A stretch of DNA of 64,000 bases, taken from a virus. Its lineage: Duplodnaviria; Caudoviricetes. Positions 1-64,000 of this stretch are shown piece after piece; position 1 is the stretch's first letter, and every line of letters begins with the position of its first letter. The translations under genes and the position numbers were made by a program. The notes beneath the pieces are model-generated. The model ran no database searches, was not told the DNA's origin, and was given only the letters and a program-made list of their open reading frames with translations. Location of the stretch: the IMG/VR virus record IMGVR_UViG_3300028844_006787. One strand, written 5' to 3'.

Positions 1-3000
1 ATTTGAACACATAGTAGTATATCCAAGCAATTCAAAATATTTTCCGGTTGGTTTATCGTGATTAAATTGCTTTTGAGTACTACTTTTTTCAAACACTTTA
101 GTAACATTCTTTTGTGAATCTTCCGTGAAAATATACATTGAATAGCCATCTTCTGCTCTTGGTTTCCAATCTAAATTATCAACTACTAAATTGTAATCGT
201 GTCCATTTTCATATGAATATCTACTAACTCTGTGTGTAACACCTGCAGGAAACCATTTTTTCACTATCTGTTTTAGCTTTCTACCTTTATAAGTGGTTTT
301 ATATCGAATTTCGTTCGTATAGTTTCTATCTTGAAATTTAGATGAACTTACAATTACTTTTTGTGAATCTTGAGTGTGAAATAAATTACAATCTGATGGT
401 AGTGGTATTGGTTGATATGAAGTCCAACCAGAACCACTTTGATTAAATCTAGCAGATAATAAATAATCGTCTCCTGTGTATACATCAGTTCCTTTTATAG
501 AAACTGCCATACCTATTTTAACGTTATCTGAATCCAACTCTGATATATCATTTGTTATTTCACTTGGTGGAAGAATAACAGAATTTGAACGCATTACATT
601 ACCACGCATTCCTGCTGGTCCTAGTGTAGAAATGTATTGAGTAATACTACGGTCTGCTCCTGCATCATCTAATTGAGCATCTGTATACCATATTCCAAAT
701 TGTAATTGCTTTCCTTCTCCAGGAATACCCTCTGTGCTAATTGGAATAACGGATATAACATTAATTTCACCACCTGTCTTCAATCCATCTGTATCTAATG
801 ATAAAGTAAATGATGCAGAAGATTCCTCATATGAGTTGTCGTCTCTATCAACCTCTAAAATATTAGAACCCCATTTAACTTCATAGTATGCTATTTCTTC
901 TCTATCAGCAGATTCATCGGTTTCCACAAATTTTATATTTGCGGGTTCATTATATCGTATGATATTTTTTCCAGATACCTCAGTATTTAACAATTCAATA
1001 CTCTTTGGTGGTTTTGGAGTTTCAAAATTTACACTAATTGTATGTGTAAACTCTTGTGATTTCTGTCCCGATGCCAATACCGCAGTTACTCCAAGTGTAT
1101 AATCACCTTCACTGTCAAATGTTTCCGAGAATATATTTCTAATACCTTTTTCAAAATAATCCAACTCTTTGGTTATTGTAAGTTCACTTTTAAATTTACT
1201 TGATGTGTCTATTCCTGTGATTTCATTTTTTACAGGTTCATCATTTAAGGTTAATTCATAATACCTTATCTTTGGTGAAAGATTATTGTAATTTTCTTCG
1301 TCCTTAAAGTGCCATTCCCATTCAACCAAGGGTAAATTTGTTTTATTTGGAAGTGTATCTCTTACTAAACCACTTGCAAACTCAACCTGTACATCGGTGT
1401 TAACAAGTGATTTCCAATTAATTTTAAAATCTTCTGATAATGATTCTTGATTTGATTCATCCAGTGCGACTACATTAATCTCCATGGCCTCATCACCACT
1501 AATTGTTATACTATTTTCTTTTATATAATCAGATATATCAAAATAATTATTTTCTAAGATAAATGATTCAGCATTTCCGACTTTAACTTTATATTTGTAA
1601 GAGAGTCCTAGTTTTTCTAATCCGTTTACTTGAATTCCACCAAAAAGGTTTGGAAGATTGCTTCCGAAATTTTCCCACTCTAAATATAAATTAGTTTCTT
1701 CGGTGTTTACTTCAGCAGTATTTGTATCTCGGTCAAACGGATATACATGATTTTTATCTGAATATGTTGCTAGTTTGGTAAATGTTATTTTTTTAAATAC
1801 AAATCCAAGTTCGAATTCATATCCATCACTTGGTAATATTGCTGAATTTGAAGAAACCGTTCTTAATGATATTGTTCTTTTTTCAAATGAAATAGGATTT
1901 GGATACTGAATTATGCCTTTATTACTTATTTTTACTTTTGCAAAATCTCCTCCATTTACAGACAACTCAAATGAAGTAGTTTGATTTGTAGAAATTCTAT
2001 TAACAGAATCACCAAATATACCATATGGATATGATGGGTTTATATTAGCACTATCATATTCATCTAACCCCCAACCAGAATTATCACCACTCGTTTTAAG
2101 TAATGCAGGAAGATTTCCAAGCTTTAGTGATAATTTACCAGGTGCTTCGTCTAATATATCGTAACTTTCAATAGTAGGTGTTTTTAATTTTCTTAAATCA
2201 TAAATTAATGGTGAACTTACTTCCCATTGTGAATCTTTGGTTTCACCCTCAAGTCTTACCCTTATTCTAAAGTAATGCAATCTTTGATTATTTTCATTAT
2301 CTGCATTGCTTCTGAGTTCCTTAATTAGATCCGTAATTGGTTGCGTGTCGAAACTTGTTTCAAGATAACCTATAAAATTAGAATTGGAAGTATCATTAGG
2401 ATGTTCTCTTTGTAATTGTTCATACAAATCATCTAAATTTACTATATGTTTTGTTACAGGTATATATTTATTAGATTGATCTGTTGCATTTGTATTTCTC
2501 ATGTATCCTGCGGTAATAGTTTTCCAACTTCCATTGTCTGATACTGATTCAATTTCATTTCCATTTAATACATCTATTGAAGTATTTGCATCTAAACTCG
2601 ATTCCCAACGTTTCACGTCAAATACAAAGTTAACTTGACCCATCTCACTTGAAATTGGGTTTGGCCAAGGAAGATGCACAGATGCTTCGGTTTTTTCATT
2701 TATATCATTGTTTCTGAAACTAAATGTAGGTGAAAACCCAACCTCTGATCCAGAATCAAAATTCGACACAAAATTTGTTAATGATACATCAAAGTTTGTT
2801 TCTGCTATATCCGTGTAAAGTCCTGATTCCACACGTGTATTATACTCTGAGTTTGATTCGAATGGTAATTGATCATCACGCAAAGTGTCAACTGCACCTA
2901 ACTTAATTTTATAGTATCCTGCTTTAAAATATTGTTTTAAGTCTAATACAGTTCCGAACTTTTTAAGTGTACTTGTAGACTCGTTTCTTAAAACATTATA

Positions 3001-6000
3001 ATTAAAAAAGGTTAATTCACGTGTAGGACTTGTGGGATACTCCTCTGCCTCGGTTTGCTTCCAATAAAAATCTAGTTTCCATTTATATATAGGAATATTA
3101 AGTTTATCTGTTTCGGATTGGTTATATTCCCAAGTTATATCAATAGTGTCATTTCCCAAAATAACATAACTTGATTCAGTTGTAAAAGATACATTGGCAT
3201 AGCCTTTTGATGTATCCCTAAATCTATGTGGTGGTGAAAAATATAATTTTGGATGTGATACACACCACTCTGAACGCAATCCATTTTTTAAAACTCTGCG
3301 TACATAAACACCAATTACATTAGATTCTCCATCCAACGATGCTAATTTGTAAAACTTTGCTAATGATTCGTTGTGACCATATTGAATCGACATTTGTTGT
3401 CCAACGGAACGTGGTTCTACTGAAAATATTTTTGCAGGTTTTCTACTTCCACTATTATTTACGTCAGAATCAATACTAAGATCACTTGGAATTTCAGGAG
3501 GAGTTACATTTTCTGATTCAGTTGATGTTTTATCACAAATCCAAACCATTCTTTGCTCACCAAAATTAAATGTAGAAAACTTGTATTCATATTTATGAAA
3601 AACGTCTTGCTCTTCGTTAGCAACACTTGGATTTACAATTTCAAAAGTAGGTAAATATGGATCATAGTTGTGATCTGTAGATAAAATTATATCACTAGGT
3701 TTTGCAGGAGGTCCAAAAACTAAAGAATAAATTTCTGCACCGGTATCTGTAAAATCATCTTGAATTTCTGCTAATGCATTTTCAATTTCACTCTCTGTAT
3801 CAGAATCCAATGCCCACCAACCTTCAGTCGCATTTGAGGGGTTATCTAAGTCCGTTCTTACAAAAGTTTTGATTAGATAATCTTCAAGTATTTTTTGTAT
3901 TGATGCAACTTTTCCGGCAACCTTTACAAAATCTTTAGATATTTTGTTTGATGCAGATACTTCTCCTGTTCTTGATCCAGTCGCAATATTTGTTAATGTG
4001 TTTATATTATTGAATATTGGAGTAGCAATTTGTCGTACAATCGTTGCCAACTTAGAAAAGTCAATTTTACTTTTATCTTTATCACCTTCATGATACCAGT
4101 ACCACACATTACTTTTGTCCAAGGTTTTATGATATTTTCGTGTAATATCTCTTGATCTACAACCATTAAATGGATCACCACAAAGTTTATCTGTTGCTAA
4201 TAAAATGTGTTCAATAACGTTTTCATCAAGAAGATAATCGTCACCTGTTTTATCGTGAGAAAAGTCTGTTCCAACTGATTGGTAGGAATTGGGCATCTCA
4301 GCATAATTTAAAATAGTTCCTGCAATGCCAAAATATACTTGTAAATCGTCACGAACTGAATAATCATATTCGTCTGTTTTAAGAATACCATTTAAAATAT
4401 ATTTTATTATTTCTTTATATGAATTTAATTTTATATTAAATTTCAATAATTCAACATCCTGGTTTGCAATATAATCTACTGATTTAAGTTGCCCATCATT
4501 GAGTCCAAACTTATGTTTTAATAATTTATTTGCGACTAAATTAGAATTATTATGCCATCGTAGTAGAGCATCGGTTTCTGAACTAAGTGTACCTTCGTCA
4601 TCATCTAGTTGTTCCGAAAAAGGATAATAAATATATTCATCCATTAATCTCGATTTTAAAGTTGATAGTGGTGTTACAAATATCTCAGTATCTTTTTCGT
4701 CAGATGAAAGTGGTTTATCTAGGATAATTTCAAACTTATCTGTTTCATCAAGAATTATATTAGATAATTTATCTCTAGTTTCTTTTTTAATATCATTAAG
4801 TTCTACACCCCCACCACTTAATTCAATTTTTAAGACTCTAGGTATATCAGTTTTTAATAATCTAATTGCAAAACTTCCGTCTTCTCCGGTAGATGTTTGT
4901 TCACCATATTCATATTTTCCAATTGTGTAGTAATTCTCAAATTCATAAAGCCGCATATCCAATTTCGTTGGTTCAATTTTCGTTCTTTCATCGTAAGCAT
5001 AAACCTTAACATTTGCATTTGCTATATAACCATCAAGTCCTTTTCCATAGAATGTTACATATTCAACAGGAACCGGAGTTTCAAGAGTTTCTGCAATTTC
5101 CTTTAGAATATTATTTTTTAGATTATCAATATATTCAACACCACGTAACCATTCAATTTCTCCTGTTGCAGGATCTTGACGACCAAGTCCATTTGTATAT
5201 TGATTTGAATTATACAAAAAATGTAAATTATAGTCTTCAGGTGTCTCAAGATTATTACCACCTACATTTCCAAGACCATCCAATTCTTCAAACAAATGAC
5301 CACCACCCACTTTCATTGTAATTGGTATAGTTGGGTCAGTAAGTATATCTTCAATTTGATTACCTAGATTATATAGATTGACAAGTTCCTCTGATATATT
5401 ATCATCGGTACGGTCTATTTGATTTTCCTCGTTTGGAAGAACCGAGAGATTCGGAAATATATCCTCGGTATATTCACCTGGAATCGGAGTAGATTTTAAC
5501 AAATCCTGAAATAATATATCAGTTTGAAAATTATACGCAAAGATTGTAAAACTGAATATACCTGCATAGTCTTTATATAAATTTGGTGAATTCGAATTTG
5601 CTTTATCTGCTTTTAACTTTTTTCCAATATGCACCATAGAACGACACGCACCATATCCACCACCCTCGTGACTTCCAAATAAAAGAAATTGTCGTTTCTC
5701 GTCCCCACCAAGTTCTGTGTAGTGTTCGATTTCTGTGATAATAACTTCTTCTACAAATTGCTCAAGAGTTCTACTTGTATGTGCATATGTTTCGTTGTTT
5801 GGTATTGTTTCAAGATAATTAGTATACCATGCACCCTTGCGGTCTCTAACAAACAAAAAGTCAGTATCATTTACGTTCCACGTTGTTGTGGTATGTATAC
5901 TATTATCTGTTAATTGTGATCCATCTATAAAGTCAAAAAACGATTGAGCAAATGAAATATTTGTATGATCACCTTCGGTAACATTATATGTCTCAAGTCC

Positions 6001-6237
6001 ATCTACAAACGGACACTTAAGTGGTTCAATATTATCTTCAAATTTTTCACACGGTGAAAAAACAACCATAAAGTTTTTTGCACGAACTATTGCTCCGTCA
6101 GCAGCTTTCGGATTATTATAATACATTACCGCATCTGTATCAATTGGATGTATTAAATCATCAATGCCAACTCCACCATACAACGCTTCTCTGAGTTCCT
6201 GTGTATTACCGAAAATTTGTTTTATATCTGTTACCAT
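1..6237 (-). CDS. Giant protein (>=2079 aa, 3' end outside window), probable virion/surface protein with N-terminal alpha/beta-hydrolase-like domain
   Basis: ATG at 6237 (MVTDIKQIFGNTQELRE...). I read this frame codon by codon to position 1 and found no stop. Absent from the ORF track because its stop is off-window. First ~385 aa align with ORF 6407..7558; then GKGLDGYIANANVKVY...TSTGEDGSF...VTPLSTL module and beta-rich sequence. Confidence 0.9.
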   Translation of the reverse strand, partial: MVTDIKQIFGNTQELREALYGGVGIDDLIHPIDTDAVMYYNNPKAADGAIVRAKNFMVVFSPCEKFEDNIEPLKCPFVDGLETYNVTEGDHTNISFAQSFFDFIDGSQLTDNSIHTTTTWNVNDTDFLFVRDRKGAWYTNYLETIPNNETYAHTSRTLEQFVEEVIITEIEHYTELGGDEKRQFLLFGSHEGGGYGACRSMVHIGKKLKADKANSNSPNLYKDYAGIFSFTIFAYNFQTDILFQDLLKSTPIPGEYTEDIFPNLSVLPNEENQIDRTDDNISEELVNLYNLGNQIEDILTDPTIPITMKVGGGHLFEELDGLGNVGGNNLETPEDYNLHFLYNSNQYTNGLGRQDPATGEIEWLRGVEYIDNLKNNILKEIAETLETPVPVEYVTFYGKGLDGYIANANVKVYAYDERTKIEPTKLDMRLYEFENYYTIGKYEYGEQTSTGEDGSFAIRLLKTDIPRVLKIELSGGGVELNDIKKETRDKLSNIILDETDKFEIILDKPLSSDEKDTEIFVTPLSTLKSRLMDEYIYYPFSEQLDDDEGTLSSETDALLRWHNNSNLVANKLLKHKFGLNDGQLKSVDYIANQDVELLKFNIKLNSYKEIIKYILNGILKTDEYDYSVRDDLQVYFGIAGTILNYAEMPNSYQSVGTDFSHDKTGDDYLLDENVIEHILLATDKLCGDPFNGCRSRDITRKYHKTLDKSNVWYWYHEGDKDKSKIDFSKLATIVRQIATPIFNNINTLTNIATGSRTGEVSASNKISKDFVKVAGKVASIQKILEDYLIKTFVRTDLDNPSNATEGWWALDSDTESEIENALAEIQDDFTDTGAEIYSLVFGPPAKPSDIILSTDHNYDPYLPTFEIVNPSVANEEQDVFHKYEYKFSTFNFGEQRMVWICDKTSTESENVTPPEIPSDLSIDSDVNNSGSRKPAKIFSVEPRSVGQQMSIQYGHNESLAKFYKLASLDGESNVIGVYVRRVLKNGLRSEWCVSHPKLYFSPPHRFRDTSKGYANVSFTTESSYVILGNDTIDITWEYNQSETDKLNIPIYKWKLDFYWKQTEAEEYPTSPTRELTFFNYNVLRNESTSTLKKFGTVLDLKQYFKAGYYKIKLGAVDTLRDDQLPFESNSEYNTRVESGLYTDIAETNFDVSLTNFVSNFDSGSEVGFSPTFSFRNNDINEKTEASVHLPWPNPISSEMGQVNFVFDVKRWESSLDANTSIDVLNGNEIESVSDNGSWKTITAGYMRNTNATDQSNKYIPVTKHIVNLDDLYEQLQREHPNDTSNSNFIGYLETSFDTQPITDLIKELRSNADNENNQRLHYFRIRVRLEGETKDSQWEVSSPLIYDLRKLKTPTIESYDILDEAPGKLSLKLGNLPALLKTSGDNSGWGLDEYDSANINPSYPYGIFGDSVNRISTNQTTSFELSVNGGDFAKVKISNKGIIQYPNPISFEKRTISLRTVSSNSAILPSDGYEFELGFVFKKITFTKLATYSDKNHVYPFDRDTNTAEVNTEETNLYLEWENFGSNLPNLFGGIQVNGLEKLGLSYKYKVKVGNAESFILENNYFDISDYIKENSITISGDEAMEINVVALDESNQESLSEDFKINWKSLVNTDVQVEFASGLVRDTLPNKTNLPLVEWEWHFKDEENYNNLSPKIRYYELTLNDEPVKNEITGIDTSSKFKSELTITKELDYFEKGIRNIFSETFDSEGDYTLGVTAVLASGQKSQEFTHTISVNFETPKPPKSIELLNTEVSGKNIIRYNEPANIKFVETDESADREEIAYYEVKWGSNILEVDRDDNSYEESSASFTLSLDTDGLKTGGEINVISVIPISTEGIPGEGKQLQFGIWYTDAQLDDAGADRSITQYISTLGPAGMRGNVMRSNSVILPPSEITNDISELDSDNVKIGMAVSIKGTDVYTGDDYLLSARFNQSGSGWTSYQPIPLPSDCNLFHTQDSQKVIVSSSKFQDRNYTNEIRYKTTYKGRKLKQIVKKWFPAGVTHRVSRYSYENGHDYNLVVDNLDWKPRAEDGYSMYIFTEDSQKNVTKVFEKSSTQKQFNHDKPTGKYFELLGYTTMCSN

Positions 6238-6326
6238 AAGTCTTCCAAACTTTAAATATTAAATCATTACAAGAATCCTTTGTATTTTTTTCATTTCAAT
6301 TGTTTATTTTATAGATAAGTTTATAT

Positions 6327-6354
6327 AAAAAGAGAACACCGAAGTGTTCTCTTT
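6327..6354 (-). terminator. Intrinsic terminator with cUUCGg tetraloop
   Basis: Minus strand AAAGAGAACAC-TTCG-GTGTTCTCTTT-TT, 11-bp stem, downstream of 6407..7558. Confidence 0.85.
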
Positions 6355-6406
6355 AAAAAATTTTACTTAATTTTTTATTATTGAATTTTAATTTTCATCT
6401 GTACTA

Positions 6407-7558
6407 CTAAGAACCAGCATTTGTGTTGTCTAAGATTTTGTCTAAAAACATATTTTTTAAATTAGATATAAATGTTACTTTTGAATATGTAATTGTACCA
6501 TCTTCTGCTGTATCACCAAAAACATTCATTTGTTCGTTTCGGTATAAACCATAACTATTGTATCCACCTGGTGTGGAATAATCTACTGCGTTGTTGGTGA
6601 TAGCCTCTTCGGTATGACCACCACCGATATACATTTTGACCCACTTTACACTATTTCCATCAACATCAGTTTGAGTGGCATCTAGCATCTCAAGTAACTT
6701 TGGATATAATACATAGTTGGAATGCCAATCATTCTCAAAATCACTTACTCCGTATGGTGCATTTGCATCAGATTTAAATACAATTTCTTCATCAAACAAA
6801 TTAAATTGTTCATCAGTTGGATTCCAATTATGTGGTTGTGGATACATATGATCTTTAAGAGTTGTACCGTCACCCGGATCTGATCCCGTATAAGGTTGTT
6901 CTGGTACACTCATTAAATCCGTTTGGAAGTTATACCCAAAAAGATTCAGATTATAATTCTTGTTGTCACCATCTATTTTATCAAACAATGCACAAGCAAA
7001 TCTAAATGCACCATATCCTGCACCTTCGTGACCACCCACAACACTTATATTTGAATAATTATCATATCCATCGATATAGTCTTCGTAAACATCAGCTGCA
7101 AACTCTTCAAGAGTTTGACGATCTTCACTTGGATTTTCATCGGTTGCATTTTCAACGTTTGTTACAATTCCATTCATATACCACTTCGCAGATTTATCAC
7201 GAATAAACATTATATCTGCATCATTACCAGTCCATGCTTCGGTTTTTTCAGAAACCGTTCCATTATTATAATCTAATAGATTTTGTGTGCCATCTAGATA
7301 ATCAATTATATTTTGACTAAAATTAGCTCCTCCTGTTGAAATTTGATAGTTTGGAAACTCTTCTACAAACTTAGGTACACTATCTGAGTTTGGTGAAAAA
7401 ACTATAATCAACGAAGTTCTCACAGACTCTTGTTGCTTCAGCAGAATAACATCATGCTCATAATTTGCGTCACCGTGTGCGGTTTTGAAACTGCCATATG
7501 AGTTATCTCCGTCACCAGTTACATTTTTTCGAAATTGTTTTATATCACTCCATGCCAT
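6407..7558 (-). CDS. Acidic 383-aa protein, alpha/beta-hydrolase-like, paralog of the giant protein N-terminus
   Basis: GGAGA SD upstream; motifs IIVFSP, FIRDKSAKWY, GGHEGAGYGA, YNFQTD, GGGH have counterparts in 1..6237. Confidence 0.8.
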   Translation of the reverse strand: MAWSDIKQFRKNVTGDGDNSYGSFKTAHGDANYEHDVILLKQQESVRTSLIIVFSPNSDSVPKFVEEFPNYQISTGGANFSQNIIDYLDGTQNLLDYNNGTVSEKTEAWTGNDADIMFIRDKSAKWYMNGIVTNVENATDENPSEDRQTLEEFAADVYEDYIDGYDNYSNISVVGGHEGAGYGAFRFACALFDKIDGDNKNYNLNLFGYNFQTDLMSVPEQPYTGSDPGDGTTLKDHMYPQPHNWNPTDEQFNLFDEEIVFKSDANAPYGVSDFENDWHSNYVLYPKLLEMLDATQTDVDGNSVKWVKMYIGGGHTEEAITNNAVDYSTPGGYNSYGLYRNEQMNVFGDTAEDGTITYSKVTFISNLKNMFLDKILDNTNAGS

Positions 7559-7631
7559 TTTTATATATCTCCAATTGAATTTTTTAAAATTACAATTATA
7601 AATATAAAAACTTATAAAAAATAATACAAAA

Positions 7632-8048
7632 TCAATCTAGAAATATTATTAAAATGCAGATACTAAACAGAAATAATGCTGGAATATATTTAATGAATTT
7701 ATCACGAACACGATAATGCATCCAAATTGAACCAAAAAGCAATATAGATAATCCGATTGCTCCAATTTGAGTACAATACGGAAATATTGTTCCAAATAAT
7801 AAAATCAACGCAAATGCAGGTTTTACAAACTTTATGCACTTATAGCAATTATCACTTAATCCGTATTTAACAAATTCTTCTCGTAGATTCTTAGCATTTG
7901 AACCACGAAATTTACTTGGTTTTTCCGACCTAAATAACCAAACATTCAAAATTACAAACGATACAATTATTTGCAGAAAAATATCGATATTATTGCTTGC
8001 AAATGATGTCGTATTGTAAAATGCAGACATTAAATCATATACATCCAT
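7632..8048 (-). CDS. DoxX-like membrane protein
   Basis: About four hydrophobic segments; LNVWLFR, NLREEFVKYGL, GSIWMHYRVRD pattern recalled from DoxX-like proteins. Confidence 0.65.
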   Translation of the reverse strand: MDVYDLMSAFYNTTSFASNNIDIFLQIIVSFVILNVWLFRSEKPSKFRGSNAKNLREEFVKYGLSDNCYKCIKFVKPAFALILLFGTIFPYCTQIGAIGLSILLFGSIWMHYRVRDKFIKYIPALFLFSICILIIFLD

Positions 8049-8049
8049 A

Positions 8050-8193
8050 TTAACTAAATATAAATCCTAAAAATACAAAAATTAAAATATAAGGTGTTAA
8101 ATAAAATATGCTTTGAGTAATTGCCCACGCATAAAAATCTGAAAATGCTTCGTTAAACTCAGCAACTTCTTTTTGTGATAACTTTTTTTTCAT
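8050..8193 (-). CDS. Small membrane protein, 47 aa (below ORF-track cutoff)
   Basis: MKKKLSQKEVAEFNEAFSDFYAWAITQSIFYLTPYILIFVFLGFIFS*; fills the gap between neighbours almost exactly. Confidence 0.6.
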   Translation of the reverse strand: MKKKLSQKEVAEFNEAFSDFYAWAITQSIFYLTPYILIFVFLGFIFS

Positions 8194-8196
8194 ATA

Positions 8197-8538
8197 TTAA
8201 CTATGCTTTGCAACTTTTTTATATGTTTCTTCGTAATCAGGTAACACTAAGTTTGGTTCATCGTCATCGTCCATACATGAACTTAAACTAACCAAAGTTT
8301 CTATTAAATCTATATTGGTTTTTTCTTGTGAAGTAATTGAAGATTCAGTTGTGTGAATTTTTGATACAACTCCGTTATTAAATTTTCCGTAGTCGTATAT
8401 TTTAGACTTTCCGAATTTATTTATTTTATCTTGGTTTAATTCTGAAATCGCATTTTGAATTGTTTGCTTGATTTCTTCTTCACCAAAAAATCCTGAATTG
8501 TATGTAACATCAATGGTAAATTTGCAATTTTTTGTCAT
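8197..8538 (-). CDS. Hypothetical protein
   Basis: 113-aa ORF on the coding strand, directly behind a sigma70-like promoter. Confidence 0.7.
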   Translation of the reverse strand: MTKNCKFTIDVTYNSGFFGEEEIKQTIQNAISELNQDKINKFGKSKIYDYGKFNNGVVSKIHTTESSITSQEKTNIDLIETLVSLSSCMDDDDEPNLVLPDYEETYKKVAKHS

Positions 8539-8546
8539 AGTCTAAT

Positions 8547-8575
8547 AAATTAAACTACAACGATTAAATTGTCAA
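8547..8575 (-). promoter_or_regulatory. Sigma70-like promoter
   Basis: TTGACA-17 nt-TAATTT; ATG 8 nt after the -10 box. Confidence 0.55.
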
Positions 8576-8582
8576 CAAACTT

Positions 8583-8918
8583 TTACGAATTTTCTGATTC
8601 GTAAATTTCAAGTCCTTTATCTGAAATATAATTGCAAGTAAATCTTGCAAGTCCATCGCATCGTATAATTTCTCCATTGGAACTTACTTCAAATACACCT
8701 TCATCACGTACCATACGATGACCATCTTTGTTTTGACCAGAATAAACCAGTGTTCTTCCGATGATACTTCCATCGTCTCGTTCTTCGTCTATTTCATAGC
8801 ACATTAGAATCGGACCATGATTAAAATCTTCTGATTCTTCAAACTCGTGAAAATACTCAGAAAATGCACGGAGTGTTGCTTTTACGTGTGGAGTCACGAT
8901 GCGTTGGTTGGTACACAA
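8583..8918 (-). CDS. Hypothetical phage protein
   Basis: 111-aa ORF overlapping the upstream gene; start uncertain. Confidence 0.65.
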   Translation of the reverse strand: MCTNQRIVTPHVKATLRAFSEYFHEFEESEDFNHGPILMCYEIDEERDDGSIIGRTLVYSGQNKDGHRMVRDEGVFEVSSNGEIIRCDGLARFTCNYISDKGLEIYESENS

Positions 8919-9268
8919 TCTGCATAATCTTTTCCGTCCAAGAAAAATCCTTGGTCACTTGCAGAATCATTTTGACCTTGAAAACCAGGTTGATTATTTT
9001 CTTCGTAACAAGCAGTATGATAAAAAGTTGCTTGATGTTCGTTGTTCAAACAAATACTTTCAGCATTTTCATCTATGTCCCAATTATCTCCATATGCGTG
9101 TTCATCGGTACGACTATAAATGTCTCCATATCCGTCATATTCTCCTTGAATTACTTCTCCTGTGTTCATAACCATCGTAATTTTGTTCATCCAATCAATT
9201 TGCTTGGGTGAATACGGTGACACGATGCTTTTTCCACAACACTTACAATTCCAACTAAAAAATCCCAT
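8894..9268 (-). CDS. Hypothetical phage protein, possible metal-binding (CKCC; YDGYG)
   Basis: Strong SD AGGAGA; MGFFSWNCKCCGKSI...GEYDGYG...YHTACY. Confidence 0.75.
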   Translation of the reverse strand: MGFFSWNCKCCGKSIVSPYSPKQIDWMNKITMVMNTGEVIQGEYDGYGDIYSRTDEHAYGDNWDIDENAESICLNNEHQATFYHTACYEENNQPGFQGQNDSASDQGFFLDGKDYADCVPTNAS

Positions 9269-9286
9269 TTTATTTATCTCTCCTTT

Positions 9287-9727
9287 TTATATTTGTGTTT
9301 CGTGATACAATTCTTCGTCAATTCTATTAATCTCGGAAGTTGCGTTTGGTTCATAAACTGTGTAATAATCAAACTCCGCACGAAGTTCCTTAAAATAATT
9401 TGCGACAACATTTCTGAAAATCAACATTGGATCATCAAGAACCTTGGCACGAAACTCCATATGCTTGCTGATATACTTTGCCATTGCAATAAATGCTTCA
9501 TCCGAAGAATCACGAACGTGACTCCAATCCCAAACCAAATCACGAATTGTATCCATATCGTAATCTCCATCTTGTAAATTACCGAATCCATCGGCATGAA
9601 TATAACGAGTATTAGAATCAATAGTCGCATTTATATGTTCTCTGTTTTCACCGGTGTGGTGAAGAAACGACATAACGTAATCGTTTGCTAATCGTGAAAC
9701 AACAGGGTTACTTAATTCTGTGATCAT
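9287..9727 (-). CDS. Hypothetical phage protein (start re-assigned to ATG 9727, MITELSNP...)
   Basis: Track start TTG 9811 is the -35 box of a promoter; purine-rich GAAAGAGAGA precedes ATG 9727. Confidence 0.7.
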   Translation of the reverse strand: MITELSNPVVSRLANDYVMSFLHHTGENREHINATIDSNTRYIHADGFGNLQDGDYDMDTIRDLVWDWSHVRDSSDEAFIAMAKYISKHMEFRAKVLDDPMLIFRNVVANYFKELRAEFDYYTVYEPNATSEINRIDEELYHETQI

Positions 9728-9782
9728 ATTCTCTCTTTCGTTTGAATTTTTAATTTGGTTCTTTCTCACTCTCAATACAAGT

Positions 9783-9811
9783 ATACTACCAAAATTATTA
9801 TAAAAAGTCAA
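9783..9811 (-). promoter_or_regulatory. Sigma70-like early promoter
   Basis: TTGACT-TTTTATAATAATTTTGG(17)-TAGTAT; near copy at 13417..13445. Confidence 0.7.
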
Positions 9812-10494
9812 GCCAGAATATCGGATTTTCGTGTTTTACTGATTATATAAGCATATCCGATTCCAAATAATGCACCACCTAGATGAGCAAAATGAGCAAT
9901 CGGACCGAATGGTGAATAAATTCCATTTACAATTTCTATTGCGACATACAATGTAATAATAAACCTAGCATTTAATCGTATAAACAACAAATTTACATAG
10001 TGTCGTGGGTACAATACTGCAAACGCAAGTAATACTCCGAATACTCCACCACTTGCTCCTAAAGTTGTTTTGGCATATATCGTATTTACTTCATAACCAT
10101 TATCAAGAATAAATCTAAGTTGTTCCACAGGATGAATTATAGAACCAACAGGAAACGGAGTTCCACATATACTTGCAACATACATCATATTTGATAGTGT
10201 TTGCATTATTCCACCACCAATTACTCCAAGAATAAACAATACAAGAAAGTTTCGTGTTCCTAATTTTTCTGCTTCTAAACGATTTCCAAATATCGCAAGA
10301 ATAAACAAATTCACGAAAATATGATAAAAGTCTCCGTGAAGAAATCCATAGGTTACAAACTGATATGAATTAAATATTTCACTTCCGATATACGACAAAG
10401 AAAATGTTTTATCAAACAATGGATAATATAAATGTTGTGCATAATATACAATTACACACAACCATACAATGACTCTTACTCCAGGTGAAAACAT
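9808..10494 (-). CDS. Rhomboid-family intramembrane serine protease
   Basis: TYGFLHGDFYHIFVN, catalytic GASGG and AHFAHLGG motifs; multiple TM segments. Confidence 0.9.
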   Translation of the reverse strand: MFSPGVRVIVWLCVIVYYAQHLYYPLFDKTFSLSYIGSEIFNSYQFVTYGFLHGDFYHIFVNLFILAIFGNRLEAEKLGTRNFLVLFILGVIGGGIMQTLSNMMYVASICGTPFPVGSIIHPVEQLRFILDNGYEVNTIYAKTTLGASGGVFGVLLAFAVLYPRHYVNLLFIRLNARFIITLYVAIEIVNGIYSPFGPIAHFAHLGGALFGIGYAYIISKTRKSDILA

Positions 10495-10745
10495 TAAACA
10501 GAGTAGAACATATTAGGTCCTGTAATATTGAATCTAAATTTTTGACTATTATTACCAAATTCTCGTGCTTCGTTTAAATAATTTAAAGCATGAGTTTCAT
10601 TTTCGCATTTTTTTCGTAATACAACTTTGTTGGTTTTTTTATCGGTAATTGTAACCAAGTGGGGTTCATTTGCGTAGTTCATGCAGTTATTCATTTCCAT
10701 AGTATTATTATCATTATCACCAAAGTTATTAGTATCAATCCCCAA
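10494..10745 (-). CDS. Hypothetical protein
   Basis: 83-aa ORF with TAATG overlap into the rhomboid gene; start uncertain. Confidence 0.55.
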   Translation of the reverse strand: MGIDTNNFGDNDNNTMEMNNCMNYANEPHLVTITDKKTNKVVLRKKCENETHALNYLNEAREFGNNSQKFRFNITGPNMFYSV

Positions 10746-10758
10746 TTATTATTTTCAT

Positions 10759-10950
10759 TCATATTATTTTAATGTTAAGTATATGTTTTATTTTTAGTAT
10801 AAGCAACTCAATAAGATTGTCTTTCAAAGGAACTTTCTTTGTGGTCATAATCATTGAACTAAAAACAACCGTACCACCCTTGCGATTTACCACACGATAT
10901 AATCTAGGATTTTTTATTTTAGAAATTACGATTATCTTTTTACCATGCAC
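10759..10950 (-). CDS. Small basic hypothetical protein
   Basis: 63-aa ORF on the coding strand filling the gap. Confidence 0.4.
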   Translation of the reverse strand: MHGKKIIVISKIKNPRLYRVVNRKGGTVVFSSMIMTTKKVPLKDNLIELLILKIKHILNIKII

Positions 10951-11037
10951 AATTTTTTCTTTAGTTAGTAGTTGCTCTCTTGTTATAATATATATACATT
11001 TTATTCACATTTGCAAGCATTTTCTTTGTGTTTTTAT

Positions 11038-11069
11038 AAAAAAAGAACCACCTCCGAATGAGGTGGTTC
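11038..11069 (-). terminator. Intrinsic terminator
   Basis: GAACCACCTC-ATTCG-GAGGTGGTTC followed by T7. Confidence 0.85.
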
Positions 11070-11111
11070 ATAATCAACTACTAACTTATTGTCTAACTAC
11101 TTCTACCAAAT

Positions 11112-11369
11112 TTAATTATCAAACGCATCTTTCATATAACACGATACTGCATTCATATCGTATGTGTTTTCATCGTACTCATCGTAATCACTTTCGTCTT
11201 CTTCTTCAATTACAGAATCTAATTGCTGATACTCTTCCACTACCTCATCATTTGTTGGGTATGTTTTAACAGATTCCTGTTTTATTGCATCTTCAACATC
11301 TTTCTGTAATTTAAACTCTTCGTAAATTAATTGGAACTCAGGAGGAAGTTGATTTACTCTACGTTGCAT
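11112..11369 (-). CDS. Acidic hypothetical protein
   Basis: 85 aa, D/E-rich, between the glycine-zipper gene and a terminator. Confidence 0.65.
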   Translation of the reverse strand: MQRRVNQLPPEFQLIYEEFKLQKDVEDAIKQESVKTYPTNDEVVEEYQQLDSVIEEEDESDYDEYDENTYDMNAVSCYMKDAFDN

Positions 11370-11374
11370 ATTTC

Positions 11375-11962
11375 TTACTGGTAGTGGTTTGAAGATGAAG
11401 CACCACGAATTCTATTGAGTTCTTCTTGTGCCCTGCGTTCACGTTCGTTGTAACTTTCAAGTGCTTGACGACGTTGTTCTACAATTCGTTGACGTTCGAT
11501 TTCACGTTGCAATTCTTGCTCACGTTGCTCTGCTCGTTGACGAGCAAGCACTAGTTCATCGGTGGGATTTGCTCCACCAAAATTTGTATTATTGGTATGA
11601 ACAGGAAGATTGCTTAAATAACGTTGACGTTTTTGTTCTTGAGCAATACGAACTCTTTCTTGTTCTTTGCGTTGAAGTTCTGCTCTCCATGCTTGCTCTC
11701 TACGAATTTCTTCTTGTCGTTGATGTTCGTATTCTGAATCAGTTCCTTTTCCAATTCGGTTTCCCATAAGTCCACCGAGAATCGTTCCGATAATGATTCC
11801 TTCTTTTTGCTTTCCATGTTGATGTCCAACGACACCACCAAGAGTGCCTCCGAGAATTACACCTTTAACGGTTCCTTTTCCTTGATTTTCTCCCCAACCA
11901 CCTGCAAACGCAGATTGAATAGAGATTAAACTTGCGAGTAATAGTAGGGTTATATTTTTCAT
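11375..11962 (-). CDS. Secreted glycine-zipper protein with C-terminal coiled coil
   Basis: Signal peptide ending AFA; GVILGGTLGGVVG / GIIIGTILGGLMG; Q/E/R-rich helix. Confidence 0.8.
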   Translation of the reverse strand: MKNITLLLLASLISIQSAFAGGWGENQGKGTVKGVILGGTLGGVVGHQHGKQKEGIIIGTILGGLMGNRIGKGTDSEYEHQRQEEIRREQAWRAELQRKEQERVRIAQEQKRQRYLSNLPVHTNNTNFGGANPTDELVLARQRAEQREQELQREIERQRIVEQRRQALESYNERERRAQEELNRIRGASSSNHYQ

Positions 11963-12008
11963 TTTTTTTAGTATTTTGATTTGTTAGTTTATCTGATTTT
12001 GAATTCTT

Positions 12009-12037
12009 ATAATAAAGTCAATTTTGCAAAAAGTCAA
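12009..12037 (-). promoter_or_regulatory. Sigma70-like promoter
   Basis: TTGACT-17 nt-TATTAT upstream of 11962. Confidence 0.65.
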
Positions 12038-12059
12038 GAAAAAATTTAATTTAGTAGAA

Positions 12060-12941
12060 TTATGCAAAACTAATATTAAATAGTTCAGTAAGTTCTTCAA
12101 GATTCATTTGATGTTTGGTTTTAGCAACAAATCCGTTTTTATGAGCAAATAACACGTCTTTGTGACCATCTAACTTGGAAAAGTCTATTTTATCCGAATC
12201 GTTCAACCGATATAAACACAATCCGTCTCCTCGGTCATCGTTAGTCACGGTAGCAATCGCATCAGGATATTTTTCCGAAACAAAAGTATTTAAAGCATAG
12301 CTTGGATCATCGATTCCTGATATTCCACGTGATAAAACAATTTGATGGCCATTTATATTCACACACTCTGCTTCGTTTTTTAGAATCTGCCATCGTTCGG
12401 TAAACATTTCAAGATTACGAATTAATAATGCTCCGATTTGTGTCATACTTGAAATCATAAAATTATACGAAGAAGCATCATCGTTATCTAGTTTAGAAAA
12501 CATAAATAATATTGCTTCTTCAATGGGACTGAATGTTAAATCCGAAATGTCACTCCAATTCACATTAATTTCATTTGCAACATAATAGGGTCCCTTGCTA
12601 TCAAATTTTTCAGTGGAATCTAACCAACGAAATCCACGAAATGCCTGAGTGTAAATTCCAAAGTCGGTAAGAATAAGTGTAATAGAACACATAGGATCAT
12701 AATCTCGTTCAAACTGATGATGATCGAAATTACTATACGAAGGATCATGCACACCACCTATATCAATTACCACAACATTTTTATCTGATAATTCTTCTTG
12801 AGTTGGATCTCTACGTACAACAATCGGTGTGTTATCTGCTTCTGCACACATAGCAAGAACAAAACTTACCGACAAAAAATCATCACGATGGGCTGCTCCA
12901 CCATGAGTAACGATTTTTGTTATATTCTTAAAATCTAGCAT
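12060..12941 (-). CDS. MYG1 (UPF0160) family DHH-type phosphoesterase/exonuclease
   Basis: IVTHGGAAHRDD, RRDP, VIDIGG, FDHHQ, FAHKNGFVA motifs. Confidence 0.85.
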   Translation of the reverse strand: MLDFKNITKIVTHGGAAHRDDFLSVSFVLAMCAEADNTPIVVRRDPTQEELSDKNVVVIDIGGVHDPSYSNFDHHQFERDYDPMCSITLILTDFGIYTQAFRGFRWLDSTEKFDSKGPYYVANEINVNWSDISDLTFSPIEEAILFMFSKLDNDDASSYNFMISSMTQIGALLIRNLEMFTERWQILKNEAECVNINGHQIVLSRGISGIDDPSYALNTFVSEKYPDAIATVTNDDRGDGLCLYRLNDSDKIDFSKLDGHKDVLFAHKNGFVAKTKHQMNLEELTELFNISFA

Positions 12942-13177
12942 AAAGCAGTGGTGGACCCGGCAGGATTTGAACCTGCGACCAAAGGATTATGAGTCCCCTG
13001 CTCTAACCACTGAGCTACGGGTCCCTGAATTGCATCGTTGATTTTAGTTTGCATAATACGATGAAATTCTATTCTACTATGAATATTATTGTCAATAGCA
13101 TTTTGCAAATGCACTTCGTTGTCGTATGCAATAGTCAGAATTTCTTCTGTTGTTAAATTAAGTGTGTGATTGTTCAT
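12935..13177 (-). CDS. 80-aa ORF whose 3' third is the tRNA sequence read in frame
   Basis: First 51 codons look like ordinary phage coding sequence, preceded by TATTTAC; no stop before the tRNA. Confidence 0.45.
   Translation of the reverse strand: MNNHTLNLTTEEILTIAYDNEVHLQNAIDNNIHSRIEFHRIMQTKINDAIQGPVAQWLEQGTHNPLVAGSNPAGSTTALC
12949..13024 (-). tRNA. tRNA with CAU anticodon, most likely tRNA-Ile2 (lysidine-modified, reads AUA)
   Basis: GGACCCG TA GCTC AGTGGTTA GAGC A GGGGA CTCATAA TCCTT TGGTC GCAGG TTCAAAT CCTGC CGGGTCC A CCA: 76-nt cloverleaf, encoded CCA, paired G1-C72, C4-G69 and C5-G68. Confidence 0.95.
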
Positions 13178-13221
13178 GTGTAAATATACGCATTAAAGAT
13201 TTACCAAATCAATAAGGGCTA

Positions 13222-13407
13222 TCATCCTTGTTCTTGGGTTATTGAACAATGCGTGGAAAGATTTTGTGAGTTGTGGATTTTATCCAATTCGTTTTCCAAT
13301 TCCGTTTGCTCAAAAGATAAACGAAGAAGTTCTTGGAGTTCAAAATGAGCATCTTCATTTTCTTCAGGTGAAATTTTTGCGAAATCTATAATATCGTTTT
13401 CTCTCAT
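13222..13407 (-). CDS. Small acidic hypothetical protein
   Basis: 61 aa directly behind a sigma70-like promoter. Confidence 0.6.
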   Translation of the reverse strand: MRENDIIDFAKISPEENEDAHFELQELLRLSFEQTELENELDKIHNSQNLSTHCSITQEQG

Positions 13408-13416
13408 TATGGTTAT

Positions 13417-13445
13417 ATACTAGCAAATAAATTATAAAAAGTCAA
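13417..13445 (-). promoter_or_regulatory. Sigma70-like early promoter
   Basis: TTGACT-TTTTATAATTTATTTGC(17)-TAGTAT; near-identical to 9783..9811. Confidence 0.7.
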
Positions 13446-13463
13446 CCCCTAAATTCAATTTAT

Positions 13464-13499
13464 AAAAAGAAAGTGAGCAGGAAACTGATTCCTGCTCAC
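13464..13499 (-). terminator. Intrinsic terminator of the cysCDN-galE unit
   Basis: GTGAGCAGGAA-TCAGT-TTCCTGCTCAC, 11-bp stem, then TTTCTTTTT. Confidence 0.85.
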
Positions 13500-13537
13500 C
13501 CATGTGACCAATGATCGGCAGCGACCCAATCTAAATT

Positions 13538-14554
13538 CTATTTATTATTATTCTGCTCCCACTTCCATGCAGAGATAACCATTTCTTTTAATCCCAATTC
13601 ACATTTCCAATTCAATTCAGAATAAGCATAATCTGCATTTGCATATGCACTTGTAACGTCTCCACTACGTCTTTCACCAAACTTTACATTTAATATTACA
13701 TCGTTGTATTCTTCAAAAGCATTTAATACTTCTTTAACTGTGTATCCGTTGCCAGTTCCAAGATTAATTGGTTCTGATGTATAATCTTTTTTATTACTTG
13801 CTTTTAATGCACATACGTGTGCTTTTGCAAGATCCACAACATGAATATAATCACGAACGCAAGTTCCATCTTTTGTATCGTAATCTGTTCCGAATACAGT
13901 AAGTTGTTCTCGTTTTCCAATTGCAGTTTGAGTAATATAAGGAATCAAATTATCAGGTATTCCGTTTGGTAGTTCTCCGATTTCTGCTGAACTATGTGAT
14001 CCGATAGGATTAAAGTATCTTAATAATATACTACTAAAATTATATTCCGCATGAAAATCTTTTATCATTTGTTCGCATATCTGCTTGGTACGACCATATA
14101 CACTTTCCGCAGGTTTAATAGGTGTTTTCTCGGTAATAGGCAATTCATCTGCTTGACCATACACCGTGCAACTACTACTGAATATTAAATTACCGATATT
14201 GTATTTTTTCATTGCACGAAGCAAATTCAAAGTACCATTAACATTATTATCATAATACTTATCAGGTTTGCTCATGCTTTCACCAACACTTTTGCAGGCC
14301 GCAAAATGAATTACCGCAGTTGCTGATTCCTGATAATATCCAATTATCTCTTCAAGTGCATCGTAATTACGTATATCAATATTACAAAAATGAATGCCTT
14401 TTTTAGTAATTGCACGAATTCCATCAATTACACTTTCACTTGAATTAGATAAATTATCAATTACAACAACATCATAATCTTCATTTAATAATTCAACAAC
14501 TGTGTGACTTCCTATATAACCAAGTCCACCTGTTACAATAATTGTTTGCTTCAT
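13538..14554 (-). CDS. galE: UDP-glucose 4-epimerase
   Basis: TGGLGYIGSH, HFAACKSVGES, FSSSCTVYG, YGRTK, LRYFNPIG, DGTCVRDYIHVVDLA. Confidence 0.95.
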   Translation of the reverse strand: MKQTIIVTGGLGYIGSHTVVELLNEDYDVVVIDNLSNSSESVIDGIRAITKKGIHFCNIDIRNYDALEEIIGYYQESATAVIHFAACKSVGESMSKPDKYYDNNVNGTLNLLRAMKKYNIGNLIFSSSCTVYGQADELPITEKTPIKPAESVYGRTKQICEQMIKDFHAEYNFSSILLRYFNPIGSHSSAEIGELPNGIPDNLIPYITQTAIGKREQLTVFGTDYDTKDGTCVRDYIHVVDLAKAHVCALKASNKKDYTSEPINLGTGNGYTVKEVLNAFEEYNDVILNVKFGERRSGDVTSAYANADYAYSELNWKCELGLKEMVISAWKWEQNNNK

Positions 14555-15843
14555 TTAATCATTCCAGCCGCAACCGTTTCGTGCGTTTGTGGATCAATCA
14601 AAATAAAACTTCCATTTGCACGATTTTCTTCGTATGAATCTACACACATTGGTTTACTTGTTTTTAAACTTATTCTTGCAATATCGTTTAATCCAATACT
14701 CATATTTTGGTCTTCTGCTTTACTAAAAGTATTTACATCAAGTGTATAAATCTTTTTGGTAATCATAGCAGTTACTTCGTTACTATTGTGTTTTAATAAA
14801 TACTTTTTTCGTGGAAGCATTTTCTCTTCAGACATCCAACAAATCATTGCATCAGATGTTTGAGTAGTTTTTGGTAAATTATCAACACGAACAATTGTAT
14901 CACCTCGTCCTGCATCTATATCATCCTCAAGTTCAAGAACAACACTCGCAGGAGTGCAGGCTTCTTTTAACTCAGTTTTATATAAATGAATTTTCTTTAC
15001 ACGAGTTTCAAATCCACTTGGTTGAATACTAACTTTTTGACCTACCTCAAAACGACCACTTAATATTTTACCTGCATATCCACGAAAATCATGAAATTTA
15101 TCACTATGTGGACGAATTACTGTTTGAATATCAAATCGTGCATCTACTAAATTATTATCACTAAAAATTTCAATATTCTCAAGCATTTGAAGTAAATTAC
15201 CACCTTTATACCATTTCATTTTTTGTGACTTTGTAGTTACATTATCACCTTTTAATGCTGATATAGGAATAAAACGAATATCACTGCTTCGTAGTTTTAC
15301 ACTGAACTTCTTTAAATCTTCTTTAATTTTATTAAACTTTGCTTGATCATAATCTATTAAATCCATTTTATTTACCGCATAAATAACATGAGGTATTTTC
15401 AATAAACTTGCAATAAACGAATGTCGTCTAGTTTGTTCAGAAATTCCTTTACGAGCATCCACCAAAATAATAGCAACATTGCTTTTACTTGCTCCTGTTA
15501 CCATATTACGAGTATATTGAATATGTCCAGGTGTATCTGCTATAATAAATTTACGATTTGTGGTATTAAAATAACGATACGCAACATCAATTGTAATTCC
15601 TTGCTCTCGTTCACTTTTAAGACCATCTGTAAGATACGCAAGATTTACATCTTCTTCACCTTTCTTTTTACTTGTCGCACGAATTGCTTCATATTGATCT
15701 TTCATAACACTTTTTGTATCATAAAGCAAACGACCAATTAATGTACTTTTTCCATCATCAACACTTCCTGCAGTTGATAATCTTAATAGTTCGTTATTTT
15801 GAAGTTTATCAACATTCTTTTGAGTTTTTTTATCGTCTCCCAT
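14551..15843 (-). CDS. cysN: Sulfate adenylyltransferase subunit 1 (GTPase)
   Basis: TAGSVDDGKSTLIGRLL, EREQGITIDVAYRYF, ADTPGHIQYTRNMVTGAS, NKMD; no fused kinase domain. Confidence 0.97.
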   Translation of the reverse strand: MGDDKKTQKNVDKLQNNELLRLSTAGSVDDGKSTLIGRLLYDTKSVMKDQYEAIRATSKKKGEEDVNLAYLTDGLKSEREQGITIDVAYRYFNTTNRKFIIADTPGHIQYTRNMVTGASKSNVAIILVDARKGISEQTRRHSFIASLLKIPHVIYAVNKMDLIDYDQAKFNKIKEDLKKFSVKLRSSDIRFIPISALKGDNVTTKSQKMKWYKGGNLLQMLENIEIFSDNNLVDARFDIQTVIRPHSDKFHDFRGYAGKILSGRFEVGQKVSIQPSGFETRVKKIHLYKTELKEACTPASVVLELEDDIDAGRGDTIVRVDNLPKTTQTSDAMICWMSEEKMLPRKKYLLKHNSNEVTAMITKKIYTLDVNTFSKAEDQNMSIGLNDIARISLKTSKPMCVDSYEENRANGSFILIDPQTHETVAAGMIK

Positions 15844-15854
15844 CGTTTTTATCC

Positions 15855-16760
15855 TTAGAAATATCCTTGTTGTTTACGGTCTTCCATGCTTGTTTCTGAC
15901 TTTTTATCGTCACCACGTGTTCCTCTTTCGGTGGTTGTTGCACTTGCAACTTCTGCAATAATATCATCAATATTATCTGCGGTACTTTCACAAGCACCTG
16001 TGCAAGTAACATCACCAACTGAACGAAATCTAACTGTTTTTTCTACAACTTTCTCACCTTTTTTAAGTTGAACATAATCAGCATGAGCATACCAAATTCC
16101 ATCACGTTGATAACATTTTCTTTTATGAGAAAAATACAAGTTTGGTAAAGGAATATTTTCTTGCTTAATATAAGTCCATACATCAAGTTCAGTCCAATTA
16201 CTAATTGGAAAAATTCTAAAATGTTCATCTGCGGATTTTTTTCCGTTGTATAAATCCCAAATTTCCGGTCTTTGATTTTTTGGGTCCCATTGACCAAAGT
16301 CGTCACGATGCGAAAAGAAACGTTCTTTTGCTCTTGCTTTTTCTTCGTCTCGTCTTGCACCACCGATACAACCATCAAATTTGTGTTGCTCAATTGCATC
16401 AAGAAGCACAGGAATCTGAAGTTCATTCCGTGTAGCACCGATACCAGTTTCATCTTGAACTAATCCTTCTTTAATCGCATCTTCAACTTTGCGATCAAAT
16501 AACTTAAATTTGTATTTTTCCATGACTTCGTCACGGAATTTCATTACCTCGGGAAAATTGTGTCCTGTGTCTACATGAAGTGCCACAAACGGAGAATTTG
16601 CAGGATAAAATGCCTTCGCAATTAAATGAAGACAAACTAAACTATCTTTACCACCACTAAATAATAAAGCAGTATTTGGCATCTGTGCAAATGCTTCTCG
16701 CAATACATATATGCTTTCTGCTTCCAGTTGTTCTAAATGAGTTAAATTACATGATTCCAT
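15855..16760 (-). CDS. cysD: Sulfate adenylyltransferase subunit 2
   Basis: LEAESIYVLRE, FSGGKDS, HVDTG, GGARRDEEKARAKER, SMEDRKQQGYF. Confidence 0.97.
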   Translation of the reverse strand: MESCNLTHLEQLEAESIYVLREAFAQMPNTALLFSGGKDSLVCLHLIAKAFYPANSPFVALHVDTGHNFPEVMKFRDEVMEKYKFKLFDRKVEDAIKEGLVQDETGIGATRNELQIPVLLDAIEQHKFDGCIGGARRDEEKARAKERFFSHRDDFGQWDPKNQRPEIWDLYNGKKSADEHFRIFPISNWTELDVWTYIKQENIPLPNLYFSHKRKCYQRDGIWYAHADYVQLKKGEKVVEKTVRFRSVGDVTCTGACESTADNIDDIIAEVASATTTERGTRGDDKKSETSMEDRKQQGYF

Positions 16761-16789
16761 TGTTATAATAAATATTAAAAAAAGTCAAA

Positions 16790-17359
16790 TTATACGGGTT
16801 GATTAAGTATAAAATTAAATAAAATGTTTGCAGAGTATTCAATGCTACGATTACTTGTTCGTATTATTAAATCAGGATCACTCGGAGTTTCAAACATACT
16901 CAATGATTTATTCATTGAATCTTTGTTATTTTGATATAATCCTTTTACGTCTCGTTTTATTACATCTTCTGCGGTTGCATGAATATAAATTAATTTAAAT
17001 CTATCACCAATTATATTTTTTGCATAATTCCGCATATTTTCAGTTGGAGATATAAAACTACCAATCACAGATGTTCCATTCTCAAGAAATAATTTAGCAA
17101 CTTCAGCACTTCTACGAATATTTTCTTTTCTACTTTCCACAGATAAATCTAAATCTGAATTTAATGTGCTTCGTATATTATCTCCGTCTATGCATTTTAC
17201 CGCAAAGTTTTCTTTGTATAATAAAGACTCGGTTGCTTTTGCTATTGTGGTTTTTCCACTTCCACTGTTACCAACCAACCAAAAAACATATGCTTTTCTT
17301 TTTCTAAGTTTTTCGTATTCAGTTTGACTTAGAAAATTTGTTGGAAAGATTTTATCCAT
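16790..17359 (-). CDS. cysC: Adenylyl-sulfate (APS) kinase
   Basis: P-loop GNSGSGKTT, DGDNIR, RKENIRR, SFISP, RDVKGLY. Confidence 0.93.
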   Translation of the reverse strand: MDKIFPTNFLSQTEYEKLRKRKAYVFWLVGNSGSGKTTIAKATESLLYKENFAVKCIDGDNIRSTLNSDLDLSVESRKENIRRSAEVAKLFLENGTSVIGSFISPTENMRNYAKNIIGDRFKLIYIHATAEDVIKRDVKGLYQNNKDSMNKSLSMFETPSDPDLIIRTSNRSIEYSANILFNFILNQPV

Positions 17360-17364
17360 TGATA

Positions 17365-17970
17365 TTATTTACCTTCCAATTTTTTAATTCGTTCTTCAAG
17401 TTCCTTGCAACGTTTCTTGATTGCATTTTGTTTTTTCTCTAGTTTTGTTTCAAGTTTTGATAATCTTTTTTCTTTGTTTAAACTTTGTTTATTAAGAGTA
17501 TCTACACTTTCTTTCATATCCGAAACTTTTACTGCACTTGCAATTTCACGTGCTTTTCTGAGTTCACCAATATCCTTTGACAGATGTGTTAATTTTAAAT
17601 CAATTTGATTTGTTACATCACTCTCTGAATCAATTGTGTTACTTAATCTTTCTCGTTGATGCGAAACTTTATCTTCCATTAAAGATAACATTTTATTCAT
17701 TTCCTTGAATCGTTTTTGCATTTGCTCATCTGCTTCACTATCAGTCTTTACATAGTTTTTAACATAATCACGTTGCCACTCTACTTGTTCTTTAACAAGT
17801 TTTACAACATTTTCAAGTTCAGCATATTTTAAATGCAATTCTACACTTACTTTATCTTCTTTTTTTAAGACTTTTTTGATATTATCTTTTTGCCATTGAA
17901 CTTGGTCATCAAGTAAATCAAGTGATTTTTCAAATGCACTTAATCTTTGGTTTACTTCTTTTTCATCCAT
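17365..17970 (-). CDS. Coiled-coil protein with ~39-aa internal repeats
   Basis: GGAGA SD; repeats around DQVQWQKD / EQVEWQRD / DKVSHQRE. Confidence 0.8.
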   Translation of the reverse strand: MDEKEVNQRLSAFEKSLDLLDDQVQWQKDNIKKVLKKEDKVSVELHLKYAELENVVKLVKEQVEWQRDYVKNYVKTDSEADEQMQKRFKEMNKMLSLMEDKVSHQRERLSNTIDSESDVTNQIDLKLTHLSKDIGELRKAREIASAVKVSDMKESVDTLNKQSLNKEKRLSKLETKLEKKQNAIKKRCKELEERIKKLEGK

Positions 17971-17996
17971 TTTTATATCTCCGTATTTAAATATTA

Positions 17997-19319
17997 TTAT
18001 TTACTATTTTTCTCAAGTTCAAATTTTTTATCCCAATCAACCGTTCCATCTTCATTTATATAAGGTGGTTGTGGAACATCTACTTTATTCATGCTAAAAT
18101 ATGCAATCACTCCACCGATTAACGCAAGTGCAACAACACCCAAAACAATAAAAAGTGTATTCTTCTTCTTTTTAGGTTTTTCAACTACGGGTGGTTTTTC
18201 TTCCACAGGTTCTTCAACAGGTGGTTTTTCTTCCACAGGTTCTTCAACAGGTGGTTTCTCATCCACAGGTTCTTCAACAGGTGGTTTCTCGTCCACAGGT
18301 TCTTCAACAGGTGGTTCTTCTTTAACTGGTGTAGGAGTAGGAGTTGGTGTAGGAGTTGGTGTTGGTGTTGGAGTTGGAGTTGGCATAGGTAAATCTTTCA
18401 TTAGTTTCTCTATATCTACTACCCCGTATCCCCACGACCAATCTCTTCCAACTATTCCTTTATCGTGTGTGTATTTAAGAAGATGCTCACGAATTTGTGC
18501 GACTGTTTTACAATCATTCATACCCGTTGCTTTTTCTTGTTTACGATGCTTTGCAAGCATCAAACAAATAACACCTGTAATAAATGGACAAGCCATACTT
18601 GTTCCACTTAAACTAGCATATCCTTCGTTAAGATATGTACTATAAATATTTACTCCAGGTGCAGCCCACTCTACTCTTGGTCCTAATGAAGAGAATCTTG
18701 CTATTTTTCCGTTTTTATCATATGCAGCTATTGCAATAGTCTCAGAATAAGCAGCTGGATATCCAACTCCACCAAGTCCACTATTTCCAGCTGCACATAC
18801 TACAGGAATATTCATTTCGTATAATTTCTTGATACGGTCGTGCATTTGCTTATTTGCAGTTGGTCCACCTAAACTCATGCTTACAACATCAGGTTTCATT
18901 TCAATTGCATAATCAAGAGCATCGCATAATCCTGCGTAACTACCACTTCCATTTTTTGCAAGTGCTTTTACAGAAATGCATTTTGCTTCAGGTGCAACTC
19001 CAACCATTCCGATTCCGTTGTCTTTCGCACAAATAATTCCTGTGCAGTGAGAGTGATGCCCATTTTCATCTTCTATGGGTTCACCTTTTATGCAGTTTTT
19101 ACCAGGTATCGCATTATCACCAATATCTGGATGCACAGGGTGTCCTGTGTCAATTACCATTGCAGTTATTCCTTCACCTTTTGTGATGCTCCATGTTGCA
19201 GGAACATTTAACTGCTTTAATCCCCAATCAATTCTTTGACTCAATGAACTTAACTCTTCATTAATTTCATATTCTGGTAATGTTGTTTTTACTTTTTCAA
19301 ATCTGCGTCTTCTTTTCAT
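17997..19319 (-). CDS. Subtilisin-like S8 serine protease with Pro-rich stalk and C-terminal TM anchor
   Basis: Triad motifs VIDTG, ENGHHSHCTG, SGTSMACP; AAGN; PT repeat, (PPVEEPV[DE]EK)4, KKKK plus hydrophobic helix. Confidence 0.93.
   Translation of the reverse strand: MKRRRRFEKVKTTLPEYEINEELSSLSQRIDWGLKQLNVPATWSITKGEGITAMVIDTGHPVHPDIGDNAIPGKNCIKGEPIEDENGHHSHCTGIICAKDNGIGMVGVAPEAKCISVKALAKNGSGSYAGLCDALDYAIEMKPDVVSMSLGGPTANKQMHDRIKKLYEMNIPVVCAAGNSGLGGVGYPAAYSETIAIAAYDKNGKIARFSSLGPRVEWAAPGVNIYSTYLNEGYASLSGTSMACPFITGVICLMLAKHRKQEKATGMNDCKTVAQIREHLLKYTHDKGIVGRDWSWGYGVVDIEKLMKDLPMPTPTPTPTPTPTPTPTPTPVKEEPPVEEPVDEKPPVEEPVDEKPPVEEPVEEKPPVEEPVEEKPPVVEKPKKKKNTLFIVLGVVALALIGGVIAYFSMNKVDVPQPPYINEDGTVDWDKKFELEKNSK
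18190..18385. repeat. Coding tandem repeats: four 30-bp units plus a Pro-Thr 6-bp repeat
   Basis: ggtggttt(t/c)tc(t/a/g)tccacaggttcttcaaca x4 at 18190..18309, then the PT repeat; no spacers. Confidence 0.95.
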
Positions 19320-19335
19320 TATATTTTTCCGTAAA

Positions 19336-19367
19336 TAAAACGGGGAGGATTTCTCCTCCCCGTTTTA
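19336..19367 (-). terminator. Intrinsic, possibly bidirectional terminator after the tail fibre gene
   Basis: TAAAACGGGGAGGA-GAAA-TCCTCCCCGTTTTA, 14-bp stem, GNRA loop. Confidence 0.85.
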
Positions 19368-19381
19368 TAATAATACCAACC

Positions 19382-22300
19382 TTAACTATTGTCTTCTTCC
19401 AAGCTATTAAGTCGGATTGTAAGACTTTCAAGTGTCTTTAGAATTTTTTCTTGACTATTTTTGATGTCTGCAATGTCGTTGTGAATTGCTTTTTTCTTCA
19501 TGTCTTCTTCAATTTTCTTGAATCTTACATCACGATCAAACTCAGAGTCTTTGACTCGTTTGTTCATTTTACCATCCACATCGTTCATGCGTTTTTTCAT
19601 TGCATCTTGTTTCTTTTCAAGTTTTCTTTCAATATCACCGAAACGTTTTTTGCGTAATTTATCAACTTTATCAAGTTTCTCAATCTTCGCATCAAGTTGC
19701 TGAATAGATTTAATCATCGGAGAAATAAACTCTTCGTAACGAAGACTCATGTGAAGTTCACCTTTACCTTCATCTTCATTATCCAAAGCATGATTTGGAT
19801 CAACGAATCCACCGAAGTCTTTTCCACCAAGAACTTCTTGAACATCCTGTGCAATCAATCCGTAGTGAGTTCTTCCATGACTATTTTCAACAATCTTACC
19901 TTTTACTTCTTCTTGATTATCATCTGTATCAAGTCCGTTTGTATTTGCACGTTCTTCAACTAAAACCTTATCAGATTTATATTTGTAACTTACAGGTTTG
20001 AGTTTCTTAATGAAATCGAGACCGAGATCACTTTTCTCAATTTTAGTTTTCGCACGTCTATCAGAATAAACATCAGGAGCATTACGACACCACAATGTAT
20101 CAAAACGGTGTGCCCCGATTGGTGCTCCCAAGTCCATAACACCACTCATTGGAATCAATGCACCACCAATAAGTTTCATACTAACTGCGGAACGTGAATT
20201 TCCTTGGAAGTGTTTTTCACGATAACGATTATATGCATTTGTGTGAGTCGTACTACCATATGTATTATCACCTCTCCATGCAGCGTATTTCTTTGTGGTG
20301 TTTCTGAACCAATTTGAACTTCCTTTTTCTTCACTTACTACATGGGAAATAACAGGAACTCCGTGTGCCCTGAATATAATACTTCCGTGATTACCAGTTT
20401 TAGCATTTTGATCTACACCTTTGCGAATATTATTTGCTTCAAGAACCAAATCACCATGATTTGCAAGAAGATGCAAAGAGTTTGGTGATGAATCGGTATT
20501 CTCACGGTGAGTTCTAATTGTAGAGTGCAATCCAACGGTAGAACCTTGTTCAGTATCAATCATCAAACGATTATCAAACAAATACTTTTTCCAAGATGCA
20601 TTTCCACCTTTATGATAATGTGTATTAAAACGAACAGTACCAAGACCATCCATAATATGCTCACAATACATTTTGTTATCAGAACGATGTACATAAACTC
20701 CGTTTCCACCCCAAGTTTTTACACCCATTCCATCAATTGTTGTACTTGTCCAATTTGATGTTCCTTTGAATGTTGTGGTTGTACCACTGAAACTTACTGC
20801 ATTCAATGAAAACTTATTAACTTCAAGTGCATCTACTACAAGAGTTGCAGCCCCATTGCTTGTGTTTGTGAAGTGGTGTTTACCATTTACCGAACGATAA
20901 TGCATTTGCCCACTTGATGCCGAATAAATATCTGCACCACGTGAGAACTCAAGGTGATGAGATTCACCACTTACTCCATTATCAAGTTCAACGGGTCCAG
21001 CCATATCAAGTTTCTTGGTTTGCAACTTAGCAAAATTGAAATCTTGAAGTTCAGCAATATTAGGCATAGGACCTGCAGGACCTGCAGGACCACGATCACC
21101 TTTAGCACCGGCTGCACCAACCGAACCTGCTTGTCCACCCATTCCACCGAGTAGTTGACTTAATGTTGGAGAATCACTACATACTTCATAGAAACCAGGA
21201 AGTGTCCAATCAAGAGAAGCAGCTGGATTTGTTGAATAATACAAATAAGTTCTATGACGTTGAATACCAGTTGTACCCATTTTATAGTCTGTGTAATTTC
21301 TGATTTTCTTTCCTGTATCTATTCTATATAATCCACCACCATATGAATTTTTGTCAGGATCGTTATTCGCATGAATATATCCCACCGACAAACACCATAC
21401 ATTTTCTGGTAAGTTATTAATTGTAAAATAACTGAAATATGGATTTGTATTGTGACTATTATTACTCAAATTAAGAGTATCTGCACGACTTCCGTTGTTA
21501 CTACAACCATGATAAAAATAACCACCTGTTGCTTTTCCCACACGTTTAACATACACAACCGACATATAAGCTGCGTTCTTTTTAAGACCTGTAATGTCTT
21601 TATTCCAACCACCATCTGCATTAGATAATTTGTCGTTGTTTCGTGCTTTCCAAACTTTTGTTCTGCGACCAAATGGACCGATTTCCCATGCAATTGAGTT
21701 TTCTGCGGAAGTTCCATTTACATTAAATACTCCACCTGTGTCTTCATCAAGATACGAACCTTTTCCAGTTGCAACTTCCCATTTACGATTAGACGCAAAA
21801 TTTACATAAGATGAAGTACCAGGATCACCTTTGTCACCTTTGTCACCTTTAGCACCTTTAGCACCATCTTTTCCGGTTTGTCCGTCTCGTCCAGGAGAAC
21901 CAGCAGGTCCTTTAGGTCCGGCAGGTCCAGGAGCACCTTGTGATCCTTGAGGTCCTGCTAAACCACTTGCACCTCTTGGTCCTTGTGGTCCAACTAATCC
22001 TCCACCACCAACTCCGTTGTATGCAAAGAATACTTCTCCGTCTGTAAGTGGTGTGTCGTAAAAGCGAATATCATCAATCATACCATCAAGAGTATAACGA
22101 CCACCTTTACGAATACTACCAATTTCAATTGGATAAGTTGTATCATTAAACAAGTGCTTTGCAGTTTTATTGCTTGCACCTGAATATATTGCCAAATCAT
22201 TCAGTTCTACTTCTTTACCATTCTTGTATACGGTAAGAATTCCATTTTTAAGGCTATAAGTCATGTGTGTCCAGTTTCTTAACTCTGGATAATTTGCAGT

Positions 22301-25219
22301 ATTTTTAATGGTTTGACCATGTGAATATGCACTATAAAACTGACCACTTGCGTATATAATAAACGAATTATTTGTTCCTTTACCATTTTGAGTGTACCAT
22401 TTACTCATAATACATCCAGGACTATCTTTGTATCGTGTTCCACCTGATGTAGTATTGTAACTATTCAGATATACCCAAAACGACACACTCCAATTTCCTG
22501 TTTTAAATACATTATCAAGAATATCACCACCACTTGCAAAATCAGTTGTTTTACCAAGTTTAAATACACGACCACGTGAACCATCTGTTACAAATGGACT
22601 ACCTGTAATCGATACATTGTGAGTAAGTGACTTTCTTACAAGATACTTATTTGCTCCATACCATGATTTAATATAAAAGTTATATGAACTAAATGGATCT
22701 TTTCCGTTGTATTTGTGAATAAGTTCATTTGAACGTTTATTTGTTTGCAAATAATAAAAACGGTGACCACCCGAAATCGTTTTATAGTATACCGTGTTTT
22801 GACCACGGGGACTCAACTTACTTGGATCTTTTACAAGAATACCATAAGTTTGTACTCCTGGATTTGCGTCAATTACTTTCTTAAACTCAGACGGATTCTC
22901 CATTAAATCTTCTAGATATACAAGTTCTGCGAATCCTGATTCTTTATTTTGAACTTCCGCACGAAGAGATGCTTCTGTTACGGTTCCCTTTGGTGCATAT
23001 CCATTTAATGTTGGTCCCATACCAAGATTAGACCCCACACCAGTAACAGGTGCCATTACACTACCACTTACATAAGTAGATGGGTCCCAACGAAGAATTG
23101 GACTTGTAACTGAAACGGGTTGTCCTGAAGCACCTGCATTTCCTTGTGGTCCTGTTGGTCCTGATGGTCCTGCATCACCTGCATCACCCTTGTCACCTTT
23201 GTCTCCTTTATCACCTTTAGCACCTGCTGGTCCAACTGTTCCAACTGCACCCATAGGAGCAAACGACATAAATTTTGTTTGATTTGCTCCAACTGTATGA
23301 AAACTTGAATCAAGATGATAAGTTTTTCCTTTTCCTACCGTTACACTTCTTTTGAATGCTCCGTTTAAATAATAAGTGACTTTATCATTATCGTATGTAA
23401 TTACAAAAATATCACCTGCTTTATATGTTCCAAAAGAACCACGACTTGCACCACCTTCATAAATGTATGCTTGTCCACCACTTGTTGGATACCAAGCAAA
23501 ATCTATGCTTGTGTAACTTGCATCCTTTGATGGATCTTCATTCAAACCAATCATAATTGGTTTATTTGCTTGATTTACTGCAAAAGTAACAACTGCACCT
23601 GAATTAAATCCAACGTTAGAATACACATGGGCATTCCAAGAATTACCACCTGTGTTTTTGCTAACTACTTGCTGAGTTTCATCGAGTGTAATATAACTTG
23701 AAGTAATTTGTAAATCAAGATGTACATTAGAACTTCCATTTTTTCCGTTTGTTCCGTCTTTTCCGTCTACACCATCTTTTCCGTTTACACCATCTTTACC
23801 GGCAGTTCCTGTCGCACCCGTTGCACCTGTATCACCTTTTGGTCCCTTGAGATCTGAAGATGTGAATTCTTTACCATTCAATGAAAATCCTTTTGCTTCT
23901 ACCGTTCCTGAAAATACCACATTTCCGGTGGATGAACTAACTTTCATATCAACACTATTTCTTTCTTTATTATACACAAGAAAGTCATTGCTGAGATTGT
24001 GGTCTGCACCAACTAACCAATATTTGTCGTTTGCATTAGGATAATCAAAACGAATGTGATTATCTTTATTATCGTTTGCGGTTAAACGCATTACTGCGTG
24101 ACCATCGTCACCTGTTGGCATATTGATATGCAAACCATGTGATGGTGCGATTGTACCGATGCCGATTCTTCCGTCTTTTGTGAAAACAACACGTGTTGCA
24201 GTTTGAACATTATTTGCATTTCCGTTGTAAACATTGTTATCAAAGAATCCCAAACCTCCGTCAGGTGTACCACCAACACCAGGACCGATTCTCCAATCAC
24301 CACTTTGTCCTGATTTAACTTTTGTTAAACGAAGTGGATCTGCATCGTCTGCTCGGATGTGAATTTTTGCCTGTGGATCAGATGTACCTACACCAAAATT
24401 TCTTGAAGTGTTGATCCATGATGCTTTACTTGAATCACTTGAATCCAAACGAATTTTCTCGGTATTTTCTGTTAATCCTTTTCCTAAACTTAATACTGCT
24501 CCATCTGTTGTATTGGAAATTTTAAAATCCTGTGAGGTTGTGTTATATACTGCCACAGGAATTGTATCATTTCCACCGGAGATGTGAAGTTTATGAAGTG
24601 GAGCAGGAGTTCCTACACCAATATTTCCCGAAGCAGTTATTGTTAATACCTCTGATCCTGGATGAGCAAATACAAAAAACTTGTCGTTGTCATTTACCAA
24701 TTCAAAGTCAGCACTACCAGGAGTAGCACCATCTGTAAGACGTACTGTTGGTCTTTTGTTTTTAATATGAAGAGTTACTTCTGGAGCATCAATACCGATA
24801 CCGACATTAACATCACCCATTGCAAGTTTACCATCATTAACGACAAACGCAGAATCACCAGGATCACCTTTTTCACCCTTTTCACCGGTTAATCCAGGTG
24901 CACCATCAATACCATCCTTTCCGACAATACCATCAGAACCCTTTAGAGTTTTCAAAAAGTCTTCTGTTGTACCTGAGTTACCTGCATCTAACCATAAATC
25001 ATATGCACTTTTACCATCAGCACCGTCACCACCTGCAGGACCTTGAGGTCCTTGTGTCCCGATTTCCTTCTTTAAATCAGAAAAGGTAATCTTGCTTGTT
25101 TGACCACCTGTTCCTGCTTCTGCTCCGTTTACGACTTCCTTGTTAACTACGACAAATTCATCATCATCCGTCAAACCTTCAAGTTTAGTCAAATCACTAA
25201 TTTTTTTTCCGTCTGCCAT
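19382..25219 (-). CDS. Long tail fibre/adhesin: collagen-like segments, GNxGIGT repeats, ConA/LamG-like domains, peptidase S74 intramolecular chaperone
   Basis: N-terminal KKISDL; GKSAYDLW..EDFLKTLKG; several Gly-X-Y runs; WSVSFWVY..WTHMTY..DGMIDDIRFYDTPLT; SDRRAKTKI..LKPVSY..HYGLIAQDV..LRYEEFISPMIKSIQQL. Confidence 0.92.
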   Translation of the reverse strand: MADGKKISDLTKLEGLTDDDEFVVVNKEVVNGAEAGTGGQTSKITFSDLKKEIGTQGPQGPAGGDGADGKSAYDLWLDAGNSGTTEDFLKTLKGSDGIVGKDGIDGAPGLTGEKGEKGDPGDSAFVVNDGKLAMGDVNVGIGIDAPEVTLHIKNKRPTVRLTDGATPGSADFELVNDNDKFFVFAHPGSEVLTITASGNIGVGTPAPLHKLHISGGNDTIPVAVYNTTSQDFKISNTTDGAVLSLGKGLTENTEKIRLDSSDSSKASWINTSRNFGVGTSDPQAKIHIRADDADPLRLTKVKSGQSGDWRIGPGVGGTPDGGLGFFDNNVYNGNANNVQTATRVVFTKDGRIGIGTIAPSHGLHINMPTGDDGHAVMRLTANDNKDNHIRFDYPNANDKYWLVGADHNLSNDFLVYNKERNSVDMKVSSSTGNVVFSGTVEAKGFSLNGKEFTSSDLKGPKGDTGATGATGTAGKDGVNGKDGVDGKDGTNGKNGSSNVHLDLQITSSYITLDETQQVVSKNTGGNSWNAHVYSNVGFNSGAVVTFAVNQANKPIMIGLNEDPSKDASYTSIDFAWYPTSGGQAYIYEGGASRGSFGTYKAGDIFVITYDNDKVTYYLNGAFKRSVTVGKGKTYHLDSSFHTVGANQTKFMSFAPMGAVGTVGPAGAKGDKGDKGDKGDAGDAGPSGPTGPQGNAGASGQPVSVTSPILRWDPSTYVSGSVMAPVTGVGSNLGMGPTLNGYAPKGTVTEASLRAEVQNKESGFAELVYLEDLMENPSEFKKVIDANPGVQTYGILVKDPSKLSPRGQNTVYYKTISGGHRFYYLQTNKRSNELIHKYNGKDPFSSYNFYIKSWYGANKYLVRKSLTHNVSITGSPFVTDGSRGRVFKLGKTTDFASGGDILDNVFKTGNWSVSFWVYLNSYNTTSGGTRYKDSPGCIMSKWYTQNGKGTNNSFIIYASGQFYSAYSHGQTIKNTANYPELRNWTHMTYSLKNGILTVYKNGKEVELNDLAIYSGASNKTAKHLFNDTTYPIEIGSIRKGGRYTLDGMIDDIRFYDTPLTDGEVFFAYNGVGGGGLVGPQGPRGASGLAGPQGSQGAPGPAGPKGPAGSPGRDGQTGKDGAKGAKGDKGDKGDPGTSSYVNFASNRKWEVATGKGSYLDEDTGGVFNVNGTSAENSIAWEIGPFGRRTKVWKARNNDKLSNADGGWNKDITGLKKNAAYMSVVYVKRVGKATGGYFYHGCSNNGSRADTLNLSNNSHNTNPYFSYFTINNLPENVWCLSVGYIHANNDPDKNSYGGGLYRIDTGKKIRNYTDYKMGTTGIQRHRTYLYYSTNPAASLDWTLPGFYEVCSDSPTLSQLLGGMGGQAGSVGAAGAKGDRGPAGPAGPMPNIAELQDFNFAKLQTKKLDMAGPVELDNGVSGESHHLEFSRGADIYSASSGQMHYRSVNGKHHFTNTSNGAATLVVDALEVNKFSLNAVSFSGTTTTFKGTSNWTSTTIDGMGVKTWGGNGVYVHRSDNKMYCEHIMDGLGTVRFNTHYHKGGNASWKKYLFDNRLMIDTEQGSTVGLHSTIRTHRENTDSSPNSLHLLANHGDLVLEANNIRKGVDQNAKTGNHGSIIFRAHGVPVISHVVSEEKGSSNWFRNTTKKYAAWRGDNTYGSTTHTNAYNRYREKHFQGNSRSAVSMKLIGGALIPMSGVMDLGAPIGAHRFDTLWCRNAPDVYSDRRAKTKIEKSDLGLDFIKKLKPVSYKYKSDKVLVEERANTNGLDTDDNQEEVKGKIVENSHGRTHYGLIAQDVQEVLGGKDFGGFVDPNHALDNEDEGKGELHMSLRYEEFISPMIKSIQQLDAKIEKLDKVDKLRKKRFGDIERKLEKKQDAMKKRMNDVDGKMNKRVKDSEFDRDVRFKKIEEDMKKKAIHNDIADIKNSQEKILKTLESLTIRLNSLEEDNS

Positions 25220-25245
25220 TTTTTTACATCTCCAATGTGTTAGTA

Positions 25246-25686
25246 TTAAATTTTTTCTATATATTCAAGAGAATCAAGTTCAACGATGTTTCTTTTGAAT
25301 AACGAACCTTTTATGTTTTGCATCAAGTAACTATTTTCAATAACCCGCAACGATTTGTTACGATGCTCAAAAAGCATTTTAAATTTTTGTTGTAATGATT
25401 TTATTTGAAATAGAATTTCTCTTTGTCCTGCACCACCAATTTTTTCTACTTTATATAAGGTGTTATCTATTTTCTGAGTAGAAATTCCATCCATGTTTAT
25501 TAAAGTACAATCATCTACTTTAATATAAAAAAACATATTTTTATAGAAAACATAAAATTTATCAACGGCACTCCACGTTTTTACATCATCTGACAATGAA
25601 GCAGAAGAATAGTTTACTACTAATCTATCAGTTTCCACTTGATTATCGAATGCACGAATGCTTTTAAGTTTCCTATTTATCACCAT
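25246..25686 (-). CDS. Hypothetical protein
   Basis: 146-aa ORF preceded by a TATTTAT element. Confidence 0.7.
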   Translation of the reverse strand: MVINRKLKSIRAFDNQVETDRLVVNYSSASLSDDVKTWSAVDKFYVFYKNMFFYIKVDDCTLINMDGISTQKIDNTLYKVEKIGGAGQREILFQIKSLQQKFKMLFEHRNKSLRVIENSYLMQNIKGSLFKRNIVELDSLEYIEKI

Positions 25687-25712
25687 ATCTTTATTATAAA
25701 TAATATTTTATT

Positions 25713-26192
25713 TTATTTTTTTGTAATTTCGTTGTAAAGTTTTCTAACTTCTTCTTTAAGTTTCGTAACGACCTTGTTTTTTACTTTTTCGTCACCTGTT
25801 ACTGGTTTAATGTTCCAAAATTCAATTTTGTCAGCAAAATCTGAGTATTGCTCGTTCATAAATTCTTTTTGTTCTTTTTCACTAATTACTACGATTTTGT
25901 CACAGAAATCAAAATCTTCACGTGTAATAGCAGAATGAGTTTTAGTATAACAATCGTTTCCGTATAATAAAAAACTTTCACAGACTTGCTTTGAAAACTC
26001 ATTAATTTCTAAATCTTCGTTGATTTTTATATTGGTGCTATATGCCGCTGGGTATCTTGAACTTGGGTATCGTCCCATTCCGTGCGTGTTTAACATAAAC
26101 AAGCATTCAAGTTTTCCCAAATTATTAAAATATGCCTCTGCGAATTTACTGCGATACATATCACCATTACCAATAAAAATTACTTTCTTCAT
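25713..26192 (-). CDS. LMW protein-tyrosine phosphatase/ArsC-fold protein lacking the catalytic Cys
   Basis: KKVIFIGNGDMYRSKFAEAYFN versus canonical xLFVCxGNxxRSxxAE; ITREDFDFCDKIVVI; IEFWNI. Confidence 0.7.
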   Translation of the reverse strand: MKKVIFIGNGDMYRSKFAEAYFNNLGKLECLFMLNTHGMGRYPSSRYPAAYSTNIKINEDLEINEFSKQVCESFLLYGNDCYTKTHSAITREDFDFCDKIVVISEKEQKEFMNEQYSDFADKIEFWNIKPVTGDEKVKNKVVTKLKEEVRKLYNEITKK

Positions 26193-26232
26193 ATTATAAT
26201 AATTATAGTATATACTAGTTTTTATAATGTTT

Positions 26233-26418
26233 TTATAATAACTTGTATAGAAAATTTAGTAAAAATAATCCTGTGGAAATGTGAAGCAGTGCGTACCCAC
26301 ATAAATACACCAATAATGCAATGATCGTATATTTTAATAGTTTCTTAATCACCACTTTGTTTTTTAAGTTTAAGTCGTGCCATATCAACAACCACATTCT
26401 TAACACTTTTAAATTCAT
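26233..26418 (-). CDS. Small membrane protein (true start probably later)
   Basis: Hydrophobic C-terminal ~35 aa fill the intergenic gap. Confidence 0.4.
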   Translation of the reverse strand: MNLKVLRMWLLIWHDLNLKNKVVIKKLLKYTIIALLVYLCGYALLHISTGLFLLNFLYKLL

Positions 26419-26890
26419 CGAATGAAATCATCATCCATTTTCGTTTGTATATTAAATGATTTTCAAAGTATGTACTTGGACAAATACCATCATCGGTTTT
26501 AATTATTTTATAGTCAAATACAACGTAACTTCCTATATAACTAAATTTACACATAATCATAGGAAGTCGTCTTGCAAGAATAGCATCTTTTTCTGCCGAT
26601 GCAATCCACTCATCAAGTAATTTATTTTCTCCGTGCAGTAAATGAGAAAACTTGAAATCTTCATAATGCTTTGCTTCAATAGTAAATGGAAAATCTTTAG
26701 GAGTAATAATATCACCTGTGAGTATTTCAACTACATCTTGTCGTTCACCTTTTGCATTTTCCGCATTTTCTCCACCGAACATTGCACCTGACCTTGGCAC
26801 ACGACTAAACTTTCCTTCGAAATTTTCCTCTAGAAACTTTGCTACTTCAAGTTCCCATGCGTTTCCTTTATCTTTTGATGCAACTCCCAT
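26345..26890 (-). CDS. PD-(D/E)xK nuclease, Holliday-junction resolvase-like (T5 D14-like)
   Basis: SKDKGNAWELEVAK, RVPRSGA, GDIITP, IEAKHY. Confidence 0.8.
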   Translation of the reverse strand: MGVASKDKGNAWELEVAKFLEENFEGKFSRVPRSGAMFGGENAENAKGERQDVVEILTGDIITPKDFPFTIEAKHYEDFKFSHLLHGENKLLDEWIASAEKDAILARRLPMIMCKFSYIGSYVVFDYKIIKTDDGICPSTYFENHLIYKRKWMMISFDEFKSVKNVVVDMARLKLKKQSGD

Positions 26891-26930
26891 TATTATAATA
26901 AATATTTATCAAACTAGTTTTTATAATAAA

Positions 26931-27662
26931 TCACAGGTCTCCCCATGAATTTGTAAGATTTGCGATGTATTTTTTATTTTTAATATTTTCCAAACTAGTA
27001 ACAAAATTATTATAGTTGGATTGATATTTCATACTTGAAAATTTTGTATTCTGAATTTCAAGTTTTTCATGTTCTGAATAATTGCACATTCTTTCGTGTT
27101 CTGTGTGTTCTATTTTTCCAAGAAATTTTAATGGAATATTTTTTAATTTACATCTAAGTTTTTTAAGTCGTTCACAGAAATCAATTTCTTCGTATCCCCA
27201 TCCTTTAAACTTTTCATTGTAACCACGCACCATATTAAAGTTTTGTTTGGAACAGACAACACGACCACACATTCCAGCAGTTTCGGAAGAATACTCTACT
27301 CTTAAAACTGAATTCTCGTTTTCACTGAATTCGTTTAATACAAATTCAATGAATCCTTTTTGGGTCCTGTTGTCCGCATCCAACCAACACAATAAATTTC
27401 CACTTGAACTTTTACCAAGAGTATTTTTTGCGTGGGACATATTAAAATATTTTGGTTTGTTTGTTTTAATGTATTTTAATTCAACATTAACATCTCTGAG
27501 TTCATTTTTCACAAAATCATCTAAATCATCAGTTGAATTATAATTTAGAAGTACAAATTCTACTTCACACTTATTAGTTATGCTATTTTCTATGTTTTTA
27601 AGATATGTCTGTTTTAGATGATGAGTTCTATTCATACAACTCGTTAAAAAAGATATTTTCAT
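26931..27662 (-). CDS. GT-A glycosyltransferase (GT2/GT7-like)
   Basis: SCMNR, LDAD, GYNEKFKGWGYEEIDF. Confidence 0.85.
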   Translation of the reverse strand: MKISFLTSCMNRTHHLKQTYLKNIENSITNKCEVEFVLLNYNSTDDLDDFVKNELRDVNVELKYIKTNKPKYFNMSHAKNTLGKSSSGNLLCWLDADNRTQKGFIEFVLNEFSENENSVLRVEYSSETAGMCGRVVCSKQNFNMVRGYNEKFKGWGYEEIDFCERLKKLRCKLKNIPLKFLGKIEHTEHERMCNYSEHEKLEIQNTKFSSMKYQSNYNNFVTSLENIKNKKYIANLTNSWGDL

Positions 27663-29473
27663 TTTTGTATACTCTGATATATTTCACTTCCAAAAAAACT
27701 ATTTACAAAATTCTCTGCTGAGAATTTATACTTATCTACTTCATTGAGCAAATACAGATGTGCAGCCTCTATTAAAAGAGGATTACTTGCTTTAACATAT
27801 GCTTCTCCTAAATCATGAAAGTAAAGTGGATAATCTTCACCGAGATATTCAACCACCGCAGGATGTTTTTTAACTAAAATTGGAGTATTTCTTACAATAC
27901 ATTCTATTAGTAAATTACTTGCTGATATATCATAGAAATCAAATAATATTATATTACACGATAATAATTCATCGTATTGATTATTTGGTAATTTTGGAAT
28001 TATTTTTGTATTATATTTTTTGCATATGTTAAAGAATTTGCTTTTATTTTTTTCAAAATCACTTTCTTTAAAATTAAACTCATAATTTGGTTCGTTCATT
28101 TCATGTTGAACACACGCATTAAAAATCTTAGCAATATGAGGAATATTTTTACTTATTTCAAGTTGTATAATTGATTTTTCTAAATGTTCGGGTGTTTCAA
28201 TTTTTAATATTGAAGTTAATTTTCTTAACCAATAACCAATCTGAATTATTCTTTTGTTTGGATTGTTATTGTAACGTTCCATAGTAAAAGTTAATTCGGG
28301 AAATTCAGTTGGATGATACAATACATTTACTTTAACATTCGGTAGAAGTCGTCTCCATGTTTTTGCAAGATGCTCTGATAAAACGAATAATCCTTTACAT
28401 CGTTTCCATATTAATTTGTATTTAAATTTATTAACATAATAGTTTGGATATTGATTTACTATATCACCGATAAATTGTGGATACTCGGCAGGTGCATGAG
28501 CAATTCCGATCCAACTTCGTGTAAGCATCTTCTTTACAAGAACTCCATCAAAGTTCCAACCAAAATCTCGTTCAATAAACGATGAAAAAACTACTCCACG
28601 TGGATTATTTCCTCGGGGTTTTAAACTACGCATAACATATTGCCAACCACTTCTATGCTTTCCATAACTTCCATCAAACTGAGTATTAAAATCAAGTGCA
28701 TTATTCAATTCTTGAGATTTTTTGTAGTATTTTTTAATGATTTTTTCTGATGCAGATTTTCTGACTTCATCGTTTCTGCGATTATGCGAGTTGTTTACTA
28801 CTCTGTATATGACAAGTGGTTTTTTAATGTGATAAAAAGAAAATCCATTGTTTGATGTTCGCAACCAAAATTCCCAATCGGCACTTTGATTATACTCTTC
28901 TTCATCAAAGTATCCTATTTTATCGTGTATGCTTTTTTTCCAAACAGGACTACAATGAGGTAAATTTCTTGCTACTATTTTATCATCGTCATACGCAAAC
29001 ATATCTTTTGCAAAATAATATTCAGCAACATAAGAATCAAACCAAACTTCTTTTGGTAAATTATCAAGAGTTACATTTTGATTTTCACTTGCAACATATA
29101 CCGCAGTTGAAACAACTGAAATTGAGTTGTTTCGTTCCATTACCTTTACACATTCTTCAATGTGACTTGGTAATCTTTTATCATCAAGATTGGCATTTGT
29201 AATATAAATACCTTTTGATTTTTTGATTGCATAATTCCATACTTCATAGATACCAGGATCTTCTTCAAGTCTTTCGTATTTTATATTATTATATTTTAGA
29301 AGATATGGTTTAATAAAAACTATTTCACCTTCAGGTGAGTTTGCGTCTATTAGTATAAGTTCACATTTATCAAAGTATGTTTGCTTAACAATATTAGCAA
29401 GAAAGTCCTGTATGTATTTTCGTCCTTTATATAACGATGTAATAATACTTACAAGTGGTTCATCTTTCTCCAT
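27659..29473 (-). CDS. Two-domain glycosyltransferase (N-terminal GT2, C-terminal GT-B-like)
   Basis: PLVSIITSLY, NANLDD, GYFDE..ADWEFWLR; C-terminal HRSGW, HPTE, IECIVRNTPILV. Confidence 0.85.
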   Translation of the reverse strand: MEKDEPLVSIITSLYKGRKYIQDFLANIVKQTYFDKCELILIDANSPEGEIVFIKPYLLKYNNIKYERLEEDPGIYEVWNYAIKKSKGIYITNANLDDKRLPSHIEECVKVMERNNSISVVSTAVYVASENQNVTLDNLPKEVWFDSYVAEYYFAKDMFAYDDDKIVARNLPHCSPVWKKSIHDKIGYFDEEEYNQSADWEFWLRTSNNGFSFYHIKKPLVIYRVVNNSHNRRNDEVRKSASEKIIKKYYKKSQELNNALDFNTQFDGSYGKHRSGWQYVMRSLKPRGNNPRGVVFSSFIERDFGWNFDGVLVKKMLTRSWIGIAHAPAEYPQFIGDIVNQYPNYYVNKFKYKLIWKRCKGLFVLSEHLAKTWRRLLPNVKVNVLYHPTEFPELTFTMERYNNNPNKRIIQIGYWLRKLTSILKIETPEHLEKSIIQLEISKNIPHIAKIFNACVQHEMNEPNYEFNFKESDFEKNKSKFFNICKKYNTKIIPKLPNNQYDELLSCNIILFDFYDISASNLLIECIVRNTPILVKKHPAVVEYLGEDYPLYFHDLGEAYVKASNPLLIEAAHLYLLNEVDKYKFSAENFVNSFFGSEIYQSIQK

Positions 29474-29501
29474 ATAAGTAAATATAGCAGATTATTATAA
29501 T

Positions 29502-30302
29502 TCAAGTTTTATATGTACATTCCCAAATATTATTATCCCAATATTTAATGTCCCATGAAATCCTCTTGGATGATGGTAACCAAGGAATTTCTTTTGTCAT
29601 AACTTGATTTTTTCTTACTGAATTTTCAAGCATCACAATATCTGCTTTTATTTTCTGAACACGTGAAAAGCATGATTGATTTTGAATTCTTTTTCTATGA
29701 CTTGTTGGTTGATGATACAAATGCTCTTTGTATAAATACTTATCCGCAATTCCTAACTTTTTTAATCTAAAGTATAAATCATCGTCATCCCAACCATACG
29801 ACGTTATTCCTTCGTGGTATCCGTTTACTTTCCAAAAATGATTTGTATAACAATAAAACTGACCATTTAAATGTTGCTCATTACAATTAGTCGCAACCAT
29901 CCACGAACCTCTGTAAAATAAATTTCTTTTTAGTTTATACACATCAAAAAAATCTTCACTTACCTGTACATCCGCATCTACTTTTAGCATTTTATTATAT
30001 TCTACGAAATACGCACCTAAATTATACGCATGACTTAATACCCAATCTTTTTGATTCGGAGCAACCACTAATTTAATATTTACTCCATTTGTATCCGTTG
30101 GAATACATCCTGCAATTGATTCGTATGAAGACCAGTCTACAATCACTATTTCGTTGAGTTTTTTTATTTTTACCCAAGACTCAAGAGAGTTTTTAAGATT
30201 TTCATTTCTATCTTTACAACAAGAAATTAGTGAATATCCACTTTTTCGTTTTGCATTCTTTAAATAATCTGAAGATATGATTTGCTTACCCATGTTTACC
30301 AA
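29502..30302 (-). CDS. GT-A glycosyltransferase (GT2/GT7-like)
   Basis: CCKDR, IVDWSS, VDAD, NGYHEGITSYGWDDDDL. Confidence 0.85.
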   Translation of the reverse strand: MVNMGKQIISSDYLKNAKRKSGYSLISCCKDRNENLKNSLESWVKIKKLNEIVIVDWSSYESIAGCIPTDTNGVNIKLVVAPNQKDWVLSHAYNLGAYFVEYNKMLKVDADVQVSEDFFDVYKLKRNLFYRGSWMVATNCNEQHLNGQFYCYTNHFWKVNGYHEGITSYGWDDDDLYFRLKKLGIADKYLYKEHLYHQPTSHRKRIQNQSCFSRVQKIKADIVMLENSVRKNQVMTKEIPWLPSSKRISWDIKYWDNNIWECTYKT

Positions 30303-31222
30303 GTTACTATTTCATCAAAACCCTCAATTATTTTGCATGAATTTTTATTATATAAATCACCACCCATGTCTGATGCAAATTTTCCAAAAGAACTCGGACT
30401 TGTAGGTAGCATTTGATTTGTTTTTGAAAGAATATACAATTCAACCATTGCATCAAATTGTCCAAGTTTTTGTTCTCCATAAACACTTTGCTCAAATTTT
30501 TTATTGTAGATTATCAACTTCTCACCAAGGTTTTTCTTAAACACATTTTTTACATTTTCACAATCTGTGGATAAAAATATATTACCTTTATATGATCTCA
30601 TATAATCCAAAATATAATTGTTTAAAGTATCTTGGTGGAATCTTTGCTTCATATTTTTAATACTACAAGCATCACCTCTACGAATATGTACACCGAGTGT
30701 ATTTTCGGAAAATTTATTTAATGTTTCACCTGCGGTTTCTAATACATTTTTTGAAACTCTAAGATTTTTTACAATTTGTTTATATTCAAATTTGAAATTT
30801 GGAATTTTTTGGTCTAATATTTTTCCATAACTCCAATTCGGAAGATTACAAGATTTAACAGAAACTTTTTTAAATTTGCCTTCTAAAAAGTTTTTAGCAT
30901 ATATGTTTTGTAGTTTTATATACTTTTCATTTATTTTTGTTTCAGATACTCCATTAACAAATTTATCAAGTTGTATTGATGACATTCTGTTTCTTAAATA
31001 TTCAGATTCGTCTTGAATTTGCGTTACTCCAAGTTGGTCATTTGGATTATCTAATAACTCAAATAATTGTGTATCATCAAATCCAATACCTGATTTCCAA
31101 TAGCAATAATATGGTAGTTCCAACGCATCTGATAATATTTTATATGAAATCAAAACTCTTAAACGATTCGCAAGTCCGTTGATGGGATGTACTAATAAAT
31201 AAGAGTTCATTTTATTCACCAA
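30296..31222 (-). CDS. Fucosyltransferase-fold GT-B protein (GT11/GT23/O-FucT-like)
   Basis: NGLANRLR, GVHIRRGD, IFLSTD, SSFG. Confidence 0.8.
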   Translation of the reverse strand: MVNKMNSYLLVHPINGLANRLRVLISYKILSDALELPYYCYWKSGIGFDDTQLFELLDNPNDQLGVTQIQDESEYLRNRMSSIQLDKFVNGVSETKINEKYIKLQNIYAKNFLEGKFKKVSVKSCNLPNWSYGKILDQKIPNFKFEYKQIVKNLRVSKNVLETAGETLNKFSENTLGVHIRRGDACSIKNMKQRFHQDTLNNYILDYMRSYKGNIFLSTDCENVKNVFKKNLGEKLIIYNKKFEQSVYGEQKLGQFDAMVELYILSKTNQMLPTSPSSFGKFASDMGGDLYNKNSCKIIEGFDEIVTW

Positions 31223-31868
31223 ACTTAAACTTGAATATCTTTATATCCTCGTTATATACACCCGCAACTATATCACGAGTTTTTTTACTATAATATTCAT
31301 TGTATTTAAGATGTTTTGTTTTATTCACCACAGGAAGTGTAGTATTTTCAATACCAATCTTTTGACAAATATGATTAAAGCAAGTTTGCATATTTTCTGT
31401 TCTACCAACATAATCAACATTTATATTATTATTTTCGTCTGTTAAATATGAGTATTGATTTTTAGGTTTTGGGTGATGTGGATTTGCAATACATTCTGTA
31501 ATATATTTTTCAAAAGTTGGTGCTATTTTAAGTTCTTGCTTAAACGAATCAAATATATGTTCACTTTTTTTAGGACACTTTTTGCTCCAAGTTTCCACCA
31601 TTTTTTTTCGGTAGAAATATCCAGATACAATACGATCCCATGAGTTTCTTACGAAACCAAATTTAAAATAATTATTCCAGTCCCAACCTTCGTGTTCAAA
31701 TCTTTTATTTAATATATCAGACGATGTATGATAATAAAACGATGAATAGTTCGAAGAACTTCCGTGAATATCTGCATAATTGTAAAGTTTTCTTCGTACA
31801 CTTGTGCTTCCTGTTTTATGAACAGATACAAATACAAATTTATGTTTGTGAGAAATTAACATATACAT
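31212..31868 (-). CDS. PAPS-dependent sulfotransferase (Sulfotransfer_2-like)
   Basis: 5'-PSB FVSVHKTGSTS; 3'-PB FVRNSWDRIVS; DYVGRTEN. Confidence 0.9.
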   Translation of the reverse strand: MYMLISHKHKFVFVSVHKTGSTSVRRKLYNYADIHGSSSNYSSFYYHTSSDILNKRFEHEGWDWNNYFKFGFVRNSWDRIVSGYFYRKKMVETWSKKCPKKSEHIFDSFKQELKIAPTFEKYITECIANPHHPKPKNQYSYLTDENNNINVDYVGRTENMQTCFNHICQKIGIENTTLPVVNKTKHLKYNEYYSKKTRDIVAGVYNEDIKIFKFKFGE

Positions 31869-31874
31869 TCCTTA

Positions 31875-32075
31875 TTAATTTAAAAAATTATCATCACACG
31901 TATCATTATCAAACCAACACCAATCATAATTCTTTTTTTCTTCAATAGTCTCGTTTATGTATTCTTCTAACAATCCTTCAATATACTTTTCAGTTTCACC
32001 TAACGACACAAAACCTTTGCTTTTTATCAATGGATGCAACTTACGAAGAATTTCATCTGATATATTTATCTTCAC
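31875..32075 (-). CDS. Small hypothetical protein
   Basis: 66-aa ORF abutting its neighbours. Confidence 0.55.
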   Translation of the reverse strand: MKINISDEILRKLHPLIKSKGFVSLGETEKYIEGLLEEYINETIEEKKNYDWCWFDNDTCDDNFLN

Positions 32076-32076
32076 A

Positions 32077-32307
32077 TTAAACTTTGTTTATTATAAATTT
32101 TGGTTTCGTTGGAAAAAACCCAATCGGATTCGTATAAATCACCTCGTCACCATCTTCTATTAAGTTTATAAAGTTTTGATCGACTAATCCTGCTTTACTC
32201 ATTATTTTTTGCACACAATACAAACGAATTGCATAAAGTGCATCTCCACGTGTTTCGTATTCACCTATCACATGACCACCAAATGTATCAACTACTTGAT
32301 ATTTCAT
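32077..32307 (-). CDS. Small hypothetical protein (start re-assigned to ATG 32307, MKYQVV...)
   Basis: GGGGGAGA SD before ATG 32307. Confidence 0.6.
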   Translation of the reverse strand: MKYQVVDTFGGHVIGEYETRGDALYAIRLYCVQKIMSKAGLVDQNFINLIEDGDEVIYTNPIGFFPTKPKFIINKV

Positions 32308-32375
32308 AAATCTCCCCCAAAAATTAAAAATCACCTATTCATATAAATATGAAGATGATTTGTTTTTATAAAAAC

Positions 32376-33467
32376 TTAAAGAGGTGAAAATTTTAAATTA
32401 TGAGTTTTGGCAACTGCTTCGCAAATTAATTTACCATCGTGTGTATTCACACCCATTTTCAAAGCATCGTTGTATTTGCTCGGTGAGATACCACTTGCAA
32501 TTTCAAGACCATAACGAAGTGTTTGGTTGTTTAATGCAACGGTACTTGTTTGTGGAACTACACCTGGCATATTTGCTACGCAATAATGAACAATTCCATC
32601 AACATCATAAATTGGTTTATCGTGTGTTGTTGCTTTGCTTGTTTCAAAACATCCACCTTGGTCAATTGCAACATCAACCAATACAGCACCTTTCTTCATG
32701 CTTTTTAAATGATTTCTACGAACTAATTTTGGTGCAGATGCTCCGTGAACATATACACTTCCAATTACGACATCTGCATCGGCAATCTCAGATTCAATGT
32801 TCGCATCGTTGCTGAATAAAGTTTGTACAGACGAACCAAATACATCATCAAGATAAGCAAGTCGTTCTTGTGATATATCAAGTATGCTTGTGTATGCTCC
32901 AATTCCACTTGCTATTTTGGCCGCATTAAAACCAACTACACCACCACCTAAAATTACCACTTTTCCTCGTTTAACACCAGGTATTCCACCCAGAAGTATA
33001 CCTGCTCCACCGAACGGAGTTTCCAAGTATTTAGCACCTTCTTGTACACTTAAACGACCTGCAATCTCACTCATTGGAGTAAGACATGGATGACTATGAT
33101 TCGGCAACTGAATTGTTTCGTATGCGATTGTTGTTAATCCAATGTCTACCAACTCTTCTGTCAATTTTTTATCAGCAGCCAAATGAAGATAGGTATACAA
33201 AATGTGGTCATCCTTAAATTTACTAAGTTCACAACTTTGTGGTTCTTTTACTTTGATAATCATGTCAGATAAATCAAATACATCATTAGAATCTACTATC
33301 GTTGCACCTGCTTGAATATAATCGTTATCCGAGAATCCTGTTCCTATACCTGCATTTTTTTCTACAAACAAATTATGACCCTCTGCAATGTATTTTTCAA
33401 CTGCACTTGGTGTCAATCCTACACGATACTCGTGTTTTTTAATTTCTTTTGGTACACCAATTCTCAT
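32376..33467 (-). CDS. ald: Alanine dehydrogenase
   Basis: MRIGVPKEIK..EYRVGLTP, KVKEP, YLHLAA, PMSEIAGR, GGGVVG, DVAIDQGGCFET, YCVANMPG. Confidence 0.96.
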   Translation of the reverse strand: MRIGVPKEIKKHEYRVGLTPSAVEKYIAEGHNLFVEKNAGIGTGFSDNDYIQAGATIVDSNDVFDLSDMIIKVKEPQSCELSKFKDDHILYTYLHLAADKKLTEELVDIGLTTIAYETIQLPNHSHPCLTPMSEIAGRLSVQEGAKYLETPFGGAGILLGGIPGVKRGKVVILGGGVVGFNAAKIASGIGAYTSILDISQERLAYLDDVFGSSVQTLFSNDANIESEIADADVVIGSVYVHGASAPKLVRRNHLKSMKKGAVLVDVAIDQGGCFETSKATTHDKPIYDVDGIVHYCVANMPGVVPQTSTVALNNQTLRYGLEIASGISPSKYNDALKMGVNTHDGKLICEAVAKTHNLKFSPL

Positions 33468-33488
33468 TATTATATTTGACCTTTAAAG

Positions 33489-33704
33489 TTAGCTGTCATC
33501 CGACAATTCTACTTTCCACCTTTTTCTTTTTAATTGTTGTTCCATTTCCAAATTCTCACGTTCATATTCGAGTTTAAGTAATTCAACTTCACTTTTTAAA
33601 TCTTCAACATTGATGTTGTATTTGTTAAAATTAATAAATTTAAATACTGCGAAGAATATACCAGTCAAAATTGAGATAAATAATAATAAGTTTACTGCTT
33701 CCAT
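33489..33704 (-). CDS. Small membrane-anchored coiled-coil protein
   Basis: N-terminal hydrophobic helix; TATTTAT 4 nt before ATG. Confidence 0.6.
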   Translation of the reverse strand: MEAVNLLLFISILTGIFFAVFKFINFNKYNINVEDLKSEVELLKLEYERENLEMEQQLKRKRWKVELSDDS

Positions 33705-33708
33705 TACA

Positions 33709-34412
33709 ATAAATATTATAGTTTTTATAATTTGTCAATCAAATCTCCGGTGGAGATAGTGGGATTTATATCAAATCCTTTATATACGATAAAAATTCCT
33801 TATTTATCTTCTTGTCAAATTTCTGACCATCAGGGGTTTTTCCGTGTACAATATACTTATAATATAAATAAGGAGTTGGGATATGTACAAACTTACAAAA
33901 TTTATTTTTTTTGATATTTTTAATAGTATCTGAACATAATGTTGAAATACAAAATATATTAAATTTTAATTTTGGAAATTTTTGACGGAGTATTTTAATA
34001 AGTTTGTTCGGAAAGTTATTATAACGTAGAAAAAAAACAACCTGCCTTTCACTATCAGAACAAAATTTTAATTCTTCATAAAACTGAGTTACCCTTAAAT
34101 TCATTTGTTCTTTGAATGAAACGAGTGACTCTGTCTTTTCGTGCATATGATGCTGAAAATCCGTGCGGAAACCACTGTCACTTTTATGCAAATTTTGAAA
34201 TACATTTTTAAAATCATTATCAATAAGTTTTAATAAACATTCATATTCCGTGACACACCCATCAAACGGCATTCTTTTTTCCCTGTTTTTTTTAAAATTA
34301 TATACCCTGTGCTTTTGTAACACTCTCCGTGACCAGCAGTCAGGACCCAAAGATATAATGCTACACTTGTCATTTAATTCCATTATTATAAATATTATAG
34401 TTTTTATAATTT
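33709..34412. repeat. 25-bp perfect direct repeats (33709..33733 and 34388..34412) flanking one gene
   Basis: ataaatattatagtttttataattt in both; each followed within 0-1 nt by gtcaa. Confidence 0.9.
33766..34383 (-). CDS. DUF1796-like (putative papain-like) protein
   Basis: IISLGPDC...RMPFDG...HMHE...LRV..F pattern. Confidence 0.6.
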   Translation of the reverse strand: MELNDKCSIISLGPDCWSRRVLQKHRVYNFKKNREKRMPFDGCVTEYECLLKLIDNDFKNVFQNLHKSDSGFRTDFQHHMHEKTESLVSFKEQMNLRVTQFYEELKFCSDSERQVVFFLRYNNFPNKLIKILRQKFPKLKFNIFCISTLCSDTIKNIKKNKFCKFVHIPTPYLYYKYIVHGKTPDGQKFDKKINKEFLSYIKDLI

Positions 34413-34553
34413 AGTCAAATCATATCGTGCTTTTACTAGCAATTCAGGTTTATGAATTCTAAGTAGAATAAAAGTAGTTTTTTTATTTTGATAACGAACA
34501 ATATCTGCCATAGAATAATTTATGGTGTATTTGTTTCCGTTACACGTGTTCAT
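34404..34553 (-). CDS. Small hypothetical protein, 49 aa (below ORF-track cutoff)
   Basis: MNTCNGNKYTINYSMADIVRYQNKKTTFILLRIHKPELLVKARYDLTKL*; ATG immediately follows the metK stop. Confidence 0.4.
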   Translation of the reverse strand: MNTCNGNKYTINYSMADIVRYQNKKTTFILLRIHKPELLVKARYDLTKL

Positions 34554-35714
34554 TTACTTTTTTGATAATTCCGCAAAAATTTGTTTCTTTGTTTCATCAA
34601 CCATCTCCCACGAAACATCGTTTCTTCCAAAATGTCCGTGATAGGAAGTTTTGCGATAAATTGGATTACGCAATCCAAGAAATTCAATGATTCCAGTTGG
34701 AGTTAATTTGAAATTTTCTGTGACTGCATTTTCAATATCAGTTTCGTTCACTTTGCTTGTGCCGAAAGTATCCACACGAACACTTACAGGTTCTGCAACT
34801 CCGATGGCATAAGCAAGTTGAACTTCGCATTTTTCTGCTATACCACTTGCTACAATTGTTTTAGCAACGTGTCGTGCCATATAAGCACCACTTCTATCTA
34901 CTTTCGTTGGGTCTTTACCACTAAATGCTCCACCTCCGTGTCGTGCCATTCCTCCGTATGTATCAACAATGATTTTACGACCCGTAAGACCTGTATCTCC
35001 TTGTGGACCACCTGTAATAAACTGACCGGTTGGATTAATAAAAAACTTGGTGTCTATTAAATACTTTTCATCTACAATCTCACGAATAAGTTCTTCAATG
35101 TCTTTTTTGATTGTTTCTTGAGTTACATCTTCGTTGTGCTGAGTTGATAACACAATTGTATCTACACGAATTGGTTTATCGTTTTCATCGTATTCTACCG
35201 TAACTTGTGATTTGGCATCTGGACGAAGATACGGAATGCTCTTGGAATGTCGTGCTTCTTCTACCTTCTTAATAATTTGATGCGACAACATAATAGGCAA
35301 TGGCATAAGTTCAGGTGTTTCGTTGCAAGCATATCCAAACATCAGTCCTTGGTCACCTGCTCCTGCTTCTTTGTGTTCACCTTCATTTTCATTAACCCCC
35401 ATAGCAATATCAGCACTTTGACGATCAAGTGTAAATAATACCGAACAACCGTTTGCACTTATTCCGTATTTTTCGTCTGTGTATCCTATATCACGCAATA
35501 CTTGTCGTGCTACATCTTGAAAGTTAACCCAAGCATCTGCGGTAATTTCTCCACCGATTACTACTAATCCCGTTGTTGCAAATGTTTCACACGCAACTCG
35601 TGCGTTTGGATCTTGCTTTAAAAATTCATCTAGTATGGCATCGGAAATTTGATCACATACTTTATCAGGATGTCCACTTGATACACTCTCTGATGTAAAT
35701 AGTTTTTTATTCAT
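34554..35714 (-). CDS. metK: S-adenosylmethionine synthetase (start re-assigned to ATG 35714)
   Basis: [61 protein letters not shown]. Confidence 0.97.
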
Positions 35715-35721
35715 TGTTTTT

Positions 35722-35750
35722 ATTTTAGTTTTTGATTGTTGGTGTGTCAA
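35722..35750 (-). promoter_or_regulatory. Sigma70-like promoter of metK
   Basis: TTGACA-17 nt-TAAAAT; ATG follows after 7 nt. Confidence 0.7.
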
Positions 35751-35771
35751 ATATTATTTATTTGATATTCA

Positions 35772-36428
35772 TTAAAAAGAATAATTAAAATACTCAAGAT
35801 CTTGTTTGCACATTTCTTCTACAAAGTTTCGTGTGTTGAATGATTTATATGCAGTTTTATAGTTACAATTTACTTCAGAACCATTTATAATTTCATTTAT
35901 TTGTAGATTCTTTAAATTTATTTTTTTTCTAACTTTTTTAAAATCATTTTGTAAATTCTCAAACTTTCCTACAAAATCAATATCAATAATAGTTTCATCT
36001 AAACTAATATAATTTAGCATATTAATTTCGTATCCTGTGTAAAAAGTATAACATTTATTTCTCATGTAGTGTGCATATATAGATTCAATCCACTCATCAA
36101 ACGACAAATCCTGCAATAAATCTAGATTTTCTTGCATCTTCATATAATTGAATAAAGAAAATAATCTATCAAATGGATTTCTTACAAAAGTAAACTTAAA
36201 AAAGTTATCATAAAACACTTTATTAAAATTTTCTTTATAGTAACCAAGTTGACGATGTTTATCTTCTCCTATATTTACATGACCATCATCTTTTAGTTCA
36301 GTTTTAAGTAAATGACCATGTGAATCTGCAAAATAAAATGAATCACTTTGCATAAGATTTCTTTCTATGAAAGTACCCGCACACTTTGGTATATGAACGA
36401 ATATAGTATTCAGTTCAGGAACAATCAT
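35772..36428 (-). CDS. PAPS-dependent sulfotransferase (Sulfotransfer_2-like)
   Basis: FVHIPKCAGTF, FVRNPFDRLFS, DFVGKFENL. Confidence 0.9.
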   Translation of the reverse strand: MIVPELNTIFVHIPKCAGTFIERNLMQSDSFYFADSHGHLLKTELKDDGHVNIGEDKHRQLGYYKENFNKVFYDNFFKFTFVRNPFDRLFSLFNYMKMQENLDLLQDLSFDEWIESIYAHYMRNKCYTFYTGYEINMLNYISLDETIIDIDFVGKFENLQNDFKKVRKKINLKNLQINEIINGSEVNCNYKTAYKSFNTRNFVEEMCKQDLEYFNYSF

Positions 36429-36433
36429 AATAC

Positions 36434-37198
36434 CTAAAAATATAATTTATAGTGCTTAGTAATTTCGTCAATTAAAAACTTTTTGGCGGTTGCGACATCA
36501 TCTACAATTTTAAATAAATCTAAATCTTTTTTTGATATTGTTCCTGCTTTTACAAAAGCATCCCACCCAACTGCATTTTCCCAAAATTCTTTTCCGTATA
36601 AAATTGTTGGAACAGGTTTCTGAATTTTTTGACATTGAATAAGAGTAAGTGCTTCAAATAGTTCGTCCATTGTACCGAAACCACCAGGAAACACCACAAG
36701 TGCTTTTGCTTGATATAAAAACCAAAATTTGCGTGTGAAAAAGTAATGATAAACAAAATCAAGTTCAGAAGTTACATACTCATTGTTTTCTTGTTCAAAC
36801 GGAAGAACAATACCAAGACCTACGGTTTTTCCACCTGCATCGTGTGCTCCTTTGTTGGCTGCTTCCATGATGCCTGGTCCTGCACCACTGCTGATATAAA
36901 ACTTTTTTTCTCGTTCTGAGAATGTATTTTCCGACCATTCAGTAAGTTGCTTGCTTAATTCGTAAGCATCATTGTAGTATCGATTATATTTGTTGTTTTT
37001 AAATTGTTCAGTTTCATCGTCAATGCGGGCACTTCCTTGAAATACAATAGTGTTACGCACACCCATTTTTTTCATTCGTGCCTCGGTTTCCATTAACTCT
37101 GCAAGAACACGTAGCCAACGTGCCTCTCTGCTTCGCATAAAGGTCATGTTTTCGTACGCTTCCTGTGTTTCTTTTCTTCTGTTTGGGTCGTACTTCAT
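36434..37198 (-). CDS. LOG-family nucleotide phosphoribohydrolase (TIGR00730-like)
   Basis: QGSAR, SGAGPGIMEAANKGA, LPFEQ, YFFTRK, PGGFGTMDELFE. Confidence 0.92.
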   Translation of the reverse strand: MKYDPNRRKETQEAYENMTFMRSREARWLRVLAELMETEARMKKMGVRNTIVFQGSARIDDETEQFKNNKYNRYYNDAYELSKQLTEWSENTFSEREKKFYISSGAGPGIMEAANKGAHDAGGKTVGLGIVLPFEQENNEYVTSELDFVYHYFFTRKFWFLYQAKALVVFPGGFGTMDELFEALTLIQCQKIQKPVPTILYGKEFWENAVGWDAFVKAGTISKKDLDLFKIVDDVATAKKFLIDEITKHYKLYF

Positions 37199-37240
37199 GT
37201 CTATAAATATGAAATATACAACAAAATTATAAAAATAATA

Positions 37241-37804
37241 TTATTTAATTAAACCATCTTCAATTGCAGATTCAACATGAGTAATACACTTAGAGAGTTC
37301 ATCGTCACCATAAAACTCCCATTCAACAAAACAATCTGCATTTTTTCTTAATAGTGGATCGTTTTCTCGTTCATAATCATTTGCTGGTTCGTTACCGAGC
37401 ATAGTTAGATGAACAACTTTACCACCAATTTTATGAATATAATTTATTTCATTAGGAAAACGAATATCAGTTACGATACTGATAATATTATTTTGTTTAT
37501 TAATATTAATATCTTCTTCCACTTTTTTTACCCAATAAAGATCATCTTGTTTACGCATAATTTCAGTTCCCCATGTCGTAAGCATTGGACGAATAATTTC
37601 TTTTTCTGCGGTAACCTCGGTGAATGCTGATATACCAAGTTTTTCAATCAAAAAGGCATCAACATCTTTTTTAAGAGCATCTGCGAATGCTAAACGAGTT
37701 CCTTTTGTATTATTTTTTTCAAAATACTCAAGTGCATATTTACAAAAAGTATCTTTTCCACAACGTGCCAATCCTGTTAATCCAATAATTTTGGGAAACT
37801 TCAT
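37241..37804 (-). CDS. Deoxynucleoside monophosphate kinase (T4 gp1-like; start re-assigned to ATG 37804)
   Basis: IIGLTGLARCGKDT, LAFADALK, WGTE, VTDIRFPNE. Confidence 0.88.
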   Translation of the reverse strand: MKFPKIIGLTGLARCGKDTFCKYALEYFEKNNTKGTRLAFADALKKDVDAFLIEKLGISAFTEVTAEKEIIRPMLTTWGTEIMRKQDDLYWVKKVEEDININKQNNIISIVTDIRFPNEINYIHKIGGKVVHLTMLGNEPANDYERENDPLLRKNADCFVEWEFYGDDELSKCITHVESAIEDGLIK

Positions 37805-37835
37805 ACCTATAATAAATATCAAAAGATATAAAAAA

Positions 37836-38258
37836 TCAACTAAAAAAGTCTTTATAGTGTGGAACTTTAAAGTTCACATCATCAAACTCTTCATTGGGAT
37901 TAATTTTACCCTCTCCATCGAGTGTATTTGGCATATCAAGTGGGTCTGCTTCGTCTACACTTGGAATATTAAACCATGTTTTTGGAACTTTTAATTTGTG
38001 TTGTGCTGACTTGCGGTATATACCTGGATCAAGATTAAAAACAGATAAATCCTTATATTCACTTCCCCATATATCGTCTGCTTGTGGAAATTGAGTTTGT
38101 GTATATCCTCCAGTTGAAAACCAAGCATCTGATTCTCCACTGAGTTCTGTACCTAGTTTTCTAATTTTTCCACCTGCTAAATAATTACCAAAATCTGGTT
38201 CAGTATCACTTGATGCAGATATACCAGCAGAACTAACTTCCTTTATGTGTTTTTTCAC
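37836..38258 (-). CDS. Hypothetical phage protein
   Basis: 140-aa ORF, GTG start adjacent to TATTTAT. Confidence 0.7.
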   Translation of the reverse strand: MKKHIKEVSSAGISASSDTEPDFGNYLAGGKIRKLGTELSGESDAWFSTGGYTQTQFPQADDIWGSEYKDLSVFNLDPGIYRKSAQHKLKVPKTWFNIPSVDEADPLDMPNTLDGEGKINPNEEFDDVNFKVPHYKDFFS

Positions 38259-38269
38259 ATAAATATATA

Positions 38270-39931
38270 TTACTCTGAACCTAAAATTCTTCGTATCTGA
38301 GAACGAATGCCATAGTAACCACCGTTAGCAATATACTTTTTTTTATATAAATTATGATGGCATTTTAATTTATTGATACGATTCATTTCAGTCCAACCCA
38401 TTTTTTTGTGGTCATCCTTTTGATTTGCCATGCTTAGTTCTTTGCCACCTTCATTTTCAATAGCACGATTATATTCACTTTCCACCGCATTTACATATAC
38501 ACATCCTGTTGCTTCTGCTCGTTTTATTATATCCCAATCCTGATAACCCATAGGTAGCAAAGATTGATCATATCCACCGATTTCATTGAACTTATTTTTC
38601 GTAATTGCAATTCTTCCAAAGTTTCCGTTTTTAAATTTCCAATCAAATTGATGAACAACACAATTGTAATCGTGTTTTTCAAATTGTTCTATTACATATT
38701 TTCCACCACGAAATCCTGTAAAATTATCACAATCAAGTGTTACGACAATTCTTCCGTGTGCTTGGTGAGTTGCGGTATTTTTTCCGATACTAGCGTGCCA
38801 CTTGGATATAATATCAGTTTCATAACAACGCAAATAACCACACTCTGTGTATTTTTTAAGATCCTGTGATTGTAACCACTCACGAAATCCGTCTTTACTG
38901 CTTATGTCCATTAAAACGAACTCAACATCATTCCGGTCTTCCCAATTATCTTCTAGATTTTTTAGTAGTGTTTGTTCTATTTGGTGCTTACGATTCATTA
39001 ATGCCATAACGAATGTAAGTTTCTTTTTACCATCATCTATATTTTCAATTCCCTCAGTGGGTTCAATGAAATAATCATAGTCTTGTATTGGATCAAATAT
39101 TCCATCGTCACTTTGAATTTTTTTCAGAAATTCAGGTAAATCCTTACGAACTCTTTCGTATAATTTTATTGAAATCTTTGGATCATTTTTCTTTTCTGCA
39201 TATAAATGCGTGTATTTTATATCCGAATTACGAATTGAAAACGCAGGTATTTTTTTATTGTCAATTTTAGCACCACAATACCAAAGATCATATATTAAAT
39301 GAGTATTTTTGAATAATTTTTCGTTTTCCTCTGATTGAAAAATTTCAAGATTCGTTTCGTTGTCTACCAGTCGCATGACTTCCAATGCGTGTTCGTTGAT
39401 AAACTTTATGTCGTTTCCACCGTATATACCTTTTTGTGGAATTGAAAATTTTCCTTTTTTAGCAAGACGATACCAACGTGGACGAGTTGCCATTTCTTTT
39501 TCTTGCATTCTGTCAATTTCATTGTAAAACTCAATCGGAGTTTCGTGAAAATCTTCAACGATCAATGGTGCTTCAAAAAAGTTACTTGATGTTGGAATGT
39601 CCCATAAATAAAAATCGTTTTCAATTAAAACAAATGGTTCTTTCATTTTTTCACAAACAATTACTTTCGGAAGTGAATAAAAGTAACTTGGTATTTTCTT
39701 TGTGTTTAATTCTTCAATATCATCATGCACTTCGTCAAATTTTATCACACTACAAACTTGTGAAATTGCTTCGTGGTCTCCGTAAAAAACAATTTTATCA
39801 AAAAACTTTCTTGCTTGCTCAACACTGAGTCTTAGTGATACCAACAAATCGTTTTTCCGTTCAAAATTGCTATACGAATCTTTTTCTAAAAAAGGTTTCG
39901 CCCAATATGCGTATACTGCTGTTTTAATCAT
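38270..39931 (-). CDS. Two-domain protein: degenerate GT-A-like N-terminus plus GT2/GT7-like C-terminus
   Basis: N: LPKVIVCEKMKEPFVLIENDFYLW, GIYGGND; C: ALMNR, LDCD, GGYDQSLLPMGYQDWD (paralog-like to 26931..27662). Confidence 0.8.
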   Translation of the reverse strand: MIKTAVYAYWAKPFLEKDSYSNFERKNDLLVSLRLSVEQARKFFDKIVFYGDHEAISQVCSVIKFDEVHDDIEELNTKKIPSYFYSLPKVIVCEKMKEPFVLIENDFYLWDIPTSSNFFEAPLIVEDFHETPIEFYNEIDRMQEKEMATRPRWYRLAKKGKFSIPQKGIYGGNDIKFINEHALEVMRLVDNETNLEIFQSEENEKLFKNTHLIYDLWYCGAKIDNKKIPAFSIRNSDIKYTHLYAEKKNDPKISIKLYERVRKDLPEFLKKIQSDDGIFDPIQDYDYFIEPTEGIENIDDGKKKLTFVMALMNRKHQIEQTLLKNLEDNWEDRNDVEFVLMDISSKDGFREWLQSQDLKKYTECGYLRCYETDIISKWHASIGKNTATHQAHGRIVVTLDCDNFTGFRGGKYVIEQFEKHDYNCVVHQFDWKFKNGNFGRIAITKNKFNEIGGYDQSLLPMGYQDWDIIKRAEATGCVYVNAVESEYNRAIENEGGKELSMANQKDDHKKMGWTEMNRINKLKCHHNLYKKKYIANGGYYGIRSQIRRILGSE

Positions 39932-39959
39932 CTCTATTATAAATATATTAATTCTTATT

Positions 39960-40628
39960 TTATATTATAGAATTTCCATAATTAAGCACTAGTTTGGTAA
40001 TCAGTCTCGTAAAACCACCATGACTTGGTGTGTAATATTTACTTTTGCATAATTTTACGAAGTCTAAATCAATATCTTGATTATCTATTTGGGTTTTTAC
40101 ATGAATACCATGTTCTTCAAACAGACCAATGATTTTTTCTAAATATTCATCAGTTTTGTTATGACTTGGACAAACCCCGTGGTAGGATGAATAAATTGTT
40201 ACAGAATCTAATCCATCAAAATCCTCCTTTACCTTTTTTATTTTTTTCAAATAGAATTCTTTTGGTTCAATATAACAATACCCACCTGCGTGAGTCGGCT
40301 TTGCTAATGTTGGACCTACACTCGGGAGAGATTTATTATAGTGTTCCTCAGCCGAATATTTTGACTGCTCAATTACATCACCGAGTCGTATGTGAAGATT
40401 CCAAGTAGTATTGTCTAGTGTAATATTATTAGTCTGTACATATTCGTCTACGATACTTGACATAGTGTGTAAATCGTGTTTTTTCCTAGCACTTAGTAAA
40501 TATTTACTCAAAATAGTATTAGGATACTCTTTTAAAGTTCTTTTGTAGATAGGTTTATTTGTAACACCAGTCCCACCAATGTTCCAACCATCACCAATTC
40601 TGTAAAAAAAATTTTTTGATGATTTCAT
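39960..40628 (-). CDS. Fucosyltransferase-fold-like protein
   Basis: LHIRLGDVI, DLDF..L, SHGGFT. Confidence 0.6.
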   Translation of the reverse strand: MKSSKNFFYRIGDGWNIGGTGVTNKPIYKRTLKEYPNTILSKYLLSARKKHDLHTMSSIVDEYVQTNNITLDNTTWNLHIRLGDVIEQSKYSAEEHYNKSLPSVGPTLAKPTHAGGYCYIEPKEFYLKKIKKVKEDFDGLDSVTIYSSYHGVCPSHNKTDEYLEKIIGLFEEHGIHVKTQIDNQDIDLDFVKLCKSKYYTPSHGGFTRLITKLVLNYGNSII

Positions 40629-40641
40629 TTAAAATATCTCT

Positions 40642-41463
40642 TTACCAACTCCATTTAAATAATTTTTCGTTTAAAATTCCCGATCTAATTGCATATTCCG
40701 GAAAACAACCTCCAGTGTGGTATACTTTTTTTGTTTTTGATAACAATATCATCTCAACAACCGCATCTCTCATAATTTCATGCTCTGTTTCTTCTTTAAA
40801 ATTTTCTTTGTTTCGTGGTTTGATATTGTGTCCTGGACCCATACCCTCTTCCATGTGAATTCGGTCATACAAAATAATTTTTTTATTGTATTTTAATTTT
40901 ATTTCATCCAATAAAGATTTTGTATCAGAGCAAACATAGAATGAATTATATTTCTCAAATATATAATCTAATTTTTCATCTAATGAATTTTTATCAATTT
41001 TTCTGTGGAAACCGTGTTGATTGAATTCTCCGTTACCAAATCTAATGTGAATTCCGACACAATCACTTATTTCATTAAACAAATTTTTTAGATCAATTTT
41101 TGGTCGCATAAATAAGTCTATATTACCCTTAGATTTAAATTTGTAATAAGAATCTTTCAAACTGAGATATTCTTCAGTTTCACCTAAATTGCCTACTTTT
41201 TTATTTTTAATCTTTAAAACTAATCTATCGTCTATATCTTTTATCTGTTCCGGATCGTAAATTAAACTTTCGTGTATTGAAAATAAATTATCAAATATAT
41301 TTTTATTAAACCCAAATCGTTTTCCTCTAAAGTAACACATACTAGTGAAATCAATTATTGGTATCAAATCATGTTTTTTTGAAAATCGTATAATCTTATC
41401 GTATGCCACGATTTGACTTCCGATTCCATCAGGACAATCAAATTTTATATATTTCATTTTCAT
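40642..41463 (-). CDS. NodZ/O-fucosyltransferase-like protein
   Basis: DGIGSQI, GIHIRFGN, YVCSD, AVVEMILLSK. Confidence 0.72.
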   Translation of the reverse strand: MKMKYIKFDCPDGIGSQIVAYDKIIRFSKKHDLIPIIDFTSMCYFRGKRFGFNKNIFDNLFSIHESLIYDPEQIKDIDDRLVLKIKNKKVGNLGETEEYLSLKDSYYKFKSKGNIDLFMRPKIDLKNLFNEISDCVGIHIRFGNGEFNQHGFHRKIDKNSLDEKLDYIFEKYNSFYVCSDTKSLLDEIKLKYNKKIILYDRIHMEEGMGPGHNIKPRNKENFKEETEHEIMRDAVVEMILLSKTKKVYHTGGCFPEYAIRSGILNEKLFKWSW

Positions 41464-42292
41464 AATAATTAAAATTAAGGTCAGAAATTGGATCTTGGTT
41501 GTATGAAATATTACTCTTTTTAGAGAAAATTCTACCCTTGGGTACTATAACATTTCCTTTATGGAATAAAATTGGTAAACCACTGAAACAACCTTTGCTT
41601 GCAATTAAAATATCAGAATTGAATATATGCCAAAGACTAAAATACGGGCACCCATCTATTATTAGTTGAATGTCTAGATCATTAATATTTTTAAATTTGC
41701 TAAATATGTCACAATTTTTAAAAATATTTGGAAATCTTTTAATTGCTCTGTCCGTTAAGTTTTCTGAAAAAATATAAAACCTAATATTTTTGTTTGTTTG
41801 TTTTAGTTTGTACATGGTGTCTATAAAATACTCATCTGAATGAAATTTCCAACCAAAGTCTTTTTGAGCCTCTAGTATATCACCACGTCGTACATGAACT
41901 GCTACATTTACATAATTTTTGTCAAAGATAAGTTTTGGTTTTTTTGTTTTTTCTATTTTACTCCAAAATCTGTCAGTAAACTCATCAAAGTAATTTAAAT
42001 TTTTACTTATATCCTTGAATGTAATCCGTGATTTAAATTCAGGTACAAAACAATAATTTATTTTCTCACCATTAAGTTCGTATTCTTTTAATTCACCTTC
42101 ACCAAAATTAAAAAAATTTTCAGCATCCATCGGATTACAATCGTGTGCAATTTCTTTAAAAGGAACATAAACAAAATTATATCCATTTAAATTACAATAT
42201 ACCCATAGCATTATCTGCCTATAAAGTTGAGAAGTCATTCCATCGTAATGTGGTTCATCAATTGCTAAATAAAGTTTATCCATTATATCCAC
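41438..42292 (-). CDS. GT11-like fucosyltransferase-fold protein
   Basis: DGMTSQ, AVHVRRGD, YIFSE, SDILIASKGCFS. Confidence 0.75.
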   Translation of the reverse strand: MDIMDKLYLAIDEPHYDGMTSQLYRQIMLWVYCNLNGYNFVYVPFKEIAHDCNPMDAENFFNFGEGELKEYELNGEKINYCFVPEFKSRITFKDISKNLNYFDEFTDRFWSKIEKTKKPKLIFDKNYVNVAVHVRRGDILEAQKDFGWKFHSDEYFIDTMYKLKQTNKNIRFYIFSENLTDRAIKRFPNIFKNCDIFSKFKNINDLDIQLIIDGCPYFSLWHIFNSDILIASKGCFSGLPILFHKGNVIVPKGRIFSKKSNISYNQDPISDLNFNYYENEIYKI

Positions 42293-43023
42293 TCTTCAAT
42301 TTCGTACCCAAGATATTCAAACAGTTTTTCATTTTTTGGACGATAAAAATCCATACAAAATTCTTTATCACATTTATCTAATGAATCTATATACTTTGTT
42401 TTGTTAATTTTCTTATTTTCTATGGTATGTTCAGCAACTTCTAAGAATTTAAAAATTTTTTTAAATTCTTCAGTTGGGTTTGAAATTAATTTTTCTTGAA
42501 CCACGACACATATATTATCCTTTGAAAATATTTTTTCGTAACTTTTTATCACATCAATATAAATTGTTTCGGTAAACGATCTTGCATTTTTAAAATTATA
42601 TATAAAACTCTTTGAAACATCAAAGTGTATCCAGTCTTTGGGATAAAGTTCTTTGCAAAAATTATACCATGAAAAAATTCTATCCACAGGATTTCTTACT
42701 AAAAAAATAATTTTTACACCATTTCCTAAAATTCTACCTATGGTTGTTGAAATCATGTGGTGTTGTACTGCATAATTTGGTGAAAATTCTCCATGCACAT
42801 TGCCGTCATTTAAAAAATGACTTTTATACCAATCAACACCCAAATGAATCTTTGAAGAGTGCTGATTTGCTGGTCTAAAAAAATCAAACTCGTATCTTTT
42901 GTTTATTTTATTTTTAGGTATAGTAATACTTGGGTGTTGATTTAAATTTTCAGAAAAAGCAGTTGTTCCACATTTTGTAAAACCAACCCCTATAAAATCA
43001 GGATATTTATAGTCATCTTTCAT
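42283..43023 (-). CDS. PAPS-dependent sulfotransferase (Sulfotransfer_1, heparan-sulfate ST-like)
   Basis: PDFIGVGFTKCGTTA..LNQHP, GEFSPNY, LVRNPVDRIFS. Confidence 0.9.
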   Translation of the reverse strand: MKDDYKYPDFIGVGFTKCGTTAFSENLNQHPSITIPKNKINKRYEFDFFRPANQHSSKIHLGVDWYKSHFLNDGNVHGEFSPNYAVQHHMISTTIGRILGNGVKIIFLVRNPVDRIFSWYNFCKELYPKDWIHFDVSKSFIYNFKNARSFTETIYIDVIKSYEKIFSKDNICVVVQEKLISNPTEEFKKIFKFLEVAEHTIENKKINKTKYIDSLDKCDKEFCMDFYRPKNEKLFEYLGYEIEEWI

Positions 43024-43035
43024 ATACGATGTAAT

Positions 43036-43692
43036 TTACTTATCTTTTGAACGATTACGATGATTACCGTGTAGACCAAAAAACTCACTCTGAACTTTGC
43101 CGAAATCATTTTGTTTTATTTTTTCATAGTTCATATCCATCAAATTTATACGTGCAACTGAGTTATCAATTTGTAAATCGGAAATCACGATTTCAAATTT
43201 TTTTTCAATTTTTTGTGCAATCTCCAATATAACATCTTTTTTGTTTTTTTGAATATTTGGGTTATATGAGGACTTATATAATAAGTCCTCATATTCCATG
43301 ACAAGTATATCATCATGTTCAAAGCAAAAATTTGGAACTAGTTTATTTTTATCTCTACGTATTACTGATATTTTACGCACTCCCTCTATATTAAAAATGT
43401 GCGTTTTATTTTTATCACTTGCATGAGTTTTTATTACTTTTAAATCCTTATCTAATTTATATTCACTGATGTGGGATTTTTTGTTGTTATCAAGTCCCTT
43501 AAAGACTACACTTGCAGTTGGATCAAAAAAACCTAATAGAACATTTACGAGTAATGTGCTTCCGGTTTGGGTGGGAGTTACCACCATCCAAGGTTTTTTG
43601 TTTTTATCTTGTTCTCTTTTAATTTCACCAAGAAAAGGACTAGTGTCAGAAAGTAAAGGTATCTTTGTTGATTTTTTTTCATTTATTTTCAT
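43036..43692 (-). CDS. Divergent sulfotransferase-like protein
   Basis: TPTQTGSTLL (PSB-like), VIKTH, MEYEDL. Confidence 0.5.
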   Translation of the reverse strand: MKINEKKSTKIPLLSDTSPFLGEIKREQDKNKKPWMVVTPTQTGSTLLVNVLLGFFDPTASVVFKGLDNNKKSHISEYKLDKDLKVIKTHASDKNKTHIFNIEGVRKISVIRRDKNKLVPNFCFEHDDILVMEYEDLLYKSSYNPNIQKNKKDVILEIAQKIEKKFEIVISDLQIDNSVARINLMDMNYEKIKQNDFGKVQSEFFGLHGNHRNRSKDK

Positions 43693-43704
43693 AGATTTTT
43701 ATTT

Positions 43705-44844
43705 TTAGATTTCGTTTTGCGTTAATTCTGATTTAAAAATGTTAGACAACGTAGTCGTTTCTGTATTCCCAAGGATATAATCTAAGTAATCAAGTTCTAT
43801 TTGTCTTGTAAATGATTCCATACAAAAAACAAATTTAGATTTAGTATTTTTATTACTCAATCTATCAAATAGTTTCTTTGTTCTGTTTTGGTGAGGTAAT
43901 CCATACGACTTATTTATTCCATTTGCCGAAACTTGCGATGTGTCTTTAGTAGATCTGACGAGTCTTTTGAAAATATCCACACATGGAATGTATTCTAGTT
44001 TTGCTACTCTATTGATCAATTCATTATATCCATGTTTAAAATCATTTCTTCTTTGAAAAATTGTTACATTTACCTCGTTTTTACCTAATAATTGCAGTCC
44101 ATGTACCGCAGAACCTTCCACAAAAACTAATTCCTTTGCAGTTGAATAAATTTCAAGTTGCTCTTTTATTGTAAGTTTTTCAGGATATACTATTGTATAC
44201 CCAAGTTCATTAAATGCACTCTCTATGTATTTTTCACCAAGTAACCCACCCTGCTTACCACGTATAGGTGAAGCAAAATTTGTTCTTGATATAAAATAAT
44301 TACCAACTCTTTTTTGCTTTGCATTTGTCTTATAAAAATTCAATAAATTTATATAATCAGGTGATGTGGGATATGAACTATATAAGTGTTCTGCCTGTGG
44401 ACATACATAAAGATTTTTAAACAAAACTGGTTTTTTATTTACTATATAAACATTAGTTTGGTTATATCCATAAAGTTCTAATATTTCTTTTATATATCTT
44501 GGAATTTTGTCCCAAGTTTGAGATGAGTCACCGGTTAAACACAATTTATAGTTTTTATTTCGTTTTATATGACTTACATATTGTACGCACCTACTGAGAT
44601 ACTCTACTATAAAATGACCAAAGTGTTCTTTTATATGACCTCCGTAATAAACTACCGTATCACTCACGTCTACATCATCTAAATTTGGTATTTCCGTTGG
44701 ATAAGTATCCCAATTTGCGTCAGTTCTCAAATGCCTTACATCTGTATTTGAGTTCCAGTCGGGATAAATCGGTCCTCCCACGGGTTTTGTCCATTTGTAT
44801 TTATGCTCCCACGGTAAAACAATTATATCCTTAAAATGTTTCAT
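43705..44844 (-). CDS. GT61 (DUF563)-like glycosyltransferase
   Basis: HFGHFIVE, YFISR, YPEKLTIKEQL, EGSAVH. Confidence 0.82.
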   Translation of the reverse strand: MKHFKDIIVLPWEHKYKWTKPVGGPIYPDWNSNTDVRHLRTDANWDTYPTEIPNLDDVDVSDTVVYYGGHIKEHFGHFIVEYLSRCVQYVSHIKRNKNYKLCLTGDSSQTWDKIPRYIKEILELYGYNQTNVYIVNKKPVLFKNLYVCPQAEHLYSSYPTSPDYINLLNFYKTNAKQKRVGNYFISRTNFASPIRGKQGGLLGEKYIESAFNELGYTIVYPEKLTIKEQLEIYSTAKELVFVEGSAVHGLQLLGKNEVNVTIFQRRNDFKHGYNELINRVAKLEYIPCVDIFKRLVRSTKDTSQVSANGINKSYGLPHQNRTKKLFDRLSNKNTKSKFVFCMESFTRQIELDYLDYILGNTETTTLSNIFKSELTQNEI

Positions 44845-45482
44845 GTTGTTCTTTCAATAAGTTTCTCTAGTATATTGTTTGCATCGTTTCTTATTTGATT
44901 ATATATATTAACATAAAATTCATTATAGTTTTCATTTTTTTCATCTATTACACTATTTCTTGGTTTTATTTTTATTTTTTGTAATAATGAAACATCAACT
45001 CTAAGTAAGTGAGATAATTGTTTTGTATATTTAGAAATATCACCTATTTCAATTGGTATAAAATTTGGACAATTTTTCCACGACTCGTAATGACTTTTTA
45101 ACATAAATAAATCTCGGTTTTCTGATGTTACAATTTTCATGTATTCCTCAAGTGTATTTGGCATATACTGTTTTACACCTGTCATTCTTAAACATTGTAG
45201 ATTTTGCCAACGTCTGCGAAAGTGACTTTGAATCATTAAAACCGGATGTGTATAAACATAAAAATTGAAACTTGATTTCATTTTTTCGTAATCAATACTC
45301 GCATATCTATTTTTTTGTTTTTTGAGAATGCCAAAGTGACCGTGTTTCAAACCATCAAATCCACTTATATCATTTGTTTTAAATTTCAATACATTTTCAA
45401 AAAACCTAATTAAATAAGTTTGACCAGACCCACCCCACCCTACAATATTTACATTGTTATATTCTATTTGAGGACTGATCAC
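44841..45482 (-). CDS. Divergent sulfotransferase-like protein
   Basis: IVGWGGSGQTYL (PSB-like), LKH, YVYTHP...SHFRR, HYESW. Confidence 0.45.
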   Translation of the reverse strand: MISPQIEYNNVNIVGWGGSGQTYLIRFFENVLKFKTNDISGFDGLKHGHFGILKKQKNRYASIDYEKMKSSFNFYVYTHPVLMIQSHFRRRWQNLQCLRMTGVKQYMPNTLEEYMKIVTSENRDLFMLKSHYESWKNCPNFIPIEIGDISKYTKQLSHLLRVDVSLLQKIKIKPRNSVIDEKNENYNEFYVNIYNQIRNDANNILEKLIERTT

Positions 45483-45561
45483 ATATATAAATATTTAACT
45501 AATACATTTGTTTAAATATTTTTTTAAAATATGTGCATTTACCACATCAACGACTAAGTCA

Positions 45562-46668
45562 TCATGTGCTTCCGCATTCCTTGGTAAAATTTATTTTTTC
45601 TGCCTCGTTTTTAATGTATTTATCATATTCCACCAAAACCATTTGGTCATATTCTATTTTAGATATTTCTATATTAGGTATGGTTTTATCCGTCTTTCGT
45701 ACAATATTCATTATTTCTATGAGTAATCCTATGCCATACAAAACAAGGCCGTGAGATTCCTTTAAAAAATTTCTCTGCGTTTTTTTATCAACTGCACGTC
45801 CAGGTATTAGTGTAGGGAGTTCTGAAATATACTTTAATGAATTACAACGTGGTAATATAACATTACGTACCCATCCACCATTTGCATATATATTTCGTCT
45901 TTTTATTATAAGAATATCTCCCATCGCACGACCTAATAATTGAAATGTATGGTAAGCAGAACCCTCAACCATTATTATCAATCGTGATGAATTATATAAT
46001 TTCACTTGTTCTTCTACTGACATTTGCTCTGGATAAATTACCTCAATTCCACATTCTCTAAAGTATTTTTCAAGATACTCTTCACCTGCAAGTTTAGGGT
46101 AACTCCTGTGGGTTAGTTTTGACCTTGAAACATAAACTATTCCTTTTTTTTCAGAGATTGGTTTGGGTGGGTAATTTTTATCAAGCAAATCTAAATAAAA
46201 TTCCGATGTTAGATTTTTCTGCTGTATTGTTTCATTTTGAGGTGTTACATACAATGTTTTTGCAATGGTGGGTTTATCAATAAAAAAAACATCTTCATTG
46301 GAATAACCAAAGTGTCTTATTATTTCCCAAAAAAAGTCACTTACGTTTATTTTTTCATGTATAGAAAAACATAACTTTCCTTTAATGTTTGCTTCTTTGT
46401 ACACCAATATTCGTGACATATGTTCACATATTAGATGACCATAGTGGTAGTGGTAGCTACCACACCAAAGTAATGGGAAATCAATTGTTTGTTTATTACA
46501 TAAACTATCTACTCTTAAACTACTTATTTCAGAACATATAACTTCTTTACCACGTTTTTGCATTAAGTGTTTAGATTTTTCAAAATTTGGGAAAATAGGT
46601 CCATAAAAGTCGTCGCATTTACTTAAATTGAGTATCTCAATATCATTGAATTTTTCTATCTCGTTCAT
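45562..46668 (-). CDS. GT61 (DUF563)-like glycosyltransferase, paralog of 43705..44844
   Basis: HYGHLICE, VYVSR, LAGEEYLE, YPEQMSVEEQV, EGSAYH. Confidence 0.82.
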   Translation of the reverse strand: MNEIEKFNDIEILNLSKCDDFYGPIFPNFEKSKHLMQKRGKEVICSEISSLRVDSLCNKQTIDFPLLWCGSYHYHYGHLICEHMSRILVYKEANIKGKLCFSIHEKINVSDFFWEIIRHFGYSNEDVFFIDKPTIAKTLYVTPQNETIQQKNLTSEFYLDLLDKNYPPKPISEKKGIVYVSRSKLTHRSYPKLAGEEYLEKYFRECGIEVIYPEQMSVEEQVKLYNSSRLIIMVEGSAYHTFQLLGRAMGDILIIKRRNIYANGGWVRNVILPRCNSLKYISELPTLIPGRAVDKKTQRNFLKESHGLVLYGIGLLIEIMNIVRKTDKTIPNIEISKIEYDQMVLVEYDKYIKNEAEKINFTKECGST

Positions 46669-46680
46669 TATAAAATTATA

Positions 46681-47346
46681 TCATTCTCCAAATTTATATT
46701 TAAAAGTTTCTATATACCGACCTGCCTTTTTCTGCACCAAATCTCGAGACTCTTTGGTATAAAAATATTCATAAGTTTTATTGCTTAGATCTGAGCGTAT
46801 ATTTGATTTTAATCTAGGGAGCATGATGCTCTTTATTCCTACCTGTTCACAAAACTGCATATAAGATTGTTGTAAGTTTTCATATTTGATATAATAATCC
46901 ATTAAGAGATTGCCATTAGAATCAATACTTCTGCTGATATTCTGTTTCAAACCTTTCAACCATTTCTTATGTTTAATCCAATCGTTGAAATAAATCTTAT
47001 AATTTACATTTTCCAAGTTTTTCTTTTCACGCAGAAACCAAAAACAAGACGATACTACCATGTCCCACGGATTTCTTATTATCGTTACTTTAGTATACTC
47101 ATTCCACATAGTGTCTCCAATTTTTCTTCGGATTTTTTCGGGTGTTGATTCTTTCTTTAAGCCAATTAAATTTCTAGATGAGGTCCAGTCAGCATCTGAC
47201 CAAACGTCCTCTGGTGGGTTTCCCTTTGCGGGCAAAAATACCGAATCACCTTCACCACAATACCTTCCCAATGCAAGCAATACACTTGATCCCGCAACTT
47301 TGTGACCCTTTAAATAAATAAATTTATACTTGTGTGATATAATCAT
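46681..47346 (-). CDS. PAPS-dependent sulfotransferase (Sulfotransfer_2-like)
   Basis: MIISHKYKFIYLKGHKVAGSS, IRNPWDMVVS, IKYENL. Confidence 0.88.
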   Translation of the reverse strand: MIISHKYKFIYLKGHKVAGSSVLLALGRYCGEGDSVFLPAKGNPPEDVWSDADWTSSRNLIGLKKESTPEKIRRKIGDTMWNEYTKVTIIRNPWDMVVSSCFWFLREKKNLENVNYKIYFNDWIKHKKWLKGLKQNISRSIDSNGNLLMDYYIKYENLQQSYMQFCEQVGIKSIMLPRLKSNIRSDLSNKTYEYFYTKESRDLVQKKAGRYIETFKYKFGE

Positions 47347-47349
47347 CTC

Positions 47350-47913
47350 TCATTCTCCAAATTCATAACCGAAATACTCAATGTCCTTTGCGTATTTTTC
47401 CGTAACGATTTCACGAGTTTCATCATCGTAGTATTCGGTGTAGTGTTTATGTTCGGTTTTGTTTTTGTGTGGAAGTTTTTGTTTTGGAATTCCAATTTTG
47501 TCGCAGATTAAATCAAAGTCTTCTTGGAGATTTTCAAATCTTCCGATGAAATCTATACGGTCTTTCACCCAATTTACTTGATGACTCCAATGTCGTGATT
47601 TAAGTTCTTCATAGATATTTGGAAAATTTAAAGTAAACTCTAGGAATGAGTTATATTGATTCACAATTTTTCCATCGTGTAAGTCACGTCCCTTCATCTG
47701 ACCATATGCCTTAAAATAGAAGTATTTCGAGACAAATCGATCCCACGGATTTCTAAAAAATCCAAATCTAAAAAATTCACGATTAGCATTAGAATTAAAA
47801 TTGTGTGGACCTGCGAGTGTTCTTCCGTATTTATGAAAGTGTTCAGCTAAAGAAGAACCTCCTGTTTTTGGAATATGAAAAAAAATAAATTTATGGTTGT
47901 TTGAAACAATCAT
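47350..47913 (-). CDS. PAPS-dependent sulfotransferase (Sulfotransfer_2-like)
   Basis: FFHIPKTGGSS, FFRNPWDRFVS, DFIGRFENL. Confidence 0.92.
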   Translation of the reverse strand: MIVSNNHKFIFFHIPKTGGSSLAEHFHKYGRTLAGPHNFNSNANREFFRFGFFRNPWDRFVSKYFYFKAYGQMKGRDLHDGKIVNQYNSFLEFTLNFPNIYEELKSRHWSHQVNWVKDRIDFIGRFENLQEDFDLICDKIGIPKQKLPHKNKTEHKHYTEYYDDETREIVTEKYAKDIEYFGYEFGE

Positions 47914-47928
47914 TTTTTTAAAAACAGT

Positions 47929-47973
47929 TCATTCTCCAAATTTATATCCAAAATACTCAATATCTTTTGCGTA
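47929..47973 (-). pseudogene. Orphan 3' end of a sulfotransferase gene (YAKDIEYFGYKFGE*)
   Basis: Matches the C-termini of 47350..47913 and 48600..49223; overlaps the end of the methyltransferase gene in another frame. Confidence 0.85.
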
Positions 47974-48589
47974 TTACTAATATGTTCTCATAAAATTCAA
48001 TTTTTGAAAAACGAGAACTTCCAAAATTTCTTTTCTGAGTTTTGCCCCAAATTACAACCTCATCTATTAAATGTTTTGCAAACGGTAAAATCGCATGAGG
48101 TTTGTTAGAGGTTTTACCATCCACAAAAATACCGTTATTTTGAGTGTATGATGCAAAATCTTCTATAACATAAAATCCATTTGGTTCTAAATAATCAAAT
48201 AGAGTAAAAAAAGTTTTTTTTGTTAAATCGTGATCGTGGGAAGCATCATCTATGATGATATCAAACTTACCATATTTTTCTGCCAATTTAGATAGTTTAG
48301 CAGAGTTACCTTGATTACATCTTTCATATACAACATTATCAGGAAAATTGCACATTTTTTCTTTTATGTCTACACCAAGCACTATCTCGGAAAATGGTGC
48401 AAACAATTTCAGTGAATCACCTCGGTGTACTCCAAGTTCGCATACTCTTGGTGGTGACTCAAAGTTTTCCCAAATATTGTCGTATATTTCTAAATAATGA
48501 TCCCACTTACGAGCAAGACCACAATCTGGTCCGAAAACTCTATCTAGTTCGTTTATTTTCTGATTGCTTTCTAAGTAATTTGTTTTCAT
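47957..48589 (-). CDS. Class I SAM-dependent methyltransferase (sugar O-methyltransferase-like)
   Basis: KWDHYLEIY, ELGVHRGDSL, GVDI, DIIIDDASH, GFYVIED. Confidence 0.88.
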   Translation of the reverse strand: MKTNYLESNQKINELDRVFGPDCGLARKWDHYLEIYDNIWENFESPPRVCELGVHRGDSLKLFAPFSEIVLGVDIKEKMCNFPDNVVYERCNQGNSAKLSKLAEKYGKFDIIIDDASHDHDLTKKTFFTLFDYLEPNGFYVIEDFASYTQNNGIFVDGKTSNKPHAILPFAKHLIDEVVIWGKTQKRNFGSSRFSKIEFYENILVIRKRY

Positions 48590-48599
48590 AATTAATTAT

Positions 48600-49223
48600 T
48601 TATTCTCCGAATTTGTAACCGAAATGCTCAATGTCTTTTGCGTATTTTTTCGCAACTGCATCACGAGTTTCATCGTCATAATATTCGGTGTAGTGTTTGT
48701 GATTAGAAGGATTTATGTGCGGTAAGGTTCTTGTTTCGATGCCTAGATTTTTACATAATTGATCAAAATCATTTTGTAAGTTTTCAAATCTTAAAACGAA
48801 GTCCATAGGATTCTTATTTTCATACTCAATCCAATCATAACATGGTTGTTTCCATTTCTCATTACTATGCAAATTACCAAAAACTTCATCTCGGATGGAA
48901 TGCTCCCTTGATACAAATTTTTTCTTCTTACAAAATGAAACATCCGAAACTATTCTATCCCAAGGATTTCTCACAATTGTAAACTTGTAATAATCTTCCC
49001 AATAGTTTTTTACCTCGTTTAATGGAATCCAATTGAATTCATTTTGTTTTTTTGTTTTTAACCAATCTTGCCACCAACGATTTTGATCATCTTTAAGAAT
49101 ATCGTCAGAAAAAACCATTTTAGAAGTTACATGAGTTTGTAAAATACCAAGGGCATCACCTACACTCGTACCCGCAGTTTTGTTAATATGAACAAATATA
49201 CACCTATGTTTATGATGTATCAT
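48600..49223 (-). CDS. PAPS-dependent sulfotransferase (Sulfotransfer_2-like)
   Basis: FVHINKTAGTS, IVRNPWDRIVS, LRFENL. Confidence 0.92.
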   Translation of the reverse strand: MIHHKHRCIFVHINKTAGTSVGDALGILQTHVTSKMVFSDDILKDDQNRWWQDWLKTKKQNEFNWIPLNEVKNYWEDYYKFTIVRNPWDRIVSDVSFCKKKKFVSREHSIRDEVFGNLHSNEKWKQPCYDWIEYENKNPMDFVLRFENLQNDFDQLCKNLGIETRTLPHINPSNHKHYTEYYDDETRDAVAKKYAKDIEHFGYKFGE

Positions 49224-50431
49224 CGTTCAATCCTCCTGATTATTGATTTATTTTTAGACATATTCGCAATTTTTGTAAAACTGGCCACTTTATCAGTAGT
49301 TTCCATGAAATTTAATATATTATTCTTTCCTGCATTTAATGTGCGGAAATAAATTTCGTCTAAAATTTTTTGTTTTACTCGATATTCATTTTTTATCTTA
49401 TGAAAATCTTTTTTTTCTTTATCATAATCTAAGTTTAATACTACATCAGTCTCACTAACAAAATCGCATTTTTTATCTATATCATCAATCCAAACAACTA
49501 CAAGGTTTAAATTATTTTGTTCACTTATTTTTTTTGCAATTAAGTAATTTTTTCTTCGTAATTCATATCTTTTAAACGAACCACATAATACAATTGATTC
49601 TATTAAATCCACGGAACTTAAAAATTTTGATGCACCTAATCCTGCTTCTTTAGTTTCAGATTCATGGTGCTCACATAATATTGTAGAATCTACATAAGTT
49701 TGCAAATTATACTGAGTACGCAATTGTTTGCACAGATGTCCGTCAGGACCCATAATTGTTCTTTTTTCATAGTTTCTAAATGTTTGCATAGGTAAGCACA
49801 ATCTCACATATCTATTGTTATATAATGTAAATCCAGTTCCGATAAAACCACTTTCAACTACACCACGATTCCAATAATCGTCTATCATCGCAGGATACCA
49901 ATGATTCTTTTCAATACTTGCTACAACTGTTCTTTTTAACTGAGAACGGGTTCTCCACGGATTATCCGAGTTCCATCCCATGTGATTAAAATACAAACCA
50001 CCTATGCATCCTGCTATATCATGGTTTACTTTCATAAAATTTAAAAGTTTACCGAAATCTTCTGTTTTACATACAATATCATCATCAATTGTTAATACAA
50101 GATCCGCATTACTTGCCACAAATCCAAGTGTGAATGATGCTCCTGTACTTTTATGCTTCCCTATACAAACTTCCGGACTTCTCCAGTTCATTCCGTTGGG
50201 TGGTACAAATTTTCCAGGTCCTTCAATTATTCTTAATTTGGTGTATTTATTTAGTTGATGTGATACAAAATCTAATTGTATTCTTTGAATAAATTCAGAA
50301 GAAGCATTATTAACTATAATCCATTGATTAAATTTATATGTTTGGACTAATTTTTTAATAGAGTAAAACCATTTATCATATATGTATTTTTTACCGCAAA
50401 TAACAGTTAATAAGTCTGTTGTAAGTTCCAT
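49220..50431 (-). CDS. GT2-like glycosyltransferase with C-terminal extension
   Basis: IIVNN, TIDDD, GFIGTGFTL, GPDGHLC..VDSTILCEH. Confidence 0.72.
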   Translation of the reverse strand: MELTTDLLTVICGKKYIYDKWFYSIKKLVQTYKFNQWIIVNNASSEFIQRIQLDFVSHQLNKYTKLRIIEGPGKFVPPNGMNWRSPEVCIGKHKSTGASFTLGFVASNADLVLTIDDDIVCKTEDFGKLLNFMKVNHDIAGCIGGLYFNHMGWNSDNPWRTRSQLKRTVVASIEKNHWYPAMIDDYWNRGVVESGFIGTGFTLYNNRYVRLCLPMQTFRNYEKRTIMGPDGHLCKQLRTQYNLQTYVDSTILCEHHESETKEAGLGASKFLSSVDLIESIVLCGSFKRYELRRKNYLIAKKISEQNNLNLVVVWIDDIDKKCDFVSETDVVLNLDYDKEKKDFHKIKNEYRVKQKILDEIYFRTLNAGKNNILNFMETTDKVASFTKIANMSKNKSIIRRIER

Positions 50432-50472
50432 CAAGAATAAATATGATATATATTTTAGAATATATTTAATTA

Positions 50473-51579
50473 TTATTTACAAATTTTACCAAAATCACTT
50501 ACTATATACTTTGTATAAATTTGAATTTCAGAATCCTCATCTATAAAATTATATTTTGACCTAAGTCTCCAAGTTCCAAGTATGCGTGTGGTGCAATTTC
50601 GTTCTAAGTTGTATAATTTATTCTTGCGTGTTTGGGTATACTCATTGCACACGATATATTCTCTGCGATAGTTTGAATTATGTATATGAACACAATCAAC
50701 ATATTCTGTTATATTGCGGTAATCTATATTTTCTTGTATTGCATCTTCCGCAAAAAAGTATTCGCAATTCCATGTACCAAGTTCATAGTCGCACTTAAAG
50801 TTTAGAATATTTGAGGTAAATGCCCATGCGTCTGTGCTATTATAGTCAATATCATTCCATGTGCTTCTGTCGTTTGCATTTATTTTATTATATTTGAATT
50901 TATTGGTATTCAACGAAATCGGAGGAGATTTAGCAGTCACTATGCTACCATCTTCCAATTCATCTTTTCTTGTAATACAAACAATACGTTTTCCATTTTT
51001 ATAGTTTATCTTTTTTAATAAATCAATGGTATCGGTAAAATAACAATCAGAATTTGATAACAAAAAAATTGCATTATTATTTTGAAAGTTTTTAGCAAAC
51101 GAAATTGCGTCTTGGTATGTAATTCTTTTTTTAGTTTCAACAAATACTATTTTATTACTATCTCTTAAATCGGATTTAACATTTGATAATTTTCTGTTCA
51201 AGTTTGTTGTATCTAAAAATACAATGATTTTACTTATATGAGTGTTTTTTACATTTTTATTTATCGCACGAATTATTTCATTTCTTCTTTCTATAACTTC
51301 TTCATCGTAATATTGTAATATCAAGAAAATTTCGTTATGTCTGTTTTTAAAATGATTCTTATTAAATGATACGCATTTAATTTTTCTCGGTGAGTTATTA
51401 ATTTCGTTAATTTTTGTTTTATATTTTTTAAGTTTATTCAACAATTTATTTTTCTTATTTTTGTATTTAATGAGTTTATCATTGTCTTTGTATATAAACA
51501 TTTTCTCGTTTAGAATAAATAAACTAAACTTTATTTTGTCAATTTTTTTATATAAGTTTTTGTCCACTACATAACTCAC
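50473..51579 (-). CDS. GT-A-like hypothetical protein
   Basis: RRNEI...LSNSDCYF...STDAWAF...CVHIH. Confidence 0.55.
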   Translation of the reverse strand: MSYVVDKNLYKKIDKIKFSLFILNEKMFIYKDNDKLIKYKNKKNKLLNKLKKYKTKINEINNSPRKIKCVSFNKNHFKNRHNEIFLILQYYDEEVIERRNEIIRAINKNVKNTHISKIIVFLDTTNLNRKLSNVKSDLRDSNKIVFVETKKRITYQDAISFAKNFQNNNAIFLLSNSDCYFTDTIDLLKKINYKNGKRIVCITRKDELEDGSIVTAKSPPISLNTNKFKYNKINANDRSTWNDIDYNSTDAWAFTSNILNFKCDYELGTWNCEYFFAEDAIQENIDYRNITEYVDCVHIHNSNYRREYIVCNEYTQTRKNKLYNLERNCTTRILGTWRLRSKYNFIDEDSEIQIYTKYIVSDFGKICK

Positions 51580-51689
51580 TTTACATAATCACAACCTGCA
51601 ACCGATGCAACATCTATAAGTTTTTTTGCTGTGTTTATATCACCATTATGATTGATGCCTATTTCGGCAATAATCTTTGTTTCTCCCAT
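51576..51689 (-). pseudogene. 5' stub of a second neuB allele (37 aa)
   Basis: MGETKIIAEIGINHNGDINTAKKLIDVASVAGCDYVK* versus NeuB MGDVKIIAEIGINHNGDVNIAKKLIDVASVAGCNYVK; stop overlaps the GTG of 50473..51579. Confidence 0.92.
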
Positions 51690-51712
51690 ATCTATAAATA
51701 TTATAAAAACAA

Positions 51713-52475
51713 TTATTTATTTTGGTAACTTTCATCAAACTTAATAGTTGCAAACTTTGTCTTAGAGTTTTCCACATAATTGTTGGGTAAATGATATATT
51801 TTACAATTACAATCTAATTTATTATTAATTAAAGGTATTAATGTACCTTGATACCAGTAATTACGTTCACCCCCCAATCCTATCGCACTTTTTTCTCTTC
51901 TACCATATCCAGGAATATTTTCAATATTGTAATATTTACTCCTAACAAAATTATTAAATTCGTCTTTATTATAAATCCACATTGCACAATATGGATTGAC
52001 ATTATTAACACAATAATCAACATCATCCAAATTAATAGTAGATTTTAATTTGACTCCATTAAGATCAGTTACATATTCTTCAGAGTCTTTAGTTTCAATT
52101 CTTAAAAATCCTAAATTATAATTGTGTCTAATTAAATTTTCATTATATTTTAACCAATATAAAATTGCATTAAATGGAATTAACATATCATCTTCTGTAT
52201 AAATAAAAATGTCATAATCGTTTGCTTGCTTTTTTCAATAAGTCTCTACATTTCCATGTCAGATAATGTGGATGTGAATTACCTAGATCATGATAAATGA
52301 TATTTATAGTACCATTTGTATAATCACTAAAGTTTTCTTTTTTAAGAATCTTATTGTTTGTATGAATATATAAATCTGTTATGAATTTATATTTGTTGAC
52401 TTCATCAATTATTTTATTTATATAACACATTCTGTGTTCAATATAATAGAATGAAATGTGTTTCGTTATTCTCAC
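51713..52475 (-). pseudogene. GT-like gene split by a 1-nt frameshift in an A6 run (track ORFs 52212..52475 and 51713..52186)
   Basis: Removing one A at 52230..52235 gives continuous ...LTWKCRDLLKKQANDYDIFIYTEDDMLIPF... Confidence 0.8.
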
Positions 52476-52637
52476 TCGTGTCTTACCTTTCTTTTTTTAA
52501 GTTAATCCCATACCACAATTATTCACTATATACTTTTTTGTAATCCCCCACATCTATAAATATTATAAAAATAATTATTTTAAGAAGAAATATTCATGCA
52601 CCACTTTATAGTTTCTCGCAACTTTTCTTCAAAATTC

Positions 52638-53318
52638 TTATTTGTATTTTCTATATCCAATTAGGTGTCTATGTCTTTTATAATGTTCTGTTTCGGTGTG
52701 GGAAGCGTTTCGGTTTGAAAATTTGTATAGTTTTACATTTACATCTGCATATTCACACGCACTTGGAAAACTGACTTGACATTGTGGACTATACAATATT
52801 ATATCTGAAAACCACTTGTTATTCATTTTAATAACAGATTCACATCGTTTATTTATCACAAAGCAAGTAATTGCCAACCAATCAATGTTTTTCATTTGTT
52901 TTTGCTCTTTTAATCCGTGACGATAGTCTCCAAATCTTAAATTATTAGCACCCCATGAAAACTTTATTTCTTCATGTGTACTAAATCTTCTCCCGTGTTG
53001 ATATACCACCAAATCGTGGTCTTTTAATTCATTCAAAGGTAAACTTTTTATTTCTATTGTACCATCAATCCACACAACTACATCATATTCATTTAAGATT
53101 GGAATTTGATGCCAAAACATTTTATAGTATTTTGCTCTCATATAGGGATCATTGTGCCAAAAATAAGTTTCTTTGATTCGTGTCCACCGAGTTCCGTCTA
53201 TTTGTAAATTTTTATCTTTGATGTCACCAAAAATAAAACCATCAACATCTAAGTGATCAATTGATCTTAAATGTGCCTTATAGTTTCCTGTGCCTGCTGT
53301 TATGATGCAAGTTTTCAT
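52638..53318 (-). CDS. DUF616 (TOD1/MUCI70)-like glycosyltransferase (start re-assigned to ATG 53318)
   Basis: CIITAGTGNY, RAKYYKM, VWIDG, HGRR, CQVSFP. Confidence 0.65.
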   Translation of the reverse strand: MKTCIITAGTGNYKAHLRSIDHLDVDGFIFGDIKDKNLQIDGTRWTRIKETYFWHNDPYMRAKYYKMFWHQIPILNEYDVVVWIDGTIEIKSLPLNELKDHDLVVYQHGRRFSTHEEIKFSWGANNLRFGDYRHGLKEQKQMKNIDWLAITCFVINKRCESVIKMNNKWFSDIILYSPQCQVSFPSACEYADVNVKLYKFSNRNASHTETEHYKRHRHLIGYRKYK

Positions 53319-53479
53319 TTTATCATTACTATTACTGATTTTATACAAGTCACATATCTAAATATTTTAAATTGCAACTTTTTCGTGGAATTAAAATTCT
53401 TTTACTCTCCGATGTCCGTATGACATATGTCCAATTGATATTTTGTTTTTTGGTCTTATTTTACTTTACACCCCAATTT

Positions 53480-53608
53480 TCAAAAAACTCTTTTTCTGAA
53501 ATTTAGTGGATTCATATCATGGCAGACCACATTACCACATTTAGACAATACATTTTTAACTATATCTTTGTATACTTGTATATGCTCATGTAAACCATCT
53601 ATAAATAT
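53480..53608 (-). pseudogene. Internal remnant of a class I (Methyltransf_24-like) methyltransferase
   Basis: IFIDGLHEHIQVYKDIVKNVLSKCGNVVCHDMNP...*; no start codon or N-terminal half. Confidence 0.7.
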
Positions 53609-53624
53609 TATAAAAACAATTATT

Positions 53625-54626
53625 TTAAGAAGAAATATTCATGCACCACTTTATAGTTTCTCGTAACTTTCCTTCAAAATCTTTTGTCGGATTCCAATTT
53701 AGTTCATTGTGAATTTTGCTGAAATCAACTGCGTAACGAAAATCATGTCCTTTGCGGTCTTCAACAAAAGTAAGTTGTTCTGAGTATTTTGTTTTCTTGG
53801 GTTTTAATTCATCAATAATATCGCAGATTTTATTTGCAAGTTCAAGATTGTTAAGTTCTTTGTCTCCACCTACATTATATATCTCACCGGTTTTTCCGTT
53901 GTGAAATACTTCATCAATTGCAACACAATGATCTTCAACAAACAACCAATCACGAACATTATCTCCGTTTCCGTATATAGGAATATTCTTATCAGCAAGT
54001 GCTGTGCGAACAATCGTAGGAATCAATTTCTCACGATGTTGATGTGGACCATAATTGTTTGAACAACTCGTTGTAATTACATTTAGTTTGTATGTTTCAG
54101 AATATGCGTTTACAAAGAAGTTACCACTTGCTTTACTTGCACTATAAGGACTATTGGGATCAAACGGAGTATTTTCCGAAAATTTTCCAGTTGCTCCTAA
54201 TGTTCCGTAAATTTCGTCTGTGGATACATAATGAAATCTTCCTTTGCCTTGATTACGAAATGCTTCAAGAAGCACACAAGTGCCTACTACATTCGTTGTA
54301 ACAAAGTCTAATGGTCTTTTGATGCTATTGTCTACGTGTGATTCGGCGGCAAGATGAATTACTGAATCAATATTGTGTTCATCAAAAAGTTTGTTTACCA
54401 ACTTTTCATCACGAATATCTCCTTTAACAAATACGTAATTTGGATTGTTTTTTAACGACTCAAGATAACTTGCATCAGAAGCATAAGTCATTAAATCCAA
54501 GTTTATTAACTTGTAATTAGGATACTTCTTCGCAAGATGCAGAACAAGGTTTGAACCGATGAATCCACATCCTCCTGTTATTAATATGTTTTTAGTTTTC
54601 ATTAAAAAATTGTTCACTGTTTGCAT
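53625..54626 (-). CDS. rmlB: dTDP-glucose 4,6-dehydratase (start may be ATG 54602)
   Basis: TGGCGFIGS, HLAAESHVD, VSTDEIYG, PNSPYSASKA, CSNNYGP, RDWLFVEDH, DRKGHDFRY. Confidence 0.95.
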   Translation of the reverse strand: MQTVNNFLMKTKNILITGGCGFIGSNLVLHLAKKYPNYKLINLDLMTYASDASYLESLKNNPNYVFVKGDIRDEKLVNKLFDEHNIDSVIHLAAESHVDNSIKRPLDFVTTNVVGTCVLLEAFRNQGKGRFHYVSTDEIYGTLGATGKFSENTPFDPNSPYSASKASGNFFVNAYSETYKLNVITTSCSNNYGPHQHREKLIPTIVRTALADKNIPIYGNGDNVRDWLFVEDHCVAIDEVFHNGKTGEIYNVGGDKELNNLELANKICDIIDELKPKKTKYSEQLTFVEDRKGHDFRYAVDFSKIHNELNWNPTKDFEGKLRETIKWCMNISS

Positions 54627-54687
54627 TTTTTTGTCATCTATAAATAAATCATAAATTATTTTTTTTCCACAACGTTTTCAATCCATA

Positions 54688-55302
54688 TTAATTAAAAGCA
54701 TACTCGGAGTGGGTGTCTTTTAATATTTTTTTACATCTTTGTATATTGCTTTTATACCACTTTAATCTTCGTCTAGAACCACGATCATTCTTATTTGTAA
54801 ATTGATCGTTATACTCACCACCACTAGACATTCCAAAAATTTCAAAAGACCTGAATCCTATACGGGTAAACCAATGAAAAACTGCTTCGGCTGAACTTAG
54901 ACAATTAAACTCCATGTTATCTATGTTTGGTGGACTTTTTATTTTTTGAGTATGAAGTTTAAAAGTATAAAGATTAATATCAAAATCCTTCAGTTTAGTC
55001 TTTAAGTCAAAAACTGTATATTTTGAAACTACCTCTTTGTGATGAAGTTGGATCGGACAAACTATATTTTTTACTTTTGATAATTCATAGTTGTGCTTTA
55101 ATATATTTTCAATGGTGATATGATCGTTCATAAAAAGAAAATCAACTTCTTCAAATAAAACGCAACTACTATTAATGCAAACGGTATATCCGTTTGAACG
55201 ATCCAAATTTATTGCATTGACTGAACTACCACCCTTGCCAACAACAAATACCTTTTTATTGGTATCTAATCTTAAATTATCAATTGTTGAAACCGTTGCC
55301 AT
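54688..55302 (-). CDS. Candidate nonulosonic-acid transferase (GT29/GT42/Maf-like Rossmann fold)
   Basis: VFVVGKGGS, CINSS, DFLFMND, SSAE, IFGMS; directly downstream of neuB-neuA. Confidence 0.45.
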   Translation of the reverse strand: MATVSTIDNLRLDTNKKVFVVGKGGSSVNAINLDRSNGYTVCINSSCVLFEEVDFLFMNDHITIENILKHNYELSKVKNIVCPIQLHHKEVVSKYTVFDLKTKLKDFDINLYTFKLHTQKIKSPPNIDNMEFNCLSSAEAVFHWFTRIGFRSFEIFGMSSGGEYNDQFTNKNDRGSRRRLKWYKSNIQRCKKILKDTHSEYAFN

Positions 55303-55305
55303 GAT

Positions 55306-55944
55306 TTAGTTTTCCAACAACTTTTCAATCAATTTAAGATCATCGTGTGTATCAATTTGAAAACTTCTGTGTAAAGGCATTTCAACCATTCCGATGTTTC
55401 CTCCGTATCTTAATTTTGAGTTTAACAATTGTTGTTTGGTTGTAATGTAAAATGCTCCGTTCTCAATGTAAGTTTCATCTACATCTTGTCTCATTGGTCT
55501 ATTGTTGATGTTCCAGTTTATAGGTTCGTCGTCTTCATTCCACCGAGGAATCCAATGCTCTTTCGTTACACTGAACACCGAATCGTAATTCTGCATTTTG
55601 TGCAATCCTTTATTTATGTCGGAAGACTTTAATAGGGGTGAGGTCGGTTGAATGAATACCAATATATCAAAATCTACGTTTTCTGCAAAGTGAACAAGGG
55701 CATCGTCACTCTTAGAGTTATCACCCGAAATGTCCGAGGGTCTGTCTATTACTTTACATCCTATATCAAATGCCACAGTCTTAATTTCAGCACAATCGGT
55801 ACTTACCCAAGTTGCATTTACATTTGAATTTAGTGAAGCATTTGCGGTATAATAAAGCAAAGGTTTGCCGTTTACATCAACAATGTTCTTACCGGGAATA
55901 CCTTTACTACCACAACGAGCAAGAATTAATGCCACCGCATTCAT
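55306..55944 (-). CDS. neuA: CMP-nonulosonate (acylneuraminate) cytidylyltransferase
   Basis: ILARCGSKGIPGKN, VSTD, QPTSP, RPMRQD, ENGAFY, QIDT. Confidence 0.93.
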   Translation of the reverse strand: MNAVALILARCGSKGIPGKNIVDVNGKPLLYYTANASLNSNVNATWVSTDCAEIKTVAFDIGCKVIDRPSDISGDNSKSDDALVHFAENVDFDILVFIQPTSPLLKSSDINKGLHKMQNYDSVFSVTKEHWIPRWNEDDEPINWNINNRPMRQDVDETYIENGAFYITTKQQLLNSKLRYGGNIGMVEMPLHRSFQIDTHDDLKLIEKLLEN

Positions 55945-55949
55945 TATTA

Positions 55950-56771
55950 TTATCCTCTTAAACTTTTTCGTTTATCAAGTTCTCCACCCAAAACTTTTCT
56001 AGGACCACTTTCACCAAACGTTTTTTCAATATCTCTTATTGCCTTGGTCATTTTAATGACACCCCCCGGTTCAATTGATGCCATGTGGTCAGAACCCCAC
56101 ATCATTCTGTCCAAAGTAATGTGTCGTTCAACCCAAGTTGCTCCCATTGAAACTGCAACAAATGTCGGCACTAATCCAAACTCATGTCCACTATATCCAA
56201 TTTCTTTGCCTGGGTGTTTTTTCTGCAACCAAGTTATGTAATTCATATTTAATTCGTCAACGGGACACGGATAGGTCGCATTTGTATGAAAGATTAAATT
56301 TGGATTACCCACCTCAATTGCTCTGTCAATTTCTTCTTCGTTGCTCATGCCAGTTGAAAACATAAAATAATCAACCGAGTTTCTTGCTGATTTAAGCAAC
56401 TCTTCGTTTGTAATTAACGCAGACGGAACTTTTGTAATGTCTACGTAGTTCTTCATGAAATCAACCGATTCGGTATCCCACACACTTGCAAACCACTTTA
56501 TATCACGGTCTTCGCAATATTTTGCTATTTCATCGTATTCCTTTTTACCAAACTCAGTTTTTTCTTTGTATTCAAGGTAGGTAATTTTACCCCACGGAGT
56601 TTCACGCATTTTGTTTTTCTGTTCATCCGGAACACACAATTCAGGTGTTCTTTTCTGAAATTTAACATAATTACATCCTGCTACTGATGCCACATCAATC
56701 AACTTTTTGGCAATGTTTACATCACCGTTGTGATTGATGCCTATTTCGGCAATAATCTTTACATCTCCCAT
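55950..56771 (-). CDS. neuB: N-acetylneuraminate/nonulosonate synthase, short form without a C-terminal SAF domain
   Basis: IIAEIGINHNGD, VKFQKR, KVPSA, STGM, GYSGHE, ERHITLDR. Confidence 0.93.
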   Translation of the reverse strand: MGDVKIIAEIGINHNGDVNIAKKLIDVASVAGCNYVKFQKRTPELCVPDEQKNKMRETPWGKITYLEYKEKTEFGKKEYDEIAKYCEDRDIKWFASVWDTESVDFMKNYVDITKVPSALITNEELLKSARNSVDYFMFSTGMSNEEEIDRAIEVGNPNLIFHTNATYPCPVDELNMNYITWLQKKHPGKEIGYSGHEFGLVPTFVAVSMGATWVERHITLDRMMWGSDHMASIEPGGVIKMTKAIRDIEKTFGESGPRKVLGGELDKRKSLRG

Positions 56772-56803
56772 ACTATATAAGTATTATAATATAATAATTT
56801 AGT

Positions 56804-57688
56804 TTACTCTTTCACCCATTTGTCAAACGAATCTTCAATTGCATCCATGCAATGACGCATTTTGATTCCTGTGTTCAAAAGTTTTGTGTTATCCATAACG
56901 CAGTTTGATCTCGGTGCAGTTGCTCCCTTGCTATAAAACTCCGAATCATCCTCCCAATATTCAAACTCCTTCTCCAACTTGAACTTCTTCTTCATACACT
57001 CAACGACTTGTTTGGTTGTGACATACCCTCCGTTGGTTACATTGTAGATTCCATACTCGCATTTATTCAATGGTAAATCAAGACAAGCATTTACAAATTC
57101 TTCACGATGTGAAATTGAGTTTACTGCGTTATACACTTTGTCATATCTTTGAATCTTGGATAAGTAATTACGATTTGAATCAAATTGATCAAATGGAATT
57201 CTAAGTCTACAAGTATACACTTTTTCAAACTTGCTTAAAATTTCTTCACCAAGTGCTTTACTTCCACTATAAAAACTACAAGGAGGTTGATCGTATGAAA
57301 AGTTTGGTGTATCTTCTTCGGTAAAACCGATTTTGTTTCCATCTGCACCTTCTCCTTTGTCACCCGCATAAATGCAACCACTGCTTACATGAACCAACGG
57401 AACATCGTTAAGTTCACATACTTGACCAAGAATCTGAGGAAGAAGAACATTTCCGATGATTGTTCCACTTTTATTGATTTCGCATTGGTCAACATTTGGT
57501 TTTCCTGTGAAACCTCCTGCGTTTAATACAAACTGAGGTTTTGCACTTGCAATTACACCATTCAAAGTTTTGAAGTCATAATAATCTACTTCACTTCTTG
57601 AAAGATTCTTAAACTCTATATTTCTTTTAGATAAAATCTCTTGAAATTTAAGTCCGATGTATCCTGTACCACCTATCAATAATATCAT
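56804..57688 (-). CDS. NDP-4-keto-6-deoxyglucose 3,5-epimerase/4-reductase (NRS/ER-type; RmlD superfamily)
   Basis: GGTGYIG, TGKPNVDQCE, SSGCIY, SFYSGSK, RLRIPF, PRSNCVMD. Confidence 0.85.
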   Translation of the reverse strand: MILLIGGTGYIGLKFQEILSKRNIEFKNLSRSEVDYYDFKTLNGVIASAKPQFVLNAGGFTGKPNVDQCEINKSGTIIGNVLLPQILGQVCELNDVPLVHVSSGCIYAGDKGEGADGNKIGFTEEDTPNFSYDQPPCSFYSGSKALGEEILSKFEKVYTCRLRIPFDQFDSNRNYLSKIQRYDKVYNAVNSISHREEFVNACLDLPLNKCEYGIYNVTNGGYVTTKQVVECMKKKFKLEKEFEYWEDDSEFYSKGATAPRSNCVMDNTKLLNTGIKMRHCMDAIEDSFDKWVKE

Positions 57689-57734
57689 ACTAATAAATAT
57701 TAGTTATTATAAAAATAAGCATATCTAATCAAAT

Positions 57735-58523
57735 TTAGTTGTGATTTGATTGGTCACGAGTTTTGGATTTAAAATTAGGTAAAAAATATACTCTTCTACA
57801 TCTCTTTCTGCTTTTAGATTTACAAGATAAATAATCACATTCCAATGGTTTATAGTCATATTTTAATAATAAAAAATTCCAAAGAGGTTGATCACGATAT
57901 GTGATATCTTCTTTCGTATAGATTTCCCAAAATTTTCTAGTAAAATCCCTAATTGTTTTATCATTAAATTTGTATCCAAATGTCGTATTTTCAAAATATT
58001 GTGGATATTGTAAATTCACATCTGAGTCATAGTTTTTAAAAAAGTTTATTGTTTTTTGAATTGATTCAGATGAGTCACGATTCTGATTCACAATATAGTC
58101 ACACTCGGTCAAAATACCACCCTCGCAAACGAATTTCCGTTCGTGATTTTTTTGCACAAGCGGAAATGTTTTCTCGTTCATAATATCTGATATAATTTTA
58201 TTCCAAGATTTGATAGACCTTCGCATATTAGTATTTGGAATTACCCAAGCATCACAATAAAAAACCACATCATAACTCTTTCCCAACGATTCCAATAGTT
58301 CCCATGACATAAACTTTGGGTATCTTGATTTTCTTGTATTTGAAGATAAATTACTAATATTAGGATTATCTTTGATATTAATTACATCCCACGAAGTATC
58401 AAAATGTTCTTCGTCTATGTCGGTGAACAAAAAGTAATCGTAATTTGGATTTCTTTCAAATTTTGGTGGAGTGTCCAAAAATTTTGGATCACCGAATAAT
58501 GCAGTTGTGAAGCAGATTTTCAT
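57735..58523 (-). CDS. DUF616-like glycosyltransferase
   Basis: CFTTALFG, YFLFTD, SRYPKF, YCDA, RDQPLWNF. Confidence 0.7.
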   Translation of the reverse strand: MKICFTTALFGDPKFLDTPPKFERNPNYDYFLFTDIDEEHFDTSWDVINIKDNPNISNLSSNTRKSRYPKFMSWELLESLGKSYDVVFYCDAWVIPNTNMRRSIKSWNKIISDIMNEKTFPLVQKNHERKFVCEGGILTECDYIVNQNRDSSESIQKTINFFKNYDSDVNLQYPQYFENTTFGYKFNDKTIRDFTRKFWEIYTKEDITYRDQPLWNFLLLKYDYKPLECDYLSCKSKSRKRCRRVYFLPNFKSKTRDQSNHN

Positions 58524-58554
58524 TTCTTACTCTCCAATTTTTTTTCAATGTGAA

Positions 58555-59301
58555 TCATAATAATTCATTTACATCGATGTACTTGGAAAGTCTTGAAATT
58601 CTTGAATCTACGATAGATAAATACTTTGATGGTCCGGTGCTTTTCATATGAAATATTTTACAATCATTAAATTTTTCAAGATTTTGTTTTTTACTGAAAC
58701 ATGAAACTAAATCTTCTTGTATATTTGAGATTTTTAAATCGAAGTCATATTTTCTGAGAATTTCACACAAAGCAGGTGTTTCAATTGGTTTTCCTTTAAT
58801 ATGTAACATTTCATTTATCCATGATTCCATAAATTTTTTAGTTTCATTGTTATATTTGCTAACACCAAAAAAAGATCCAATGTGAGTACATTTATACTTA
58901 TATTTATTAAATACTGGTTTTGATCGTTCACATAAAAATATATCAGAGTTAAGATCAATAAGATGTAGAAAGTTTTCTTTAAAATAACAATCAATATCAA
59001 CAAATATCAACGGAGTTATATTCTTTTTAATTAATTCTAAAAATGTTTTTGTTTTGTTTGAAACCAACGCAACCCACTCGTCTGAATGAATTTTTGCATT
59101 TTTAATATTTTTTGTTTCACTCTCAATAAAAATAATTTTGTTTGATAATGTTTCTATTGTTGTTTTATCGGAGTCGGACATTCCTCCATCGATAACATAA
59201 ATTTTGTTTATTTTCTTATAGTCATCAAGTTTTAAAAGTGAATTAAAAAATATCTTTCCAAATGGAAGGTATTCTGAGTTGATAGATGTTAGTAAGTTCA
59301 T
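58555..59301 (-). CDS. GT-A nucleotide-diphospho-sugar transferase (GT8/GT77-like)
   Basis: YVIDGG, FVDIDC, IGSFF, ETPAL, IFHMK. Confidence 0.7.
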   Translation of the reverse strand: MNLLTSINSEYLPFGKIFFNSLLKLDDYKKINKIYVIDGGMSDSDKTTIETLSNKIIFIESETKNIKNAKIHSDEWVALVSNKTKTFLELIKKNITPLIFVDIDCYFKENFLHLIDLNSDIFLCERSKPVFNKYKYKCTHIGSFFGVSKYNNETKKFMESWINEMLHIKGKPIETPALCEILRKYDFDLKISNIQEDLVSCFSKKQNLEKFNDCKIFHMKSTGPSKYLSIVDSRISRLSKYIDVNELL

Positions 59302-59993
59302 TTTAATATTCTTTTTGCTTTGTTTAAGATATATTTTCCGATTAATTCTTTACCGTATTTTGAATAATGATTTATATCATCAAGCATTTTTTTCTCTTCA
59401 TATTTTTCAACTATTTCATTTGGGTTAAATATATCAAATTTTAATTCCTTTGATAATTGATTCATATATTTTGATAATAAGTTTCGTTTTTCAATATACT
59501 CACCGTTTACCTTTACATTAATATGATTTACAAAAAGCACAGGTTTTTCAAGTAAATTTAATATTTCTATAATATCTTTTTTCAATAATTCGTAGGTTTG
59601 ATAACCCAACTCTATATTCCTTGCAAAATCAAAAAACTCTTCAGTTGAATCTATGTCATTTTTTGTTACATTATTACATTTTTCTAAAAAATCATGTAAC
59701 TCATAGTAATTATCAAATTTTGTATTTTTTCTTGTTTCATCTCTCATATTAATACTTTGTAAACTATATTCATTATATTTAATATATTTAAGTGTACAGA
59801 CTTCTATAATAAACAAATCGACTTTATCAAAATCAAAATTATCCGGAAACAAGTTTCCTTTTAAAAAATTAATCCTTTGGATAATTTCTGGTGTACTATG
59901 AACAAACTGACCCTGTAACCCACATTCACTTATATTTCCGTGGTGGGAAAGGGGATTTTGAAGTCTACAAGTACCAATGATACAAATATTCAT
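59298..59993 (-). CDS. Hypothetical glycan-modifying protein (SGNH/WcbI-like), paralog of 60327..61070
   Basis: IIGTCR, FIIEVCTLK, DINHYS; carries a 16-aa deletion relative to its paralog. Confidence 0.6.
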   Translation of the reverse strand: MNICIIGTCRLQNPLSHHGNISECGLQGQFVHSTPEIIQRINFLKGNLFPDNFDFDKVDLFIIEVCTLKYIKYNEYSLQSINMRDETRKNTKFDNYYELHDFLEKCNNVTKNDIDSTEEFFDFARNIELGYQTYELLKKDIIEILNLLEKPVLFVNHINVKVNGEYIEKRNLLSKYMNQLSKELKFDIFNPNEIVEKYEEKKMLDDINHYSKYGKELIGKYILNKAKRILK

Positions 59994-59996
59994 ACC

Positions 59997-60299
59997 TCAC
60001 AGCCCAATACTCTTTTTATACAATGGCATCCAATCCTCAAGTTTCATTGTTGGTTTCCAATTCAGCAATTCACGTGTTTTTGAATGAATTTTTGCATTTT
60101 TAATATTTTTTGTTTCACTCTCAATAAAAATAATTTTGTTTGATAATGTTTGTAATGTAGTTTTATCGGTGTCGGACATTCCTCCATCGATAACATAAAT
60201 TTTGTTTATTTTCTTATAGTCATCAAGTTTTAAAAGTGAATTAAAAAATATCTTTCCAAATGGAAGGTATTCTGAGTTGATAGATGTTAATAAGTTCAT
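59997..60299 (-). pseudogene. Chimeric ORF: 73 aa of a 58555..59301 allele fused to the last 27 aa of a 61074..62018 allele
   Basis: Direct protein and nucleotide comparison; junction in a shared ATTCA at 60081..60085. Confidence 0.92.
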
Positions 60300-60326
60300 A
60301 ATAATGTTATTTTTTTCATTTCAATC

Positions 60327-61070
60327 CTATACTATTTTTTTTGCTTTGTTTAAAAGGTATTCTCCGATTATATCTTCTCCGTATTCTGAATAATGATTTA
60401 CATCATCCAGCATTTTATTCTCTCCATATTTTTCAATTATTTCATTTGGGTTAAATATATCAAATTTTAATTCCGTTGATAATTGATTCATATATTTTGA
60501 TAATAAGTTTCTTCTTTCAATATACTCACCGTTTACTTTTACATTAATATGATTTACAAAAAGCACAGGTTTCCCAAGTAAATTTAATATTTCTATAATA
60601 TCCTTTTTCAATAATTCGTAGGTTTGATAACTCAATTTTATATTCTTAGCAATATCAAAAAACTCTTCAGTTGAATCTATGTCATTTTTTGTTACATTAT
60701 TAGATTTTTCTAAAAAATTAATCAACTCTTTGTTATTTTCAAATTTTGTATTTTTTTCTATTTCCTCTGACAATTTATTATCTTGTAAACTATATTCATT
60801 ATATTTAATATTTTTAAGTGTACTGACTTCTATAATAAACAAATCGATCTTATCAAAATCAACTGGTTTAAATTTTGATTGATCAATTGATACACGAAAT
60901 ATATAATTTATTAAATTATCCGGAAACAAGTTTCCTTTTAAAAAATTAATCCTTTGGATAATTTCGACCGAGTTGTGGACGAATTGCTTGTTTAACCCAC
61001 ATATACTCTTATGTCCGTGTTTCTGAAGGGGTTTTTCAATTCTACAACTACCAATGATGCAAATATTCAT
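60327..61070 (-). CDS. Hypothetical glycan-modifying protein (SGNH/WcbI-like)
   Basis: IIGSCR, FIIEVSTLK, DVNHYS (DxxH). Confidence 0.6.
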   Translation of the reverse strand: MNICIIGSCRIEKPLQKHGHKSICGLNKQFVHNSVEIIQRINFLKGNLFPDNLINYIFRVSIDQSKFKPVDFDKIDLFIIEVSTLKNIKYNEYSLQDNKLSEEIEKNTKFENNKELINFLEKSNNVTKNDIDSTEEFFDIAKNIKLSYQTYELLKKDIIEILNLLGKPVLFVNHINVKVNGEYIERRNLLSKYMNQLSTELKFDIFNPNEIIEKYGENKMLDDVNHYSEYGEDIIGEYLLNKAKKIV

Positions 61071-61073
61071 ACC

Positions 61074-62018
61074 TCACAATCCTATGCTCTTTTTATACGA
61101 TGGCATCCAATCTTCAAGTTTCATTGTAGGTTGCCAATCTAGTAGTTCTCTTGTTTTTGAATTGTCTGCCAATGTTTCTCTTGGTTCAATTACCGGATCA
61201 CGATATTCAATTGGTCCACCTATCATTTTAGCAATATCATTGACTGAACGATTATCTCCGTTACCAACATTAAGAATTTCTCCCTTACCAACTTTGTCTG
61301 ATAAACTTGCTTTAATATTTGCTGATACCACATCCCCAACATATGTAAAATCTCTTCTTTGCTCTCCATCACCATTTATTGTAAGTGGTTGATTATTTAA
61401 TCTTTGATTTGCAAAAATCCCCATTACCAATGAATAATCACCCTTCGTTGGTTGACGTTCTCCATAAACACTAAAGTAACGAAGACACACTGTATCCAAA
61501 TTATGAATTGTTGAATATAATTTACAATAGCACTCTCCAAAAAGTTTTTGCAATCCATATGGACTCAATGGATTCCTTGGTGCAGTTTCCGGTGTTGGTA
61601 AATTTTCTTCTGTTACATTTCCATACACAGATGAAGATGAACTAAATACAAATCTGCGAACATTATGTAACTTAGCAAGATTCAGCAAGTTTAGTGTTCC
61701 TGCAACATTTACTTTATTCCATGTATGCGGATCGGTTATAGAAGGTTGTACACGAGTTTTTGCAGCCAAATGAAAAATTGTATCAACTCCATCAAAAAGT
61801 TTTCCGATTTTTTTTAAATCTACCCATTTTTTCGTTGGATCAAGTGAAGCAATATTAAGTTTATGAAATTGTGCTTTTTTGTTTATATTGTTTTTTATGC
61901 CCAACGACAAATCATCAATTACGATAACCTCATGTCCTTCCTCTATTAACTTGTCCACCAAATTGCTTCCGATGAACCCTGCACCACCAGTTACTATATA
62001 TTTTTTGAAATCTCCCAT
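61074..62018 (-). CDS. NAD-dependent nucleotide-sugar epimerase/dehydratase (WbpP/WcaG-like)
   Basis: TGGAGFIGS, HLAA, SSSSSVYG, SPYGLQK, LRYFSVYG, GDGEQRRDF. Confidence 0.92.
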   Translation of the reverse strand: MGDFKKYIVTGGAGFIGSNLVDKLIEEGHEVIVIDDLSLGIKNNINKKAQFHKLNIASLDPTKKWVDLKKIGKLFDGVDTIFHLAAKTRVQPSITDPHTWNKVNVAGTLNLLNLAKLHNVRRFVFSSSSSVYGNVTEENLPTPETAPRNPLSPYGLQKLFGECYCKLYSTIHNLDTVCLRYFSVYGERQPTKGDYSLVMGIFANQRLNNQPLTINGDGEQRRDFTYVGDVVSANIKASLSDKVGKGEILNVGNGDNRSVNDIAKMIGGPIEYRDPVIEPRETLADNSKTRELLDWQPTMKLEDWMPSYKKSIGL

Positions 62019-62037
62019 GTATAATAAATATTAGTTA

Positions 62038-62892
62038 TTATAAAAACTTTCCTCGTAAAGCATTCTTGTATGAAGATTTTGGTATTCTTCTTAATAAACG
62101 ATCATATTGCTGAACATCGATGAAGTTTTGTTCTAAGCAAATGCTTTCTAAGCAACCTATACACACCCCTTGTCTTCTTTGAATGGTACGAATATACGAA
62201 GATGTATCAAAGAAACTCTCGGCAGTTCCTGCGTCTAACCAAGCACTTCCGTTGGGCATTACTTTTACTTTAAGATCACCTCGTTTTAAATACTCATTGT
62301 TTACATCTGTAATTTCAAGTTCACCACGTTCAGATGGTTTTAAATTCTTGGAAATGTTTACAACATCATTGTCGTAGAAATATAATCCAGTAACTGCATA
62401 ATTGCTTTTGGGTTTCTTTGGTTTTTCTTCAATGCTTAACGCAACATTGTTTTTATCAAATTCAACAACTCCATAACGTTCTGGATCTTCCACCCTATAA
62501 GCAAACACCGTTCCTCCTTTTATTGGAGTTTCAATTTCAAAGAATTTATTTGAAGCATGAAAAAAGTTGTCACCCAAAATCAAACAAACAGAATCATCAC
62601 CAATAAAGTCTTCCGCAAGAATAAATGCTTCCGCGATTCCGTTGCTTTTTTCCTGATGAACATACTCAAATTTACATCCGAACTTTTTTCCATCACCGAA
62701 AAGTTGTCGGAAAAACTTCAACCCAATATCGTTAGAGATTATACATATTTCGTTGATACCAAATCTTAATAAACTCGATAACGAATAGTAAATCATTGGT
62801 TTATCGTAAAGCATAAGCAATTGCTTGCTTGCTACACTCGTTGTTGGATACAAACGAGTTCCACTTCCTCCTGCTAATATTATTCCTTTCAT
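62038..62892 (-). CDS. rmlA: Glucose-1-phosphate thymidylyltransferase
   Basis: GIILAGGSGTRLYP, SKQL..YDKPMIYY, LILGDN, EEKP, PSERGELEITD, AWLDAGT. Confidence 0.96.
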   Translation of the reverse strand: MKGIILAGGSGTRLYPTTSVASKQLLMLYDKPMIYYSLSSLLRFGINEICIISNDIGLKFFRQLFGDGKKFGCKFEYVHQEKSNGIAEAFILAEDFIGDDSVCLILGDNFFHASNKFFEIETPIKGGTVFAYRVEDPERYGVVEFDKNNVALSIEEKPKKPKSNYAVTGLYFYDNDVVNISKNLKPSERGELEITDVNNEYLKRGDLKVKVMPNGSAWLDAGTAESFFDTSSYIRTIQRRQGVCIGCLESICLEQNFIDVQQYDRLLRRIPKSSYKNALRGKFL

Positions 62893-62937
62893 CTCACTTA
62901 TAAATATAATTTTTTTTTAATTTACACTCATATAATA

Positions 62938-63606
62938 TCACTTCAAATGATCATAAATGTTATTTCCAAATAAAAATATTTTCTTGATATTAAATGATTT
63001 TTTTTGATTTTTTCTAAACCACTTTTTTGAAATCTGCCTCAGTACACGGGATCCGTGTTTATTATTTTCAGGTCTATCAGCACGATACCAATGATAAACA
63101 TATATACCGTTCATAATTCCCACCTTTACATTTTTATCGTCTGCTCTGTATCTTATATCATTATCTACACCCAAGAATCCATCGGTTTTAAAACCACCAA
63201 GTTTACTCCAAGTTCTTTTTTGAATCAAAATAACAACCCCACTAAATCCGTCATCCATAGTTTTTTTTGAATCCAATAAAAAAACATCAGAATACCATTT
63301 AGTCTTTATATGTGATCCAATTTTTCTATGATATTCTATATCGTGATTATTTACATCAATATTACCAACAAGTTGGTGTCGTGATGCAATTCTATTAGTT
63401 CTCGCACCAAATACTCCCACATCAGGATTATCTTTTATTATATCCCCAATCTGATTGTACCAGTCTGATGTTGTAAACATTGCATCGTGGTCAAGAAAAC
63501 ATCCCCAATCGTCATCACTTGGAAGCATCTCCATAAATTTATTATATGCGTAACCTAAGTTAGTTCCGTGTTCTTTTGGTGTATATGGTATATGTGTATA
63601 GATCAT
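62938..63606 (-). CDS. GT2-like glycosyltransferase
   Basis: NLGYAYN, FLDHD, GGF..GFLGVDND, YVYH. Confidence 0.75.
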   Translation of the reverse strand: MIYTHIPYTPKEHGTNLGYAYNKFMEMLPSDDDWGCFLDHDAMFTTSDWYNQIGDIIKDNPDVGVFGARTNRIASRHQLVGNIDVNNHDIEYHRKIGSHIKTKWYSDVFLLDSKKTMDDGFSGVVILIQKRTWSKLGGFKTDGFLGVDNDIRYRADDKNVKVGIMNGIYVYHWYRADRPENNKHGSRVLRQISKKWFRKNQKKSFNIKKIFLFGNNIYDHLK

Positions 63607-63615
63607 TTTTAATTA

Positions 63616-63999
63616 TTATTTACTTTTATTTTTAAGTCTTTGAAATGCAGTATTTTCACGATTCCAGTGACCACCCTTTTGAAATCGACTTTCCAATGCA
63701 AAGTCGTGAAGAACTTCAAGATTTTCATTGAACCATAAAGCAAACTCACCTCCAGCGGCCGCACACTTGATGATCGAATTTGTTCTGCTTAAAAGCAATG
63801 TATCAATTAGCACATCTTCTCCTTTTTTATATGGACTTCCGTTTTCAAGTTCAAATGCAGCCACATCATTATCACTTCGCAGACTGTCATATGTAAGAAT
63901 CCGTTCGTTACCATATTTGTTTTTAAATAATTCAACATACTGGGTTTGATCTGTTGCAAGAAAAATGTGTACATCTTTTTGTGTATCAAGAATCTCAAA
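63616..63999 (-). CDS. 3' part of a NodZ/O-fucosyltransferase-like gene (starts outside the window)
   Basis: Frame open to the window edge: FEILDTQKDVHIFLATDQ...KGEDVLIDTLLLSR. Confidence 0.75.
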   Translation of the reverse strand, partial: FEILDTQKDVHIFLATDQTQYVELFKNKYGNERILTYDSLRSDNDVAAFELENGSPYKKGEDVLIDTLLLSRTNSIIKCAAAGGEFALWFNENLEVLHDFALESRFQKGGHWNRENTAFQRLKNKSK

Positions 64000-64000
64000 A

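Follow-up and report, generated by a model that had tools for sequence, protein, structure and literature searches.

A PAPS-supply operon and a glycan island with sulfotransferase genes in a probable tailed phage, likely to serve in sulfating a phage-built glycan

The 64-kb stretch of DNA analysed here (the window) encodes a complete pathway for PAPS synthesis together with an array of sulfotransferases (STs) interleaved with glycosyltransferase (GT) genes. Judged from the genes present, it is quite probable that the PAPS goes into the sulfation of a glycan that the phage itself builds, and not into cysteine synthesis. This had been proposed in an earlier note on the sequence, and the proposal is supported by the coupling of ST and GT genes, by a clade in which cysC-cysD-cysN occurs with sugar-nucleotide genes, by the STs of relatives and by the surroundings of cysC in IMG/VR. 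We found no paper describing such a phage PAPS operon with ST arrays.

The PAPS-supply operon

All genes named in the earlier note are intact open reading frames on the minus strand, at the coordinates it gave. CysD and CysN use sulfate and ATP to form APS, with GTP hydrolysis as the driving force; phosphorylation of APS by CysC then gives PAPS. The genes cysC (APS kinase, 16790..17359; TIGR00455, 150.7 bits against a cut-off of 138.7), cysD (ATP sulfurylase small subunit, or sulfate adenylyltransferase subunit 2, 15855..16760; NF003587, 432 against 195), cysN (ATP sulfurylase GTPase subunit, 14551..15843; TIGR02034, 540 against 336) and galE (UDP-hexose 4-epimerase, 13538..14554; TIGR01179, 405 against 262) all scored above their NCBIfam cut-offs, with CysD slightly under the equivalog models (NF009214, 399 against 413; TIGR02039, 389.5 against 396.6). 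The catalytic motifs are kept as well. CysC has GNSGSGKT, DGDN, FISP and RDVKGLY; the PP-loop of CysD (the ATP-pyrophosphatase motif SGGKDS, S35-G-G-K-D-S40) is invariant in 19 sequences; and CysN, a protein of 430 aa with no fused kinase, carries the G1, G3 and G4 GTPase motifs (GSVDDGKST, DTPGH and NKMD). The claim that the three cys genes are intact is borne out.

Spacing within the operon is tight, with 11 bases between cysD and cysN and a 4-base overlap of cysN with galE, and a terminator-like hairpin (13471..13501, minus strand; 13 pairs and a T-run) follows galE by 37 nt, in agreement with the earlier description of an overlapping pair closed by a terminator. A second such hairpin (19345..19361, minus strand) lies at the fibre/protease boundary. 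The genes between the two hairpins, from an S8 protease through a coiled-coil gene, cysC, cysD and cysN to galE, are read from this arrangement as a single transcription unit. The operon had been placed just downstream of fibre, protease and coiled-coil genes; the fibre gene is indeed directly upstream, and the other two belong to the unit itself. Its first gene encodes the S8 subtilase (17997..19319; Pfam Peptidase_S8, 1.7e-43; phrog_3677), in which a (PT)12 linker and acidic repeats rich in Pro are accompanied by a membrane anchor at the C-terminus, with a TM-like segment at residue 386. The coiled-coil protein (17365..17970, 201 aa) matched no Pfam family and resembles fibre residues 1826-1887 at its C-terminus. 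GC content is 0.322 in the cys block and 0.316 in the window as a whole; the nearest bacterial operon has 0.367.

The Pfam scans took in the coding-strand ORFs of at least 80 aa apart from about ten of 80-127 aa, a size too small for the enzymes sought. As the earlier note had stated, cysH, cysIJ and cysK are absent from the window; its sole PAPS_reduct match is CysD itself, and neither a sulfite reductase nor a cysteine synthase was detected in it. Reductive cys genes were likewise not found within 10 kb in the related contigs L004/L040, L041 and L006. The description of the system as self-sufficient holds for synthesis of the donor and not beyond it, as no CysQ-type PAP phosphatase, sulfate transporter or export machinery was found in the window. 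PAP, the product of sulfotransfer, inhibits sulfotransferases. A MYG1/DHH-type phosphoesterase (12060..12941, minus strand; Pfam MYG1_exonuc, with a PDB match to MYG1 and H..D and DHHQ motifs) is a speculative candidate for its removal; in L004 a 58% identical homologue likewise follows the operon.

Sulfotransferases in a glycan island

Six STs were established. Five reached the Pfam gathering score, four with Sulfotransfer_2 (31212..31868, 50.7 bits; 35772..36428, 67.1 bits, between a LOG-like gene and metK; 47350..47913, 187 aa, 69.2 bits; 48600..49223, 58.4 bits) and one with Sulfotransfer_1 (42283..43023, 72.3 bits). The sixth (46681..47346) stayed 0.8 bits under the Sulfotransfer_2 cut-off (21.2 against 22) and is a clear ST paralogue by BLAST (E 1e-18 to 1e-25). 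With CysC, CysD and CysN above their cut-offs, the HMM check suggested for these families gave a positive result. The 5'-PSB lysine and the 3'-PB Arg-x7-Ser are kept in all six, as had been reported from the sequence.

The two divergent candidates of the earlier note fared differently. The protein at 44841..45482 has no Pfam match of its own and is ST-like by family profile: in a PDB search the best-ranked matches of the profile were all cytosolic sulfotransferases (7v1o, E 2.6e-4), and Sulfotransfer_1 is matched by 5 of the 45 members of the family. It has Gly in place of the 5'-PSB Lys and Thr in place of the 3'-PB Arg, with the Ser retained. For the protein at 43036..43692, in which Gln replaces the 5'-PSB Lys, an ESM-Atlas lead (score 0.94; TM 0.54 to Sulfotransfer_1/3 clusters) suggests a possible ST fold, while Pfam, PDB-sequence search and hhalign gave no support. 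We therefore count six sure STs, one candidate backed by its profile and one weak candidate. The window STs are soluble proteins of about 190-250 aa, and the JGI annotation labels close homologues 'chondroitin 4-sulfotransferase 11', a carbohydrate ST.

The STs are interleaved with GT genes in an island of soluble glycan enzymes that extends over approximately 37 kb, all on the minus strand. Four GT genes occupy 26931..31222 (GT2/GT7C-like 26931, GT2 27659, GT7C-like 29502 and NodZ-like 30296), and at higher coordinates come a two-domain DUF6734 and GT2 protein (38270..39931), a GT11-like gene of the fucosyltransferase family (41438..42292), two paralogous GT61 genes (43705..44844 and 45562..46668) and a GT2-like gene (49220..50434). 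Start-stop overlaps of 4-11 bases join STs to these genes: 31212 overlaps the NodZ-like gene 30296 by 11 bases, 42283 the GT11-like gene 41438 by 10, 44841 the GT61 gene 43705 by 4 and 48600 the GT2-like gene 49220 by 4. The string from 50434 down to 40642 is nearly gap-free. On the strength of the overlaps, the STs are taken to be translationally coupled to the GTs. Also in the island are metK (SAM synthetase, 34554..35750) and, within the ST array, a methyltransferase-like gene (47957..48589, sub-threshold Pfam matches); a LOG/SLOG-like gene and a dNMP kinase lie there too. A nucleotide-sugar block (53625..63606) holds rmlB (53625), a cytidylyltransferase (55306), a NeuB-family synthase (55950), an RmlD-like gene (56804), a Nucleotid_trans gene (58555), an SDR epimerase (61074), rmlA (62038) and a GT2-like gene (62938, sub-threshold Pfam match), and three nucleotide-sugar pathways are present in the window.

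A crude hydropathy scan found no multi-TM protein between 26.9 and 63.6 kb, and no TM-like segment there except a borderline one in 43036. No Pfam family for an exporter, flippase, priming phosphoglycosyltransferase, polymerase, ligase or ABC exporter was found in the 64 kb.

Phage context and relatives

The 1945-aa tail fibre (19382..25219, minus strand) has Collagen, Laminin_G_3 and Peptidase_S74 (endosialidase chaperone) domains in Pfam and matches many PHROG tail-fibre families (best E 1e-42). A resolvase (phrog_244) and the dNMP kinase (phrog_139) are further phage families; a capsid or terminase gene was not seen within the window. Its approximately 66 genes lie on one strand throughout, at 31.6% GC. 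The window CysD is on record in five contigs. CysD is flanked by the same genes in a 205-kb JGI and a 155-kb ENA assembly, two short fragments carry adjacent genes, and both contigs for which a gene layout is shown have the same end point. The window probably represents the right-hand 64 kb or so of the genome, some 205-209 kb in size, of a large uncultured tailed phage found in coastal seawater; the host is probably a member of Bacteroidota.

Nineteen CysD sequences make up a single monophyletic metagenomic clade with a long stem (support 100/99), next to CysD of Bacteroidota; the window CysD is 65-67% identical to the latter. A cysC-cysD-cysN operon of the same order and spacing occurs in a Chitinophagales MAG (JAWKKY010000002.1; CysD 65% and CysN 61% identical), where it is followed by a LOG-like gene, a gene type that the phage island also holds. 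The MAG copy, however, is surrounded by housekeeping genes and has no ST in its vicinity, whereas the phage copies form the separate long-stem clade and have the phage's low GC.

Related contigs retain S8-cysC-cysD-cysN and link this block to genes of GDP-fucose type, to fucosyltransferase-like genes and to STs. In L041 the operon again lies behind fibre genes, as in the window, and cysN is followed by GDP_Man_Dehyd- and Epimerase-family genes (which we read as putative gmd and fcl), galE, GT31, GT7C and a NodZ/FUT8-like gene. S8 protease homologues adjoin the sulfation genes in all related contigs examined (L004/L040, L041, L006, L059 and L061). L040 has two STs within 18 kb and repeats the LOG-ST-MetK order of the 35772 region; a QueF gene is also present in this contig. 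In IMG/VR, STs and sugar-nucleotide enzymes recur around viral cysC genes. Among 133 ORFs flanking 18 non-redundant IMG/VR cysC loci there were 5 Sulfotransfer_2 ORFs, 2 Sulfotransfer_1 and 2 Sulfotransfer_3 matches and 4 epimerase/dehydratase ORFs, and cysH was not among the 25 families listed. One related IMG/VR contig (UViG_3300009508_002179) has at least 8 Sulfotransfer_2 domains along with TerL and a tape measure, and in it an APS-kinase-like gene adjoins an S8 protease homologue. In the 462-kb phage LR756500.1 cysC and an ST are 21 kb apart.

Use of the PAPS and nature of the acceptor

In the explanation we prefer, and regard as reasonably likely as a whole, CysD/CysN and CysC would make PAPS from sulfate in the infected cell, and the six to eight phage STs would consume it in the cytoplasm. 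The GTs (GT2, GT7C-like, GT11-like, NodZ-like and GT61) would use phage-made nucleotide sugars, namely a dTDP-6-deoxyhexose from RmlA/RmlB and the RmlD-like enzyme, a CMP-nonulosonate from NeuB and the cytidylyltransferase, and UDP-Gal(NAc) from GalE. MetK and the methyltransferase-like protein may add methylation, and a heteroglycan carrying multiple sulfates is predicted as the product. Rhizobial nodPQ/nodH offers a likeness, being a dedicated second ATP sulfurylase/APS kinase set linked to a carbohydrate ST and not to reductive genes; there, however, NodQ is a CysN-CysC fusion, one ST serves one lipo-oligosaccharide acceptor, and the genes are plasmid-borne and cellular. Virus-encoded virion glycosylation is exemplified by mycobacteriophage glycans on the capsid and tail tube (Freeman et al. 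2023, as cited in PMC12619734). Chlorovirus and mimivirus glycans are further examples. Such systems share with the phage soluble virus-encoded GTs and sugar-nucleotide pathways, and in them structural proteins are decorated in the cytoplasm without cellular export machinery. We know of no report of sulfation in any of them. The acceptor we tentatively favour is a virion protein (fibres, giant repeat proteins or PT-rich linkers), because no component for assembly or export in the membrane is encoded in the island and the PAPS operon lies behind fibre genes, in relatives as well.

The same chemistry could be aimed at the host surface, with a sulfated glycan built on a host lipid carrier and exported by the host to remodel LPS or capsule, mask receptors and exclude competing phages. 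LPS-type gene clusters occur in T4-like cyanophages, temperate phages change the serotype of their hosts, and O-antigen and capsule GTs are commonly soluble or peripheral, relying on host priming and export, so the missing TM proteins are compatible with such a target. The nearest cellular analogue is also a capsule locus, the sulfated capsular-polysaccharide cluster of Cobetia marina KMM 1449, which like the window joins PAPS genes, STs, GTs and a dTDP-sugar (there dTDP-rhamnose-type) pathway (PMC11766843). The Cobetia cluster, however, has a cysN/cysC fusion, cysQ, a sulfate permease, a kpsETMD ABC exporter, kpsSC lipid priming and a wcb operon, none of which the phage island has; the phage, by contrast, has separate cysN and cysC and far more ST paralogues, in a phage genome. 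Neither a Kps ABC or Wzx/Wzy exporter nor lipid-carrier priming was found in the window. With the operon behind fibre genes, S8 homologues beside the sulfation genes of the related contigs examined, and little for a lytic phage to gain from a surface change in a short time, we consider this target rather unlikely.

In the published reading, viral cysC, cysD, cysN and cysH are auxiliary metabolic genes of assimilatory sulfate reduction that feed cysteine synthesis, with cysC enriched among aquatic phages whose genomes are larger (Kieft et al., 10.1101/2021.01.05.425418; Chen and Banfield, PMC10914622). The main texts of both papers contain no word starting 'sulfotransfer'. Applied here, it would have the operon boost cysteine and methionine supply for virions, with the STs as unrelated passengers; metK in the island and the missing CysQ fit this. 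The enzyme families are the same, but in this phage the three activation genes are complete and linked to sugar genes and ST arrays in a window without cysH, cysIJ or cysK; the operon ends in galE, that of relatives runs on into gmd-like, fcl-like and fucosyltransferase-like genes, and STs recur beside viral cysC in IMG/VR, with cysH not among the families listed there. We judge it improbable as the main role, and phage PAPS could in addition feed host CysH, as the two roles are compatible. Acceptors other than glycans (small metabolites, lipids, protein tyrosines, hypermodified DNA bases or DNA-linked sugars) seem still less probable. The nucleotide-related genes of the island, QueF in L040 and the hypermodification of DNA by viral GTs (Pyle et al. 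2024, as cited in PMC12619734) would suit them, but the STs overlap fucosyl-, galactosyl- and GT61-type GT genes, three nucleotide-sugar pathways are present and the homologues bear a chondroitin ST label. That the contig is cellular or chimeric, and the system an ordinary bacterial sulfated-polysaccharide locus, is very improbable: the lack of a capsid or terminase gene in the window and the closeness of CysD to Bacteroidota would agree with it, but five contigs, concordant JGI and ENA assemblies, single-strand gene order at low GC, the phage families of the window and TerL with a tape measure in a related contig all argue against it.

Viral cysC, cysD and cysN are usually read as cysteine supply. 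In a phage with its own PAPS pathway and with STs set among sugar-transferase genes, they most likely serve to build a sulfated sugar coat and not to help the host make cysteine.

Gene layout and the PAPS operon

The gene layout was obtained from Pfam, NCBIfam and PHROG scans and is described here in the order in which the genes are transcribed. The minus strand carries all sizeable ORFs; intergenic gaps are very short and the GC content is 27-39%. A nucleotide-sugar block (63.6-53.6 kb, minus strand; rmlA, an SDR epimerase, an RmlD-like reductase, a NeuB-family synthase, a cytidylyltransferase and rmlB) is followed by a dense string of glycosyltransferase (GT) and sulfotransferase (ST) genes (50.4-26.9 kb, minus strand), which also contains metK, a LOG-like gene, a dNMP kinase of phage family phrog_139 and an alanine dehydrogenase. 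Next come a phage resolvase (phrog_244), a tail fibre of 1945 aa with collagen repeats, a laminin-G domain and an endosialidase-type S74 chaperone, and then the PAPS unit of S8 protease, coiled-coil protein, cysC, cysD, cysN and galE (19319 down to 13538, minus strand). Small membrane proteins and, last, giant repeat proteins lie past galE.

The alanine dehydrogenase (32376-33467, minus strand; AlaDh_PNT, E 9e-79) is intact and sits amid the glycan island. A recent segmental duplication was observed at 58555-62018 (minus strand), where genes 58555 and 59997 share 96% identity over 73 aa, the TviD_N-like genes (by Pfam) 59298 and 60327 are 72% identical, and the end of 59997 duplicates the C-terminus of epimerase 61074 at 86% identity.

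CysDN and CysC together produce PAPS, the activated sulfate donor used by these ST families. The earlier note had described cysC, cysD and cysN as intact, cysN as overlapping galE, the unit as closed by a terminator and the window as free of cysH, cysIJ and cysK, and all of this was borne out. Curated NCBIfam cut-offs were exceeded by cysC, cysD, cysN and galE alike, and the catalytic motifs are kept (CysD PP-loop; CysN G1, G3 and G4; CysC P-loop, DGDN, FISP and RDVKGLY). The cysN/galE overlap is 4 bases. galE is followed by a strong hairpin and T-run, and a second hairpin lies between fibre and protease, so that the unit appears bounded at both sides; the cys block and the window as a whole have equal GC content. 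Pfam and NCBIfam scans detected no cysH, cysIJ or cysK in the 64 kb.

The S8 protease (17997-19319, minus strand) is without a signal peptide. Past its catalytic domain, a (PT)12 linker that could serve as a glycosylation site leads into about five acidic Pro-rich repeats (EEPV..KPPV) and a run of lysines; a single TM helix then precedes the 40-aa tail. In five further phage contigs (L004/L040, L041, L006, L059 and L061), homologues of the protease adjoin sulfation genes. Directly after the operon, both here and in L004, a MYG1/DHH-type phosphoesterase is kept (12060-12941, minus strand). No CysQ was found in the window, and we speculate that the phosphoesterase might clear PAP, an inhibitory product.

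An identical CysD sequence is present in five contigs. The flanking genes match in a 205-kb JGI and a 155-kb ENA assembly, and a Logan fragment and a second JGI fragment show adjacent genes. Both large assemblies, in which the gene layout is shown, end approximately 395 bp upstream of gene 62938-63606 (window 63616-64000), a common stopping point that may mark either the physical end of the genome or the edge of a repeat. The T4 late-promoter motif TATAAATA was rejected as a coding-strand promoter, with 3 of its 20 matches on that strand. The other 17, on the plus strand, read TATTTATA on the coding strand (for example at 7597, 25695, 32342, 34387, 37202, 39938, 45486, 52198, 54639 and 62899), many of them 4-40 bases 5' of gene starts. 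TATTTATA is a candidate for a promoter or leader motif of the phage; no match in the window lies ahead of the PAPS operon.

Sulfotransferases and their link to glycan synthesis

Six STs were confirmed by Pfam and paralogy, comprising five Sulfotransfer_2 paralogues (22-34% identity among themselves) and one Sulfotransfer_1, and the 5'-PSB lysine and the 3'-PB Arg-x7-Ser are present in all six. The low identity among the paralogues suggests that several different sites may be sulfated. The two divergent candidates of the earlier note fared differently: 44841 (44841..45482) gained profile support, and for 43036 (43036..43692) the one lead to an ST came from a language model and an Atlas structure. 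The family of 44841 is small (82 representatives). The top-ranking PDB matches of its profile are all cytosolic sulfotransferases, and 5 of 45 members gave a Pfam match to Sulfotransfer_1. The protein itself is without two PAPS-contact residues. Alignment of either candidate to the ST-paralogue profile with hhalign was negative, a word-index search for homologues of 43036 returned only a near-identical copy, and single-sequence AlphaFold models were of low confidence (pLDDT 46 for 43036 and 33 for 44841).

The STs are closely interleaved with GTs. Start-to-stop overlaps join ST and GT genes at 49220/48600, 44841/43705, 42283/41438 and 31212/30296, and the genes from 50434 down to 40642 form a single, almost gap-free GT/ST string. 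Families for glycan priming, flipping, polymerising or export were not found in the window, and a hydropathy scan of 26.9-63.6 kb gave a single TM-like segment, a borderline one in 43036; on these grounds the whole glycan factory is predicted to work in soluble form in the cytoplasm.

Short STs of the 47350 type (a 187-aa Sulfotransfer_2 protein in the window) form a family of 3432 clusters, largely marine, many of them on contigs of 100-500 kb. Two contigs with such STs carry tandem arrays of three to five STs amid GT8, GT90, GT92/34, GT47 and pyruvyl-transferase genes. Within the five-gene ST array of one of them, ERZ840881 NODE_23 (L061; 209,452 bp), an inorganic pyrophosphatase is encoded at 9505-10014, which could help to drive ATP sulfurylase in the forward direction; a PSCyt2/PSD1 and DUF1501 pair lies in this locus as well. 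A tandem ST-ST fusion, with two Sulfotransfer_2 domains in one 400-aa open frame, was observed in UViG_3300009508_002179 (G001:C1:38112-39296).

Related contigs and viral databases

CysD has approximately 24 metagenomic relatives at 73-89% identity, past which identity is at most 67% and all named matches are Bacteroidota. A maximum-likelihood tree groups the 19 full-length members in a single clade (support 100/99), placed on a long stem next to bacterial sequences, a pattern that fits one origin and long retention thereafter. The nearest bacterial operon, from a Chitinophagales MAG, has the phage gene order cysC-cysD-cysN. It is followed by a LOG/SLOG-like gene (L062 10282-10863), to which the LOG-like gene of the phage island (36434-37198, minus strand, adjoining an ST and metK) is 30% identical; the gene and cysC-cysD-cysN may have been acquired together.

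The earlier note had named a lack of co-variation of cysCDN with STs across related phages as a point of possible refutation. In the related contigs cysCDN travels with sugar-nucleotide, GT and ST genes. A 190-kb contig (L004/L040) retains the resolvase, S8 protease and cysC-cysD-cysN, after which come two genes of the GDP_Man_Dehyd/Epimerase family, galE and a MYG1-like gene; on the upstream side are LOG-ST-MetK, a second ST and several GTs. A 40-kb contig (L041) encodes, in one direction, three collagen genes, S8 protease, cysC-cysD-cysN, gmd-like and fcl-like genes and galE, continuing with GT31, GT7C, laminin-G, GT2 and NodZ/FUT8-like genes. We read the two epimerase-family genes of L004/L040, and their counterparts in L041, as putative gmd and fcl. 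The same core, frameshifted, is found in a 351-kb long-read contig. UViG_3300009508_002179 in IMG/VR has a resolvase 68% identical to that of the window, TerL, a tape measure, no fewer than eight Sulfotransfer_2 domains and, adjoining an S8 protease homologue, an APS-kinase-like gene.

No convincing phage with cysD was found in INPHARED (50,697 records); the matching records resemble bacterial contigs or short gut fragments and were rejected. One 462-kb phage, LR756500.1, has both cysC and an ST. Scanning IMG/VR with a single CysD protein gave zero matches, and an alignment scan gave only four cysD-cysN loci, all distant, near which nothing matched the cysC or ST-like proteins of the window. 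IMG/VR cysC loci numbered 25. Among the 133 ORFs flanking the 18 non-redundant ones were five Sulfotransfer_2, two Sulfotransfer_1, two Sulfotransfer_3 and four epimerase/dehydratases, and cysH was absent from the 25 families listed there. CTP_transf_like (PF01467) was the commonest family beside viral cysC (L015-L039), at 6 of 133 flanking ORFs, above Sulfotransfer_2.

Use of the PAPS and its significance

We infer that the PAPS is used for sulfating a phage-built heteroglycan. Virion proteins are the favoured target of this glycan, because the factory is wholly soluble and the operon lies behind the fibre genes. Remodelling of the host envelope by way of host export machinery is a serious rival. 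Host cysteine synthesis may also be boosted as a side effect, an explanation that leaves the linkage of the genes unaccounted for.

A more specific form of the favoured virion target is improbable in our estimation. Fibres or giant repeat proteins would be coated with a multiply sulfated glycan (deoxyhexose- or fucose-rich, nonulosonate-containing) that mimics sulfated polysaccharides of algae, for example fucoidan or ulvan, and polysaccharide-foraging Bacteroidota would capture the virion through SusC/SusD-type glycan receptors, the glycan acting as adsorption 'bait'. Were this so, it would be the first sulfated glycoconjugate made by a virus, and it would imply that what is taken for viral 'sulfate assimilation' in aquatic metagenomes is in large part glycan sulfation.

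Viral cysC, cysD and cysN have been catalogued as assimilatory genes (10.1101/2021.01.05.425418; PMC10914622), and the main texts of both papers contain no word starting with 'sulfotransfer'. One paper describes phage sulfotransferase function as unclear, and the 'moraphage' paper (PMC12619734) mentions neither sulfotransferases nor cys genes. Phrase and term searches of the literature turned up no account of a phage system that combines PAPS synthesis with sulfotransferases. Among described systems, the sulfated-capsule cluster of the bacterium Cobetia marina (PMC11766843) comes closest; unlike the phage island, it also encodes cysQ, exporters and a sulfate permease. We class the phage system as a cellular-type sulfated-glycan pathway, transferred to a phage, minus export functions.

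The ~190-aa soluble carbohydrate-type STs and the compact PAPS pathway could together serve as tools for sulfating glycans enzymatically. Ecosystem studies count viral cysC, cysD and cysN as sulfur-assimilation genes; if these mainly feed STs, biogeochemical readings need revision. The prediction is that phages make sulfated glycoconjugates, a chemistry for which we found no report from any virus-encoded pathway, and such products would bear on adsorption, virion stability and the marine pool of hard-to-degrade sulfated glycans.
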